A DNA stretch of 64,000 bases from Bdellovibrionales bacterium (GCA_965217115.1 OZ244239.1:480001-544000); one strand, 5' to 3'; shown: positions 1-64,000, counted from the first letter of the stretch. Made by a program: numbers and translations. Notes: generated by a model not told the origin, from the sequence alone.

Positions 1-85
1 AACTCCACAACTAAGCCATTTTTGACTTTTTAAAAGAAATACTTAGATATGCATCATGACTTAGCCCCCAAAACACCCTTCATTA

Positions 86-337
86 TTTAAGCAAGCCCGC
101 TCGCTACGATGCTCAAAGAGCGAGCCCTATCTATCTATCTTTCTTTCCCTACCTCCGCCCCGCTCCGCTCCGCCCCCGCTGTTCCCAGTCAAACGCAGAT
201 TTCAAAGCCTGTTTTTTAAATGGATCTTTGTTATTTAAGCGAGTTCGGATTGGTGCGATGCTCGCTTCAGCGAGCGCCGCTGCCAAACGAATGTCTGAGC
301 TTAAATAATAAAGATCCATTTAAAAAACCTCCCTTTG
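86..337 (+). repeat. Hairpin repeat copy R1 (type I): 43-nt satellite, pyrimidine tract, left flank, 30-bp inverted arms (211-240 / 299-328) around a 58-nt core
   Basis: GTTTTTTAAATGGATCTTTGTTATTTAAGC ... GCTTAAATAATAAAGATCCATTTAAAAAAC (one G:T pair). Nearly identical to 2698-2973. Confidence 0.95.
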
Positions 338-497
338 AAAATTTTTCCCATCTTTTTCACCTTATTTCACACTGCCCTATTTTTTTTAGACCCAGCAAAC
401 ACCCTATGCTACAGTGCATCATTATAAGTCCTTTAACTTTAACCATGCCATTGATTTTATTCTCAAAATTGGTGTCATCAATAAGCAGGAGAAAACC

Positions 498-1154
498 ATG
501 AAAGCTTTATTATTAATTGTTACACTCTTATCTTCATTTCCATTACTTGCTGAACTGAAGGTAGTTGGAGAGTACAAGGGTATTCCAATTGTACGATCGA
601 CTCCAAATCAGCGGAGAATCAATTCAAGACTGAGAGCTTGTACAAAAAAGTATTTCCAATTAGCTATCATAGCGGTAAGTCCCGAGAAATCGGTTACAGA
701 AACAACGTGGGTTTTAGATAATTGTCCTAAGATAGATATCAATCAAGAAATGTTTTCTCCTTATCGAGCTACTCCCAAGAGTGTCTATCATTGGAAGCCG
801 ACCCATAGTGCAGTCTTTCAGGGAAAAGTGGGATTGCTGGAACTGCTCATTGATAGAGGTGCAGACTTAGACGCAATAGCAAAGATCAAATGGAATCGTC
901 ATAATGCTAGTTATTACTCACCCTTAACCTATGCTCTTCTCCGGAAGGAAGCCGAGGTCGCATTGGCCTTAATTAAAGGCGGAGCTGATGTGAATATGAG
1001 GGTTTCACAACAACTTTTCGATAGAGCTCACTTACCATTAGAGAGAGCCAGGGTTTTTGGAAATAAAAGAGTCATAAAAGCCCTACTCGCTGCAGGTGCG
1101 GGTAAAGATGACGATAAATATAACTATCATGAAGATGACCAAAATCGCCCTTAA
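498..1154 (+). CDS. Secreted ankyrin-repeat protein
   Basis: ATG at 498 after AGGAG, in frame with ORF 414..1154. Signal peptide MKALLLIVTLLSSFPLLA. Ankyrin motifs LLIDRGADLD, SPLTYA...LIKGGADVN, LPLERA...LLAAGA. Confidence 0.85.
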   Translation: MKALLLIVTLLSSFPLLAELKVVGEYKGIPIVRSTPNQRRINSRLRACTKKYFQLAIIAVSPEKSVTETTWVLDNCPKIDINQEMFSPYRATPKSVYHWKPTHSAVFQGKVGLLELLIDRGADLDAIAKIKWNRHNASYYSPLTYALLRKEAEVALALIKGGADVNMRVSQQLFDRAHLPLERARVFGNKRVIKALLAAGAGKDDDKYNYHEDDQNRP

Positions 1155-1208
1155 AACTAAAATAACAAAAATAACCTATTACTTGAATAATATAAACAGG
1201 AGATTAAA

Positions 1209-2612
1209 ATGAAAAAAATTATTACACCTATTTTCTTTACAATTATGAGTTTGATGCTTTTGACTCAAGAATCTAACGCCAAATCGAACTGTCGTGATGG
1301 TGCTTCCGAGATCTTTCTTTTTGACGCTGACAGAGGGAATTACAACTGCATAAAGGATGTCACGACCGTGGATTTAGATGGCGATCAGCGACCAGACATT
1401 GTCTATTTACTGGAAACAGGAATCAAGGAATACTATCATGATCGTGTGTACAAGATCGTTTGGAGAAAAAACATGGGTGATGGAAAATTTTCTTCCACAC
1501 AGGTTATTCGCTCTATAACACGAAATACCTTCTTTGAAACTAGAGATGATTTCCTTCCTGAACAGAAGAACCGCTCTGGATTCTCTTTTCCTTTTGAAAA
1601 AGCTAACTTGGTCTTAAAAGATTTGGACAAGGATGGATTAGTAGATATCATTTTTTCTTTAGGAAGAGGTATCTATAAGAATAGTAACTCCTGGGAGGCT
1701 TATAATGAGGTCGTTTGGTATAAGAATAATGGAAGAATGTCTTTTTCTGAAAAAAAATCACCGTTTGCCATCAAGTCTGGCGTTATAGCATCTCTCACTA
1801 TAGAGGACTATAATGGAGATGATATTTTAGATATTGGTTATACTGCTATTGGGGATGATATAATTATTCCTAGAGGGCTGAACGGAGTTTTTTTAGGAAA
1901 AGGGAAAGGCCTCTTTCACCCAGACGCTGGTTCTATCCGCACTGGTTCCCATGAAAATGATTTTAAATCATATACAGCTGTGGGTAAATTCTCAACTGAT
2001 CCTTATCAAAGTGTCGTTTATCTTTATAATAGGTCAGGCAATAACAATCGTTACAAGCCTCTTTTAATTGCTGGAAACATTGGTTTCGACAAGGATGGTC
2101 GTATACATCTTCCCACTGAATCATATCAACTTTCTTACTTTAAGAGTGGTCAGAGTGGCGGAGTAACCAAGCCGACTGTCAGAGATTTCAATGTTGATGG
2201 GTTGTCCGATCTTTTGGTTAACATAGATGGTGTGGGTGCTTATATCTATACTTTTGTGAGTAATGATTTCTTACCCTATGAAGACAAGATCACAGACCGC
2301 TACACAACATCTGTTAGAGCGATAGATGTCGATGGAGATGGCTTGTTAGATATTGTTTATTCGTCTTATGAAATCTCCCTCTTTTTCTTTGACGTGCACC
2401 GTTTAGCATGGAGAAAGAATCTAGGTTCTAGAAAATTTTCTTCTGAAAGACTTATTAAAAAGCCTTCTTCTTACACTGAATTAGCCGCAGTAGGAGATTT
2501 TAATGGCAATGGAATGATCGATTTAGTAACTCTCTCCGTAAAAGGAAAGGACAAAAAATCAAGTCTGACCATCCATAACGATCTTATTCCAAAATCAAAC
2601 AGCAAGAACTAA
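1209..2612 (+). CDS. Secreted FG-GAP/VCBS repeat (integrin-like beta-propeller) protein
   Basis: Signal peptide. Repeated DxDxDGxxD motifs: DLDGDQRPD, DLDKDGLVD, DYNGDDILD, DFNVDGLSD, DVDGDGLLD, DFNGNGMID. Confidence 0.85.
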   Translation: MKKIITPIFFTIMSLMLLTQESNAKSNCRDGASEIFLFDADRGNYNCIKDVTTVDLDGDQRPDIVYLLETGIKEYYHDRVYKIVWRKNMGDGKFSSTQVIRSITRNTFFETRDDFLPEQKNRSGFSFPFEKANLVLKDLDKDGLVDIIFSLGRGIYKNSNSWEAYNEVVWYKNNGRMSFSEKKSPFAIKSGVIASLTIEDYNGDDILDIGYTAIGDDIIIPRGLNGVFLGKGKGLFHPDAGSIRTGSHENDFKSYTAVGKFSTDPYQSVVYLYNRSGNNNRYKPLLIAGNIGFDKDGRIHLPTESYQLSYFKSGQSGGVTKPTVRDFNVDGLSDLLVNIDGVGAYIYTFVSNDFLPYEDKITDRYTTSVRAIDVDGDGLLDIVYSSYEISLFFFDVHRLAWRKNLGSRKFSSERLIKKPSSYTELAAVGDFNGNGMIDLVTLSVKGKDKKSSLTIHNDLIPKSNSKN

Positions 2613-2665
2613 ACTATCTCCAGAAGAAACTAAAGACGAGGATGACGTCGACCAACTAAGAAAAC

Positions 2666-2700
2666 ACAAAGGCCACTCCAAAGTGGCCTTTGTTACTTTT
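2666..2700 (+). terminator. Probable intrinsic terminator after the FG-GAP gene
   Basis: 12-bp stem ACAAAGGCCACT-CCAA-AGTGGCCTTTGT followed by a T-rich stretch. Confidence 0.75.
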
Positions 2701-2983
2701 AAGCAAGCCCGCTTGCTACGATGCTCAAAGAGCGAGCCCTTTTCTTTTTTCTTTTTTCTTTTTTTTTCTTTCCTTTTCTTTTTCTTTTCCTTCCCTACCT
2801 CCGCTCCGCCCCCGCTGTTCCCAGTCAAACGCAGATTTCAAAGTCTGTTTTTTAAATGGATCTTTGTTATTTAAGCGAGTTCGGATTGGTGCGATGCTCG
2901 CTTCAGCGAGCGCCGCTGCCAAACGAATGTCTGAGCTTAAATAATAAAGATCCATTTAAAAAACCTCCCTTTGCCCAAATCAA
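2698..2983 (+). repeat. Hairpin repeat copy R2 (type I), direct repeat of R1
   Basis: Arms 2847-2876 / 2935-2964 and core identical to R1. Ends in TTTGCCCAAATCAA, abutting the icmF stop codon. Confidence 0.95.
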
Positions 2984-5900
2984 CTAAAGGTTGCGTCGAT
3001 ACTCCCCCCCCACCCCATACAAAGCCCCAGAAATCTGCCCCAAACTACAGTGCCTCGTAGCCGACATCAAAGCCTCAAAAATATTCTCCCCTCTTAAAGC
3101 CACAGATTTTAGATTTTCAAGCTCTCTCTCCCCATCGACTTTATGGGACTCCTTAAAATTTAAGCAGTTCTTTAATTGGGAGTTTTTTTCTGCAGCAGAG
3201 GCCCTTGCCATCTTGATTTTCTCAGGGACATATCCTGCCTTTAAGGTTTCAGGGTCAATAAAAGTATTCACGCCCACCACTGGGTACTCACCGCTGTGTT
3301 TTAAATGCTCATAGTGCATCGATTCTTCTTGGATCTTCGACCTTTGATACTGCGTCTCCATCGCCCCCAAAACACCACCGCGCTCATTGATCTTCTGGAA
3401 CATTTCCAAAACCGACTCTTCAACGAGATCTGTTAACTCTTCAAAGAAAAAGCTTCCTTGATTGGAGTTTTCATTCACTGCCGCGCCAAACTCTTTATTG
3501 ATAATTATTTGTATAGCCATCGCACGTCTGACCGATTCTTCTGTCGGTGTGGTGATAGCCTCATCATAGGCATTCGTGTGCAAAGAGTTGCAATTATCAT
3601 AGGTCGCAAGCAACGCTTGCAGTGTCGTGCGAATGTCATTGAATTGAATTTCCTGGGCATGGAGAGAACGTCCACTCGTTTGAATATGATATTTTAACTT
3701 TTGCGAACGCTCATTGGCACCATAAACATCTCTCATCGCTACAGCCCAAATACGCCGCGCCACACGACCTATCACCGAATACTCAGCATCCATACCATTA
3801 CTAAAAAAGAACGACAGGTTGGGAGCAAACTCATCAATGTCTAACCCTCTAGCCAAATAATACTCCACATAGGTAAAGGCATTGGCCAAAGTAAACGCCA
3901 CCTGACTAATAGGGTTCGCGCCCGCCTCAGCAATGTGATAACCAGAGATACTCACTGAATAAAAATTTTCTACTTTATTTTTGACAAAATATTGGGCAAT
4001 ATCTCCCATCATTTTCAATGCAAAATTGATCGAAAAAATACAGGTATTCTGTCCCTGGTCTTCTTTAAAAATATCAGCTTGAACGGTTCCACGGACACTG
4101 GTTAAAGCTTCCTGTCGCGTCTCTTCCATCTCTTGTTTTGTAAGGTCACGCTTCCATTCTTTTTCTTTTTCCTCCACCAGTTGATCAATAGCGGCGTTAA
4201 AGAAAAAAGCCAATATTATTGGCGCTGGTCCATTGATCGTCATACTCACACTGGTCTTGGGATCACATAAATCAAAACCAGCGTAGAGTTTTTTCATATC
4301 CTCAAGAGTGCAAATACTCACGCCACTCTCACCCACCTTGCCATAAATATCAGGGCGTGCATCAGGGTCTTGACCATACAAAGTCACACTATCAAAAGCC
4401 GTCGACAATCTCTTTGCTGTCTCCGTGTCCGCTAAGTAATGAAACCTTTTGTTTGTTCTCTCGGGAGTTCCCTCACCTGCAAACATTCTCTTTGGGTCCT
4501 CTCCCTCTCTTTTCAAAGGAAATACACCCGAAGTGAATGGAAAAGCCCCAGGAAAATTCTCCAAGCGCAAAAATCGCAGTCGATCCCCCCAGTCCGTGTA
4601 TCGAGGGACAGACACTCTCCTGATCTTTGAACCACTCAAGGATTCACGGTAAAGATTTTGACGAACCTCCTTCCCTCGAACCTTAAACACATATTCATCA
4701 CTCTTATAAGTATTTATTAAACTCTGCCAAGAATTTAATAATTCAAGATGACTTCCCAAATCTTTTCTCAAAGACTCTTTATTATGATGAGAACCCTTAA
4801 TCGAGGCTCCCACTGACTCTATTTTTTCTATTGCTCCTAAGAGAGATGCTTTCTCAGATAACTCTTCCGTGGTTTTTCTATAGTTCCTGATATTTTTAAC
4901 AACCTCAGCTAAATAATTCTGACGGTCTGGGGGAATAATAATATGTTCATTGGAACTCACCAAACTATCTTTATACTCATCTTTCAATTGCCACTGACGT
5001 TCTTGATCCCCCTTTGCCAGCGAATCTATCAACCCAAGAAATAGGCGATTTACTCCTCCATTATTAAATTGAGCCGCCTCTGTTAAATAAATAGGAAGAG
5101 TCTTGGGGTCTTGACTAAATAATTTCCGCGAACGCTGGTACTGTTTAGCCACATCTCGAACAGCATCTTCCGCCCCTCGACGATCAGCCTTGTTAACAGC
5201 GATAAGATCTGCGTAGTCAATCATGTCAATTTTTTCTAACTGACTTTGGGCCCCAAACTCAGAGGTCATCACATACAAACTCAAATCTGCAAATTCTGTG
5301 ATCGCAGTGCTCGCCTGACCAATTCCCGATGTCTCTGCAATCACCAAATCAAAGTCACACTTTTTTAAAAAACGAAGAATCTCAGGCAGTGAGTTGGCCA
5401 CCTCATTGCCAGACCCCCTCGATGCCACCGAACGCATATACACACGATCACGACTCAAAGAGTTCATACGAATACGATCACCCAGCAATGCTCCACCTGT
5501 TTTACGTTTAGACGGGTCCACACACACCACGGCTATTTTCTTATCACTGTAGGCATTTAAAAAACGATGGAGAAGCTCATCAATCAAACTTGATTTTCCA
5601 GCCCCACCAGTTCCTGTCATACCTAAAACCAGAGGCTCATTTTTAGGTTTGTAGAAACTCCCTAATTGTTGCAAATACGGCTTTAAACCTTCACCGCCGT
5701 CTGCATGATTTCTATTTTCAATCGCCAACAAGGCTCTACCCAAAATAACACTTGGCACAGGATCAGATTCTCCAAAGCTTTGACCCTCCTCTATCTCCTT
5801 AACTTTTTCCAACACATCAAAATCACACTCACGCATGATCATCTCAATCATTCCCTCTAAACCCAAGCGACGCCCATCATCTGGGTGAAATATCTGTGCA

Positions 5901-6256
5901 ATGCCGTACTCTTCCAAAGCCTTCTTCTCTTCATGGATGATAACGCCACCGCCACCACCAAAAATACGCACATATCCGGCACCACACTGATCAAGTAAGT
6001 CCTTCATGTACTTAAAATATTCCATGTGTCCGCCCTGATAAGAACTCACACATATTCCCTGGGCCCCTTCTTGGATAGCCGTTTTCACCACTTCATAAAC
6101 AGACCGATTATGGGCTAAATGAATAACCTCAGCCCCCATCTCCTGAAGAATTCTACGCATAATATTAATACTCGCATCATGGCCATCAAACAACGAGGCT
6201 GCCGTTACGATGCGAATATTCTTTTCTGCTTGATATGCCAAAATAAAATCTCCCAC
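2984..6256 (-). CDS. icmF: Fused isobutyryl-CoA mutase / MeaB-like GTPase (B12-dependent)
   Basis: N-terminal B12-binding DGHD motif, P-loop GTGGAGKSS, mutase domain (RLSTAFDSVTLYG, HIQTSGRSL). 1090 aa. Confidence 0.92.
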   Translation of the reverse strand: MGDFILAYQAEKNIRIVTAASLFDGHDASINIMRRILQEMGAEVIHLAHNRSVYEVVKTAIQEGAQGICVSSYQGGHMEYFKYMKDLLDQCGAGYVRIFGGGGGVIIHEEKKALEEYGIAQIFHPDDGRRLGLEGMIEMIMRECDFDVLEKVKEIEEGQSFGESDPVPSVILGRALLAIENRNHADGGEGLKPYLQQLGSFYKPKNEPLVLGMTGTGGAGKSSLIDELLHRFLNAYSDKKIAVVCVDPSKRKTGGALLGDRIRMNSLSRDRVYMRSVASRGSGNEVANSLPEILRFLKKCDFDLVIAETSGIGQASTAITEFADLSLYVMTSEFGAQSQLEKIDMIDYADLIAVNKADRRGAEDAVRDVAKQYQRSRKLFSQDPKTLPIYLTEAAQFNNGGVNRLFLGLIDSLAKGDQERQWQLKDEYKDSLVSSNEHIIIPPDRQNYLAEVVKNIRNYRKTTEELSEKASLLGAIEKIESVGASIKGSHHNKESLRKDLGSHLELLNSWQSLINTYKSDEYVFKVRGKEVRQNLYRESLSGSKIRRVSVPRYTDWGDRLRFLRLENFPGAFPFTSGVFPLKREGEDPKRMFAGEGTPERTNKRFHYLADTETAKRLSTAFDSVTLYGQDPDARPDIYGKVGESGVSICTLEDMKKLYAGFDLCDPKTSVSMTINGPAPIILAFFFNAAIDQLVEEKEKEWKRDLTKQEMEETRQEALTSVRGTVQADIFKEDQGQNTCIFSINFALKMMGDIAQYFVKNKVENFYSVSISGYHIAEAGANPISQVAFTLANAFTYVEYYLARGLDIDEFAPNLSFFFSNGMDAEYSVIGRVARRIWAVAMRDVYGANERSQKLKYHIQTSGRSLHAQEIQFNDIRTTLQALLATYDNCNSLHTNAYDEAITTPTEESVRRAMAIQIIINKEFGAAVNENSNQGSFFFEELTDLVEESVLEMFQKINERGGVLGAMETQYQRSKIQEESMHYEHLKHSGEYPVVGVNTFIDPETLKAGYVPEKIKMARASAAEKNSQLKNCLNFKESHKVDGERELENLKSVALRGENIFEALMSATRHCSLGQISGALYGVGGEYRRNL

Positions 6257-6280
6257 TGTAGGTGTTTAAAATGATTTAAG

Positions 6281-7072
6281 CTACTTCCCCTTAAAATCAG
6301 CACGACGCTTTTCTATAAAAGCATTCGCCCCCTCTCTTTGATCGTCACTGGTGAAGAGTTTACTAAATGCTCTTTTTTCTAAATCCATCCCCTGATCGAT
6401 AGAAACATCATAAGCACCGCTGATCACTTCTTTTGCCTCAGCTATAGCTATCGGACCACGACTTGCTATTAGTTCAGCCGTCTTTTGACACTCGGCCATC
6501 AACTCTTCAGGAGCAAACACCTTATTTACTAAACCAATGCTCCGTGCTTCCTCAGCATCAATGAAATCCCCCCGATAGATCAGCTCACGCGCTTTTGCTA
6601 AGCCCACCAGCCGAGATAAACGGACCGTGCCACCAAAACCAGGAATAAGTCCCAGTGTCACTTCAGGTAAACCAAACTTAGCTTTCTGACTAGAATAAAT
6701 AAAATCACAAGACAAAGCCAATTCCAACCCTCCACCAAGAGCAAAACCATTGACTGCTGCAATAACAGGGATTTTTAATTTCTCAAGCTGTCGAAACACA
6801 TCTTGCCCCTTACTGGCAAAACCCTGTGCATCCTTCTCATTCATAGTTGGAAAGCCTTTAATATCAGCTCCAGCCACAAACGCATTCCCTGCACCTGTTA
6901 TGATTAAACAACGTAATTTAGATTCTTTTTCAATGTCGGATAGACACTGGACTAATTCTTCGAGTGTGGATTCATCTAAAGCATTTAAAACCTTAGGGCG
7001 ATTCACCGTTAAAAGTCCAATCTCACCTTGGTTATCTAATGTTCTCTTTGTAAAAATTAATCTTTCCATCAC
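6281..7072 (-). CDS. crt: Enoyl-CoA hydratase (crotonase)
   Basis: AFVAGADI, VNGFALGGGLELAL, FGLPEVTLGLIPGFGGT. Confidence 0.88.
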   Translation of the reverse strand: MMERLIFTKRTLDNQGEIGLLTVNRPKVLNALDESTLEELVQCLSDIEKESKLRCLIITGAGNAFVAGADIKGFPTMNEKDAQGFASKGQDVFRQLEKLKIPVIAAVNGFALGGGLELALSCDFIYSSQKAKFGLPEVTLGLIPGFGGTVRLSRLVGLAKARELIYRGDFIDAEEARSIGLVNKVFAPEELMAECQKTAELIASRGPIAIAEAKEVISGAYDVSIDQGMDLEKRAFSKLFTSDDQREGANAFIEKRRADFKGK

Positions 7073-7100
7073 ACACCTCTGTAAAACTCCTGCACTACAA

Positions 7101-7952
7101 CTAGTACTCGTAAAACCCTCTTCCTGTTTTACGTCCTAACCAGCCCGCTTCAACATATTTTACCAATAGGGGGCAAGGGCGGTATTTACTATCACCTAAT
7201 CCACTATAAAGAACTTCCATTATAGCCAGACAGGTGTCTAAACCAATAAAATCAGCAAGAGCCATTGGCCCCATTGGCTGATTCGTGCCTAACGTCATCG
7301 CATTGTCAATACTCTCAATTGAAGCAATGCCCTCATGCAGAGTGTACACCGCCTCATTAATCATGGGCATCAAGATGCGATTAACAATAAACCCAGGCAT
7401 ATCTTTGACTGACTCAACAAAAGTTTTCCCTAATTTTTCAGATAACTCTTTAACAAGTAAGAAAGTTTCGTCAGAAGTCTGCAACCCACGAATCCCTTCA
7501 ACCAATTTCATTAAAGGAACAGGATTCATAAAATGCATCCCTGCAACTTTATCAGGACGCTCCGTCGCTGTGGCAATCTTAGTGATTGAAATCGAAGATG
7601 TATTTGAACAAAGTAACGCTTCTCTCTTAATTGTTTGATCTAGTTTCTTAAAAATAGAAAGTTTTAGATCTATATTTTCCGTCGCTGCCTCAATGACAAT
7701 ATCACAGTCCTTCAACTCAACCATATCAGTGGCTGTACGCACGCGGCTTAAAAGATCTTTTTTATCTCTCTCAGAGATTTTCTCTTTTTTTATTAACCGA
7801 TCACAGCTCTTAGAAATTGTCGCTAAACCTTTCTCAAGAGCTGAATCAGAAATATCCAACATCACGACATCGTATCCTTTCATTGCCGCCACCTGAACAA
7901 TGCCATTGCCCATTTGCCCCGCTCCAACAACACCTATTAATTTTATTCCCAT
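7101..7952 (-). CDS. hbd: 3-hydroxybutyryl-CoA dehydrogenase
   Basis: [33 protein letters not shown]. Start trimmed to MGIKLIG (ORF track starts at 7985). Confidence 0.9.
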
Positions 7953-8142
7953 AGAAATTCTCCTCTCATCCATCAAACAAACCACGGCAAAACTACATCG
8001 AAAGAACCAAAGTCACAACCATTGTCATTTAAACCTCCTGATGTTTCTCCACTCAAATACCACAAAAAAGCAGCCGAATCACAAACTAAAGACACGTTGC
8101 GTTGATGCCTGATCATAATTCCCTCTAAATAATTAAAAACCG

Positions 8143-9645
8143 ATGAAAGACACTTGTCAGGCATGGTGGAAACGATGGAAAATAACCTTTATGCAACACC
8201 GTATCGTCTTATTTGCTATGGCTATGATTCTGCCAATAACTTCACTCTCCATGACGCCTATTTTTCGCTCTCCCAAAAGCCCCTTTGCCTCAGGGGAGAT
8301 AAATAAAAGTGAGCTTAAAAAGAACACCCAAAAAGTGATCTCTCAATCTTGGACAAACATCTACTGGCAAGGACATACCGGCTGGGTTAAATCATCAAAA
8401 TTGCTCTCGCCCTCCCATTTCCATCGTCTCGCACTTTTATCTCCAAAAGCTCCAGTGCGGTCACACCCCCATTGGAATCTAGACCCTTTGTATCTATCTC
8501 ACAAAAGCCTCCATGCCCCCATTGAACTCTTAATCATTGAAGAGGATTGGGCATTGATTTCCTTCCGCCAAAGTTCACGGCAAGGATGGGTTCCAGTGAA
8601 ATACATACAACCCATATCTGGAGATTTAGGGTTTGCTTACACACAAAAGACATCTCAACTCTATGGACAAGTACAAAATAAAGAGGTTCTCCTTGAGATA
8701 CCTCCACACTCTCGATTAGTGATTGTCAAAATAACAGGCAAACAATTCCTTGTTAGATACAAGGGCCATCTTGGGTACATTCCTATTCAACACTGTCTTA
8801 GTAAAATACATTTTGCCAACACTGTAAAAACTTTAAAAACAGCCCATTGGCTGCCTGTACATCAATTGACAACCTCCGGACTAAAAACTCCCTACGGTTT
8901 AATTTCCTTTTCATCTATCAAGGGCATTAGAGTTAAAAAAAACCTCTATTTTACAGCCAGAAAAAAAACTCCTCTTTACTTAAGTCCAAACTACTCTAAG
9001 GATCACATACAGTTGATACCTACTTTTGAACCTGTTGCTCTCATTAAGCATTTACCTGTAAAATGGGGTTTTGCTAAAATTAATTCCCATCACGATGTTG
9101 GCTCTTTTGCTTGGTGGAAGGTTTCATCTAATCACGGGGAATCACATTTACAGAAACAACGTCAAAAAGATCTTCATAGTACAGATCTTCATAGTACAGA
9201 TCTTCATAGTACAGAGGATATTTTCAAACGCAAAGTCTACGCTGTTGCCTCCAACCCTCTAAATTCTAAACTTATGTTCGCCTCAGCCCGAGGGGTTTTT
9301 CGCTCCACCGATGGGAAAACGTGGCGGAAACTCTCTAAATTTGGAACTCACAATCACCCCATAGCTATTGCTAAAAATGGGTATGTTTTTATTGGTTCTC
9401 ACAAGAGTCGTGACAATGGAAAAACATTCACTCCTTTTTTGCGCTGGGATAAGATTGCTTGGGCCATTCATCACAACAAGAAATTTTCACCTAATAACCT
9501 TAGTCTACAAGAAATAAAGATTTTAGATCAAAGGGCACGGAAAATATCAATTATTGTAAAAACTCAGAATCAGGCTTCCAGCCAAAAGCACACTCTTATC
9601 TCAATAAACAGTGGCAAAACATGGGCTGTCTCAAATTCAAAATAA
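8143..9645 (+). CDS. Secreted protein with tandem SH3-like domains and a C-terminal BNR/Asp-box region
   Basis: Hydrophobic N-terminus. SH3b-like motifs GWVKS, GWVPVKYI, GYIP. Asp-boxes STDGKTW, SRDNGKTF, SINSGKTW. Confidence 0.6.
   Translation: MKDTCQAWWKRWKITFMQHRIVLFAMAMILPITSLSMTPIFRSPKSPFASGEINKSELKKNTQKVISQSWTNIYWQGHTGWVKSSKLLSPSHFHRLALLSPKAPVRSHPHWNLDPLYLSHKSLHAPIELLIIEEDWALISFRQSSRQGWVPVKYIQPISGDLGFAYTQKTSQLYGQVQNKEVLLEIPPHSRLVIVKITGKQFLVRYKGHLGYIPIQHCLSKIHFANTVKTLKTAHWLPVHQLTTSGLKTPYGLISFSSIKGIRVKKNLYFTARKKTPLYLSPNYSKDHIQLIPTFEPVALIKHLPVKWGFAKINSHHDVGSFAWWKVSSNHGESHLQKQRQKDLHSTDLHSTDLHSTEDIFKRKVYAVASNPLNSKLMFASARGVFRSTDGKTWRKLSKFGTHNHPIAIAKNGYVFIGSHKSRDNGKTFTPFLRWDKIAWAIHHNKKFSPNNLSLQEIKILDQRARKISIIVKTQNQASSQKHTLISINSGKTWAVSNSK
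9168..9212 (+). repeat. In-frame 15-nt tandem repeat x3 (encodes DLHST x3)
   Basis: AGATCTTCATAGTAC repeated three times exactly. Confidence 0.95.
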
Positions 9646-10797
9646 ATTGGTGTCTTCCTCTCCCGATTGCGCGCCCGTAGATGTGCTCTTAGGAACACGC
9701 CCTAACATAGCACGCAATCTTGCAGCACGCTTCTGCCTCTCTTTATATTTATCGTGGCTCGCGGACCCCGATAGATTGTTTAAATAAGTCTCGTAATCGA
9801 CAATTTGCACTTCAAAAGGATAAAAGAAATTTAGCCCCTTCTCTTCTCCCTGATTATCTTTAGATTCAATATGGATCAATTTCCTCGCAATAAATTTAAT
9901 AAACTTATATTTATGACTTGAATACAGGTTCTCCTTGTCTAAATACCCTCCCTCTTTACTAAATTTTTGCAAACGATCATTTAAAATTTCGTGTATTTCG
10001 TCGCTTGACGTACTCGCAGAAGCACTCTCTTCTAATTGTTTCATCGTTTCAAAAAACAACCTCGTTGGGTAGAGAGTATTATTTGCCTGATCTGGCATAA
10101 TATGGGCAAAGCTAATAACATTCTCCTCCACAAGAAAACGAATCACACGAAAAGCATCAAAAATAGATCGAGTGACAAAACGAACTCCTACCTTATCCAA
10201 TAAACTACTCGCCGTCAGATTTGGCTTAGCAAGTAGTTTAATAATCGCACTGTCCACCGACTTGTCTGGTTTTATATCAAAACGCTGGAGTTTTATTTGT
10301 TCACTGTCCTTCTTTCTCCCTAAAGTCGTTGCCCGAATAGCAGGGTCTATCCAAATACAGTCTTGAAAAGGTTTTAGAATTTGTTGCTGTATTTCACGGG
10401 AATAAACATTAAATAAATCATTTTCTAGATGGGCATGGGCGTGCATCACTCTTAAAACGACACAAGCCCATTTCTGTAGAGTTTTGTTCTCTCCTAAAGC
10501 TTCACTGGCAAAGAGAAGCAATCTCTCAATGTGAACTAATTTTGATGGCTCGTAAATCTCTTCAGGGATTTCCTCACCCTCAACCAGAAGATTATCTTTG
10601 AGAAAAGCCACTGCCCGTCGATGAATGTTCCACGCTCTACTCTTGTCGCCCTCTCTTTGAAAATCATATCCATAGGTTTTAATAAATTCAGAGGCTTCTT
10701 CACGGGATCGAAGATCTAATTGTGGAACTTCTAACGCTGAATGCCCAGCGATCACTGTGCCCATAATACGGTTGTCAAAATTAAAAGGCTCATCCAT
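9637..10797 (-). CDS. TIGR04552-like protein (RelA/SpoT-type nucleotidyltransferase fold)
   Basis: KSVDSAIIKLLAKP, DKVGVRFVT, PFEVQIVD, SHDKYKERQ motifs. About 390 aa. Confidence 0.7.
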   Translation of the reverse strand: MDEPFNFDNRIMGTVIAGHSALEVPQLDLRSREEASEFIKTYGYDFQREGDKSRAWNIHRRAVAFLKDNLLVEGEEIPEEIYEPSKLVHIERLLLFASEALGENKTLQKWACVVLRVMHAHAHLENDLFNVYSREIQQQILKPFQDCIWIDPAIRATTLGRKKDSEQIKLQRFDIKPDKSVDSAIIKLLAKPNLTASSLLDKVGVRFVTRSIFDAFRVIRFLVEENVISFAHIMPDQANNTLYPTRLFFETMKQLEESASASTSSDEIHEILNDRLQKFSKEGGYLDKENLYSSHKYKFIKFIARKLIHIESKDNQGEEKGLNFFYPFEVQIVDYETYLNNLSGSASHDKYKERQKRAARLRAMLGRVPKSTSTGAQSGEEDTNLF

Positions 10798-10866
10798 GAA
10801 TGGTAGAATAATCCCTTATACTTCACAATTGCAAGGATTCACAGGGGTTTGAAAAATCTCTTTAGC

Positions 10867-10898
10867 AAAAAAAAATGGTGGCTACAGGAACCACCATT
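10867..10898 (-). terminator. Intrinsic terminator of the 10917-11627 gene
   Basis: AATGGTGG/CCACCATT stem with an adjacent A9 run (U-tract on the minus strand). Confidence 0.7.
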
Positions 10899-10916
10899 GC
10901 GGTATTACAAAACAGA

Positions 10917-11627
10917 TTACTCCACACATTTAAAAAAAGAACAGGCGTGCATCTTGAAGCCAACTGATCCAGAACCAGGTTCATCACCAAAAATCACATC
11001 ATTAGCATACCTAAAAGTTCCTGAAAATACATACTTCCCATTCTCTATAGAGAAGTAACCATCCATACTCATAGAACCATACTCATCAGAAAATTTAATT
11101 TCAGCATAATCGCCCCTTACACTTCCTCCCACAGCACTTTCGAATAGAACCTCTATGAACTCTTTGCTGCCTTCAACTAGAACTCCTAAACTGGATTTTG
11201 TTGAATTAATACTCATATAAGGAATATTGCCACTTTGAATGTCTCTTAAGTGAATTCCTCTGTCACTCTCTAATACGGCAATAGTTTTACCGGGTCCCTC
11301 AACACTTGTGATAAAAATCCCTGTGGAATTTCCCCACTGAGTACTTACTGATCCTAATTTAGAAAAATCACTACCAAGCTTCTTGAATTTTTTTGTAGAT
11401 GCAACAAGTCCATATGCAAAGGTGTTAAATTCCTCTTGATACTGAGAGTCTGTAAGTAATTGACCCCAATTTCCACCACTGCTACTAGAGCCACCTAAAC
11501 TATTGTTAGGGCCAGGAGCATAGCCAATTCCACTATTGCGTGTTATTGATGCTCCAGATTCCTTTTCGCCACAACCAATAAGGGCACTTAAACTCAATGT
11601 TAATAATGTTACTAATAGATATTTCAT
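10917..11627 (-). CDS. Hypothetical lipoprotein
   Basis: Start MKYLLV after GAGGAG. Lipobox-like LIGC and a Gly/Ser-rich linker. Confidence 0.7.
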   Translation of the reverse strand: MKYLLVTLLTLSLSALIGCGEKESGASITRNSGIGYAPGPNNSLGGSSSSGGNWGQLLTDSQYQEEFNTFAYGLVASTKKFKKLGSDFSKLGSVSTQWGNSTGIFITSVEGPGKTIAVLESDRGIHLRDIQSGNIPYMSINSTKSSLGVLVEGSKEFIEVLFESAVGGSVRGDYAEIKFSDEYGSMSMDGYFSIENGKYVFSGTFRYANDVIFGDEPGSGSVGFKMHACSFFKCVE

Positions 11628-11864
11628 TGTATCTCCTCGTTTAATAAAGTTGTTCAACACTATTAAGAGCAAAGATGAGGCCAGCTTTCCATCCATTTGG
11701 CACACCAAACCCGTGTGAGTTGTTTCTGGTAAGAGGGCTTTGCATCAAAATGAGACTGTGACTAAAAATGTCTCTCCCGTGGTAAACAGCCGACTAATCC
11801 TTTGACACTTCTCCAATTTGAATAGGAATAGCTTTTTTAAACCGCCCATTAAAAAAACCGCCCA

Positions 11865-14042
11865 TTATTTACCAGGGCTTGAGTAGAATTTGCGCTCTGT
11901 TTTTGCCATATTACGCAAAGGTTGGCTCGGCTTGAAGCGAATGGCCCCATCCTTTCTTGCATATATCTCCAGCTGATCAGAAATATAACTCGCACCCATG
12001 GTGTCCGCATACCTTAGAATGCCCCCGCGAAAAGGTGGAAAGCCTATCCCCATTATCATTGCCAGATCAACCTCTTCTGCGCTCTCAACAATACGATCTT
12101 CCAGCAAAGCCAGAGACGCTTCATTAATCATAGAAAATAATCCCCTCTCCAAGCACTCTTTTTTGGTCAGAGGATTGGTTGGCTCTTTCAAGCCCATATC
12201 AGAATAGACAGAATGATCAACTCCTGATTTTACGCCTTTCTCATTATATTTATAAAAACCCTTTCCATTTTTTTTACCCAAGCGCTGGGTCTGAGACAAT
12301 GTCAGAAAAGCCTTGGATATCTGAACTCTATCGCCAAAGGATTCTTTAAACATTTTAAGCACCTTCACACACACATCCAAACCCACTTCATCCATTAAAG
12401 CGTGGGGCCCCATGGGCAAACCAACCTCTTTCACATAGTATTCATCTAAGGCCTCAATCGACATTCCATCGGCCAACAAATGCATACTCTCACTAATATA
12501 AGGAATTAAAATCCGATTGACTAAGAAGCCTGGAGCATCCTTAACAACCACAGGGGTTTTGCCCATTCTCTTTGCAAGATTAAACACTGTCGCCACTGTC
12601 TCATCACTGGTTTTCTCACCACGAATCACTTCCACTAAAGGCATCTTATCCACTGGATTGAAAAAATGAAGTCCAACAAAATTTTCTGGATGAGGATGGG
12701 CTAAGGCTATCTCATTCACGCTCAAAGAAGAGGTGTTTGTCGCCATAATACAATCACTTGAGCAATGTTTCGCCGCTTCGGCAATAACTGATTTCTTTAT
12801 ACTCAAATCCTCAACAATCGCTTCAATCACCAAGTCTAAGTTAGAAAAGCCAGCGTAATTTAAGCCAGCACTGATCAATCCCATTTTTCTCTTGTATTCA
12901 ACTTTCTTCAAACGCCGACGCTTGACTTTCTTCTGCCAAATATCCGAAGCCGATTTAAACCCAAGGGCCAAAGCCGTATTATTAATATCCTTAAGGCGAA
13001 CATCAATACCCTTGTCAGCCGCCACATAGGCTATACCACCACCCATTGTTCCCGCACCTAAAACAGACATGTTAGAAATTTTATGGGCTCTGACCTCTTT
13101 ACCTGGAATACCTTTTCTCTTTTTCACAGCTTCCATCATAAAAAATAAATTAATTAAATTTTTAGAAACATCCGTCACCGCAACCTGACAAAAACCTTCA
13201 GACTCAATACACATCGCGCGCGAACGATTAGACATGCCATAAGTTTTCTTAATAACTTCAATCGCCTTCAGGGGAGCTGGGTAATGACCATGACTCATCT
13301 TCAAAACCGACTCTCTGGCTTTTTTAAAAACAATGCCTCTTCCTAGAAAGGAATGGAGGAACCGCTCTACCAAATTTCTTCCTCTGAAGGTTTTCTTTCT
13401 CTTGTTAGCTCCATCTGCAATCGCTTTTTTTGCCACCTGCAAAGATTTATGCAAAAGATTTTCTCTATGGACCACTTCATCCACGAGACCTATCTTTTTA
13501 GCCTTGCGACTATCTACATTCTTTCCTGCTAAAATAATATCCAATGAAGCCGGTAAGCCTACCAATCTAGGCAAACGAACACAGCCACCAAAACCAGGAA
13601 TGATTCCCAACTTTGTTTCAGGCAAACCAATTCTTGTCGATTTATCATTAGTGCAAATACGATGATCACAGGCTAAGATAACCTCTGTTCCACCACCCAT
13701 ACAAGCCCCATGAACCGCCGCAATCACGGGAATACTTAAATCCTCGATTTTATTCATCACCCCCTGACCCACTCCAACGGCATGACGAAAACCCTCTGCG
13801 GATTTAATATTTTTGATTTCATTGATGTCAGCGCCCGCAATAAAAATCTTCTCTTTCTTAGAGATCAGCACTGCAGCTTTAAACTTTCCGCTACTTAATT
13901 CACTCAAAACGTGATCAAAGCGTGTCAGAGTCTGCCCATCTAACTTATTTACGCTTTCACCGATTAAATCTAGCTCTATGATAGCGATGTCTGAATAATG
14001 GCCTTCACCTTGGGCAATTTTTACACTTTCTTCCATACCCAT
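11865..14042 (-). CDS. fadJ: Fatty acid oxidation complex alpha subunit (enoyl-CoA hydratase / 3-hydroxyacyl-CoA dehydrogenase)
   Basis: FIAGADI, GLPETKLGIIPGFGG, GAGTMGGG, HFFNPV. Start trimmed to MGMEES. Confidence 0.85.
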   Translation of the reverse strand: MGMEESVKIAQGEGHYSDIAIIELDLIGESVNKLDGQTLTRFDHVLSELSSGKFKAAVLISKKEKIFIAGADINEIKNIKSAEGFRHAVGVGQGVMNKIEDLSIPVIAAVHGACMGGGTEVILACDHRICTNDKSTRIGLPETKLGIIPGFGGCVRLPRLVGLPASLDIILAGKNVDSRKAKKIGLVDEVVHRENLLHKSLQVAKKAIADGANKRKKTFRGRNLVERFLHSFLGRGIVFKKARESVLKMSHGHYPAPLKAIEVIKKTYGMSNRSRAMCIESEGFCQVAVTDVSKNLINLFFMMEAVKKRKGIPGKEVRAHKISNMSVLGAGTMGGGIAYVAADKGIDVRLKDINNTALALGFKSASDIWQKKVKRRRLKKVEYKRKMGLISAGLNYAGFSNLDLVIEAIVEDLSIKKSVIAEAAKHCSSDCIMATNTSSLSVNEIALAHPHPENFVGLHFFNPVDKMPLVEVIRGEKTSDETVATVFNLAKRMGKTPVVVKDAPGFLVNRILIPYISESMHLLADGMSIEALDEYYVKEVGLPMGPHALMDEVGLDVCVKVLKMFKESFGDRVQISKAFLTLSQTQRLGKKNGKGFYKYNEKGVKSGVDHSVYSDMGLKEPTNPLTKKECLERGLFSMINEASLALLEDRIVESAEEVDLAMIMGIGFPPFRGGILRYADTMGASYISDQLEIYARKDGAIRFKPSQPLRNMAKTERKFYSSPGK

Positions 14043-14044
14043 AA

Positions 14045-15355
14045 TTACGCCTCTTCTCTCTCTAGAATAATAGCCCCACCTTGACCTCCACCAATACACA
14101 AAGTCGCCAAACCATATCTTATCTTACGGCGTTGCATCTCTTTAGCGAGCGTCAAAGTGATCCGCGTTCCTGTCGTACCCACTGGATGTCCCAGAGCAAT
14201 CGCACCACCATTCACATTCATAATCGAACGATCCACCCTACCAATGGCCCTATCCAAACCCAACTTCTCACGGGCAAACTCATCACTAGCGAAAGCCTTT
14301 TCACAGGCAATCACCTGCGCAGCAAAAGCCTCATTAAGCTCCACCAACCCCATATCTTTCATTTCTAAACCCGCTCTTTTTAACGCCACAGGAGTCGCAT
14401 ACACAGGTCCCAATCCCATTCTCTCAGGCTCTAATCCAGCAAAAGCGTAGGACTTTATTGTCACTAAAGGTTTATACCCCAACTCTTGAGCTTTCTTACG
14501 ACTCATTAACAGAACCATGGCCGCACCATCAGTGATCGGGCAAGCATTGGCCACTGTCACTGTTCCCTCTCTGCGGTCAAAGTAAGGGCGCAACTTAGCC
14601 AATTGTTCCATGGACTGCTCCTCTCTTGGACCCAGGTCATTTTCTACCACCTTAGAGTATTTGGGGGGTAAGAACACGGGGGTTATCTCTTCAGCCAAAC
14701 GCCCTTCTCTTTGGGCAGCCACTGCACGTTGATGGCTCATCAATGCATACTCATCTTGCTCTTGACGCGTAATACTGAATTCCCGAGCAAGAACCTCCGC
14801 CGTCTGACCCATATTAATACCAACAAAAGGATCTGTTAACCCTTCCAACACAGCGACCCGAGGTTTTAAATCTTTTAATTTAAGCTTTTTTAATGCTTTT
14901 AATCTCTTCTTCAAAGTTTTTGCAAAAGCAAATTCACCGAAAATATTTTGAAATTGACGAGTGAATATCAACGGCATCTGCGACATAGACTCTGTTCCGC
15001 CTGCGATAACAACATCCATCGTGCCTGATTTAATTTTTTCATAACCAGAGGCGATACTCTCCAAAGCCGATGCACAGTTTCGATGAACAGTGTAGGCCGA
15101 AGTTTTTAAAGGGATCCCAGCATGAAGGGCCACCACGCGACCGATGTTTAATGCATCTGAGGGGCTTCCTACATTACCAACAATCACTTCATCCACCACG
15201 TCCACATTCAGATTAGTTCGTGCAATCAACTCCTTTAAAGCAATTTGGCCTAACATTGCAGGGTCAACATCCTTCAATTTACTCCCTGCCTTCACAAAAG
15301 GAGTTCTAATTCCATCCACTAAAACGACGTCACGATCATCCATTCTGTCTCCCAC
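14045..15355 (-). CDS. fadI: Acetyl-CoA C-acyltransferase (thiolase)
   Basis: NCASAL, NEAFAAQ, GGAIALGHPVG, LCIGGGQG. Confidence 0.85.
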   Translation of the reverse strand: MGDRMDDRDVVLVDGIRTPFVKAGSKLKDVDPAMLGQIALKELIARTNLNVDVVDEVIVGNVGSPSDALNIGRVVALHAGIPLKTSAYTVHRNCASALESIASGYEKIKSGTMDVVIAGGTESMSQMPLIFTRQFQNIFGEFAFAKTLKKRLKALKKLKLKDLKPRVAVLEGLTDPFVGINMGQTAEVLAREFSITRQEQDEYALMSHQRAVAAQREGRLAEEITPVFLPPKYSKVVENDLGPREEQSMEQLAKLRPYFDRREGTVTVANACPITDGAAMVLLMSRKKAQELGYKPLVTIKSYAFAGLEPERMGLGPVYATPVALKRAGLEMKDMGLVELNEAFAAQVIACEKAFASDEFAREKLGLDRAIGRVDRSIMNVNGGAIALGHPVGTTGTRITLTLAKEMQRRKIRYGLATLCIGGGQGGAIILEREEA

Positions 15356-15515
15356 TTCAAACCGAGACCATTATACACCTTTGGCCTCTTTTAACCATAG
15401 AAATGTTCACTATATAATGCCCTCTATCATTGTCTACACCAGATAATGTGGCTTGAAAGATCCATATTTAATTACTACAATTTAGAGACCTTTTTGATTT
15501 TCACTGGAGAATAAC

Positions 15516-17828
15516 GTGCAAAATAATAAAGACAAATTTAACCAGGAGGCCCTAGAGTATCACAGCAAGGCACCAGCTGGAAAAATAGAAGTGAATTGTA
15601 CTAAATCCTGCGACACCGAAAGAGACCTCTCCCTTGCCTATAGCCCTGGAGTTGCAATACCCTGCCTCGAAATAGCCAAAAACCCAAAAGCAGCCTACGA
15701 TTACACCGCAAAAGCCAATCTTGTCGCCGTCATCTCCAACGGAACAGCCGTTTTAGGACTGGGAGACATCGGAGCCTTAGCCTCCAAGCCTGTCATGGAA
15801 GGAAAGGGGATTCTTTTTAAAAAATTCGCTAATTTAGACGTTTTTGATATTGAAGTTAACACAAAGGATGTCAATGAATTTGTCTCAACTGTTTCCAAAT
15901 TAGAACCCACTTTCGGGGGTATTAATTTAGAAGACATCAAAGCCCCAGAATGTTTTGAAATAGAAAAACAGCTTAACCAAATGCTTAATATTCCTGTCTT
16001 TCACGATGATCAGCACGGAACTGCTATTATCTCAGGAGCCGCTCTTATAAATGCCTGCCTCCTCACAAAACAAAAATTAGAAAACCTCAAACTCGTTGTC
16101 AACGGCGCTGGAGCTGCGGCCATTGCCTGTTCAAATATATTTCTCACCCTTGGAGTAAAGAGAGAAAATCTCATCATGTGTGATTCCAAGGGAGTTATCT
16201 ACAAGGGCAGAAAAAAAGGCATGAACCCCTATAAAGAGCCCTTTGCCAATGACACTTCAGCCCGCACTCTAGAGGAAGCACTCAACGGAGCCCATTGTTT
16301 TGTTGGGCTTAGTGTCGCTGGAGCACTCACACCGGAGATGTTAAAAAACATGGCGCCATCGCCCATCGTTATGGCCATGGCTAATCCTCATCCTGAAATT
16401 TTACCTTCAGATGCACTCAAAGTTCGCAAAGATGTTATTATTGCTACTGGTCGGAGTGATTTTCCCAACCAAGTCAATAATGTGCTCGGTTTCCCTTATA
16501 TTTTCCGCGGGGCGCTTGATGTTCGTGCAACTGCAATCAATGAAGAAATGAAAGCCGCTGCCGTCCACGCCATCGCCGAACTTACTAGACAAGATGTTCC
16601 TGAAAAAGTCTCTGAAGCCTATGGCGGGCAAGAGTTTCACTTTGGCCCTAAGTATATTATTCCAAAACCCTTCGATGAAAGAGTTCTTCTATGGGTTGCC
16701 CCTGCCGTGGCTAAAGCTGCCATGGACACTGGTGTTGCCCAGAAATCCATTAAAAACTTCAAAGCCTACCGTGAGCATTTAGAAGGCATGCAAGGACCAG
16801 TGAAAAAGTTTGTGCGCTCATCGATCAACAAGATCAAGTCCTCGTGCCGACGACACAAACATCCACTCCCCCGCATTATTTTTCCAGATGGCTCCAGTTC
16901 TAAAATCCTCAAAGCCCTCTCTTCCATTGCCAACGAAAATATCTGTCAACCCATTCTACTCGGACAGCCTTCAGTTATTCTCAAAAAGATAGAGGAGTTA
17001 GAACTCAAGTCTTTAGAAAAAATCCTCATTATAAATCCTGTCGAAGACCTTCGCTTTAAAGAATTTTCTCAAAAATTTTATAAAATAAGGCACCGCAAAG
17101 GAATACTCTACAGTGAAGCAAGAAAATTCATCTCAAGGCCAACCTACTTCGGTGCTATGCTCGTCAAAGAAGGACACGCTGAAGGCCTCGTCACAGGCGC
17201 CTTAAGCAACTATGCCGAAAGTGTTAAGCCTTTGCTTCAGGTTTTTGGCACAAACCAAGATCAACTGGCTACTGGGATAAACTTTGTCTTTCACAATGAT
17301 CGTCTCATTATGTTTGCCGACACAACAGTAAATATTAACCCCTCAGCTGAACAAATTGCCAAAATTGCTGAGCAATGCTCTCAATTGATGCGCTACTTAG
17401 AATTAAAACCTAAAATTGCCATGGTTAGTTATTCCAACTTTTCTGGCAAGGGTGAGTCGCCTTCGAAAATGCAAAAAGCCACCGCGATTATCAAAAATAA
17501 GTTTCCCGATCTCACTGTCGATGGAGAGATGCAAGCCGACACTGCCATCAATGGTGACATCACAAAAAGGCTCTTCCCCTTCTCCAAGGTTCAAGGTGGA
17601 GCCAATATTCTTCTCTTTCCCAATCTAGATTCAGCAAATATCTCGTATAAACTCGTTCAACAACTCAGTGAAGCTAAGGTCATGGGACCATTTTTGATGG
17701 GTGTCACTGAACCTGCCAATGTTCTACAAAGAACCTCTGACGTGGAAAATATTATCAACTCCATCGTTATGACAGTCCTTGAAGCTGAAACAGTAAGAGC
17801 TGTTCGACGACAGTTTAAGAATAAATAA
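15516..17828 (+). CDS. maeB: NADP-dependent malic enzyme fused to a phosphotransacetylase-like domain
   Basis: LSLAYSPGVA, FHDDQHGTA, GRSDFPNQVNN and a C-terminal PTA domain (DGEMQAD). Confidence 0.93.
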   Translation: MQNNKDKFNQEALEYHSKAPAGKIEVNCTKSCDTERDLSLAYSPGVAIPCLEIAKNPKAAYDYTAKANLVAVISNGTAVLGLGDIGALASKPVMEGKGILFKKFANLDVFDIEVNTKDVNEFVSTVSKLEPTFGGINLEDIKAPECFEIEKQLNQMLNIPVFHDDQHGTAIISGAALINACLLTKQKLENLKLVVNGAGAAAIACSNIFLTLGVKRENLIMCDSKGVIYKGRKKGMNPYKEPFANDTSARTLEEALNGAHCFVGLSVAGALTPEMLKNMAPSPIVMAMANPHPEILPSDALKVRKDVIIATGRSDFPNQVNNVLGFPYIFRGALDVRATAINEEMKAAAVHAIAELTRQDVPEKVSEAYGGQEFHFGPKYIIPKPFDERVLLWVAPAVAKAAMDTGVAQKSIKNFKAYREHLEGMQGPVKKFVRSSINKIKSSCRRHKHPLPRIIFPDGSSSKILKALSSIANENICQPILLGQPSVILKKIEELELKSLEKILIINPVEDLRFKEFSQKFYKIRHRKGILYSEARKFISRPTYFGAMLVKEGHAEGLVTGALSNYAESVKPLLQVFGTNQDQLATGINFVFHNDRLIMFADTTVNINPSAEQIAKIAEQCSQLMRYLELKPKIAMVSYSNFSGKGESPSKMQKATAIIKNKFPDLTVDGEMQADTAINGDITKRLFPFSKVQGGANILLFPNLDSANISYKLVQQLSEAKVMGPFLMGVTEPANVLQRTSDVENIINSIVMTVLEAETVRAVRRQFKNK

Positions 17829-17970
17829 AGCCTCTGCTTAGAAAAAAAATGTAACCATTCAGCGTGTGTTTCAAAGTATTCGCTGAATAGCTACAAAAAG
17901 AAAAGCCTGGGAAAATCTACTTATTCACAGGCTCTCATTTATCAGTAAAATAAAAGGTCAGGATTCTCTT

Positions 17971-18369
17971 CTAAGGAGAACTTTCAGAAGAACCTTGGTC
18001 TAAATTACCATTTCCTGTTCTAGGTGGCAGACCACCTTGACCTGGAATTAGAGTTGCTTCACTTTTTTTTACAGCCGAGGCTCCATTACCAGAGCCGCTT
18101 GTTTGAACACCAGCAGATAGGGTATTATCAGCTGCTGGAGTCTTTGTATTTTCAGTAAAATCTATATGAGGTAAGCACCATACAATCAATTGGGCACGAG
18201 ACTTAACATTCATTTTCTTATAAATGTTTGTCAGGTGGAATTTCACAGTTTTTTCCGTCACAAAAAGTTGGCTGGCAACTTCTTTGTTAGACAAACCCTT
18301 AGAAACCAACCCGGCAACCTCTGCCTCACGATTAGACAAACCACTTTTTATTAACACGTCTCTGAGCAT
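17971..18369 (-). CDS. Stand-alone LuxR-type HTH transcriptional regulator with a low-complexity tail
   Basis: LSNREAEVA...GLSNKEVASQLFVTEKTVKFHLTNIYKKMNV. Start trimmed to MLRDVL. Confidence 0.85.
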   Translation of the reverse strand: MLRDVLIKSGLSNREAEVAGLVSKGLSNKEVASQLFVTEKTVKFHLTNIYKKMNVKSRAQLIVWCLPHIDFTENTKTPAADNTLSAGVQTSGSGNGASAVKKSEATLIPGQGGLPPRTGNGNLDQGSSESSP

Positions 18370-18638
18370 CCTTGCTCCCCCCAGTATTAAGTCATATTTT
18401 TTAGCCTGCCACCCGAAAACCATATCAAGAGCATAACCTGTCTAAAAGTCTTACAGCTTCTGAAATATTACGCAAGTGAATAGCTCTTATATTTCCCAAA
18501 CTGGACTGGAAACCGTGGTCTCCATTTTCAAAACAGGCTAGCATCCAGATAAACAGGGGAAACCTCCAGAATAAGACTTTTGCTGCAGTGCAGTAATGTC
18601 CGTGTCTGATTAAAGATTATGCAAATAATAACAGCCAT

Positions 18639-20930
18639 CTATGGACAGAATTTTTTCTCTAGCCCTTCAATGATTTTATCAATTTTTGGATGGGGAGCAA
18701 CACTGAAAATATCCTCTATCTGGTTCCCCCAGGTATGGGCACGGGCCCACTTTACCTCCAATTTCCAAGAAAAAAGGGCATTCACCGCAGCCACCAGAAG
18801 CCCCTGTTGATCTTTTCCACGAAAACTTATAATCACTTCATTTTTATCACGATGGGTGATCGTGATTCGATCAAAAAATATCTGCCCTAGTTTATTCAAG
18901 CCCGATGTCTTTAATCTCAGTATCTTTTCTAATTGTTCAGGAGATTTACCTGTTTTTACTCGAAACCAATCATAGACTCCATACTTTCCATCAGAGTTTA
19001 TGCAAGCATGACTAATGTTACAGCCCGATACATACAATTTTGTTACAAAATCCGCCAAAACCTCATTTGCCTCTGTATGGCTATGCAAACGAATCCAAAT
19101 ATCGTTCTGTTTTACACGCACAACCAAAGGCGGTAAACTCTTCACTCTTGCGTATTTCTCTAAATCAAGACTATCCTGCAATAATATATCGACAGATATT
19201 TCCGATAGCACTGTCTTATCAATCATGGCAAAGATAGGTTCCACTTCTACTTGTTTCTTATTTGCCAATTGCCTCAGTGATACAGCCTTTCTGGTCGCAT
19301 TCTCTTCCATCGTCTTCATCAGGTCATAGAGCAGCCTCTCTTTCCAAGAGTTCCAAGCATCAGGGTTGGTCGCTCGAATATCAATAAGAGTGAATACTCC
19401 AAGCCTTATCAATCTCTTCCCTTTAACCCCTTTTGCACTCAACTCTTGCCAAGTTTGCGGAGATTCAGGGTTTTGTCTAAAAGCGGCCTTAGATAGTAAG
19501 AGATGATTTTTCACCAACCAACACACTTCATTGGCTAATTTGTCAGGGAAACCAAACTTTTTGAAATCTCTTTTCACTATTTTTTCACCAACAATAGCAT
19601 GATCCCCCTCCAAGCCCTTTGCTATGTCGTGGTAAAGAGCCGTCCACATCAAGATTTCCCAATCATCTTTTGATAGAGAAAATTCCCGGAGTAAACCCAT
19701 ACTCTTCTTAGGACTCTTATAAACCCGCCGCACCTCACGCATCGCCTGCATAATGTGGGTGTCTGCCGTAAAGCGATGATACTGATCATGCTGCACCCAT
19801 CCAGTTAATCTTTTAATATCAGGAAAACAATACTGCATTAAGTGTGACCTAAAGAGAGCTACAATATATCTATCTTTATGATAAACGCCCATGGCCTTTT
19901 TCAGAATCTTTCCTAGCTTCCTACCCGTTACCTTCTCACCCAAAGTAGGAAGAAAATGGCGAATCCTATTCTGCATTAGAATAGAGTAATCTTCCTCCAA
20001 GTACTCAAAGCACCACTGCAAAGATGTTAAATCTTTTTGAGTATAGGTTTCCAATTTGTTCTGAGATGCCAGAGCGCTCTGCGTAATCCAATCGGTGTAG
20101 AAACTCACGCGAGAGAGACCCTTCTGCACCTCTCTCATAAAATCACGGGGCTCTTCATACTGAAACCAATCACTCAACTCTCTCTGATCTTGAGCCATTA
20201 ATATATCTACTTTCTCCATTAAATGAAGTCTCTGCCGAATCGTTAGAAAAAAAGCCTGATAATATCGCAAAACCTCCAGAGCATGATAAATTTGAGGGAA
20301 TTTTTCTTGAGCTAACTCATAGGTCATCAACGCCTGCTGTATATCTCTTAAACCACCATAGCCGTATTTCAAATTAGGCTCTAAGAAATTATCAATAGAA
20401 TCATAGCGCAATCTTCTCTCTTTTCTCTCAACACCCATGGCCTTAACCAAGCTCTTAATAAAAGATTTTTCTCTAGACCAAATTTTTTCTTGCTGCTCAA
20501 ACAAAGAGCGAGCGGCCAAGGGCTCCAAAGGTCGCGCCGATAGGAGAGCTATAATATCATGCATCCCTACGCCTTGAGTCCAATCTTGAATGTCCTCTGG
20601 CATACGATAACGAATCTTCAAGCCCTGTTCATTAAGATTATCTACTACTTGTGAAACCGCTTCTTCACGACCTACAAATAAAAGATCCACATCACTATTG
20701 GGACACAATTCCCCACGAGCATAAGAGCCTAGAGCAATGGGAGCTGATTCCTCCCAGAGGGGATGTTGCCGTAGTTTTTTGTCGAGACGCAATTCTAACC
20801 AGCGGGAAAAAGGTTCATTGGATAAATGACGGCGAGTCCGCAAATTCCCTCGGGGAGAAGTCACGGGCGAACGCAAAACCCCTTGGGCAATAAGAAACTC
20901 TTGTTCATTTAAGAAAGTGTTTTTTGCCAT
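18639..20930 (-). CDS. glnD: [Protein-PII] uridylyltransferase / uridylyl-removing enzyme
   Basis: GSYARGEL...SDVDLL, LEPNLKYGYGGLRD, HD domain (HDIAKG) and ACT domains. Confidence 0.85.
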   Translation of the reverse strand: MAKNTFLNEQEFLIAQGVLRSPVTSPRGNLRTRRHLSNEPFSRWLELRLDKKLRQHPLWEESAPIALGSYARGELCPNSDVDLLFVGREEAVSQVVDNLNEQGLKIRYRMPEDIQDWTQGVGMHDIIALLSARPLEPLAARSLFEQQEKIWSREKSFIKSLVKAMGVERKERRLRYDSIDNFLEPNLKYGYGGLRDIQQALMTYELAQEKFPQIYHALEVLRYYQAFFLTIRQRLHLMEKVDILMAQDQRELSDWFQYEEPRDFMREVQKGLSRVSFYTDWITQSALASQNKLETYTQKDLTSLQWCFEYLEEDYSILMQNRIRHFLPTLGEKVTGRKLGKILKKAMGVYHKDRYIVALFRSHLMQYCFPDIKRLTGWVQHDQYHRFTADTHIMQAMREVRRVYKSPKKSMGLLREFSLSKDDWEILMWTALYHDIAKGLEGDHAIVGEKIVKRDFKKFGFPDKLANEVCWLVKNHLLLSKAAFRQNPESPQTWQELSAKGVKGKRLIRLGVFTLIDIRATNPDAWNSWKERLLYDLMKTMEENATRKAVSLRQLANKKQVEVEPIFAMIDKTVLSEISVDILLQDSLDLEKYARVKSLPPLVVRVKQNDIWIRLHSHTEANEVLADFVTKLYVSGCNISHACINSDGKYGVYDWFRVKTGKSPEQLEKILRLKTSGLNKLGQIFFDRITITHRDKNEVIISFRGKDQQGLLVAAVNALFSWKLEVKWARAHTWGNQIEDIFSVAPHPKIDKIIEGLEKKFCP

Positions 20931-23395
20931 TGAGCTATCTTATTTATTGCCTCTAGTGGTGTAATACTCTGTAAAGACATGTCCTTTATCGCTTTCAATA
21001 ATTCTTTATGCTCTGAAGACAGACTCTCCACATCGATGTAATCAGTGGTCTCTAAATCAGAAGATAATTCCATTTGATTTTGTTCCTGATGGCCTTCTAG
21101 TTGATGAAGGATTGTTTTAGCTCTCTTTGTTACAAGAGATGGTAACCCAGCTAATTGCCCCACCTGTATTCCATAGGATTTATTCGCCGGCCCCTTAGAC
21201 AAGGTATAGAGAAAATGAATCTGCCCTTTATCCTCAGTGATTGACATATGTTTATTACGCACTTGTGGAAAGAGATCTGCTAATTTTGTCAACTCATGGT
21301 AATGGGTCGCAAACAAGGTCATCGCTCGACACTGGCCCATCAAATATTCTAAAATAGCTTGTGCTAAACTCATTCCATCATAGGTGCTTGTTCCACGTCC
21401 CACTTCATCCAACACCACAAGAGACTTCACCGTTGCTCTGTCTAACATCTCCGCTGTCTCTTTCATTTCCACCATAAAGGTCGACATCCCCTCAGCCAAA
21501 AAGTCACTGGAGCCAATACGGGTAAAGATACAATCAAAGAGGGGCAATCTCGCCTCTTTAGCTGGAACAAATAATCCTGTCTGAGCCATAAGGCCTATCA
21601 CCGCTACCTGTCTCATTAACGTGCTCTTACCAGCCATGTTTGGACCAGTTAACAAAAGGCAATGATGGGGGTCCAAAGAAATATCGTTTGCAACAAAGGA
21701 TTTTCTCACCATCTGTTCAACCACAGGGTGTCGAGAAGATTTCAAAGATAAACTTCGATCAGAGACAAAAGAAGGTCGACAGTAATCATGTTCCACCGCT
21801 AACCAAGCTGATGAACTCAGCACGTCCAATTCACTCCAGCGTCTTGTTAAGAGTAGTAACTCCGGAATATAACAAAGAATATGCTTTTTCAATTCTTCAA
21901 AATACTGAAACTCAAGATCGCTTTTTTTACTCTTAGCTGAAAGAATTTTATTTTCTAGCTCCTGTAATTCTTCAATGATGTATCTTTCCGCATTCACCAG
22001 AGTTTGCTTACGCACATAATGGGATGGTACTTTAGCCTGATGAGTTTTTGTCACCTCAATGTAATAACCAAAAACATTGTTATAACGGATCTTTAAACTG
22101 CTGATCCCTGTTTGTTTTCTTTCACGAGCTTCTAGTTCTTGTAAACATTTCTGACTATTTGAAGTCAATAATATCAATTCATCTAATTGAGACGAGAAAC
22201 CCTCTTTCGTGAAAAAGCCATTTTTTGTCGAGATGGGTGGCTCAGTAATAATTTGCTTCTCAATACTCTCAATAAGGTTGTTGGCGATTTGTAACCTTTC
22301 TGGTGATGGTTTTAAATTTGCAAAGGCGATATGACTCACCTCTATGCCCGCCCTCAAAGAACTGGCTAGGGCTAAAAAATCACGAGGATTACAATTAGGA
22401 TTAGATATTTTACCCAAACGCCTCTCTATATCTCCCATCTTCGAAAGAACATTACGCACTTGTTTCAGTGCTGGGAGATCTTGTAACCAACACTCAACCC
22501 CGTCCAGACGAGCTTCAATCTCCTCCTTACCAATGAGAGGAAAACTAAGCCAATTCTTTAATAATCTTGCCCCTGCCGATGTTTTCGTCCGATCAATAGC
22601 ATGGAAAAGACTCCCCTTTTTCTCACCCCGATATGTCTCAAAAATTTCTAAATGACGAATCACCAAGGGTGACAATTCCAAGCGATGTTCTAGTTCTCTA
22701 CATTCAAAGGAACCAACAGATTTTAAAACACTCTCACCCTGCATATAGGCCGCGTAGGATAACAGTCTCTGAGCACAAGACGGTAACTCTGCACTCGTCT
22801 CATTTATTTTATGATATGTAATGATCGGTCCATCGAGAGAATGGCTTTTCAAATTTTTCTTGCTCTCCTCCTCTCCTAAAACCATTTCACTAGGACTCAA
22901 GGTTGCGATCAATCTCTTGCGGATTGCCGAGTGATCGGTCAGGTAATAAAAAGCCTCTCCTGTAGTGATTTCTAAGAAAGCAATCGCCCGGGCATCATAA
23001 CTACACATGTAATTTGGTTTCAAACTATCAAGAGTCTCTGGGTCGTAAACCATCCCAGGACTTAGAATACGTGTCACCGCCCTTTTAACAATTCCTTTAG
23101 CTTGTTTGGGGTCTTCTATTTGGTCGCATATTGCCACTTTGTAACCCGCGGCGAGAAGTTTATTGATCGGACCTGCAATACTGTGATGGGGCACTCCACA
23201 CAAGGGCGTGTTATCTCCCCCTTTTTTATTACGCGAAGTCAGAGCGGCACCTATAATCGGGGATGCAGTGATGGCATCATCGTGAAACATTTCAAAAAAA
23301 TCACCCATCCGAAACAAAAGGACTTTGTCCTTATGGGCATTCTTAATATCCCAAAACTGCTGCATCATTGGTGTTAAACCGATTTTCCCAGCCAC
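20909..23395 (-). CDS. mutS: DNA mismatch repair protein MutS
   Basis: TPMMQQF, FRMGDFFEMF, TGPNMAGKST, DEVGRGTST, FATHYHEL. Confidence 0.97.
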   Translation of the reverse strand: MAGKIGLTPMMQQFWDIKNAHKDKVLLFRMGDFFEMFHDDAITASPIIGAALTSRNKKGGDNTPLCGVPHHSIAGPINKLLAAGYKVAICDQIEDPKQAKGIVKRAVTRILSPGMVYDPETLDSLKPNYMCSYDARAIAFLEITTGEAFYYLTDHSAIRKRLIATLSPSEMVLGEEESKKNLKSHSLDGPIITYHKINETSAELPSCAQRLLSYAAYMQGESVLKSVGSFECRELEHRLELSPLVIRHLEIFETYRGEKKGSLFHAIDRTKTSAGARLLKNWLSFPLIGKEEIEARLDGVECWLQDLPALKQVRNVLSKMGDIERRLGKISNPNCNPRDFLALASSLRAGIEVSHIAFANLKPSPERLQIANNLIESIEKQIITEPPISTKNGFFTKEGFSSQLDELILLTSNSQKCLQELEARERKQTGISSLKIRYNNVFGYYIEVTKTHQAKVPSHYVRKQTLVNAERYIIEELQELENKILSAKSKKSDLEFQYFEELKKHILCYIPELLLLTRRWSELDVLSSSAWLAVEHDYCRPSFVSDRSLSLKSSRHPVVEQMVRKSFVANDISLDPHHCLLLTGPNMAGKSTLMRQVAVIGLMAQTGLFVPAKEARLPLFDCIFTRIGSSDFLAEGMSTFMVEMKETAEMLDRATVKSLVVLDEVGRGTSTYDGMSLAQAILEYLMGQCRAMTLFATHYHELTKLADLFPQVRNKHMSITEDKGQIHFLYTLSKGPANKSYGIQVGQLAGLPSLVTKRAKTILHQLEGHQEQNQMELSSDLETTDYIDVESLSSEHKELLKAIKDMSLQSITPLEAINKIAQWQKTLS

Positions 23396-23661
23396 TAGAA
23401 ATCTCCTTCTTCAACTCGTGCAACGTAGTATAAATGCCCATCATTATCAGCTACTTTCTAGGGGCGTACTGCTAAATAGGCAGGTTCCAACATCGTTTTG
23501 AGTCTTTTTGACACGCAGCGTCTTTTAATTGGTTGTCATTTCCTCTGTAAATGGGGATAAAGGGTGGAGTTCACGGTTATGAATACGGATCATTCGTGTT
23601 TAGTATCACTGGCTTGTTAGATTTTGTTTCTTAGAACTTCATTAATCAAAAAGGTTTTTCC

Positions 23662-24228
23662 ATGAAAAAAAATACACTCGTTTTAGCTTCGCTTCTTATT
23701 TTTAGTTTTTCACTTGCTCAACAAAAAACTGTCTCTCTCAAAGAGAGCTCCTTTAAATGGACTGCCTCTAAGAAACTCGGCAGCAAGCACTACGGGAAAA
23801 TTTTCCTTAACTCAGCCAAGTGGGATGAAGCAAGGGGAGAATTACAAAGAGCTGAGTTTATCATAAATATGAAAACCTTCACTGTCGATGATCTCGATGG
23901 CACTTGGAAGGGAAAATTTCTCGCACACGTTAAAAGCAAAGATTTTTTTGAAGTTTCCAAATATCCCGAAGCAAAATTAATTATTAATAAAAAAACAAAG
24001 GAAAATGCGACAGGTTCTTTAACTATTAAAGGAAAAACTCATCCCGTTAAGGTTAATATTACCAGCATAGCTAAGAATAAAAACAAAACAACTTATAAAG
24101 GGAAAATGACTTTTGATCGCACAAAATTTAACATAATCTATAATTCAGGTAACTTTTTTAAAAATCTCACCGCTAAAAAAATTATCAATGACAACATCGA
24201 TGTGAACTTTAAGGTAGTGATTCAATAA
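23662..24228 (+). CDS. YceI-family lipid/polyisoprenoid-binding protein
   Basis: Signal peptide. HVKSKDFFEVSKYPEA, GSLTIKGKTHPV, FDRTKFNI. Confidence 0.85.
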   Translation: MKKNTLVLASLLIFSFSLAQQKTVSLKESSFKWTASKKLGSKHYGKIFLNSAKWDEARGELQRAEFIINMKTFTVDDLDGTWKGKFLAHVKSKDFFEVSKYPEAKLIINKKTKENATGSLTIKGKTHPVKVNITSIAKNKNKTTYKGKMTFDRTKFNIIYNSGNFFKNLTAKKIINDNIDVNFKVVIQ

Positions 24229-24267
24229 TACCTTATTAATCTCTTCTCTTAAAGCACGATTAAATGG

Positions 24268-25281
24268 TTACGGTAACTCCTTCATACTGTGAATCGACAT
24301 TATCCTCTCTTTAAAATAAGAAAAACTCATATTAAAATAACCCAAATCTCCATGAACCTCTCCATAGGAGTTTCTAATTCTTAGATATTCAATCTGCCCA
24401 TCTTCTTTTAATTTATAACCCACAACCAACACTGCATGTCCGACTACACTTGTTATCGGCTTTATTGAGAACACTTTCATCCTACCACTAGAAGATATCA
24501 CATCATTGTTTGTCGTATTATAACTCAAAAACATCCCTTTGTTTTTATCAACAAGATCAATAATACGGGTTTCTAATTGACCCACCTGGTTTGGTTCAAA
24601 AACTAATTGGAAATTCTTCGGTTTAAAAAAATCCATGGGGAAAATATCTTCATAGGATCTTGCCAATTTCTGAATTTTAATGATTTCATCCCTTTTTATC
24701 TCATTTAAATACTTCATTAAACTCTGATGTAATTCTTTCCCTGTGATCTCTCCCCAATTAAGAGAGGTCATTTTTTTTGATAAAAACTCTTCCATTTTAG
24801 TTAATCTTAAATTTTCAGCAGCTATATAGGCTCCCCTCTTCAAACTCTGGTCAAAGAGAAAAACACCCTCTTCTTTCATTATTTTCAAAACCTCTTCCGC
24901 CCTGCCATAAGTAATAATATCGGGCCTCTCACCCACGTCTAATACCAAGCCATCCTCGAGGCTCTTTTTAATTGAATTTTCCCATTCTAAAAAGTCTGAC
25001 TTCATCCTGCTTTTTATCAACTCAGCAAATAACAATACCCTAGAGATGACAATGTCATTTCCATACTTACGACTTAAAGCATTCTCCATATGCGCTACAG
25101 ATGCCTCAAAGTAACAAGTTCCCCGACATTGCTGAACGGCTCTATAACGAGCTATTTGTATGTTGTTCTCTGAAAGTCGAAAGAGATCCTTACAGTTATT
25201 GGCCCACAACGATTGACAGCTGATCAATAAATAGACAGTTAGAAACCGTTTAAAGATAGGGTTCTTCAAGAAAAATCTCAT
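24268..25281 (-). CDS. Papain-like (C1 family) cysteine peptidase, probably secreted
   Basis: Q..RGTCYFEA (Gln/Cys), GHAVLVVGY (His), IRNSYG (Asn), GYFNMS. Start uncertain (ORF track starts at 25389). Confidence 0.75.
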   Translation of the reverse strand: MRFFLKNPIFKRFLTVYLLISCQSLWANNCKDLFRLSENNIQIARYRAVQQCRGTCYFEASVAHMENALSRKYGNDIVISRVLLFAELIKSRMKSDFLEWENSIKKSLEDGLVLDVGERPDIITYGRAEEVLKIMKEEGVFLFDQSLKRGAYIAAENLRLTKMEEFLSKKMTSLNWGEITGKELHQSLMKYLNEIKRDEIIKIQKLARSYEDIFPMDFFKPKNFQLVFEPNQVGQLETRIIDLVDKNKGMFLSYNTTNNDVISSSGRMKVFSIKPITSVVGHAVLVVGYKLKEDGQIEYLRIRNSYGEVHGDLGYFNMSFSYFKERIMSIHSMKELP

Positions 25282-25892
25282 AGCTATAGTTATAGCAATT
25301 TTAAAGCCATAAAAAGGCTTCTTTGTGATAAATAGTGGAACTGTTCCCAAGAGACTCATCTTGAGGGCTCTCTTTCTAAAACTATCCATGGATAACAGCG
25401 TTGTTACACATGGAGGTCAGTCATAGAAATAGAGGAGATCTGTCTAGTTAACGGAGCATAGTTTTGTAAACCAACCCAGGTTTATTATTATTCGTTTTAA
25501 ACTTTCGAGGGAATTTGTCCAGAATAAATGACCTATTTCTAAACCAACACTTTGGCCTTCCCAGTCTTTCTTTTGTACAATTCCCTTTGATATTACACTA
25601 GAGATCCATTGACTCATTGATTGAATACGTCCTTTTTTTCTAGAGTCTCTCCCAAAAGAATCCAGTTCTTTTCGGCGAGTTTGGCTTGGCGACTTCCATT
25701 GCATTTCTCTGCAATGGAAGGTGACAAACGAATGTTTGAGCAAGAAAAGGGCTGGATTCTTTTGGGAGAGATTCTAGAAAAAAAACAGCTCATCAGAAAA
25801 AACTGGTTCCACTATTGTTTGTCATAAAGAACCTAAAAAGGCTTGCCGCCAAAGGTCTTAACCCCATTGGCTGCAAGATTTTTAAAAATACG

Positions 25893-27377
25893 CTACCCTC
25901 TCAGTCTCTCCGTCAACTTCGTATAAATCCCATCAAAACCTCCGTTGGACATAATCAAAATCACATCCCCAGATATTGTCTTCTCACATAAGAAATCTAC
26001 AATCTCATTTGTAGAACCAAATTCATGGGCCTCCACGTCCCTACTCTTTAAATCAGTCACTAGCTTCCCCGTAGAGAAGCGGTCTTCTTCAGAAATACGG
26101 GATTGATCGTAGGCAGAAGCGATCACTGCCACATTTGCTTCAGAGAAAGCCTCTAGGTACTGCTGCTGAAAAATGCTTCTTCTTGAAGTTGCCGAACGGG
26201 GTTCAAAAACTGAAAAAACCCTCCTTCCCTGATAACGACTCTGCACTGACTCGATTGTTCCCTTCACCGCCGTCGGATGATGGGCAAAGTCCTCTATCAA
26301 CGTCACACCACCAGGTTCACCCAAAACCTCTTGCCGCCTCTTAACCCCTTTAAAAGTTTTGATCGCCTGAACCACGTCATCAGAAGGCCAATCCATTTGT
26401 CTGGCTAAGATATAAGCCGACATAGCATTGGACACATTATAAGAACCAAACATCTTCATTTCGATTTCAACGATTTTCTGCCCCTGAAATTCAATATCAA
26501 ACACAGTTTTATTTACAGCTCCATTTACAGACCCATCCCTATCCACTCTGATGTTCTTCGCTTGATAATCACCTTCATTAAAACCAAAACTCATTATTTT
26601 TCGACAAGATGTCTCAGGCAAAATACTTTTAATATTACTATCTTCACCATTATAAACAAGATGCCCGTCCTCTGGTATCAACCCCATCAATAGACGGAAT
26701 GCTTTTAACACATCCTCTAAATTGTCGTAAATATCTGCATGGTCAAATTCAACACCTGTCAAAATCACATGGCGAGGTTTATAATGCTTAAACTTAGGAA
26801 CCTTATCAAAAAAAGCCGTGTCATATTCATCACCCTCAATAATAAAATAATCTCTCTCCCCTGAAGACTCCTCTGGATTTTTAAACGACCGGGAGAAATT
26901 CTGGGGAATACCTCCAATCAAATAACCGGCCTTCTTCCCACACACTTGGGCTATCCAAGCCATAATAGCCGTGGTCGTAGTCTTGCCATGGGTTCCAGAA
27001 ATCACCACACTCTGACGATCTTCAATTACAAAATCAGCCAAAGCTCTAGGTAAACTCGTATAAGGAATATCTGACTCTAATAAAGCCACCGCTTCATCAT
27101 AAGTTTTAGTGATCACATTTCCCACAACAACAAAATCAGGTCGTGGCTCTAAATTCTTTCTATTGTAGTCCTTCATAATATCAATACCAAGGCTCTCCAA
27201 TTGAGTAGACATAGGAGGGTAGGCAGCCTGATCACTTCCAGTGATTTTATATCCACGGGCTTTCATAATACCTGCAAGACTCGCCATCGCTGTGCCACAA
27301 ATTCCCATGAAGTGAATGTGAGCACCCGCCTTTAATATCATTTCTCTGAATCCTGCATAAGATAGCTCATCACCCAA
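25893..27377 (-). CDS. mpl: UDP-MurNAc:L-Ala-gamma-D-Glu-meso-DAP ligase (murein peptide ligase)
   Basis: HFMGICGTAMASLA, GTHGKTTT, EGDEYDTAFFDK, DFAHHPTA, MSNGGF. Confidence 0.9.
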   Translation of the reverse strand: MGDELSYAGFREMILKAGAHIHFMGICGTAMASLAGIMKARGYKITGSDQAAYPPMSTQLESLGIDIMKDYNRKNLEPRPDFVVVGNVITKTYDEAVALLESDIPYTSLPRALADFVIEDRQSVVISGTHGKTTTTAIMAWIAQVCGKKAGYLIGGIPQNFSRSFKNPEESSGERDYFIIEGDEYDTAFFDKVPKFKHYKPRHVILTGVEFDHADIYDNLEDVLKAFRLLMGLIPEDGHLVYNGEDSNIKSILPETSCRKIMSFGFNEGDYQAKNIRVDRDGSVNGAVNKTVFDIEFQGQKIVEIEMKMFGSYNVSNAMSAYILARQMDWPSDDVVQAIKTFKGVKRRQEVLGEPGGVTLIEDFAHHPTAVKGTIESVQSRYQGRRVFSVFEPRSATSRRSIFQQQYLEAFSEANVAVIASAYDQSRISEEDRFSTGKLVTDLKSRDVEAHEFGSTNEIVDFLCEKTISGDVILIMSNGGFDGIYTKLTERLRG

Positions 27378-28411
27378 TTATGAATCTTCGGGCGTAGGCT
27401 TTTAAAATTATTCGGTTCAGATAAAGGGTGCACTCGATTACTTAAAATGATCACTTGCACATCTTTCTCTGGATCAAACCAAATAGACGTTCCCGTAAAC
27501 CCCGTGTGACCAAAGGACTCTTCAGAAAATCCATCTCCACAACTGGAGTTACCGACAGTCGGTTTCATAAAACCCAAACCCCAGTCTCCAATACTCTCAG
27601 ATAATTGACGCCGAGTGAATTCTTTTATAATCTTATGATCGATTTTTCCTTCAATCACTCTCTCCTGATTCAAATAACGACTTCGTACACACTCAACCCA
27701 TCGCCCAACACCATCTATAGAACCAAACAAACCTGCATGGGTTGACACTCCTCCCATTGCCCAACAGTTATCGTCATCCACGACACCTTGAATCACACCT
27801 CCACGATTTTTTTTAATCTGAGTCGGGGCATAACAGTCAATACTTTCTGTAAAATTATTATCAACATGAAAATCAACGTTCTCTAATGAAAAATCATTTT
27901 TTGTTTCACACCAAACATCCAATAAAGATTTTTGATAAATCTGCTCCAACACAAAACCTAAAACCCAAAAGCCCACATCGGAATAGACAGCTCTTCGACT
28001 ATTGGTTTCATCTCTGATCACACGACCGAGAAAATTTTTTAACTCTTCCCTGCTCTTTTGATTTTGTTGTTTTTCTTCATCAGGGTCGTAGAAAGGCAGC
28101 CACCATGGCAATCCCGATGTATGGGTTAGCAGTTGACGAAGTGTTATATCTTGATAAGGAAACCAAGAGAGCCCACCAATATCGGCCAACGATTTCTCCA
28201 CCGTAACACGCCCCTGACCCACGGCACTCATCAGCGTCGTTGTCGTAAAAATTAATTTCGTTAGAGAAGCTAAATCGTACTGCTCATATGTCTTCCCAAT
28301 AGAGTCATCCACTGCGATACGACCTTTATGGTAGGCCCGAATCACAACACCCTGACTCACTCCTTTTAATTCATCAGAAATACAACTAGAGACAGAACTC
28401 CAAGGAGTCAC
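27338..28411 (-). CDS. Serine hydrolase, beta-lactamase/PBP-like family
   Basis: SxxK (ASLTK), YSD, GHTGFTG motifs. Confidence 0.85.
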   Translation of the reverse strand: MTPWSSVSSCISDELKGVSQGVVIRAYHKGRIAVDDSIGKTYEQYDLASLTKLIFTTTTLMSAVGQGRVTVEKSLADIGGLSWFPYQDITLRQLLTHTSGLPWWLPFYDPDEEKQQNQKSREELKNFLGRVIRDETNSRRAVYSDVGFWVLGFVLEQIYQKSLLDVWCETKNDFSLENVDFHVDNNFTESIDCYAPTQIKKNRGGVIQGVVDDDNCWAMGGVSTHAGLFGSIDGVGRWVECVRSRYLNQERVIEGKIDHKIIKEFTRRQLSESIGDWGLGFMKPTVGNSSCGDGFSEESFGHTGFTGTSIWFDPEKDVQVIILSNRVHPLSEPNNFKSLRPKIHNWVMSYLMQDSEK

Positions 28412-29346
28412 GATGATTTTCCATCCAATTTTATCTTAGTTTCCATAAAAGGTCGTAATCCCAAGTGCAAACAAGAGGTGCTTCCAAAAATAATCGGCCT
28501 CTGGATCTTTCCATGACCGCTAGGGAATCCTGATAAAACAGGCTTTTTTAAATCCTGTGCAAAACTCTTGATAGCGCCCTTCCACAACCGCCGCCCATCA
28601 GACTCTTCTCCACCAATAAATTCACCAAACACAATGGCCTTAGCTCTTTTTAGACTCTGAGTCTGCAACCATTGCTGAAGAAGACGATCCACACGATAGC
28701 CACGTTCGTCGATCTCTTCAAAAAAAACAATCTTACCCTCAACATTCATCTGCCATGGTGTTCCCAAGGTACTCGATGCCACCACTAAATTACCACCAAT
28801 AACAGGTCCACGGATAACCTTCTCTATTTTTGCCATCTCATTAAGAGACTTCAGCCCTCTATAAGACAAAACCCTCTCTGTCTTTTTTCCTGGGTGTCGA
28901 AATAAAATATTCTTCAAGTCTTTATCTACCTGAGGCGTGTACCTTCCGCTGGCCATTCTCTCCAATAGAGGGCCATGCACCGTTTGCCAGCCCCAAACTT
29001 GATTCAGAAATAAATGCAGAGAGGTTATATCACTTAAACCAATAAAGAGTTTGTTTTTCTCAGGTCGTTTCATCCTTTGTAGAAAGGGCAGCAAACGCAT
29101 GGAACCGTACCCCCCACGGACACACCAAATAGCCTTAGATGATGAGCTTAAAAGGGCTTCACGTAAAAAGGCGAATCTCTGCCCATCGGTATTTGAAAGA
29201 TAATCCTTTTTTCTAAAGATATTCTTAGGAAATCGAGGCACAAGCCCCCATGATTCAATGAACGAAGCACCATTCCGAAGCTCTTGTTCAGAACAAGCCG
29301 AGCCAGGAGCTACAATATCAACAACATCACCACGCTCTAAACACAT
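28408..29346 (-). CDS. ldcA: LD-carboxypeptidase (S66 family)
   Basis: RGGYGS, GLSDIT, GGNL, FEEIDE, SGHG. Confidence 0.85.
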   Translation of the reverse strand: MCLERGDVVDIVAPGSACSEQELRNGASFIESWGLVPRFPKNIFRKKDYLSNTDGQRFAFLREALLSSSSKAIWCVRGGYGSMRLLPFLQRMKRPEKNKLFIGLSDITSLHLFLNQVWGWQTVHGPLLERMASGRYTPQVDKDLKNILFRHPGKKTERVLSYRGLKSLNEMAKIEKVIRGPVIGGNLVVASSTLGTPWQMNVEGKIVFFEEIDERGYRVDRLLQQWLQTQSLKRAKAIVFGEFIGGEESDGRRLWKGAIKSFAQDLKKPVLSGFPSGHGKIQRPIIFGSTSCLHLGLRPFMETKIKLDGKSS

Positions 29347-29387
29347 GGTGTTATTCCATCAATTTGCTTCTACATTGGCAAGAGATA

Positions 29388-29837
29388 TTATACTGCCTCA
29401 TTGGCTATAAATAGCTGGGGAAAGTAACTTGGAGGATCAGCTCCCAATCCACTCAGTGCTCGGGCAAAGATATGCTCAAAACCGAAAAACTTCTCGATAG
29501 ATACTGGCTCTGAACCAAATTTCTCCCTCACTTTCTCTTTAAAATCTTTCCGTAGGTTTTCGTTACTTAAAATATAGCGACAACATTTCGACAAAGAACG
29601 GTCATCATGGTTTTTCACAGCCTTTTTTGCCATTCCATAAACATGCACTTTAGCTGTTAGATCTAAGAAATCTTTATCAATATGCCTCTCCTCACAGAGC
29701 TTTTCAAAGCGCTGACGAGTTTCGTCATCATTTAAGATGTGATTGGCCACATAAATAGCATCTTCTAGATTTTTTACCATGAAACACTCCATAACGTCTA
29801 AAAGTTCATTTTGACTCACCAACAAACTATCGGACAA
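29388..29837 (-). CDS. Hypothetical protein
   Basis: 149-aa ORF co-oriented with the downstream operon. No recognised motif. Confidence 0.55.
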   Translation of the reverse strand: MSDSLLVSQNELLDVMECFMVKNLEDAIYVANHILNDDETRQRFEKLCEERHIDKDFLDLTAKVHVYGMAKKAVKNHDDRSLSKCCRYILSNENLRKDFKEKVREKFGSEPVSIEKFFGFEHIFARALSGLGADPPSYFPQLFIANEAV

Positions 29838-29952
29838 ACTAGGACCTAGGTTTAGAAGAAAATGACCCCAATTTACCCAAAAAATTCGACTTCCTAGCTA
29901 AAAACAAGCCCGCCCCTTGACTCAATGCTTCTTTCTGAACTAGTAGTCTTCC

Positions 29953-31035
29953 ATGGAACTTCTTATTTTTGCCCACAGACCAGAGGCCGGCTATTTCATC
30001 GAAAGTGACCATTGGCTTCCTTCGCCTGATCTTCCCTTTCCTCTCTTAAAGCACAAAGCCAGTGACACAGCTCTCCTTATTACAGGTGAAGGCATCGAGA
30101 AGTCTATTCTCGCCACATCGAGTGTCCTCTCCTGCGAAAAAAACATCACCTCTGCCATCAACCTTGGCGTTGCAGGACACCTACAGGATTCTTCTGAAAA
30201 ACTACAGCGAGAAGAGATTTACCCTATTCGCACAGTTTACGCAGAAACAAGCAATGCAAGATTACAGAGCAAGAGTTTTACCCTTCAAGTTTCCGGTGAT
30301 TCTCAAATCCCCTCTCAAGATTGTCTCTCTGTCTGCCAAAGAGTTTTGGATGATAAAAAGGCTCAATCTCTCTCCCACTTCTCTCCAATCGTAGATCGTG
30401 AGCTATGGGGAATCGCCATGGTCTGTAATAAGTTTCAAGTTCCCCTCAGAAGTTACAAACTTATCTCAGACATTGCCGGTCAACAAACCCAGTGCCTAGA
30501 TATTCGCAATCAAGCACAGAGGTACAGTCGACTTCTTTACGAAAAATACCAGACACTGCTTGATAACAGTACGAAGAAAGGCCCTCTCCTTCAGCGGGGA
30601 ATGAAGCCAATCAATGAACTCCCCAATACTTTCCACAGCACCCGTTCTCAACAGGATACGTTAAGCAAATTAATCACAACCCTAAACATCAAAGAAGAAG
30701 GCAATTCTAATTTCTTTGCACTACAGGTACAGTCTCTTGCACGAAAAAAACTCACTCCCAAGCAGAGAACAAGCGAATTAATTAAAAACCTTCAAGATCA
30801 TCTCAATCCCTTCACTAGAGGACTAAAGAAAAAATTAGAATCACATATAGAGAACTTTGAAAGGGATAAAAATATTCACCTCCATTTTACCAAAAACTTT
30901 GAATCAGAAGAGTTTAATATTTCCTTGCACATTGAAAATAGTCGGCAATTTCACGAAACTCTCAATGAGATGAAATCTCTCGACGTTCAAGGCATACAAG
31001 ATATTCTTTTAGGTGAGGGAGATCATCTTGTTTAA
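29953..31035 (+). CDS. Nucleoside phosphorylase (PNP/MTAN)-like domain protein with a C-terminal extension
   Basis: LLITGEG, INLGVAG, VDRE (DME-like), KLISD motifs. Confidence 0.6.
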   Translation: MELLIFAHRPEAGYFIESDHWLPSPDLPFPLLKHKASDTALLITGEGIEKSILATSSVLSCEKNITSAINLGVAGHLQDSSEKLQREEIYPIRTVYAETSNARLQSKSFTLQVSGDSQIPSQDCLSVCQRVLDDKKAQSLSHFSPIVDRELWGIAMVCNKFQVPLRSYKLISDIAGQQTQCLDIRNQAQRYSRLLYEKYQTLLDNSTKKGPLLQRGMKPINELPNTFHSTRSQQDTLSKLITTLNIKEEGNSNFFALQVQSLARKKLTPKQRTSELIKNLQDHLNPFTRGLKKKLESHIENFERDKNIHLHFTKNFESEEFNISLHIENSRQFHETLNEMKSLDVQGIQDILLGEGDHLV

Positions 31036-32029
31036 GACCCTTTTCATAGAAAAACACCTCTACTCCCATCCCATAACACAGAATATCCTCAAACAATTTC
31101 CACAGGCACAAATTAAGCAATTAGACAATCTCCAAGAGGTGTTCGGAAAGGTCAGAAAACCTTATCTACAGAAACGCACAAATCTTAATCTCTTCCTCGG
31201 AACTAAGAGAGGAAGACTCATTAAAGAAGCCCCACCTGCTTACGGACTTGATGGCGAACCCCATTATTATTACATCCATGCTTACAATTGTATTTATGAG
31301 TGCCAATACTGTTATTTGCAAGGGTACTTTAAATCCCCTGATCTCGTTTTTTTCTTAAACCACGAAGACATCATAAAGGAAATGGAAAAGGTCACTCTCT
31401 CCCACTCTTCAGAAAAAAGAATCTGGTTTCATGCTGGAGAATTCAGTGATTCCCTTGCTCTAAGCCATCTCACACAAGAGCTTCCTTTATACTGGGATTT
31501 TTTTAGTCGATATCCTCAAGCCTGTCTTGAACTAAGAACAAAATCAGTAAATATTAAAGAAATCCTTAAACTCCCTGTTAGAAAAAACATCATCACTAGT
31601 TTTTCCCTCTCTCCTGATATGCAAACTCGAAAATTTGACCTCAAAACACCCTCACTCAAGCAACGGCTTAAAGCCATCTCTAAACTCTCAGACTCTGGAT
31701 ATCCCATAGGAATTCATCTTGATCCTGTTATTTACCAAGAAGATTTTGAATTGAACTACCAAGAGTTATTGCAGTTGCTTAAGGAGGTTCTCCCTAATAA
31801 CTCATTGTCGTATATTTCGATTGGGGTTGTTCGTTTCACAAAAGAAGTTTATTCTGATATGCAAAAAAACTATCCTGATTCTTCTATTTTGGCATCAGAA
31901 CTGACAAAAAGTTTTGATGGGAAAATTAGGTACAATCGCCCGATGCGTCTCTGGATACTTAAAAAAATTCAAAAAATGCTTCACGATCATGGTTATGACA
32001 AAGAAAAAACCTACCTCTGTATGGAGTAA
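31013..32029 (+). CDS. Spore photoproduct lyase-like radical SAM protein
   Basis: NCIYECQYCYLQG (CxxxCxxC), GEFSDSLAL, ELRTKS and C-terminal YLCME. Confidence 0.8.
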   Translation: MREIILFKTLFIEKHLYSHPITQNILKQFPQAQIKQLDNLQEVFGKVRKPYLQKRTNLNLFLGTKRGRLIKEAPPAYGLDGEPHYYYIHAYNCIYECQYCYLQGYFKSPDLVFFLNHEDIIKEMEKVTLSHSSEKRIWFHAGEFSDSLALSHLTQELPLYWDFFSRYPQACLELRTKSVNIKEILKLPVRKNIITSFSLSPDMQTRKFDLKTPSLKQRLKAISKLSDSGYPIGIHLDPVIYQEDFELNYQELLQLLKEVLPNNSLSYISIGVVRFTKEVYSDMQKNYPDSSILASELTKSFDGKIRYNRPMRLWILKKIQKMLHDHGYDKEKTYLCME

Positions 32030-32065
32030 CTCCACATATCCTCATACTTGAACTTTACTATGAAA

Positions 32066-32740
32066 TCAAAAAAGACATCCATCCTTCATCTCCAATACCT
32101 TTGGAAAATTAAAAGCAAATTGTCGATCGTGAGTCACCACAACAAGAGCCAGGTTTAGAGATTCATGCAATTGAAAAAATAAATCTTGAATATTCACGCG
32201 AGTTTCAGAATCTAAATTACCCGTCGGCTCATCGGCAAAAAGAATCTCTGGCTTCATCACTAACGCCCTCGCAACAGCCACTCTCTGTTGTTCCCCCCCA
32301 CTCAACTCACTGGGAAAATGTTTAACTCTGTCTCTTAAACCCAAATCACAGAGAAGCTTTTCTGATCTCTCATTGGCCTCTTTCCTAGAGACGCCTCCCA
32401 CTAAACAGGGCATTGCCACATTTTCTATGGCTGTAAACTCATTTAAAAGATGATGAGACTGAAAAACAAATCCCATGGAAGTGTTCCTAAATCGAGATGT
32501 TTCAATATCCGTTTTCTGAGCAAGATCCTCACCCTTAAACAAAAGCCTCCCGTTATCAGGACGATCTAAAGTTCCCAAAATATGAAGCAGCGTACTCTTA
32601 CCCGAACCAGAAGAGCCCATGATGGAAATAGCCTCACCACTTTTTAACTCAAGATCAATACCCTTTAGAATTTCAAGCCTTCCCTCGCGATAACTCTTCG
32701 TCAAATTCTCAGCTTTTAATAAAATCGATTTCTCACTCAT
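32066..32740 (-). CDS. lolD: Lipoprotein-releasing ABC transporter ATPase
   Basis: GSSGSGKST, GFVFQSHHLL, LSGGEQQRVA, ADEPTGNLD. Adjacent to a LolC/E gene. Confidence 0.85.
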   Translation of the reverse strand: MSEKSILLKAENLTKSYREGRLEILKGIDLELKSGEAISIMGSSGSGKSTLLHILGTLDRPDNGRLLFKGEDLAQKTDIETSRFRNTSMGFVFQSHHLLNEFTAIENVAMPCLVGGVSRKEANERSEKLLCDLGLRDRVKHFPSELSGGEQQRVAVARALVMKPEILFADEPTGNLDSETRVNIQDLFFQLHESLNLALVVVTHDRQFAFNFPKVLEMKDGCLF

Positions 32741-33977
32741 ATCGTAATCCTTCCACTGGTTTTAATCGCGAACCACGATAGGCAGGGGCCAAAGTCGCTA
32801 TGAAACAAACAAGCGTGGTTGCACTAAAAATTAATACTAAGTCTAGAGTTTTCATTATCGGAGAAAACTCACTTAAACGATACACATCCTGAGGTAAAAA
32901 GCCCGTGCGACTAACAAATACTTCAAAAATAAAACAAAACAGCACACCCAAGACAATTCCACACAGCGAACCAAAAACTCCAATAATAATTCCTTGCCAA
33001 CGAAATACGCTTAACACACGGTCTGCACTTAAGCCCATTGATTTCATAATCGCAACTTCTGAGTATTTTTTTATAACACGAATATACAAGCTACTGGCCA
33101 TGTTCAAAGCTGCCGCCAAGATCATAATAAATACCACTATGAATATAACTGCTTTCTCCAAAACGATCGCTTCAAACAAATTATGTTCCACCGCCTGCCA
33201 ACGCCTTGTCCAATAAGGATGATCTAATTTTTTATTCAAATTCTTCGATACTCTCTCGGCCATGCTCGAAGAAGTCAGCTTTGTGTACAACCCCGTATAA
33301 TCACGTCCCACTTTCACGCGCACTAATTTTTGCACAGACTTTAGAGGAGCCATTATATAACGACTATCATAGTCGTATTTACCTAAACTTAAAACACCCA
33401 CCAAACGAAACCTACCGAGTCTTCTTTTTAATTCGCCCGAACCTAATTGACTTGCAATGGGGAAGACTACGCGAAACGACTCGCCCACTTTGAGTCCCAT
33501 ACTCTTTACTAATTGCTTTCCCAAAAGTGCTGGAATTAAATCACCGCCTGAGTGATCTTGAGATAAATCAAACTCCCCCTCAACTAAACGATTCTCCAAA
33601 TTCAACACACGTCCAACTGAGTTTTCCTCAATCCCTTGAACGGCAACACCCGATATCTTTCCCTTATGGGCTAATAATCCTTCTACAAATAAAAAAGGAC
33701 TGCCCTCTAACACATCAGAGTCTGCCTTTTTTACTTTTTGCAATAATTCAGGCCATGGTAACATCTGACGGGAGCGGGAGAGAACCAAGACATCCCCTGT
33801 CACATCCACAATAGATTTCTGCAAAGCCACCGAAAACCCCGAAACAACAGCCATGGCAATCACCAAGCATGCAACTCCCAAAATCAAACCAATCAAAGAT
33901 ATCCCATTGGATAAATCAAAACTGTTCCTATCACGATAAAGCGACTTCCAAGCCAACCACAGGGGCAATCGATCCAC
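32733..33977 (-). CDS. lolC: Lipoprotein-releasing ABC transporter permease LolC/E
   Basis: MacB/FtsX-type topology. LGVACLVIAMAVVSGF and C-terminal PVEGLRYE. Confidence 0.8.
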   Translation of the reverse strand: MDRLPLWLAWKSLYRDRNSFDLSNGISLIGLILGVACLVIAMAVVSGFSVALQKSIVDVTGDVLVLSRSRQMLPWPELLQKVKKADSDVLEGSPFLFVEGLLAHKGKISGVAVQGIEENSVGRVLNLENRLVEGEFDLSQDHSGGDLIPALLGKQLVKSMGLKVGESFRVVFPIASQLGSGELKRRLGRFRLVGVLSLGKYDYDSRYIMAPLKSVQKLVRVKVGRDYTGLYTKLTSSSMAERVSKNLNKKLDHPYWTRRWQAVEHNLFEAIVLEKAVIFIVVFIMILAAALNMASSLYIRVIKKYSEVAIMKSMGLSADRVLSVFRWQGIIIGVFGSLCGIVLGVLFCFIFEVFVSRTGFLPQDVYRLSEFSPIMKTLDLVLIFSATTLVCFIATLAPAYRGSRLKPVEGLRYE

Positions 33978-35123
33978 TACTCCCCCCCCCCTTTTTCTCC
34001 CTGCTCACTCAGAGCTGTCATCTTTAAAAACTCTGTCATAAACTCCTGTAGCTCTCCGTCCAAAACTCCATCGACTCCCGATGTTTCATAACTCGTTCTA
34101 TGGTCCTTCACCATCTTATAGGGGTGCATCACATAGGACCGTATCTGACTCCCCCACTCATTGGCCTTTTTCTGGGAGTTTGCCTCGTCTTTTTCCTTAT
34201 TTCTTCTCTCTATCTCTTTTTCATAAAGGGCTGCTTTCAACATTTTCATCGTGCGCTCACGGTTCTGTATCTGGCTTCTTTCACTCTGACATTGAACCAC
34301 AATTCCTGTTGGAAGATGGGTCATCCTCACCGCTGAATCCGTTCGATTCACATGCTGCCCACCAGCTCCACTCGCCCTATAAGTGTCTACACGCAAATCT
34401 TCTGCTTTAATCTCCTCCACCTCGACAGAATCATCCACCTCTGCCCAAGCAAACACCGAAGCAAAGCTCGTGTGTCTACGAGCGTTGGAATCAAACGGAC
34501 TAATACGCACCAAGCGATGAACGCCTATCTCTGCCTTTAAATATCCATAGGCGTAAGCCCCTTGAATCCTCAAGGTCACAGATTTAATACCCGCTTCATC
34601 TCCATCTGTTCTCTCTAAAACTTCCACCCCAAATCCCTGGCCTTCGGCGTAACGCACATACATACGCATAAGCATGGATGCCCAGTCACAGGATTCTGTC
34701 CCACCAGCCCCTGAGTTGATCGACAAATAAGTGCTCTGACTGTCTAATTCACCATTTAAAATTCTTTTTAACTCTAAAGATTCATAGAGACTTTCTAAAA
34801 CTTTGACTTCAGATTTTAATTCTAAAAAACTACTCTCGTCTTTTTCTTCAACGCTCATTCCTAAGAGAACCTGTCCGTCTTCAATACGTGAGTGAAACCT
34901 CTCCCATTCTTGAATAGATTTCTCTAAAAAACTTCGCTCCTGATTGAGCTGCTGCATTTTGTCTGAGTCATTCCACACGGCTGGATTCTCCGCAGCCATG
35001 TTCACTTCCTGTAAACGCTTAATCTTTGTCTCTAGGTCAAAGATACCCCCGTAAAGCCTCGCAACTCTGACGCAATTGCGATAACTTCGATTTTACCTCT
35101 GCCGTTTCTGTATCAATCGACAA
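33977..35123 (-). CDS. prfB: Peptide chain release factor 2 with programmed +1 frameshift
   Basis: TTG start at 35123 gives 28 codons to CTT-TGA-C (35042-35036), preceded by an SD-like GGGGG. The +1 frame joins ORF 33977..35005, which has SPF and GGQ motifs. Confidence 0.95.
35036..35050 (-). promoter_or_regulatory. prfB autoregulatory frameshift site GGGGGTATCTTTGAC
   Basis: Canonical RF2 slippery CTT TGA C with an internal Shine-Dalgarno. Confidence 0.93.
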
Positions 35124-35204
35124 TGCCTTACCCTCTGTCTCTTTTGAAAATTTAACTGCTTTTAGTCTATACGGATTGTTGCCCACGCTCAAGGCTAAAC
35201 CTTT

Positions 35205-36866
35205 TCAGGTTATCTCTTCTCTTGTCCAAACAGTATTAACTCCCCGCTCTTTAGCAATATCCATGGCATCTTCATACCCTGCATCCACATGGCGAAAAAT
35301 TCCCATAGCAGGATCAGCCGTTAAGACTCGCTGTAAACGTTCACTCGCCTTCTGCGTACCATCCGCCAGCGTCACCTGCCCAGAATGTAAACTATAACCC
35401 ATTCCCACTCCACCACCATGATGAAAACTCACCCAAGTCGCGCCGCAAGCCGTGTTCGCCATCAAATTCAACAGAGGCCAATCGGCCACCGCATCAGAAC
35501 CATCCTTCATCCCTTCCGTTTCACGGTTAGGAGAAGCCACGCTGCCACAATCCAAATGATCACGACCAATCACAATCGGGGCCTTCAGCTTTCCCTCTGC
35601 CACCAACTCATTAAAACGCAAACCTGCCTTCGCCCGCTCGCCATACTCCAACCAACAGATACGCGCTGGCAACCCCTGAAAAGATATTCTCTCCTGAGCC
35701 ATGTCCAACCAACTCAAAAGATTTTTCTTATGGGGGAAAAGTTCCCTCAACGCCTCATCAGTCACCCTAATATCCTCGGCATCCCCCGAGAGAGCCACCC
35801 AACGAAACGGACCACTGCCTCGACAAAAGAGAGGGCGAATGTACTCAGGAACAAAACCCTTAATATCAAAAGCATTCTTCAGACCCGCTTCTACAGCACG
35901 GGCGCGAATGTTATTACCATAATCAAAAGTCACCGCGCCTTTTTTCTGCAACGCTAACATTCCCTCCACATGACGACCCATGCTGGCTATAGATTTTTTT
36001 AAATACTCCTCAGAGTTATTCTCTCGCAATCGATCTGCTTCCTCTAAACTCAGACCCTCAGGAATATAACCCACCAAAGGATCGTGGGCCGAAGTTTGAT
36101 CGGTTAAAATATCCGGAACAAAACCCTTGGCAATCAACTGATGAATCACCTCCGCCATGTTTCCCTGCAAAGCGATGGATTTAGCTAGTTTCCGTTCTTT
36201 GTATTTTTCCACTCTGGCTAAAGCATCATCTAAATGATCAGCCACCTCATCAACATAAGAAGTTTCTAAGCGTTTCTTGATTCTTTCAGGGTCCACTTCA
36301 ACCGCCAAAACAACAGCTCCTGTAAAGACTCCCGCCAAGGGCTGCGCCCCTCCCATACCACCAAGCCCAGCCGTTAAAATCACTCGGCCACGCAAGTCAT
36401 CATTAAAATAACGACGTCCCACTTCAACAAATGTTTCATAGGTTCCCTGAATAATTCCCTGACTACCAATGTAAATCCAGGACCCTGCCGTCATTTGCCC
36501 ATACATCATCAGACCCTTTTTATCCAACTCATCAAATTGCTGCCAGGTCGCCCAATTAGGAACCAAGTTAGAATTGGCAATCATCACCCGTGGCGTGTCC
36601 TCTGTCGTCTTAATTACACCCACCGGTTTTCCCGACTGCACCAATAAAGTTTCGTCATTTTCAAGAGTCTTTAATGTTTCAAGAATTTTATCAAAGCAAG
36701 GCCAATTACGGGCCGCCTTACCCTTGCCGCCATACACAATCAAATCCTCTGGCACTTCCGCCACTTCAGGATCTAAATTATTCTGAATCATACGATAAGC
36801 AGCTTCTTGCTGCCAGCCTTTACAGTTTAATTTATCACCCCTAGGGGCTTTTACCACTCTCACCAT
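35205..36866 (-). CDS. hutU: Urocanate hydratase
   Basis: [41 protein letters not shown]. Confidence 0.97.
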
Positions 36867-36868
36867 AT

Positions 36869-38407
36869 CTATAATTCCAATTTTCCAATTGATTTCTGTA
36901 ACGCCTCTAATAAACTATCGGAACGAATTAATTTTTTTATTTTCTCGATGTCATTAGAAAAAACACGATCCTCCTCTGCAAAAGAAACTTCAGAACGAAT
37001 AACATTATAACACGCCTTAACACCCGCTGAAGGTTCTAACGGTTTCAGAAAGTCCAATGCCTGTGCAGCACAAAGTAATTCCATGGCCACAATATTCTCT
37101 GCATTTTTTACTATCTGCCCTAACTTTCTGGCAGCAATCGTCCCCATACTCACATGATCCTCTTTATCTGCCGAAGTCGGGATGCTATCCACCGAAGCTG
37201 GGTGGGATAAAATTTTATTCTCACTCACCAGAGAAGCTGCAGCCACTTGCACAATCATCATACCGCTATTAATACCACCCTTGGGTGTCAAAAATGCTGG
37301 TAATTCACTCATATGGGTATTAACAAGTTTCTCTATCCGACACTCAGAAATACTCGACATCGCACTCATCGACACTCCCAAGAAATCCAAAGCAAAGGCC
37401 ACAGGTTCCCCATGGAAATTACCACAGGACAACACCTTATCCTGATCTGCAAAGACCAAGGGGTTATCCGTACTCGATGCCCCTTCAATTTCCAATGTCT
37501 CAATCCCACTGCGGATGACATCCTTACACGCCCCATGAACAGCCGGCATGCAACGCAAAGAATAAGCATCTTGCACCCTGCCACAATTATCATGACTCTT
37601 AGAAATATCAGAAGATATTCCCAAAATTTTAAGCAAGTTTCTCGCGGTCTTTGCCTCCCCTGGATGGGGACGTGTCGATGCTATCAAGGGATCAAAGGCC
37701 GTCCTCGACCCTCGTAAAGCTTCCAAAGTCATCGCTCCTGACAAGTCAACCATCCACGCAAGCCTTCGAGCTTCATAGACACTCAACATTCCAATGGCCG
37801 TCATCACCTGACAGCCATTAATAAGCGATAGTCCCTCTTTAAGTTGAAGCTCCAATGGCTCCACCCCCGCTTCTTCTAAAATTTTCTGTGTTTCTGTGGG
37901 TCGATTATTATTTTCTCCCCAAACCTCTCCCTCTCCCATCAAACTCAACGCCAAGTGAGCCAAAGGAGCCAAATCACCACTGGCCCCAACACTCCCCTGC
38001 TGGGGAATCACTGGAATAATATCCTTATCTAAAAACTCTAAAATTTTATCCACCACTTCAGGACGAATGCCACTATGCCCTGTCGCCAAAGCATTGGCTC
38101 TTAAAATCATAATTGCCCTTGAAGCACTTTTAGAAAATTTAGGCCCGACACCACAACAATGGGAACGGATTAGGTTTTTTTGTAACTGAATCGTCTCTTC
38201 AGAGGAGATACTCACACTGCTAAAGGCACCAAACCCTGTATTAACACCATAAATAATATCGCCCCTACTCACTCGGCCCATGATATAATCACGGGACTCC
38301 TGCATTTTCTCGCGCGCTTCTTCAGATAAACTTAACTCAAGGTTATTACTATAAGCCCATTTCCATAGCTCATCAACACTGATCCTTTCACCCGATATCA
38401 TTGTCAT
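36869..38407 (-). CDS. hutH: Histidine ammonia-lyase
   Basis: [20 protein letters not shown] (MIO motif), [15 protein letters not shown]. Confidence 0.96.
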
Positions 38408-38413
38408 ATTTAA

Positions 38414-39067
38414 TCATCTCCTCTTCAATGCCCCTATACGTTCTTTATAATCTCCCTTAAAAACAAAACTTCCCGCAACAAGGACATCCGCCGAACCACA
38501 CTTGCTCTTGGTCTCAGCAGTGACCCCACCATCAACTTCAATCAAATAATCAGCACTATTATCTTCACGCCATTGGTGTAAAAAATCTATCTTGCTCACT
38601 TGATCCTCCATAAAAAACTGCCCACCAAAACCCGGCTCCACCGTCATTACTAAAGCTAAATCCACCATAGATAAATAAGGAATAACCTCATTCACATCTG
38701 TCCCTGGACGTAAAGTGATTCCAGGCTTAACCCCCTGGCGACGAATCTCTTCAAGCACATTTTTAGGTTCTTTTGTCGACTCCACGTGAATCGTTAAATA
38801 ATCTGCACCTGCTTTAACGAAATCTTCGATATAACGCTCAGGCTCTTCAATCATTAGGTGAACATCCAACACCATAGATGTCATCGGTCTCAGAGACTTC
38901 ACCACAGGCGCTCCAATAGTTAAATTAGGAACAAAGTGCCCATCCATCACATCCACATGGACCCAATCCGCCCCCGCCTCTTCAATACTCAAAATCTCTT
39001 TACCCAAACAGGAAAAATCAGCTGATAAGATACTCGGTGCTACTAAAAATGAATTTTTAACCACCAA
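38414..39067 (-). CDS. rpe: Ribulose-phosphate 3-epimerase
   Basis: APSILSADF, HVDVMDGHFVPN, EVDGG. Confidence 0.96.
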   Translation of the reverse strand: MVVKNSFLVAPSILSADFSCLGKEILSIEEAGADWVHVDVMDGHFVPNLTIGAPVVKSLRPMTSMVLDVHLMIEEPERYIEDFVKAGADYLTIHVESTKEPKNVLEEIRRQGVKPGITLRPGTDVNEVIPYLSMVDLALVMTVEPGFGGQFFMEDQVSKIDFLHQWREDNSADYLIEVDGGVTAETKSKCGSADVLVAGSFVFKGDYKERIGALKRR

Positions 39068-40016
39068 AACAATCCCCTTGCTTAATTCTATGACCTTTTA
39101 AAAAATCACTCACGCTTTGTCGACGTCGAGACTCTGGCTGAACCTCTAACACTTCCAACACTCCACCACCCGTGGCAATCAAGAAGCTCTCTGCTGTCAC
39201 AGCCACCACTTCTCCCGACAAGACATCACTCTCAAGTTTTGCTTCCTGAACTTTTGCTTTTACAATTTTTATTTTCTTTCCATCAAAAGTAGAGCGCACT
39301 CCTGGACCCATCACAAAGGCACGCATTTTGTTAAATATCTGATGTGCCGATAAACTCCAATCAATAATAGATTCTTCTTTCTGAATTTTTTTAGCATAGG
39401 TTGCCAAATTGTGATCTTGGGGATCACCTGCCAAATCTCCTTCCAAGTAATCCATGTACTCCGTACACAAGAGTTCACAACCCAGCTTAGCTAAGTCCTC
39501 ATACAACGACATGGAATCCATCTCATCAGTGATCTCTATCTTCCGAACTCCAAGAACATCTCCTGCATCTAATTCTTTAACAAGCATCTGCAAAGCCACA
39601 CCTGTCTCTCTATCTCCTGCCTCAATTGACCTCTGAATAGGAGCCGCCCCCCGCCACCTAGGCAATAAACTGCCATGAATATTCACCACACCTTGAGGGA
39701 ACATATCCAAAAAACTCTGACTCAGTATCTGACCATAGGCTACCACCACTGCTGACTCTGCTCCCAAAGTACGAATTACATCCATCACCTCAGTGGAGGA
39801 CACCTTCTCTGGTGTCATAACTTGAATCCCATTTTTTTCAGCCAATGTTTTCACTGCACTGGCTTGAATCTTCATATTACGACCTGCTGGTCTATCTGGT
39901 TGAGACACAACAGCTACAATATTGTAACGATCATCTTTAATAAGTGATTCCAAGCATGTGGCCGCAAACTGGGGTGTTCCCAAAAAAACCATGCGCACGC
40001 GCACACGATCATTCAC
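39057..40016 (-). CDS. fmt: Methionyl-tRNA formyltransferase
   Basis: FLGTPQFA, NIHGSLLPRWRGAAPIQ. Downstream of def. Confidence 0.95.
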   Translation of the reverse strand: MNDRVRVRMVFLGTPQFAATCLESLIKDDRYNIVAVVSQPDRPAGRNMKIQASAVKTLAEKNGIQVMTPEKVSSTEVMDVIRTLGAESAVVVAYGQILSQSFLDMFPQGVVNIHGSLLPRWRGAAPIQRSIEAGDRETGVALQMLVKELDAGDVLGVRKIEITDEMDSMSLYEDLAKLGCELLCTEYMDYLEGDLAGDPQDHNLATYAKKIQKEESIIDWSLSAHQIFNKMRAFVMGPGVRSTFDGKKIKIVKAKVQEAKLESDVLSGEVVAVTAESFLIATGGGVLEVLEVQPESRRRQSVSDFLKGHRIKQGDCFGG

Positions 40017-40627
40017 TCTTCTGCATCTCGAACATCGATTTTCTCTTCCTCTTCCTCTTCCTCTTCTTCAGGATCAGGATAACCGTGTTTTTTTATCAAT
40101 CGTTTAATTTTATCTCCTTTGATCAAACTCAAACGATCAATGAACAACTTTCCATCTAAATGATCAATCTCATGTTGCGCACAAATAGACATTAAACCAT
40201 CTAATTCTAATTCTAATTCTTTACCATCATGATCTAATCCACGGAGTTTAATCCAATCAAATCTCTCCACGGTTTCAAAATAAGAAGGCAGACTCAAGCA
40301 ACCTTCTCGATAAATCGTTTTTCCTTCTCTCTCAATAATCTCAGGATTAAAAACAATAACCGGTCCACCTATTTTTTTCTCAAGCTCAGTCGCTCCCTCC
40401 GTGTCATAGCGCTCTTTATCCTCATCATCTCTAGGACGTGTATCCATAACAAACAAACGCACTAACTGATCTACTTGAGCCGCCGCTAAGCCAATGCCAT
40501 TAAAATCATACATGGTCTCTAACATATCATTGGCTAATTCTTTCAACTCAGCCGTGACCCGATCAACCTTTTGCGATTTACGTCGTAAACGAGAATCCGG
40601 GTATCTCAATATTTCCAACAAAGCCAC
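40013..40627 (-). CDS. def: Peptide deformylase
   Basis: GIGLAA, EGCLS, QHEIDHL. Confidence 0.96.
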   Translation of the reverse strand: MALLEILRYPDSRLRRKSQKVDRVTAELKELANDMLETMYDFNGIGLAAAQVDQLVRLFVMDTRPRDDEDKERYDTEGATELEKKIGGPVIVFNPEIIEREGKTIYREGCLSLPSYFETVERFDWIKLRGLDHDGKELELELDGLMSICAQHEIDHLDGKLFIDRLSLIKGDKIKRLIKKHGYPDPEEEEEEEEEKIDVRDAEE

Positions 40628-40730
40628 AATATCCCTCCCTTTTTTTTGTAACTTTAAGGACTAAGACAGTCGGAGGATTAGTACCTGAATCGGCATAAAC
40701 AATGGAGTAAAAAGAAAATAACCTTGCGCG

Positions 40731-41810
40731 TTATTTTTTAAGCCTCAGAAATAAAAACAACCCTAAGGCACTCATACCTACATTGGGAAGCCAAGCGGCC
40801 AAAACAGGCTCCATTTCTCCATGCCGCCCCAGTGCCAGAGAGGAGCTGTAACAACTCCAATAGATGAAGGCCAAACCAATGCTCACCCCCAAGCCACGCA
40901 TACCTCCACCAGATCTTTGATGATTCACACAAAAGGGCAAACCTAAAAAACTCATTACCAGAGCCGCGAAAGCGAAACTAAACTTAGCCTGATAATCCAT
41001 CTCATAAAGAACCGTATTCAACCCCGCTTCTTTATTCTTTTTAATAAATTTCCTAATCTCTTCCAGACCCAAGGTATTCAATGGCTGAGCGTTGCCCTGG
41101 AGATCATTTATCACGACATCCATCACAATATCTTTTTCAACAAAATCTTGAGTCAGGGGAAAACTTGAACCTCCAGTAAAAAGAGTCACTGTCCCATGCC
41201 GTAAGTGCCAATTCGCCTCATTCATATCCACTTCTTTAGCGGTAATCATCTTTAAGAGTTTCCAATTAGGGCCAAAAGAATATAACGTCAAGCCTTGAGC
41301 CGCTCTCAGCTTCTCACCCAGAGCTCTTACATAAAATAAGTTATTCTTTGAGCGATACCAAATTTTGTTCTTTCTAACCGTGGCATATTGTTCAGGAGTC
41401 TTCTTCATCTCCATGTAAAACACATAGTCTTTCTTTTTATTCAAGGTCGGTAAAATCAAATCGTCGGCAACGAAAGCCAACATAGAAAAAATAGCCACCA
41501 AACCTAAAATAGGTGCGCTCACTCGAATCAAACTTGTTCCAAAACTAAAGAGGGCTATAAGCTCATTATTTTTATTCATGTAACTCAGGGTAAAGATCGT
41601 TGCGCTCATCGCTGCCACCGGAAACATTTGATACATGACCGAAGGGGACATATAAACATAAAAACGAAAGAGCACGTCAAAGGACACATCATAACTAAAT
41701 GCCTTTGATAGGGAGTCCACGGCAATAACGAGAGTTAACAGGGCCAATAGAGTTGCAAAAAAATACCCTATAAATAATCTACAAATATGACGATCCATCA
41801 ACGTAAACAT
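40731..41810 (-). CDS. lptG: LPS export ABC transporter permease (LptF/LptG family)
   Basis: YjgP/YjgQ architecture. NELIAL..G.S..R and C-terminal LAAWLPN. Confidence 0.75.
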   Translation of the reverse strand: MFTLMDRHICRLFIGYFFATLLALLTLVIAVDSLSKAFSYDVSFDVLFRFYVYMSPSVMYQMFPVAAMSATIFTLSYMNKNNELIALFSFGTSLIRVSAPILGLVAIFSMLAFVADDLILPTLNKKKDYVFYMEMKKTPEQYATVRKNKIWYRSKNNLFYVRALGEKLRAAQGLTLYSFGPNWKLLKMITAKEVDMNEANWHLRHGTVTLFTGGSSFPLTQDFVEKDIVMDVVINDLQGNAQPLNTLGLEEIRKFIKKNKEAGLNTVLYEMDYQAKFSFAFAALVMSFLGLPFCVNHQRSGGGMRGLGVSIGLAFIYWSCYSSSLALGRHGEMEPVLAAWLPNVGMSALGLFLFLRLKK

Positions 41811-41880
41811 ATCTATAAGTTACAGTAAAAACTCATAAATCCTAATTGACTCAACCTAATAATCAGCGTTAACTGGACCC

Positions 41881-42780
41881 ATGTCCTTACGCGTCTTGTT
41901 AGCTGATGAGAGTTCAGCCATAAAAAAAGTCATTGAGCTAGCCCTTCAAGAACAGGGAGTGGAGGTCAAACCTGTGAATATCGGCCTCGATGTCGTCTCC
42001 GTGGCTAAGAATTTCAAGCCACATATCATATTTGCAGATGTCCTTTTACAGAAATGCAGTGGCTACGATGTCTGTTTTAAAGTTAAAAATGACCCTGATC
42101 TCAAGGAAATACCCGTTATTCTTATGTGGAGCAGTTTCATGGAGCTAGATGAGAAGAAACTCGCCCGCTCTGCACCAGATGAAAAACTAGAAAAGCCCTT
42201 TAGCGCTGAACAATTACAAGAAATTATTGGAAAATTTGCCCCACAAAATCAAAACCCTGTTGCAAGTTTTTTAAGCATGCCCTCCTCCGAAAAAGATGAA
42301 CCCGTTTTACCCCGCGATACGACAATCTCTCATACTGAGATCACTAATATAAAAACACCTCCGGCTATTCCAACTCCCCCCCCTCTTGTTTCTCTAGATA
42401 TCAATGCTAAAGAGACGAGTGACGGCTTAGATGATGACTGGCAAATGACACCTCTCCAAGAGAAAATAGCCCCTTCAAAGGAAGGGACAGAGCTTTCAGA
42501 GGATTTCTCTCAAGTCAATCTTCAACAGGCAGCTACAGACATGGATGACCTGACTTCTGAACTTTCACTAAACGATTTTCCTAAAGAAACCACATCTAAT
42601 AATCTACAGGTAGCTCCCGATATTGAACAAAAAGTACAACTGCTTATTTCCAAGGAAGTTCAAGAGCAAACGCAAGCCCTCATTGAAGAAACCGTTATGA
42701 AAATCGTTCCTGATATTGCTGAAAAACTTATCTCCCAAGAACTTAACCGACTTCTTAAAGAAGTGGAAAAATCATTTTAA
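41881..42780 (+). CDS. romR: RomR-like response regulator (receiver, Pro/acidic linker, conserved C-terminal helix)
   Basis: Receiver domain VLLADES...ADVLL. C-terminus IEETVMKIVPDIAEKLISQELNRLL resembles the RomR C-domain as I recall it. Confidence 0.65.
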   Translation: MSLRVLLADESSAIKKVIELALQEQGVEVKPVNIGLDVVSVAKNFKPHIIFADVLLQKCSGYDVCFKVKNDPDLKEIPVILMWSSFMELDEKKLARSAPDEKLEKPFSAEQLQEIIGKFAPQNQNPVASFLSMPSSEKDEPVLPRDTTISHTEITNIKTPPAIPTPPPLVSLDINAKETSDGLDDDWQMTPLQEKIAPSKEGTELSEDFSQVNLQQAATDMDDLTSELSLNDFPKETTSNNLQVAPDIEQKVQLLISKEVQEQTQALIEETVMKIVPDIAEKLISQELNRLLKEVEKSF

Positions 42781-42808
42781 CAAAAATTCTTCTAGAGGGA
42801 CCTTCTCT

Positions 42809-43672
42809 ATGGACCTAAACACCCTTATTAAGGCTGCCATTAAAGAAGACATGCCACACGGAGATGCCACCACTGACTGCCTGGCGCAACCGCCAAAAGT
42901 GGGTATCGCTTCCTTACAAGCCAAAGAAGACATCATACTCTCAGGCATAACACCTTTTGAACACACTCTCAGCTCTATCGAACCCACAGCTAAAATCAAT
43001 TGGCATTTTAATGACGGAGACTTAGTTCTCAATAAGCAAACTATCTGTTCTATCTCTGGAGATCTTTTGCAGATTCTCAAAGCTGAACGTATTGCTTTGA
43101 ATTTTATAGGTCATCTCTCTGGTATCGCCACATTAACACAGTGTTTTGTAAAACAAGCCGTTCACACTCAAACAAAGATTATCGACACACGCAAAACCAT
43201 GGCCGGATATCGACAATTGGAGAAAGAAGCTGTTATTCACGGAGGAGGGGGCAATCATCGACAAAGTTTAAGTGATGCTATTCTTATTAAAGAAAACCAT
43301 ATCATACTTATGGGGGGCATCTCCGCAGCTGTTACAAAAATTCGTGAAAATACGGAACTCACCATCGAAGTTGAAGTCGATACACTTCAAAAAGTTAAAG
43401 AAGCTATTGAGTTAAACGTCCATCGTATTCTCTTAGACAATATGGATGATGAAACACTCGAAGAAGCTCTCGCGCTTATCCCCTCTCATATTGAAACAGA
43501 GGTTAGCGGTAATATAACCATAGACAGAGTTTCTCAAATTGCAAAGCTCGGGGTTAATTATATCAGCGTTGGCGCTCTTACCCATTCAGCTCCTTGCGCA
43601 GATATAAGTCTTCTGTTTAACTGGCAAACCATTCAAAATACAACTGAAGACCATCATTCAGGATCAATATAA
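42809..43672 (+). CDS. nadC: Quinolinate phosphoribosyltransferase
   Basis: AERIALN, DTRKT, NHR, EVEVD, LLDNM, SVGALTHS. Start trimmed to MDLNTL. Confidence 0.93.
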   Translation: MDLNTLIKAAIKEDMPHGDATTDCLAQPPKVGIASLQAKEDIILSGITPFEHTLSSIEPTAKINWHFNDGDLVLNKQTICSISGDLLQILKAERIALNFIGHLSGIATLTQCFVKQAVHTQTKIIDTRKTMAGYRQLEKEAVIHGGGGNHRQSLSDAILIKENHIILMGGISAAVTKIRENTELTIEVEVDTLQKVKEAIELNVHRILLDNMDDETLEEALALIPSHIETEVSGNITIDRVSQIAKLGVNYISVGALTHSAPCADISLLFNWQTIQNTTEDHHSGSI

Positions 43673-43675
43673 ATA

Positions 43676-44383
43676 ATGTTCGATACAGGAACCGTTGCAA
43701 AAAGTTGGGCTGAAGAAAATAATATTCCCCACCACTACCAATCTGAAATCACAAGCACTAATGACTGGGCAAAAGAAGAAGGTTCTTCTAAGAACTGTCT
43801 ATTCATTACTAGCTTTCAAAGGTTTGGACGTGGACGTGGGGAAAACGCTTGGCAAGAACTGTCTCCAGGTTCTCATTTTTCCCTCTCCTGGTCTTTTTCA
43901 CTCACGGCTTCTCCCCACCCGACTCTTTCAGCAAAAACTGGCCTGGCCCTTATAAAATCTCTCAGAGGAAGCTGGAACTATATTGATTTTGCTCTTAAAG
44001 CTCCAAACGACATCTATGTTAGAGAAAAAAAAATAGCTGGTATTCTTATTGAAACTATTAGCCAGGGCGATCAGCATCTCTGTGTTATTGGTATCGGCCT
44101 AAACGTTTGGGAAAACCCTCTAACAGCATCGACTTGCCTCAAAAATGTTTTGCCCTCTAAGGCTTTAGGAGAAAAGATTTTTTTTAACTTCTTAAGCCGG
44201 CTTAATCTCGAACTTAATCTTATTATAAAAACACCCTCTTCTAATCTACTTTACAACGATAGACAAGAGTTAAAAGAAGTCCTTAATCAATTCCACGCCT
44301 TTGCAAAAGATCAAGTTAGCGAAGTCTCTCCCGATGGAAGTATCACTCAACAGTCAGGCACAACTCACTGGGCCTCATTATGA
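43676..44383 (+). CDS. birA: Biotin--[acetyl-CoA carboxylase] ligase, no HTH domain
   Basis: STND, GRGRG, KAPND, KKIAGILIE, GIGLN. Confidence 0.85.
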   Translation: MFDTGTVAKSWAEENNIPHHYQSEITSTNDWAKEEGSSKNCLFITSFQRFGRGRGENAWQELSPGSHFSLSWSFSLTASPHPTLSAKTGLALIKSLRGSWNYIDFALKAPNDIYVREKKIAGILIETISQGDQHLCVIGIGLNVWENPLTASTCLKNVLPSKALGEKIFFNFLSRLNLELNLIIKTPSSNLLYNDRQELKEVLNQFHAFAKDQVSEVSPDGSITQQSGTTHWASL

Positions 44384-44910
44384 TTCGTCATATTTTTTAC
44401 ATTCTTCTTATATCCTTTACTCTTCTGAGTGCAATTCTTGCCTATCGTCTCGGCGTGTTTAAACCAGTCAAGTTGGAGATCAAGAAGCAAACACAGTTTC
44501 AAGTCATTTTTAAAGAACACATCGGCCCCTATCACAAAATCGTTCCTATCATTGAAGGGGTTGAAAAGTGGGCCAAAGCCAATGGGCTCCCTTGCACAAG
44601 ATCTTTTGGGGCCTTCTTAGATGACCCCAAGACCACCGAAGAAGTCAGATTAAGAAGCCACGGTGGCTGCCTTATCAATTCATTACCCTTAAACCTTCCA
44701 GAGGGTTTTAAAAGTGCGCACATACAACTTAGCCAATACGTGTACGCCGAGTTTACCGGCTCACCAGGTATCGGTGTGTGGAAGGTCTATTCACCTGTAT
44801 TTGAATTAATGAAGAAGCGACGTTTCCAAAAGTTGTCACCTATCTATGAAGTCTACGAGATCACGGGTAAAGACAGTATGAAAACCAGATATTATTTCCC
44901 ATTTAAATAA
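44380..44910 (+). CDS. GyrI-like small-molecule-binding domain protein, membrane anchored
   Basis: N-terminal TM. HIGPYHKI, FLDDP, YEVY motifs. Confidence 0.7.
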   Translation: MIRHIFYILLISFTLLSAILAYRLGVFKPVKLEIKKQTQFQVIFKEHIGPYHKIVPIIEGVEKWAKANGLPCTRSFGAFLDDPKTTEEVRLRSHGGCLINSLPLNLPEGFKSAHIQLSQYVYAEFTGSPGIGVWKVYSPVFELMKKRRFQKLSPIYEVYEITGKDSMKTRYYFPFK

Positions 44911-44914
44911 TTTG

Positions 44915-47161
44915 CTATTTCTCAATGAAAGAACGTAAGAGATTCAATGCCGAACCCGCCTTAAACCACTTGATCTGATCTTCATTATAGGTGTGCTTGG
45001 TTTGAATACTTTCAACAGAACCATCTCTGTGTTTTAAAACCACTTCTAGGTTTTTTCCCGGAGCAAAATCCTTCAAACCAATAACGGAAACAGAATCTCC
45101 CTCTCGAATTTTATCGTAATCACTCGTATTAGAAAAATGCAGGCCTAACATTCCCTGTTTTTTTAAGTTTGTCTCATGGATACGAGCAAAGCTCCGCGCT
45201 AAAACAACGACCCCACCAAGATGACGGGGACACATCGCCGCATGCTCTCGACTACTGCCCTCTCCATAGTTCTCATCACCAATGATCATCCAATTTTTTC
45301 CTGTGCCCTTATAAGAACGGGCTATTTTAGAATACGGCTTTTCCTTATCATGCCCAACCTCTCCCGTAAAAGCATTATCAGCTCCTATCAGAAGGTTGTC
45401 TGAAATATTATCCAAATGCCCACGAAAACGTAACCACTTACCACCTGGGCAAATATGATCCGTCGTGCACTTGCCCTTTACTTTCGCCAAAATAGATATT
45501 TCCTCAAAGTCCTCACCTGACCATGCAGCAAACGGTTCTAACAAAGCCAAACGCTCCGAACCTTCAGGCACTCTCACTTCAACCCCGCTGCCCTTGGGAG
45601 ATTGATAACCTTCACTGTCTGGCACAAAGCCTTTCTCTGGTAATTCTGGAGCCTGGGGTGCTTGCAATTTTATTTTACCCTTTGGACCTTCTAACTCTTG
45701 AGTCATAGGATTGAAGCCTAAATTCCCCGCAAGGCCAAGGGCCATCACCAACTCAGGGCTACCGATAAAAGAGAGTGTCTCCCCATTGCCATCGTTTCTT
45801 CCTCGAAAATTACGATTGAAACTCGTCACAATCGTATTGGTTTCACCCACCTTAATATCATCGCGCCTCCACTGACCAATACATGGGCCACAGGCATTCG
45901 TTAACATCGTGGCTCCCACATCATTTAGAGTCTTAGAGTAACCGTCTCTCTGAATCGTATTAGCGACTAAACTTGAACCAGGGGATACAAAAAAGTTTTG
46001 TGGCATTTTTATCCCCACTGACGAGGCCTGTTTCGCCACGAATGAAGCTCTACCAATATCCTCATAGGAAGAGTTGGTACAAGAGCCAATCAACGCCGCC
46101 GATAACTTCGTCGGCCATCCATTCTTCTCACACTCTTTAGCCACTTCACTAATGGGACGAGCTAAATCTGGAGAATGGGGACCCACGAGATGGGGCTCCA
46201 AAACCGACAAATCAATCTCAACAACAAGATCGTAATGATCTTTTGGTGATGCTAAAACCTCCTCATCAGCACATAAAATATCTCTGTGACTCTCGGCCAA
46301 CTCCACAAGAAAATCTCGTTCTGTTGCCTTTAAATAATCTGCCATTCTATTATCATAGGGAAAAACAGAACAAGTCGCCCCCAGTTCAGCCCCCATATTA
46401 GTGATCGTCGCTTTACCAGTGCAACTGATGGAGTTTAAACCTTCACCAAAATACTCAATAATACGATTGGTCCCGCCCTTTACAGTTAAGATTCCCAAAA
46501 GTTTCAAAATAACATCCTTAGCCGATGTCCAGCCATTGAGTTCCCCTGTTAAACGAACCCCGACAATTTCTGGATCTTTCACCTCCCAAGTTAACCCTGC
46601 CATAACATCAGAGGCATCCGCCCCCCCGACCCCAATGGCACACATCCCTAAACCACCAGCATTCGGAGTGTGAGAGTCTGTTCCAATCATCAATCCACCG
46701 GGAAATGCATAGTTCTCCAAAATAATCTGATGAATAATTCCCGAACCAGGTTTCCAAAAACCAATTCCATAACGACTGGCCGCAGAACCTAAAAATTCAA
46801 AAACCTCTTTATTAAGCTCATTTGAAGCTGGAAGATCTTTGTCTTTACCCATGTAACCTTGAATCAAATGATCACAATGAACCGTTGAAGGCACAGCTGC
46901 CTCCTCTTTTCCTGCTAACATAAACTGCAACAAAGCCATCTGCGCCGTCGCATCCTGCATCGCCACACGATCAGGCCGTAATTGTAAGAAGCTCTTCCCC
47001 CGTCCAAATTCCTGGGATTCAACATTATCCAAATGCCCAAACAATACCTTCTCTGCTAAGGTCAACGGACGCTGTAAACGTTTCCGAACAATCTCAATGT
47101 TTTGACGGCTTTTTGCATAAATCTTTTTCACCATATCTGAAGTCGTTTCAATCACAGCCAT
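44915..47161 (-). CDS. Aconitate hydratase (mitochondrial-like clade)
   Basis: [41 protein letters not shown]. Confidence 0.93.
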
Positions 47162-47238
47162 CTAAAATTCTCCTTGTGTCACACTCTGAATACTTTCCAG
47201 ACTATGCTCTGCTTCTTGGTGTTTGCAGTCAAGAACTG

Positions 47239-47412
47239 TTTGTTTGATTTGGGCAAAGAGGTGTTTTTTAAATGACATATATTCTTTAGCTCAGACATTC
47301 GTTTGGCTGCGGCGCTCGCTTTGCGAGCATCGCACCAATCCGAACTCGCTAAAGAATATATGTCATTTAAAAAACACATCTTTGAAATCTGCGGCTGGGC
47401 TGGGAACAACGG
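47239..47412 (-). repeat. Hairpin repeat copy R3 (type I, whole element inverted)
   Basis: Perfect 30-bp arms 47261-47290 / 47348-47377. The reverse complement aligns with R1, R2 and R8. Confidence 0.95.
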
Positions 47413-47540
47413 AGAGAGAGAGAGAGAGGGAACAACGGAGAAGGACGGGAATAATGGAGAAAGAGACAGAGGGGGGACAACGGAGAAAGAGAAAGAGGGG
47501 GGGAACAACGGAGAGAGAGAAGGAAGGGGGGGGGGGGGGG
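47402..47540 (+). repeat. Purine-rich tail with about five GGGAACAACGGAG-like units, (GA)n tracts and G15
   Basis: Units at 47402, 47428, 47447, 47474 and 47501. G run 47526-47540. Confidence 0.85.
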
Positions 47541-47550
47541 AGCGATTTGT

Positions 47551-47587
47551 AAAAAAAAGCTACAATTTTATGATTGTAGCTTTTTTT
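47551..47587. terminator. Bidirectional intrinsic terminator of lipoprotein paralogue A
   Basis: AAAAAAAAGCTACAAT-TTTATG-ATTGTAGCTTTTTTT. Confidence 0.85.
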
Positions 47588-47609
47588 AACTATTATTTAA
47601 GAGCTAATT

Positions 47610-48701
47610 TTAGATACAATAAATCTTATCCAAAAATACACTTGGTAATTCTATAACATTCGGAGGTTGATCACCGCGCAGTCTTAACAATGTTCGCTTG
47701 GTAGGTTTCGTCTTCAATTCCCACACATCTGTCGTCTCATTAAACTCATAAACATCACTTGAAACATCATCAAAGGGTTCATACCTAATGGAGTAGGAAA
47801 GTAGGTTATCATAACCTGACTCTTTACAAATATTAGCGGCACCCTTTTTGGCCATAGGTAGAAAGCTGTCATCAACAAGATCGTTCATATGTATAATGGT
47901 CCTAAAAGCTCTCCGAATAGTCCAAGCTTCATCGGCGTTTTTTATTAGGAAAAAACTAGATTCTGTATAAAAATTGCTAGCAGGCTTCATAACAGTTGCT
48001 AGTTTTGCCGCAAGAATACTCTTTATCATCTCTGGATAATCGTCATTAATAGCAGAATTATCCTTAAAATGAGAAAGTGTTGTGCCGAAGCAAGTTATAG
48101 ACGCCATATAATTTTTTTTCTCGCCTATTTCTTCATTATAATTATTATAATACATGGAATACTTTTTATCATCACTCTCAAATTTAAAGTAATGGCTCTT
48201 AATATCTAGAGTGTCTGGAAACATACTGCCAGAAACTGGGTTTGATACCAGTGTGGCATGAAGAACAGGATAAGTTACTTTAAAATCATAGTAGTTGGCA
48301 GGCATAGATTCAAAAACCTCAGTTCGACTAGTATAATCATTTATTGTTGTATACCTTCCAAGTTCAGGGCTAGTAAAACCAAGGAAAGAGCAAATCTTTT
48401 GCACTTGCTCGTCTCCATCTTCTCCAGATATCCTTATGCCATTACCAATAGTAATTGGTTTCACGGCATCATCTCCTATCTCATTGATTGCTGATAATCT
48501 CACACTGTCATCTGCGGAAAAATATTCAACCTTAACATTCGTATCTTCTTTGCTTCCGTCTCCCACGACTGCTCCACGGTAACTCGTATCAATAATCACA
48601 ACATCACTGCCTTGATAAATATCATCATCATCACACCCAGAGATACTTAAACCAAGTAGCAAAGATAAGAGAGAATTCCTCATTATTAGTGTCTTTTTCA
48701 T
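47610..48701 (-). CDS. Lipoprotein paralogue A, unknown function
   Basis: Lipobox LSISGC, four further Cys. Paralogue of 49867..50955. Confidence 0.85.
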   Translation of the reverse strand: MKKTLIMRNSLLSLLLGLSISGCDDDDIYQGSDVVIIDTSYRGAVVGDGSKEDTNVKVEYFSADDSVRLSAINEIGDDAVKPITIGNGIRISGEDGDEQVQKICSFLGFTSPELGRYTTINDYTSRTEVFESMPANYYDFKVTYPVLHATLVSNPVSGSMFPDTLDIKSHYFKFESDDKKYSMYYNNYNEEIGEKKNYMASITCFGTTLSHFKDNSAINDDYPEMIKSILAAKLATVMKPASNFYTESSFFLIKNADEAWTIRRAFRTIIHMNDLVDDSFLPMAKKGAANICKESGYDNLLSYSIRYEPFDDVSSDVYEFNETTDVWELKTKPTKRTLLRLRGDQPPNVIELPSVFLDKIYCI

Positions 48702-49060
48702 TTTTAGATCCTTTTAGATAAAGATTAGAGAATAGAGAAAACAATATTCCCATGTAGGTTGATTATTTCTTTGTTTATTAAATTATTAGACCCTGATTAT
48801 AACCGAAGAGAGAGAGTTTTTCTTAAGAAACTTACAAAGTTGAATATTTTACAAATGCCCATCAAGAGAACTTATCTTTTCCAAAATATTTTAAGCGTGT
48901 GACGAGAGAAGCTGTTGTAACTTACCGTAAATACTATGACCTAATCTGTATTTATTTTATTTCTATTTATTTGGTAGATTGTAATCTATTTTCCAAAAAA
49001 GCACTAAAATCAAACAATAGACGCCTATTCCTCTCCCCTTCGCTGTTCCTTACCCTCTCT

Positions 49061-49305
49061 CCGTTGTTTCCAGCCCAGCCCAGCTGCAGATTTTAAAAAT
49101 ATGTTTTTTTAAATGAATGTTTATTCTTTAGCTCAGACATTCGTTTGGCTGCGGCGCTCGCTTTGCGAGCATCGCACCAATCCGAACTCGCTAAAGAATA
49201 AATATTCATTTAAAAAACCACCCTTTACCAAATAATAGGTTTTAGCCAAGTCGAAAAATGCCACAATAATTCAACCTCCCCAGTTAGTTGTCCCCGTCCC
49301 CCTCT
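49061..49305 (+). repeat. Hairpin repeat copy R4 (type II: core flipped) plus linker
   Basis: Arms 49103-49132 / 49190-49218. Core 49133-49189 is the reverse complement of the R1-type core. Confidence 0.93.
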
Positions 49306-49547
49306 CCGTTGTTCCCAGCCCAGATGCAGATTTCAAAAATATGTCTTTTTAAATGAATGTTTATTTTTTAGCTCAGACATTCGTTTGGCTGCGGCGCTCG
49401 CTTCGCGAGCATCGCACCAATCCGAACTCGCTAAAGAATAAACATTCATTTAAAAAATCACCCTTTACCAAATAATAGGTTTTAGCCGAGCCGGAAAATG
49501 CCACAATATTCAACCTCCCCAGTTAGTTGTCCCCGTCCCCGTCTCCA
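49306..49547 (+). repeat. Hairpin repeat copy R5 (type II) plus linker
   Basis: Core lies 240 nt downstream of the R4 core (49373-49429). Same linker. Confidence 0.93.
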
Positions 49548-49783
49548 TCTCCATTACTCCCGTCCCCTTTTCCTGTTGTTCCTAGCCCAGATGCAGATTT
49601 CAAAAATATGTCTTTTTAAATGAATGTTTATTTTTTAGCTCAGACATTCATTTGGCTGCGGCGCTCGCTTCGCGAGCATCGCACCAATTCGAACTCGCTA
49701 AAGAATATATGTCATTTAAAAAACACATCTTTGAAATCTGCATCTGGGCTGGGAACAACGGAGAAGGACGGGAATAATGGAGA
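49548..49783. repeat. Hairpin repeat copy R6, chimeric, with left-type flanks on both sides (long palindrome)
   Basis: Left arm as in R5, right arm as in R3. Outer flanks are mutually complementary. Confidence 0.9.
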
Positions 49784-49806
49784 AAGAGGGGGGGGGAGCG
49801 ATTTGT

Positions 49807-49844
49807 AAAAAAAAAGCTACAACTTTATGATTGTAGCTTTTTTT
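49807..49844. terminator. Bidirectional intrinsic terminator of lipoprotein paralogue B
   Basis: AAAAAAAAAGCTACAA...TTGTAGCTTTTTTT, a copy of 47551-47587. Confidence 0.85.
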
Positions 49845-49866
49845 AACTATTATTTAAGAGCTAATT

Positions 49867-50955
49867 TTAGATACAATAAATCTTATCCAAAAATGCACTT
49901 GGTGCTTCCATTTCATCCGGCGGTGTATTAGGACCTCGCTTCCTTATTATTGTTCGCTTGGTAGGTTTCGTCTTCAATTCCCACACATCTGACGTCTCAT
50001 TAAACTCATAAACATGACTTGAAACATCATCAACGAATTCATATCTAAGGGTGTAGGAAAGCAGATTATTATAACCTGACTCTTTACAAATATTAGCGGC
50101 ACCCTTTTTGGCCATGTCTAGAAAATTGTCCTCATCGTCGTAATCGCGCACACGTATAAAGTTCTCAAATCTAAGATGCCAAAAGTCATGGGCATTTTTT
50201 ATCAGGAAAAAACTAGATCCTGTATAGAAATTGCTAGCAGGCTTTATAATAGTTGCTAGTTTTGCCGCAAGAATACTCTTTATCATCTCTGGATAATCGT
50301 CATTAATAGCAGAATTATCCTTAAAATGAGAAAGTGTTGTGCCGAAGCAAGTTATCGATGCCATATAACTCTTTTTCTCGCCTATTTCGTTTTCTATATA
50401 GCTTTCATAATATTTGGGCCGCTCTTTCTCGCTATCAAAATAATGACTCTGAATATCTAGAGTGTCTGGAAACATACTGCCAGAAACTGAATTTGGTACC
50501 AATGTGGCATGAAGAACGGGATAAGTTGCGCTGAAGTCTCTGTAATTTCTGTGGGTATATTCAGGCTTCTCTCTATAAACCTCAGTTCGACTAGTATAAT
50601 CATTTATTATTGTATACCGTCCAAGTTCAGGGCTAGTAAAACCAAGGAAAGAACAAATTTTTTGCACTTGCTCGCCTCCATTTTCTCCAGAAATTCTTAT
50701 ACCACCACCAATAGTAATTGGTACTGTGGCATCTCCTGCCTCATTGATTGCTGATAATTTCACACTGTCATCTGTGGAAAAATATTCAACCTTAACATTC
50801 GTATCTTCATTGCTTCCGTTTCCCTCAACTATTCCACGGTGACTCGTATCAATAACGACATTAGGAGAACTACCTGTATAGTCATTACACCCAGAGATAC
50901 TTAAACCAAGTAGCAAAGATAAGAGAGAATTCCTCATTATTAGTGTCTTTTTCAT
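49867..50955 (-). CDS. Lipoprotein paralogue B, unknown function
   Basis: Same signal peptide and lipobox as paralogue A. Blockwise identity with it. Confidence 0.85.
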   Translation of the reverse strand: MKKTLIMRNSLLSLLLGLSISGCNDYTGSSPNVVIDTSHRGIVEGNGSNEDTNVKVEYFSTDDSVKLSAINEAGDATVPITIGGGIRISGENGGEQVQKICSFLGFTSPELGRYTIINDYTSRTEVYREKPEYTHRNYRDFSATYPVLHATLVPNSVSGSMFPDTLDIQSHYFDSEKERPKYYESYIENEIGEKKSYMASITCFGTTLSHFKDNSAINDDYPEMIKSILAAKLATIIKPASNFYTGSSFFLIKNAHDFWHLRFENFIRVRDYDDEDNFLDMAKKGAANICKESGYNNLLSYTLRYEFVDDVSSHVYEFNETSDVWELKTKPTKRTIIRKRGPNTPPDEMEAPSAFLDKIYCI

Positions 50956-51245
50956 TTTAGATCCTTTTAGCTAAAGATTAGAGAATAGATAAAACAATAT
51001 TCCCATGTAGGTTGATTATTTCTTTTTTATTAAATTATTAGATCCTGATTATAACCGAAGAGAGAAAATTTTTCTTAAGAAACTTACAAAGTTGAATATT
51101 TTACAAATGCCCATCAAGAGAACTTATCTTCTCCAAAATATTTTAAGCGTGTGACGAGAGAAGCTATTCTAACTTACCGTAAATACTATGATCTAATCTG
51201 TATTTATTTTATTTCTATTTATTTGGTAGATTGTAATTATTTCCC

Positions 51246-51301
51246 AAAAAAACACCCTTTGCCAAATAATAGGTTTTAGCCGAGTCGGAAAATGCCACAA
51301 T
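51246..51301 (+). repeat. Orphan type II right flank/linker without the hairpin
   Basis: AAAAAAACACCCTTTGCCAAATAATAGGTTTTAGCCGAGTCGGAAAATGCCACAAT matches the sequence following R4, R5 and R7b. Confidence 0.85.
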
Positions 51302-51630
51302 TAATTACTTTTGATAATGTCTCATCTTATTACTGGATTCACGATATAGAGTCTTACATCGACGAGAGCCTAGAAAGCGAAAAGAAGGCTTATTAGCCCC
51401 TTCTCTGCTTCGTTTTCTACTCACTAAAAGCACCCTAAACTTAGAGATATCTTTGCCTGAAAAACTAATTTACTCTCTATGATATCAAGTGTTTACAAAA
51501 ATATAAGATTACGTAAACTCTTCCTAACTTGCTAAAAAGACGGTATTTGAACGTTTTTTGCACAGATTTTGGTCGATTTATGTTATTATAGACGTAGAAA
51601 GTACCGATAAAAGAAGGTATGGAGGCAAAT

Positions 51631-52050
51631 ATGTCAGATTCAGCACAGACAATAAATAATGATGTTAATGGTGGAATACTAAATTCACTAGGCATCTTAA
51701 CTGAGGATGGCATGGGTTTTCATCCTGATGCATTTTTTAAATATAGTCCCTACAGCAGAACAGTCCTTGCAAAAGAAGCAAAAGTTTCCAGAACTAATTT
51801 ATACAAAGATACTGTTAAATTAAGCACTATTAAGCAATTAAGAAAAGGTATCCTTCAAGTTGTAATGGGAACAGATTTAACTATCGAGCTTTTTAAAGAC
51901 AATACAGAAGAAGCAATCAAATGGTTTAATGCTCCAAATACAATGCTATCTGGTGAATCTCCTTTTGAAGTCTGTATTAGAAGTGATGGACATGGACTTT
52001 TAAACTGGTTAAGAGGGAGACTTGGTTACAGCGATGCTGTCCCTTTTTAA
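51631..52050 (+). CDS. Xre/MbcA/ParS-type antitoxin
   Basis: GGAGG RBS. HTH-like LAKEAKVSRTNLYK. C-terminal LF...EEAIKWFNAPNTMLSGESPF. Directly upstream of a RES gene. Confidence 0.8.
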   Translation: MSDSAQTINNDVNGGILNSLGILTEDGMGFHPDAFFKYSPYSRTVLAKEAKVSRTNLYKDTVKLSTIKQLRKGILQVVMGTDLTIELFKDNTEEAIKWFNAPNTMLSGESPFEVCIRSDGHGLLNWLRGRLGYSDAVPF

Positions 52051-52056
52051 TTGATA

Positions 52057-52795
52057 GTGGCCAAAACAAAAAAGAAAACCACTAAAAAAAAACACAGCAA
52101 AGAAAAAGGTTCCAAAAAAATATATTATACGCTTTAGTAAAGAAGTTCTTTTGAAGTATGTCCAAGATGATATTCAAAAAAATCAACAAATAGAAAAAAA
52201 TCAAATAATTGAATCAATGAGGTTTGAGCATTCGTTAAATACTCAAGGGAAATTAAACTTTCAAACATTTAAAGTTTCTTTTAATGATCCTGTTTATAGA
52301 GTTTATCCAAAACAGTTTAGTGTAACTAGCATCCTTGGGAGCATCTCTGACGGTGCGAGATTAAATATTGGAGGGCCACAAATTCTAAAATCAAATTTTC
52401 CTTTTAATAAATTTGGAGCATTATATATTTCAAATACAATGGCTGGGGCAATTGCAGAATATTGTCAGGGAACGCCTTTAGATAAAAATGACTACAAGTA
52501 CACACTGCAACCTCAAAAAACTTTTGAGTTGTGGGATTTAGATAAAGTTGTTAGCAACTTGCAAATTTCATCTCTGAAATTTCTAATTGATAAATTACCA
52601 ATTGGAGGTGGCTGGGGAAATTGCAAAGTCCCAATGCCTTCTCAGATATTAGCAACTTGGTTAAAAAGCATAGATGGTGATGGGATAATGTATACTTCGA
52701 CTAAAGACCTAAACTCTAAGATTATTGCGATCTTCACACAAAATGATAGAGAATCTGAAAATAATTTTTCAATAATTAGCAGAACAAATATATAA
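52057..52795 (+). CDS. RES-domain toxin (putative NAD+ phosphorylase); 5' end apparently frameshifted in an A9 run (intact ORF 52151..52795)
   Basis: VYRV (R), GARLN, ALYIS...AIAEY (E), SQILA, DGIMYTS (S). GTG at 52057 joins this frame if one A is removed from 52084-52092. Confidence 0.75.
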
Positions 52796-53132
52796 TTAAA
52801 ATAACTGCTAGAAGAAAAGAAAGCTCTTATGATTATTCCTACGTTATTCCGTAGTGACAATTTACCAGAAACTGTTTTTTCAGAAAATGATTTTTAGCAT
52901 AGAAGAAGGACTTGGGGTAAATATTATAAGACAGAAGGATTGATGGCAAAATTTAGTGATGCCGGCAAAGCTGGATGGAGTTAAAAAGCCTAGCATGGCT
53001 TGTTTCTGCCCACGTTAGCTATGTTAATGCTCCGACAGGTAAAACCCCAACAACAAGAACAGTTTTTCTCTGACTCCTCAAGTAGCTTAAATGCTAGAAC
53101 TGCTGCCATCGATTAACTCTCAGAACCCTTGG

Positions 53133-53582
53133 TCAAACGTGTCCGATGCTTCGTTGAATAATTTGATCAAGTTTTCCTAAAAATTTAGATCGATCGGTCT
53201 TAGTCATGGAACTGGGGCCAGTGTTGGTATGTCCTAGAGTTCTAAGATGGGCATTTATTTTTCTTGCAGCTAGTGCGCTACCGATATTTTCCTCATCAAA
53301 TTCATAACCTTTTGCTCCGAGTACTTTGGCTTCTTTTTGAATTCCACGTTCAGCTAAAAGCAAATCTGCTGTAATGAGAATGTCACCAGCTTTGATATTC
53401 TCAGCTATCCAGTCATCGGCAGCATCAAAGTCATTGGAGACCACTTGCATTTCAATGTTTTTATCCAGGGGAGTATTTAAGTATTGATTGGCGACAACAA
53501 TCACTTTTAACTGGTAACGAGCAGCTACTTTATAAGTTTCTTCTTTAACTGTGCAGCCATCAGCGTCGATATAAATTGTCAT
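53133..53582 (-). CDS. YaiI/YqxD family (UPF0178/DUF188) protein
   Basis: IYIDADGC.VK, DAADDWI, GDILITADLLLA, TGP. Confidence 0.88.
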   Translation of the reverse strand: MTIYIDADGCTVKEETYKVAARYQLKVIVVANQYLNTPLDKNIEMQVVSNDFDAADDWIAENIKAGDILITADLLLAERGIQKEAKVLGAKGYEFDEENIGSALAARKINAHLRTLGHTNTGPSSMTKTDRSKFLGKLDQIIQRSIGHV

Positions 53583-53671
53583 TTAAGTCCCTTTCAATTT
53601 GTCATCTTTAGTCTATATAAAACAGCATCAGAGAGAATAACTATCAAGCAACATCTATTTCATAACCCCTT

Positions 53672-53756
53672 TCCCCCGTTGTTCCCGTCCTTCCCAACTA
53701 TTCCTGTCCCCCGTTGTTCCCGTCCTTCCCAACTATTCCTGTCCCCCGTTATTCCC
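53672..53756 (+). repeat. 35-nt tandem repeat (about 2.4 copies) in the pyrimidine-rich tail of the repeat element
   Basis: TCCCCCGTTGTTCCCGTCCTTCCCAACTATTCCTG at 53672 and 53707, partial at 53742. Confidence 0.9.
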
Positions 53757-53820
53757 AGTCCAGCTGCAGGTTTCAAAAATATGTTTTTTTAAATGGACAT
53801 CTATTCTTTAGCGAGTTCGG
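53746..53820 (+). repeat. Truncated hairpin repeat copy R7a (left flank, left arm and 8 nt of forward core)
   Basis: ...TTTAAATGGACATCTATTCTTTAGCGAGTTCGG, then an abrupt switch to R7b. Confidence 0.85.
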
Positions 53821-54025
53821 TATGTTTTTTAAATAAATATTTATTCTTTAGCTCAGACATTCGTTTGGCTGCGGCGCTCGCTTTGCGAGCATCGCACCAA
53901 TCCGAACTCGCTAAAGAATAAACATTCATTTAAAAAACCACCCTTTGCCAAACAATAGGCTTTAGCCGAGCCGAAAAATGCCACAATAATTCAATCTCCC
54001 CAGTTAGTTGTTCCCGTTCCTATCT
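53821..54025 (+). repeat. Hairpin repeat copy R7b (type II, core flipped) plus linker
   Basis: Core 53853-53909 identical to the R4 core. Linker as after R4 and R5. Confidence 0.92.
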
Positions 54026-54201
54026 CCGTTGTTCCCAGTCCAGCTGCAGATTTCAAAGATGTGTTTTTTAAATGGACATCTATTCTTTAGCGAGTTCGGA
54101 TTGATGCGATGCTCGCGAAGCGAGCGCCGCAGCCAAACGAATGTCTGAGCTAAAGAATAGATGTCCATTTAAAAAACACCTCTTTGCCCAAATCAAACAA
54201 A
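54026..54201 (+). repeat. Hairpin repeat copy R8 (type I)
   Basis: Perfect 31-bp arms 54061-54091 / 54149-54179. Ends TTTGCCCAAATCAAACAAA, overlapping the top6A stop. Confidence 0.95.
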
Positions 54202-55359
54202 AGATTGCTTTTTGATTTTTTCTAGAATAATCTTCTCAACCTTAACCGGATCCGTCGGATCAACACTAAAATAAGACTGCTGTTCACAACGTTTTTTCTC
54301 TGTAATCAACCACTTTAAAATATTAGATAACTTTTTATTTTTCTTATCGTGGAAAAAAGGATCATTGTTTAAAGCGTCCTTCGCTTTTTTTAGGGACCTT
54401 AATTCAGAAGGATCTTTTTCTCCTACGCTGTAACAATGAAGATCGTATTTTTTCACGTCCTCAGGCAACACACCTAAGAATCGCACATCAGAAGCCGAAA
54501 AATCAGCATTTCGGATCAAGCTTGCCGCCGACCCCGCCTTCAAGGTCCGATAAATATTCTGAATCGTGTACGCATCCAGATCTCCAAAGAAATACATCGG
54601 TGCCTTCACCTGCTCCTGAATAAGTCGACACCAACCACGCACTCCATTGCTCGGAACACCCTGCGCACCAATCACAATGCATCTATGTCTTTTCGTAAAT
54701 CCATTGGCCACCAGAGTATTCGCCGTACCCTCTGACTCGACAACCAAGGAAAAATCAATCTTGCCCCTCGTTTTTAAGCTCAATGCTTGGGGCTTATTTT
54801 TAGGCTGAAACGGAGTCGTCCCCAACGTAGATAGGTCAACAACCGCCTTCTCTTCATCAGGTAAAGTCTCAGTGACTATCAATTGTTTCGAGTAAGTTTG
54901 ACCACCACGATCATTGGCAAAACAATTAAGCTCCTCACGATACACTTCTAACATATCACAAATAAACTCAATTACAGAATCACTCTCAATCTGATCATTG
55001 AAATCTAAGGGTTTTAACTCTTTATTGCTTTTCACCATACCCTTGGCTAAATAATAAATCTCACGCTTAGTATTCTGAGAGCCTATATCTAGGTTCCGTA
55101 AAAATATCTCTAATAGGAAAACCACCCGTGCCATCTTCTGTACCGACGAGACATTCAACTCTGTCTTCACCTTTTTTTCGCCAGGGGTTAGATACCCTAC
55201 CTTAGAGTCGTAAAAAGAATTATCAAGAGAGCACTTGATCGCTTCCAACATCGGACGGCGACTGTTCTCCAAATCCTTTAACATCTTATCACACAGAATC
55301 ATGGATTCTTTAGGGATGTCTTTTTTCAGCTCTCTTATGCGTGCCCGTGTTTTAGCCAT
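54193..55359 (-). CDS. top6A: DNA topoisomerase VI subunit A (Spo11-like)
   Basis: TKREIYY (catalytic Tyr), Toprim VVESE and FGDLDAY. Adjacent to top6B. Confidence 0.88.
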   Translation of the reverse strand: MAKTRARIRELKKDIPKESMILCDKMLKDLENSRRPMLEAIKCSLDNSFYDSKVGYLTPGEKKVKTELNVSSVQKMARVVFLLEIFLRNLDIGSQNTKREIYYLAKGMVKSNKELKPLDFNDQIESDSVIEFICDMLEVYREELNCFANDRGGQTYSKQLIVTETLPDEEKAVVDLSTLGTTPFQPKNKPQALSLKTRGKIDFSLVVESEGTANTLVANGFTKRHRCIVIGAQGVPSNGVRGWCRLIQEQVKAPMYFFGDLDAYTIQNIYRTLKAGSAASLIRNADFSASDVRFLGVLPEDVKKYDLHCYSVGEKDPSELRSLKKAKDALNNDPFFHDKKNKKLSNILKWLITEKKRCEQQSYFSVDPTDPVKVEKIILEKIKKQSFV

Positions 55360-55366
55360 TTCTCCA

Positions 55367-57208
55367 CTACCTTTTCTTAGACTTCTTGGTCTTCTTTTTC
55401 TTCTTAACTGTTTTCTTCTTAGCTGCTTTTTTCTTGGTTACTGATTCCTTTTTTTTCTTTTTGATGGCTCTCTTCTCAATCACCTTTTTTTTCTTCTTAG
55501 CCCCTTTCTTCTTCTGTGTCTTATTCAACAACAAAGGAGATGATTCCTCTTTGCTCTCTCCCTCAACACCCAAAACCTGGTCTTGTTTCACCTTTAGCTG
55601 AGCCAATCTCTCACTCGCCGAAGCCAGTTTTTCTTCAGCCTGATCAGTGTCACGACCCAAAATAGAAGATAAACCATCAATCGCTTTTCTCCTTCTCTTA
55701 TCGCTAGCTCCGGTTAAGCGCACAAGTGTGTTCACCAATATAGGTCCAAATTGCTCTATATGTTGCTTCTTTCTCTCCAAATCAGCTTCACGAAATTCTT
55801 TCTTAATATGACGACTCAACTTCTGTCCCGCCTGAATCAAAGCACGACGAATTTCCTCCACCAGTTCATTACTAGAATCGATTGTCTCTTTAGAGGCATT
55901 CTTAAATTTGATAAACGGTGACACGACACTCACTGCAAAAACATAGGGACCCAGAGGCAAAGAACCCTTCGGTTGACTCAACCCATAGGCTTTCCAATTC
56001 ACTGATTCAATCGCCTGAGTCACTGCACAAGCCGCTTTATCAAACTGCAAAGGCACTCGATTGGCAAAACGTAATAACTGAACAGACCCTTCACTCGTCT
56101 CCGCTTTTCTCTCTTGAAAACGAGCCAAAGCCACCTCAATCACAACAGGCTTAAAATCACAAATCGTCGGACGACGACAAACCACACTGAAAAAATCCAC
56201 TTCTCCCAAACGAAGAATGCTCTTAGACAATGCCTCTTCGCCAACCTTCAACACCGATTTCGTACTCGGAGCTAACAAATCTGTATCCTGTAATACCTGG
56301 AAAACCTTCTTAAACTCAGCATCACCCATAGATGAAATAGATTTATCCAATATTGCTTTTTTTAAACCGTTCTTTTTTAAATCCTTAAAAGTGTTATCAG
56401 ACACTCGGGAAAAGCCTGTTTTTAAAAACTTACCCAGTGGCACTTTGCCAAATAAATGGGCGTGGGTGATAAATTCGCCTAATTTCATCGTGTGTGGATG
56501 GGGAGGTGTTGGTTGGGGAATGGAAGGCGTCTCCTCTGACACTCTCTCAATGTAAATTTCTTCACGATCTAAAAGTTTATATCTAAGTGTTAGGTGAGGA
56601 TTCACCAAAGTTGTTCCATCCAAGTAAGTCAGAATTCCGCCATCGCCATTTAATTGAACACGGCCATCAATTTTAAACTCTACACTCACCCCATGGGAAC
56701 GATTCCAATCAAGGGTTTTCCGATCTTTTAAAACACCCTTATTGCCTTTAATATCCACATCAACAAAACACGACACCGCCTTGCGCATACGCTGAGTTTT
56801 ACTTAAAACCTTCACGCCCTTAGCGTTGGTCAACTGCGCCCAAGTCGTAGCTGCAGATATTCCAATTCCTTGCTGCCCCCTAGAACATTGTCCTTTCCCA
56901 AATTTAGACGATGCCAAGTACTCTCCGTAAACCTTGGCTAAATCATCCTCCTCAATGCCAGGACCGTTATCCTCAATGACTATTTTGATTAAATCCGCAT
57001 TTTTTGCCGATCCTTTACCTACTTTTTCTACTATCACCTTGATTTCAGGAAGCAAACCAGCTTCCTCACAAGCATCTAATGAGTTATCTACCGCCTCTTT
57101 CAAGGTCGTTAACACCGCCTTGATCGGCGACGAAAACCCCACCTGCTGGAGGTTCTTAGCAAAATATTCAGCTGTACTACTCTGTGTGATTTGATTTCTC
57201 TTTGCCAT
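55367..57208 (-). CDS. top6B: DNA topoisomerase VI subunit B with a Lys-rich C-terminal tail
   Basis: KEAVDNSLDACEE, EDNGPGI, SRGQQGIGISA (GHKL), RFANRVPL. Confidence 0.92.
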   Translation of the reverse strand: MAKRNQITQSSTAEYFAKNLQQVGFSSPIKAVLTTLKEAVDNSLDACEEAGLLPEIKVIVEKVGKGSAKNADLIKIVIEDNGPGIEEDDLAKVYGEYLASSKFGKGQCSRGQQGIGISAATTWAQLTNAKGVKVLSKTQRMRKAVSCFVDVDIKGNKGVLKDRKTLDWNRSHGVSVEFKIDGRVQLNGDGGILTYLDGTTLVNPHLTLRYKLLDREEIYIERVSEETPSIPQPTPPHPHTMKLGEFITHAHLFGKVPLGKFLKTGFSRVSDNTFKDLKKNGLKKAILDKSISSMGDAEFKKVFQVLQDTDLLAPSTKSVLKVGEEALSKSILRLGEVDFFSVVCRRPTICDFKPVVIEVALARFQERKAETSEGSVQLLRFANRVPLQFDKAACAVTQAIESVNWKAYGLSQPKGSLPLGPYVFAVSVVSPFIKFKNASKETIDSSNELVEEIRRALIQAGQKLSRHIKKEFREADLERKKQHIEQFGPILVNTLVRLTGASDKRRRKAIDGLSSILGRDTDQAEEKLASASERLAQLKVKQDQVLGVEGESKEESSPLLLNKTQKKKGAKKKKKVIEKRAIKKKKKESVTKKKAAKKKTVKKKKKTKKSKKR

Positions 57209-57361
57209 ACAACACCCGCGTCCATCTAAAACTAGCCTTCTCCTCCACTATCAGGATTTTGTAAAGGGCTGGCAACACTTACAAAAAGCGTGACACACAC
57301 TGGCAATTCCCTGTATCCACTCTCTACTGCCACTGAGGATGTCACACCAGCCAGCACTGCC

Positions 57362-59332
57362 TTAGTTTTTGGGATTAAGTCCAGCCCTTTTTTGTAGCCT
57401 TTTAGCAGAGTGTTTCTCAAGAATTAAAGCCAAGGGTAAGTGATTGGCTAACAGCCCATAGAACACCTGCGCTTCAATGCACATTAAAATACTTGGCGAA
57501 CGGGCTACCACGGTGGCCGTACGCCTAACACCTGGATATAACAGCGCTATCTCTCCAAAAAAATCTCCTGTCCCCATTTGATTAATTCTTTTATCTCCAT
57601 TAACAACGTCTAACTGCCCCTGAATCACGAAATACCCTGAGTCAGCCACTTCTCCCTCATTTATGACATGAACTCCCTGGGCTAATTCCACAATTTTCCC
57701 ACAATTGAGAATACCATCCATCGCTTCACGGGGAATCTCTTTAAACAAAGGACTTCCAACCATACTCTGCACACTCCAAATCCGATGGCGCAGGAAACGT
57801 GCTTGTTCACCGTCTAAAAACTGCTTCCCATTCAAGTGTTGACGATATTTTAAGCAAAGCAACAGTGATTCCTCTTCGCAAACCACATCTCCCGAGCGAC
57901 GATGGCCCAAGAAATAACCACTCTCTCCAAAGACAGCCCCTCTCTGTAAACTGGTCACCAATACTCGACGATGACCTTTAAATCTTTTCATTACAACCAG
58001 ACGACCTTTAACAACAATGTACAGATCTCTGTCACTAGCCCCTTGCCGACAGACACTCACACCTTTGCTAACCTTCAACAACCGACACCCCTTGAGCATT
58101 TCATCTCTCACTGCCACTGGCAGTAACCGCACAAAAGGAAGATCATTTATAATATTTTCAGATTTTGCACTCTCCGTAACTATTTCATTTTGTGGTGAAG
58201 ACCAGCGACCCATGATTTCTGTCAGAGGCAATGCTCGATAATCCACTGCCTGTACAATGTCTTCCAAAAAAGAAATAAAAAATATTAATAAGTAGCCTAT
58301 CACTAGAGCACCATAGAGTGTCTCTCTTCCCTCCACAAAACCTCGACTCCAGACAAACTTTATAAAAGGAAAAAGAACGAAGAGGATCGATAACCCTAAA
58401 GCCATAACCCATAGAATCCTTAAGGTCGTTACTCCACTGGCTATTAATTGATCAATATCACCGTATAATCGATTAAAACTGCTCTTTAGAATCTTCGTCA
58501 TTGCTGTCCACGCGAAGGGTGATATGGAAAAAATTCCATAGATAAACACCCCTATCCAAACCACTGCCAACTGCTCCTCTTCAAGGCCTATCATCGTCGC
58601 TAAGAGAAAAAGAAAAAACACGCTCAATAGATTTAAAATATAAATCCATAAAAACTTTCCTGAAAAAGAGTCTCCATGCTCTTCTTTTTGCACCCAAACT
58701 CCTAAGCCGAGAAGGCTAACATTCAACCCCCATTCCCATCGGAGACGATCAACCCCTATTTTAAAAAAGCATTCAATAGAACTGGAAAAAAACTGCCCTA
58801 GAAAAACACTGGAAATTAAAACAAGAAAAACCCCCACTAGAGATTCATTAACTGGTAAAGACACGAACACCGACGGAGAAAAAGCTATCCAATCAATAAA
58901 AGCCAGAGAGAATATCGCAGTGAATAAGCATAAAAACCCTACAAGTAAGAGGTTCCACCCTTTTCCTAAATACCCTCCTACGACAGACCCCAGCCCAACA
59001 TGGGCCAACGGATTGGCCAACAACGATGCTGGCCAGTCATATTGAACCTGCAAACTCCTTATGTACCTTTGCGCCTCCCCATCAACCAAAAGCCGCAAAT
59101 AAGCCAACAAGTTAAGCGCATCAAACAAACCTTGAAAATCTGGTTTCTCTCCCCGACAAAATTCCTTCTGTATGATGTCTGATATGGAAGAACCTTCTCT
59201 CAAAGACACTAAATAAGGCAATGCGCTGATGCCGATATCAACCCCTTCCTCTCTACCCTTACAGTAAAGAACTCTTTTGACTGAGTCGATTTCAAATTTA
59301 TATAATCGCAAAGTGTTTTTTTCAATAGCCAC
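57362..59332 (-). CDS. Multi-pass membrane protein with two C-terminal cyclic-nucleotide-binding domains
   Basis: Several TM segments. cNMP motifs VFGESG...RRSGDV and FFGEIAL...RRTATV. Confidence 0.78.
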   Translation of the reverse strand: MAIEKNTLRLYKFEIDSVKRVLYCKGREEGVDIGISALPYLVSLREGSSISDIIQKEFCRGEKPDFQGLFDALNLLAYLRLLVDGEAQRYIRSLQVQYDWPASLLANPLAHVGLGSVVGGYLGKGWNLLLVGFLCLFTAIFSLAFIDWIAFSPSVFVSLPVNESLVGVFLVLISSVFLGQFFSSSIECFFKIGVDRLRWEWGLNVSLLGLGVWVQKEEHGDSFSGKFLWIYILNLLSVFFLFLLATMIGLEEEQLAVVWIGVFIYGIFSISPFAWTAMTKILKSSFNRLYGDIDQLIASGVTTLRILWVMALGLSILFVLFPFIKFVWSRGFVEGRETLYGALVIGYLLIFFISFLEDIVQAVDYRALPLTEIMGRWSSPQNEIVTESAKSENIINDLPFVRLLPVAVRDEMLKGCRLLKVSKGVSVCRQGASDRDLYIVVKGRLVVMKRFKGHRRVLVTSLQRGAVFGESGYFLGHRRSGDVVCEEESLLLCLKYRQHLNGKQFLDGEQARFLRHRIWSVQSMVGSPLFKEIPREAMDGILNCGKIVELAQGVHVINEGEVADSGYFVIQGQLDVVNGDKRINQMGTGDFFGEIALLYPGVRRTATVVARSPSILMCIEAQVFYGLLANHLPLALILEKHSAKRLQKRAGLNPKN

Positions 59333-59356
59333 GGATATATTCTCACTTAAACATTC

Positions 59357-59647
59357 TTAGTCGTCTTCTAATTTCATTAAAGTTAATTCTGCGGGGGTGT
59401 AGTATTTTTTTTTGCTGTTACAGTCCTTACAAGAAACCACGACATTTTTCTTTGTCGTCTTCCCTCCCCTAACAATCGGAATCACATGATCCATCGTGAG
59501 CTGTTCTTTTAAAAACTTTCCCTCACAGTAATAACAATTCCCATACCCCAGTTTCTGCCTCCACCACTGACTCTTGCGCAGTAATCTAGCTTTCGCCTTT
59601 TCCTTTCGGCAATGACTCTGACTGGCCAATTCAAAATAATCACTCAT
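59357..59647 (-). CDS. Small HNH endonuclease
   Basis: CYYC, TMDHVIP..RGG, NVV.SC..CN.KK. Confidence 0.88.
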   Translation of the reverse strand: MSDYFELASQSHCRKEKAKARLLRKSQWWRQKLGYGNCYYCEGKFLKEQLTMDHVIPIVRGGKTTKKNVVVSCKDCNSKKKYYTPAELTLMKLEDD

Positions 59648-59844
59648 CTCTGCACCTAGAAAGAGGCCCTAAGAGAAAAATCTTGGCATAACGCGCCCAG
59701 ACTTTTCCCGTGAATCCCATGTTTAACCCTTTTACGTGTCATCTTGAGCTTAATTCATTTTATGCCTATTGCCAATTTTTTCTATTCTTGTTAGATATTC
59801 CACCATCAAACGGTGATGGAATATTTAACTTTTAAGAGGGGCTC

Positions 59845-60078
59845 ATGTCTCCAGAGCAGATTGAGAATAAATTAAAAGAGAAATACGTAGATAGCGATAT
59901 CACTGTTTCCGATCTCACAGGAACCCAAGATCATTACCAAGTTGAGATTACATCTAATAGCTTTTCTGGTCTCACTCGTATCAAGCAACATCAACATGTC
60001 ATGGACACCTTTTCAACAGAACTCAAAAGCGGGGAAATTCACGCTTTATCCATTAAAACAAGGACTCAGCCATTATGA
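59845..60078 (+). CDS. bolA: BolA-family protein
   Basis: DHYQVEI.S..F.G..RIKQHQ, IHALSIKT. Paired with grxD. Confidence 0.88.
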   Translation: MSPEQIENKLKEKYVDSDITVSDLTGTQDHYQVEITSNSFSGLTRIKQHQHVMDTFSTELKSGEIHALSIKTRTQPL

Positions 60079-60392
60079 TAAGCACTGAACATAAAGAGCG
60101 TATTAAATCGATGATCACAAGCACTCCCGTTTTTTTATTTATGAAAGGGAACCCTCAATCTCCCCAATGCGGTTTTTCTGCACGCGCCGTAGCTATTTTG
60201 ATGAACTTGGGAGTTAAGTTTGAATCCTTTGATGTTTTAGAAGATGAAGGTATTCGTTCAGGAATCAAAGAGTTTTCCAATTGGCCCACAATCCCCCAAC
60301 TCTATCTAAATGGAAGTTTGGTCGGTGGTAGCGATATCATTATGGAAATGTATGAAAGTGGTGAACTTAAAGAACAGGTCGCCACTCTATAG
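60075..60392 (+). CDS. grxD: Monothiol glutaredoxin Grx4
   Basis: FMKG.P..PQCGFS, WPTIPQLY, GGSD. Confidence 0.95.
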   Translation: MISTEHKERIKSMITSTPVFLFMKGNPQSPQCGFSARAVAILMNLGVKFESFDVLEDEGIRSGIKEFSNWPTIPQLYLNGSLVGGSDIIMEMYESGELKEQVATL

Positions 60393-60481
60393 AGGCCATC
60401 CCCTTGTGTCTTGGTACTTTAAGTAGAAAAAAACTAGAAATTACCATTTTTTTAATTTGCTTCTAAAGGCAGAACTCTCTG

Positions 60482-60515
60482 AAAATAAAAACGGGTTGCT
60501 TTCTTAACAACCCGT
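60482..60515 (-). terminator. Possible intrinsic terminator between grxD and ampG
   Basis: ACGGGTTG/CAACCCGT stem with an A-rich 5' side. Confidence 0.5.
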
Positions 60516-60744
60516 CTCATAAGTTTATGCTATGTCGCCTCTCTATTTAAAACTCTTCTGACTAAGGCTTAAAACTCTTCTGAATAAGTTTATCTGTGGG
60601 TTTCTGCCGAATAAAATAACCATCTTAAAGAAAACGGCTCATCAGAAAAAAATTGGCTCCACTATTTATCATGAAGAATCTTTAAAAAGGGACTATTTAT
60701 TTTTAGCTTTTGGGGAAGCGGGGTTTTGTTTAGAGGCCAGCTTG

Positions 60745-62040
60745 TTATTTACGTCCCAATGTTCCAAATATTTTTTGGCTTCGAGCTAAAAAGAACAGCC
60801 CTGGAATAGCTAATAACGTTCCTAAAATATAAAAATGGAAATAGCCCACATGCTGGAAAGATTGTAAAACCAACGGTTGATTCCTAAAAAAGACAATCAC
60901 ATCTCCTGAAAAGCCAGCAAACATCGTCCGTCCCACTGAGGCTAAGCTCGCAAAGAGAGCATACTGAGTCGCTGTAAAACTCTTATTTGTAAGTAACCCC
61001 ATAAAGGCCACCAGAGCCGCTGTACCCATACCACTGGAAACATCTTCAAAAAACACGACTCCTGCAAAGTTCCACCTCGTTGGCGACAGTGCTAAAACTG
61101 CAAATAAAACTGTCGAAACAGCCTGCAAAATCCCCGAAACCCATAAAGCTCTATAGTGACCAAAGCGAAAGATCAGTCCACCGCCTAAAAACAAGCCCAA
61201 CAGTGTCGAAAAAAGTCCTAAGGTTGAAGCGATCTCACCGATATCTTTATTTGTAAAACCCACGTCAGAATAAAAAGGGCGGCTCATCGAACCTGCAAAA
61301 GAATCACCAAACTTATAAAAGAAAATAAACAGCAATATATAAAATGCATGGGAACGCTTAAAAAATTCCTTAAAGGGAACAAAAACACTTTCAGTCAAAG
61401 TCGTCAGTCTCGGTTGTTGATTTTCAGGTTCATCCGCCCATAATGTCGTGACTATACCCACCAACATAAAGCCAGCCATTAGCAAAAACATTTGATTAAA
61501 TGACCAATTCCAAGTTTCACTGTCTGTTATCCAAATACCAAATCCCGAAGCCACCCACATAGCCACACGATAACCATAAACCCCAAAAGAAGCCCCTATA
61601 CCCAGTTCATCCCTAGACAGAGCCTCATTACGATAAGCATCCACCGCCACATCTTGGGAGGCAGAAAAAAAACAAAGTAAAAATCCCATTAAAGCAATAT
61701 AACCCACTGAATCCTGAGGATTCCCAAAGCTTAACAATACAAACGACAACAGCAACAGTGCCTGAGTGATCAACAACCAACTCTTTCGACGACCCACCTT
61801 AAATGGGCTGAAACGATCAAATAGAAAAGCCCACAAAAAATTATATGAATAGGGAATCGCTATCCATGAGATATAACCAATGGTCGAAAGATCTACTCCA
61901 AACTTCTTTAGCCAGAGTTTGACACTTCCATAAACCACCATAATAGGTAAGCCACTTGAAAAGCCTAAGAGCAAGATAACCAACATTCTCTTCGTCTTTA
62001 AAAGACGCAACATTTCCATGAAACTAGGCTTCTGCGACAT
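60745..62040 (-). CDS. ampG: AmpG-like muropeptide MFS permease
   Basis: LGFSSGLP, GRRKSWL, SASQDVAVDAYR, TATQYALFASL. Confidence 0.88.
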   Translation of the reverse strand: MSQKPSFMEMLRLLKTKRMLVILLLGFSSGLPIMVVYGSVKLWLKKFGVDLSTIGYISWIAIPYSYNFLWAFLFDRFSPFKVGRRKSWLLITQALLLLSFVLLSFGNPQDSVGYIALMGFLLCFFSASQDVAVDAYRNEALSRDELGIGASFGVYGYRVAMWVASGFGIWITDSETWNWSFNQMFLLMAGFMLVGIVTTLWADEPENQQPRLTTLTESVFVPFKEFFKRSHAFYILLFIFFYKFGDSFAGSMSRPFYSDVGFTNKDIGEIASTLGLFSTLLGLFLGGGLIFRFGHYRALWVSGILQAVSTVLFAVLALSPTRWNFAGVVFFEDVSSGMGTAALVAFMGLLTNKSFTATQYALFASLASVGRTMFAGFSGDVIVFFRNQPLVLQSFQHVGYFHFYILGTLLAIPGLFFLARSQKIFGTLGRK

Positions 62041-62193
62041 AATATTCTCCCCTCAAATAAATATACCCCAAGAACAACCTTCTTACCTTAAAAAAAACAC
62101 GGCAAAGAGACTTGACGAGACAGCTCTACAAACTCTAGATTACCCACAAACCTTCGGTAAACTATTATTTACAAAGTCTCAGGAGTCAAAAAC

Positions 62194-62706
62194 ATGAATT
62201 TAACAAAGAAAATGCTCATTACTCTAACACTGATCCTCCCACTATCCTCATGGGCAAAAGTAGACCTTATCTACGACAGAAAAGGTGTTGCTATTGAAGG
62301 GTATGATGTTGTCTCCTACATTCAAGATAACAGAGCGCAAAAAGGTGACGGAAAAATTCAATCTACCTTTAAAGGCACCAAATACTATTTTTCCTCTCAA
62401 AACAACAAAAACAAGTTTGTAAAATCCCCTGAGAAATATCTTCCAGCTTACGGTGGATGGTGTGCCTGGGCCATGGCTGAATATGGCGATTTTGCTGAGA
62501 TCGATCCAGAATCATTTTTAGTCGTTACAACGACAAGTGGCCAAAAACAAACACTGCTCTTTTATAAGAGTTGGCGCAATAATACTCGCAAAAAATGGAC
62601 TCAAAAAATCAAAGGAAACACTGCCAAGACCACACTTAAAAAACAACTAGGCCTTATTAAAACCGCTAACAAAAACTGGGCTGCACATCTAATAAAAGCA
62701 GAGTAG
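62194..62706 (+). CDS. Secreted YHS-domain protein
   Basis: AIEGYDVVSY, YYFSS..NK..F...PEKYLPAYGGWCAWAM. Confidence 0.85.
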   Translation: MNLTKKMLITLTLILPLSSWAKVDLIYDRKGVAIEGYDVVSYIQDNRAQKGDGKIQSTFKGTKYYFSSQNNKNKFVKSPEKYLPAYGGWCAWAMAEYGDFAEIDPESFLVVTTTSGQKQTLLFYKSWRNNTRKKWTQKIKGNTAKTTLKKQLGLIKTANKNWAAHLIKAE

Positions 62707-62715
62707 CCTCACTGT

Positions 62716-63900
62716 ATGGAGTTTATTCAAGAATCTCAAAAACCTATCTATCTTGATTTACAAAGGGATCTGACAAAACTTATCAAGCAAGGTCACCCTT
62801 GGCTCTATCGTTCAGCGTTCAAGGATCTTCCTGAAACTCCTGCTGGCGCTATCGCCCTTATTAGATACAAAAACAAAGTCATTGCAACGGGCTACTACTC
62901 TCCCTCAAGTGCCCTTGCAGTTCGTGTGTGCACACAAGACGGGGTGCGTTTAGACGATAAATGGGCTCATCAACAATTAGAGCGAGCTTTAAAAAATCGT
63001 AAATCCTTTGAAGACTCCCAGACCAATGCCTTTCGTCTCATTAATGGTGAAGGAGATGGCCTCCCCGGTCTGACTTGTGACATTTATAACCAGCATGCTG
63101 TAGTACAATTAGACGGGCACGCTCCTGCTCATTTTTGGAATACAAAATCCATTGCTCAGTGGATAACTAAAAACCTCCCCATAATAAACGTCATTGAAAA
63201 AAATCGTGAGAGCCAGGATAAAAATCTCCCCCTCATCGGCACTCTTCCTGATAAGCCGATCTCCTTCACTGAACACGGTTTAAATTTCCAGGCTGACATT
63301 GTGAATGGTCAGAAAACAGGGTTTTTCTTAGATCAGAGGGAGAACAGACATCTTATTAAGCGGTTTTCAGAAGGGCGAAGTGTTCTGAATCTCTTCTCCT
63401 ACACGGGAGGCTTTTCGATTTATGCTGGTGCTGGAGGGGCTTCTGAAGTGACTTCCGTAGATATCGCCCGTCCTGCCACCTTAGAAGCTCAAGCCAATTG
63501 GCAACTCAATCAGCTCTCGGCAGAACATCATGCTCTGAGTGCCAATGTTTTCGATTTTCTTGACGAAAATAAAGGGCGGCAGACCTGGGATCTCGTTATT
63601 GTCGATCCCCCTTCTTTTGCCCCTTCGAATAAATCAACAGACAAGGCTCTACAAAGTTACAAAACGATTTTCACTAAAGCCATCAACGTCACCAGCGCAT
63701 CTGGCCTCATTGCTCTTAGCTCCTGCTCTAGTCATATCGATTTTCCTACATTCTTAGGCCTTTGCGAAAACGCTTTATCTACCGCCCACCGACGAGGCCA
63801 TGTCCTTTGCACACAAGGACAACCCCATGATCACCCTTTCCCCATTATTTTAAAAGAATACCGTTATCTCAAGTTTGTTCTTATCCAACTGACCAACTAA
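62716..63900 (+). CDS. RlmI-like class I SAM-dependent rRNA m5C methyltransferase
   Basis: GHPW, RLINGEGDGLPGL, GQKTGFFLDQR, LNLFSYTGGF, DPPSF. Confidence 0.85.
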   Translation: MEFIQESQKPIYLDLQRDLTKLIKQGHPWLYRSAFKDLPETPAGAIALIRYKNKVIATGYYSPSSALAVRVCTQDGVRLDDKWAHQQLERALKNRKSFEDSQTNAFRLINGEGDGLPGLTCDIYNQHAVVQLDGHAPAHFWNTKSIAQWITKNLPIINVIEKNRESQDKNLPLIGTLPDKPISFTEHGLNFQADIVNGQKTGFFLDQRENRHLIKRFSEGRSVLNLFSYTGGFSIYAGAGGASEVTSVDIARPATLEAQANWQLNQLSAEHHALSANVFDFLDENKGRQTWDLVIVDPPSFAPSNKSTDKALQSYKTIFTKAINVTSASGLIALSSCSSHIDFPTFLGLCENALSTAHRRGHVLCTQGQPHDHPFPIILKEYRYLKFVLIQLTN

Positions 63901-64000
63901 ATTTGTCTCTTGAGCGGCGGAGAAAAAACTAGACCTTGGTATAGTTTCCGCCTCCCCTCTGGAAAATTTGATAAAGTTTAAAATCAATGAATGTACCCTA

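Follow-up and report, generated by a model that had tools for sequence, protein, structure and literature searches.

A non-coding folded repeat family of Bdellovibrio-type bacteria with co-varying arms and an invariant asymmetric internal loop

Palindromic repeats are a common interspersed type of sequence, and to our knowledge most of their families have been assigned no mover and no function. The window, which is the whole stretch of 64,000 nt analyzed here from a Bdellovibrionales bacterium, raises the question of what its recurring intergenic hairpins are and how they came to be spread and kept. A sequence-only reading had proposed eight full copies of one hairpin element, and all eight were present. 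The core 11-mer GCGATGCTCGC occurs eight times in the window, compared with 0.27 expected from dinucleotide shuffles, and none of 100 shuffles reached eight. It is found at positions 255, 2891, and 54106 on the plus strand and at 47323, 49165, 49405, 49672, and 53885 on the minus strand. The nested core stems, the apical loop variants TTCA, AAA, and GAA, and the arm sequences quoted for R1/R2, R3, R4 (read on the plus strand), and R8 were all found as written. These eight hairpins are part of a family of non-coding folded repeats with more than 100 members, which occurs only in Bdellovibrio-type bacteria.

Two of the full copies lie near the left end of the window. R1 (181..339, plus strand, rod 209-330) was recovered with its flanks by nhmmer (480181-480339, HMM positions 1-157) and scored 116.3 bits with the CM, while R2 (2817..2984, plus strand), also found by nhmmer and CM, ends 3 nt from the TAG stop of a convergent icmF-type mutase gene (2984-6256, minus strand). 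The same part of the window holds the D18 hairpin (86-125 and 2698-2737), which is local only and present in two copies. At 25663..25753 (plus strand) lies the core of a copy of a second subfamily, subfamily B, with the internal-loop motifs of the main family and a different apical stem (CTTCCATTGCA/TGCAATGGAAG).

The remaining copies punctuate an accessory islet (47161..54193) that lies between housekeeping genes and carries a paralogous orphan pair (47610-48701 and 49867-50955), an Xre/RES pair (51619-52795), and a DUF188 gene (53133-53582). R3 (47243..47406, minus strand; nhmmer and CM, 127.8 bits) forms the left edge, 98 nt from the aconitase gene on its start codon side. R8 (54032..54197, plus strand; nhmmer and gene map) forms the right edge; within its end motif AAATCAA, the letters TCA double as the TGA stop codon of the Topo VI A gene, which is convergent (54193-55359, minus strand). 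Three copies on the minus strand, R4 (49098..49225) and R5 (49334..49464), both identified by nhmmer and alignment, and R7 (53822..53948), have a core that is flipped relative to their flanks; between R4 and R8, the flanks align directly while the core aligns in reverse. R6 (49601..49755, minus strand; nhmmer and alignment) is a recombinant with its crossover inside the core, joining an R3-type left arm and flank to an R5-type right arm, as its earlier description as a chimera implied, and it has the lowest CM score among the full copies (98.9 bits). R7 abuts a truncated ninth copy (53753..53821, plus strand) that retains the left flank, the left arm, and 10 nt from the start of the core. This truncated copy, the subfamily B copy, and the core inversions in R4, R5, and R7 go beyond what the sequence-only reading had described.

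The genome containing the window is a single contig of 2.17 Mb that is 99.4% complete and has 37 tRNA genes. A genome-wide search for copies, proposed earlier as a check, returned 64 full forward CM matches and about 40 copies of subfamily B, the latter with 89-97% identity to the query copy over about 170-300 nt. A tRNA-like origin of weak 80-nt nhmmer hits was considered and rejected: none overlapped the 37 tRNA genes, and the hits were subfamily B. A coding reading of the element was likewise rejected, since no reading frame is maintained across cores of 60-63 nt. A model of the internal loop matched 41 of 151 Bdellovibrionales genomes, representing 12 of 13 families, and none of the 127 genomes searched outside the order but within the phylum. 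By model scoring across the 151 genomes, positive genomes carry between one and at least 29 copies, with at least 29 each in two relatives, G008 and G019. The statement that the element belongs to no recognized family agrees with Rfam, which gave no match over the whole window at gathering scores; at loose thresholds, one copy matched only generic long-hairpin miRNA models (44.3 bits against a cut-off of 139). Two element patterns had no match in viral contigs, two element matches were found in metagenome contigs, neither beside a Y1 gene, and among the papers listed by a literature search, none described such a repeat in Bdellovibrio.

The claim that the arms co-vary between copies held in 30 non-redundant copies of the genome, in which 97.3% of 1320 cells pair. 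Shuffles reached 77.2%, with none of 500 attaining the observed value, and a control with slid partners paired in 40.5-49.4% of cells. All 28 arm pairs changed on both sides, and the arms drift rapidly yet remain 96.9% paired. In line with the excess of G:T mismatches noted from the window outside R6, the arms have more mismatches of the G:U than of the A:C type (27 compared with seven). Covariation was also found across 10 genomes, where core helices 3 and 4 changed on both sides in 12 of 12 pairs. Near-invariance is confined to an asymmetric internal loop of 6 nt by 8 nt, with 5' CGAGTT facing TGTYYGAG; the internal loops remain unpaired and invariant while the flanking stems co-vary, and variable arms around a conserved centre are seen in alignments A1 and A3. 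The conserved flanks resemble imperfect direct repeats (TGTTCCCAGTCAA and TTTGCCCAAATCAA). A rod of about 120-135 nt, as first described, is present but extends into a T-run/A-run and the conserved flanks, giving about 160-170 nt in total. The forward strand folds more stably in 26 of 31 copies of the genome, in 22 of 28 copies from relatives, and in all 40 of a further set. Together with the covariation of the short core helices between genomes, this better fold of the forward strand supports structural selection on one strand.

Copies are strictly intergenic and abut stop codons or tRNA 3' ends with a fixed polarity. In 17 other genomes, the gene flanking the element on its 3' side is directed toward it in 29 of 39 copies, and the gene on its 5' side in 19 of 38. 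In the genome of the window, the stop codon of a convergent gene lies 0-35 nt past the rod end, taken as 30 nt past the core, in 20 of 63 copies, and this stop codon is the TCA of the end motif in at least five. Relative to replication, 20 plus and 15 minus copies were counted on one replichore and nine plus and 20 minus on the other, and numbers were about even when taken per locus; replichores were assigned by GC skew, which puts the origin close to 1.26 Mb and the terminus close to 0.17 Mb, and strands were counted by hand.

Presence and absence could be compared at one site, downstream of tRNA-Gln. The element is present there in two Bdellovibrio-type genomes, in four other genomes an unrelated stretch of about 60 nt occupies the site, with a T-run/A-run at that point in all four, and a fifth genome has a canonical terminator hairpin in place of the element. 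This comparison of filled and empty sites is between different species only; it shows a T-run/A-run at the empty site and no clean duplication, and no target-site duplication was definable from it. The copies of the two species differ by several changes, each matched on the other arm. Elsewhere, one copy is nested inside the apical loop of another, and three copies at 427-430 kb carry an additional palindrome of 38 nt at their apex. Recombination has left the R6 chimera, half copies broken in the core, and the three in-place core flips.

The explanation that fits these observations best, to which we give about even chances, is a non-autonomous mobile DNA hairpin of the REPIN/MITE-like (foldback) type, of unusual design and specific to the order Bdellovibrionales. 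It is favoured because of the copy numbers and bursts, the patchy spread across the order, the presence and absence at one site, the nesting, the recombination, a structure kept while the sequence changes, the polarity, the mostly orphan cargo, the candidate enzyme in one relative, and the precedent of compensatory changes in REPIN hairpins. The functional heart would be the asymmetric internal loop with the short helices on each side, which a putative trans-acting protein would read on one folded single strand, the forward one. New copies would insert just past gene 3' ends, possibly in the middle of short T-run/A-run palindromes, and with a fixed polarity that sets their 3' side toward the stop codon or tRNA end. 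Once settled, copies may multiply into tandem arrays, and both the conserved core and their own arms may serve for recombination, which could create seams where accessory genes collect. The stems would stay paired if only foldable copies were propagated or kept, and the long arms may in addition correct each other. The reading is weakened because no enzyme of the families searched was found in the genome of the window, the high-copy genomes G008 and G019 have no Y1 match, the Y1 genes of G005 and G011 do not lie next to copies, replication orientation shows no bias, and neither a target-site duplication nor a clean empty site between close strains was definable.

The earlier statement that no cognate enzyme is encoded in the window applied equally to all enzyme families searched genome-wide. 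This genome has no RAYT, TnpB, or IS110 transposase. RAYT/Y1 (PF01797) gave no match at E<=0.01, and tblastn with ten Y1-like proteins of another relative, G020, seven of them from one paralogue group, reached a best E of 0.006. All that was present was a retron RT, a single rve fragment, several XerC/D-like genes, and an integrase of the phage type. A survey of 93 ORFs surrounding 25 copies in relatives turned up one recurring pair of neighbours and no other, the Y1-like gene in G020. In that relative, five of the seven paralogues of this 181-aa gene are no more than about 300 nt away from a copy. These genes are multi-copy and score 18.2 bits against the NCBIfam REP-transposase cut-off of 80 (NF047646). 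At 19 Y1 loci from 19 other genomes, only two weak matches to the element model were obtained (24.8 and 12.1 bits), and no long hairpin was shared among these loci. The best candidate for an enzyme is a Y1/HUH transposase-like family whose genes neighbour copies in one relative and which is missing from the genome of the window.

Comparison with known systems places the element close to, and outside of, several repeat types. Compensatory changes are common in REPIN hairpins, and REPIN/REP sequences with RAYT share with the present element an extragenic location, high copy number, hairpin formation, and compensatory stem changes (PMC3116915). Ordered clusters and vertical persistence within a lineage are further likenesses, as is a Y1/HUH-type gene beside copies, which for the present element applies to G020 only. 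In REPINs, however, two inverted REP sequences are conserved at the ends and the middle is free, while in this element the ends are free and the central asymmetric loop is conserved. REPIN-RAYT systems have in the same genome a RAYT gene with the repeats on its flanks, whereas none was found in the genome of the window, G008, or G019.

Bacterial MITEs are recognized by conserved terminal inverted repeats that match a parent IS and by a target-site duplication. In contrast, the arms of the present element differ between loci, and no parent IS was found in the genome, where TnpB and IS110 are absent and the rve fragment stands alone; the cross-species comparison at the tRNA-Gln site gave no duplication that was definable. 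Correia (CREE/NEMIS) elements, ERIC/IRU, and MITEs are intergenic imperfect palindromes of about 100-170 bp, multicopy and often located at gene ends; by their general descriptions, they are non-coding and foldable in transcripts like the present element. Transposons of the IS200/IS605 type, which use single-stranded DNA, tend toward an orientation bias relative to replication. While palindromic elements derived from them show this bias and have a Y1 TnpA, neither was seen in the genome of the window. The earlier assignment to a REPIN/MITE type stood for the behaviour of the element but not for the defining features of either family: conservation is found in an internal loop at the centre and not in repeats at the ends or in paired REPs, and the genome has no RAYT.

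Next to this mobile hairpin, the explanation that survives best, though we consider it unlikely, is a cis-acting RNA module at gene ends that is useful to the host and whose loop is bound by a conserved RNA-binding protein or nuclease. It could act as a 3'-end protector, as an insulator (between convergent or foreign and host genes), or as a short antisense RNA, and would spread mainly by local duplication and together with the genes it serves. Helices that co-vary around an invariant internal loop in 10 genomes are the usual signature of a protein-binding RNA, and G:U pairs are tolerated on one strand. The strictly intergenic position at gene 3' ends, with 50 of 63 copies of the genome downstream of a co-oriented gene, and the arm-matched changes of the tRNA-Gln copies are in line with such a module. 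Across old, diverged copies of the genome, the core is much better conserved than the arms, which resembles selection in place and is unexpected for a purely selfish element. However, the better-folding strand runs antisense to the gene at the end of which the element is placed, and a co-oriented upstream gene is present in only about half of the copies of relatives. The T-run followed by an A-run at the rod base is the reverse of an intrinsic terminator. The patchy presence, with 110 of 151 genomes of the order lacking a match, also argues against it, as do copy numbers from one to more than 100 and copies that nest, flip, and form gene-less tandem arrays.

Less probable still is an integron-like gene-cassette system with the hairpin as its recombination site, in which a recombinase other than the integron integrase would act site-specifically on the folded element to capture accessory genes and shuffle them. 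In at least ten islets set between housekeeping genes, co-oriented copies separate small, mostly orphan genes, and 24 of 42 cargo genes have no Pfam family while none encodes a transposase. Like attC sites and the integrase-less attC clusters (CALINs), the copies are folded, strand-specific sites with unpaired bases, their asymmetric bulges recalling attC, and they separate small promoter-less accessory genes in co-oriented arrays; the R6 crossover in the core would also fit. Low-depth contigs of the source sample join across parts of the islet in the window, a weak hint that was left out as evidence because the contigs are of low depth and the joints lie in repeats. Against an integron-like origin, no integron integrase was found in the genome (TIGR02249 reached 120.7 bits on an XerC-like protein against a cut-off of 265), no recombinase occurs in or beside any islet, and no cassette was seen in two places. 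Judged by eye, the element reads GTT...AAC and not in the AAC...GTT order of the R''/R' boxes (R''-L''/L'-R' in full) of the attC consensus, its conserved part is central, and many copies form tandem arrays free of genes, with 168-275 nt per unit, or stand singly behind tRNA genes.

Equally improbable as a full account is mutual correction of the palindrome halves by gene conversion or template switching, with a fold that has no role: the core flips in R4, R5, and R7 show arm-to-arm recombination and the quickly drifting arms stay paired, but core helices of 4-7 bp are too short for it and still change on both sides, one G:U position is kept in 19 of 30 diverged copies and not erased, the two strands differ in stability, and the internal loops are unpaired and invariant. 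The sequence-only reading had left structural selection and copying of one arm from the other as alternatives. Selection on one strand is supported, and arm copying, since the core flips show that arms recombine, may contribute to the long arms but cannot account for the core helices and the persistent G:U pairs.

A broader proposal, which we regard as quite unlikely, would make the mobile hairpin an example of a class of bacterial foldback elements whose defining feature is not a set of terminal repeats but an asymmetric internal loop that stays invariant and is read on a folded single strand. Such elements would be moved or processed by a protein so far not associated with repeats, would target the bases that directly follow stop codons and tRNA ends, and would seed integron-like accessory islets without an integron integrase. 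The loop of 6 nt by 8 nt, kept across the order while its surroundings change in a compensating way, may serve as a bait for the partner protein, and the polarity and tight abutment to stop codons and tRNA ends hint at a testable targeting rule. The family marks sites of accessory-gene accumulation in the small genomes of predatory bacteria that are otherwise nearly free of transposases.

The core 11-mer GCGATGCTCGC was counted eight times in the window compared to 0.27 expected, matching the eight copies with a shared core (R1 to R8) described in the sequence-only reading, and the arm sequences quoted there were found in the DNA exactly as given. In the organism's own genome, a single contig of 2,170,531 bp with 39.6% G+C and 99.4% completeness in which the window spans positions 480001–544000, nhmmer and a covariance model identified 64 full-length copies of this family (family A) at about 18 places. 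Many of them are held in tandem arrays with a unit of 168–275 nt, and truncated half copies are also present. At positions 1657515–1657753 of this genome (G000), the left flank of the element alone forms four tandem copies with a 66-nt period, adjoining a full copy. Weak 80-nt nhmmer matches were assigned to a sister subfamily, B, of about 40 copies with 89–97% identity to the query copy over about 170–300 nt, one of them at 25663–25753 of the window. The internal-loop motifs are common to A and B, while the apical stems are unrelated.

The model of own copies matched 9 of 40 relatives. A broader model matched 41 of 151 Bdellovibrionales genomes, representing 12 of 13 families; the 127 genomes drawn from the phylum's other orders gave no match. 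Four genomes of the order carried at least 29 element candidates each under the broader model, and all element counts in relatives are lower bounds. The family, which had not been recognised from sequence, was also without a match in Rfam, and a literature search at the level of listings returned no published description of such a repeat.

Every copy examined was intergenic by gene calls based on a simple ORF rule. Among copies from 17 other genomes, the neighbouring gene on the element's 3' side was directed at it in 29 of 39 cases, mostly within tens of bases, and the 5'-side gene in 19 of 38. Five of the 39 copies, one each in five genomes, start within about 12 nt downstream of a tRNA gene 3' end. 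In the own genome, the stop codon of a convergent gene lies 0–35 nt past the rod end (set at 30 nt beyond the core) in 20 of 63 copies, and in at least five it coincides with the TCA inside the conserved end motif AAATCAA, as in R8 with the Topo VI A gene. A co-oriented gene lies upstream of 50 of the 63 copies; this spacing is greater, and varies more, than that to the convergent stop. In the own-genome strand lists, inverted pairs within 10 kb were arranged with their 3' sides outwards seven to eight times and in the opposite way once; R7/R8 is one of eight such 3'-side-out pairs, its apparent inversion being a core flip.

Islet genes between copies were small and mostly orphan. From 65 called ORFs, 42 genes were scanned, of which 24 were without a Pfam family and none was found to be a recombinase. 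Some copy pairs merely lie on either side of housekeeping genes (glmU and glmS, for example). Within the islet punctuated by R3 to R8, about 2.2 kb is duplicated in tandem (47551–49000 and 49808–51252, 85–99% identity). The duplication carries two paralogous orphan genes of 362–363 aa without a Pfam family, and element copies come after each of them. In the same islet, at 51619–52795 (plus strand), a gene for an Xre/MbcA/ParS-type antitoxin domain protein precedes one for a RES-domain protein, likely a toxin-antitoxin pair. The bacterium also encodes adjacent Topo VI subunits A and B (TOP6A/Spo11 Toprim domain and Topo-VIb transducer) at 54193–57208 (minus strand). A second, unrelated GC-rich hairpin (86–125 and 2698–2737) stands before the C/T-rich tract that lies upstream of R1 and of R2, and these are its only two copies in the whole genome.

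Downstream of tRNA-Gln, two Bdellovibrio-type genomes carry the element, with stems that differ by several changes matched on both arms. In four other genomes this place is taken by about 60 nt of unrelated sequence, starting with a T-run/A-run, and in one more by an ordinary terminator. In six of seven Bdellovibrio-type genomes compared here, the tRNA's own 3' end recurs just after the gene as a partial inverted copy, and in three of those six as a partial direct copy as well; these adjoin about 150 nt of conserved GC-rich sequence, and the arrangement could be the scar of an old integration or else a structured RNA. One element copy was nested within the apical loop of another on a metagenome contig, and three own copies bear an extra 38-nt palindrome at the apex. 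R6, previously described as chimeric, is indeed recombinant between two types of copy, the crossover falling inside the core, and R4, R5 and R7 carry their core in reverse with respect to the flanks. In old copies the core is strongly conserved, which would be in line with an RNA role useful to the host; such a role agrees poorly with the polarity and patchiness and is considered rather unlikely.

The sequence-only reading found no cognate enzyme in the window, and likewise no Y1/RAYT, TnpB or IS110 transposase was found in the own genome. Its enzymes comprise a type VI retron, one rve fragment, XerC- and XerD-like genes and one phage-type integrase. The retron (L053, G000 1867139–1870675; PADLOC RT_VI, 239.5 bits, with an HTH_VI partner) contains the only reverse transcriptase found in this genome. 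None of the genes listed reached the integron-integrase cut-off, and an integron-like recombination site, for which any recombinase is lacking, is very improbable. With replichores set by GC skew and strands from the own-genome list, copies showed no replication-linked orientation bias (20 plus and 15 minus on one replichore, 9 and 20 on the other).

Many relatives carry several copies of a Y1/HUH transposase-like family of about 181 aa, with up to 27 matches per genome (G005, G016, G020, G031, G036 and others), and its genes have neither a TnpB partner in view nor a common flanking hairpin. Element copies beside this Y1-like gene were present in G020, where five of seven paralogues have a copy no further than about 300 nt away, variously arranged, but the link did not recur in G005 or G011, or at the 19 Y1 loci taken from further genomes. 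G000, G008 and G019 hold many copies without a Y1-like gene.

RNAalifold on 30 own copies (non-redundant at 93% identity, a 31st with an apical insertion excluded) returned a single long rod of 44 pairs, 32 of them with compensatory changes. Pairing was found in 97.3% of 1320 cells compared to 77.2% after shuffling, the observed value being reached in none of 500 shuffles, and dropped to 40.5–49.4% when the 3' partner was slid by 1–3 columns. All 28 arm pairs were altered on both sides. The same held for 36 copies from 10 genomes (86.6% paired, 65.1% shuffled, 0 of 500), in which 25 of 26 pairs, short core helices included, showed compensatory change. Arm-to-arm correction alone, which would keep the stems paired, leaves these core helices unexplained and deserves little credence. 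The asymmetric internal loop is unchanged (5' side C-G-A-G-T-T, 3' side T-G-T-Y-Y-G-A-G), its motifs containing the invariant or nearly invariant columns of the 36-copy alignment, and the region above it ranges from a 5-bp stem with tetraloop up to about 100 nt.

In the arms of the own-copy alignment, G:U-type pairs (the G:T type noted earlier) outnumbered A:C by 27 to 7, and one G:U position was repeated in 19 of 30 diverged copies. Folded as RNA, the forward strand was the more stable of the two in 26 of 31 own, 22 of 28 relatives' and 40 of 40 subfamily B copies, and DNA parameters gave the same direction. The bias was weaker for the lower stems alone (forward 18 and reverse 8 in own copies, 25 and 11 in relatives).

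Mobile, non-coding DNA is suggested by burst-like copy numbers, a patchy distribution, presence or absence at a single site, nested copies, arrays and the company of foreign genes. Recognition as a folded single strand is suggested by the co-variation of the short helices, by the loop that stays invariant and by the asymmetry between strands. The REPIN/MITE type proposed earlier suits the behaviour of the element but not its design, and no RAYT was found in the own genome. From the signs of mobility and of a folded strand, a REPIN/MITE-like element of unusual design is therefore favoured, with about even confidence, and a Y1-type enzyme is the best lead for its mover.
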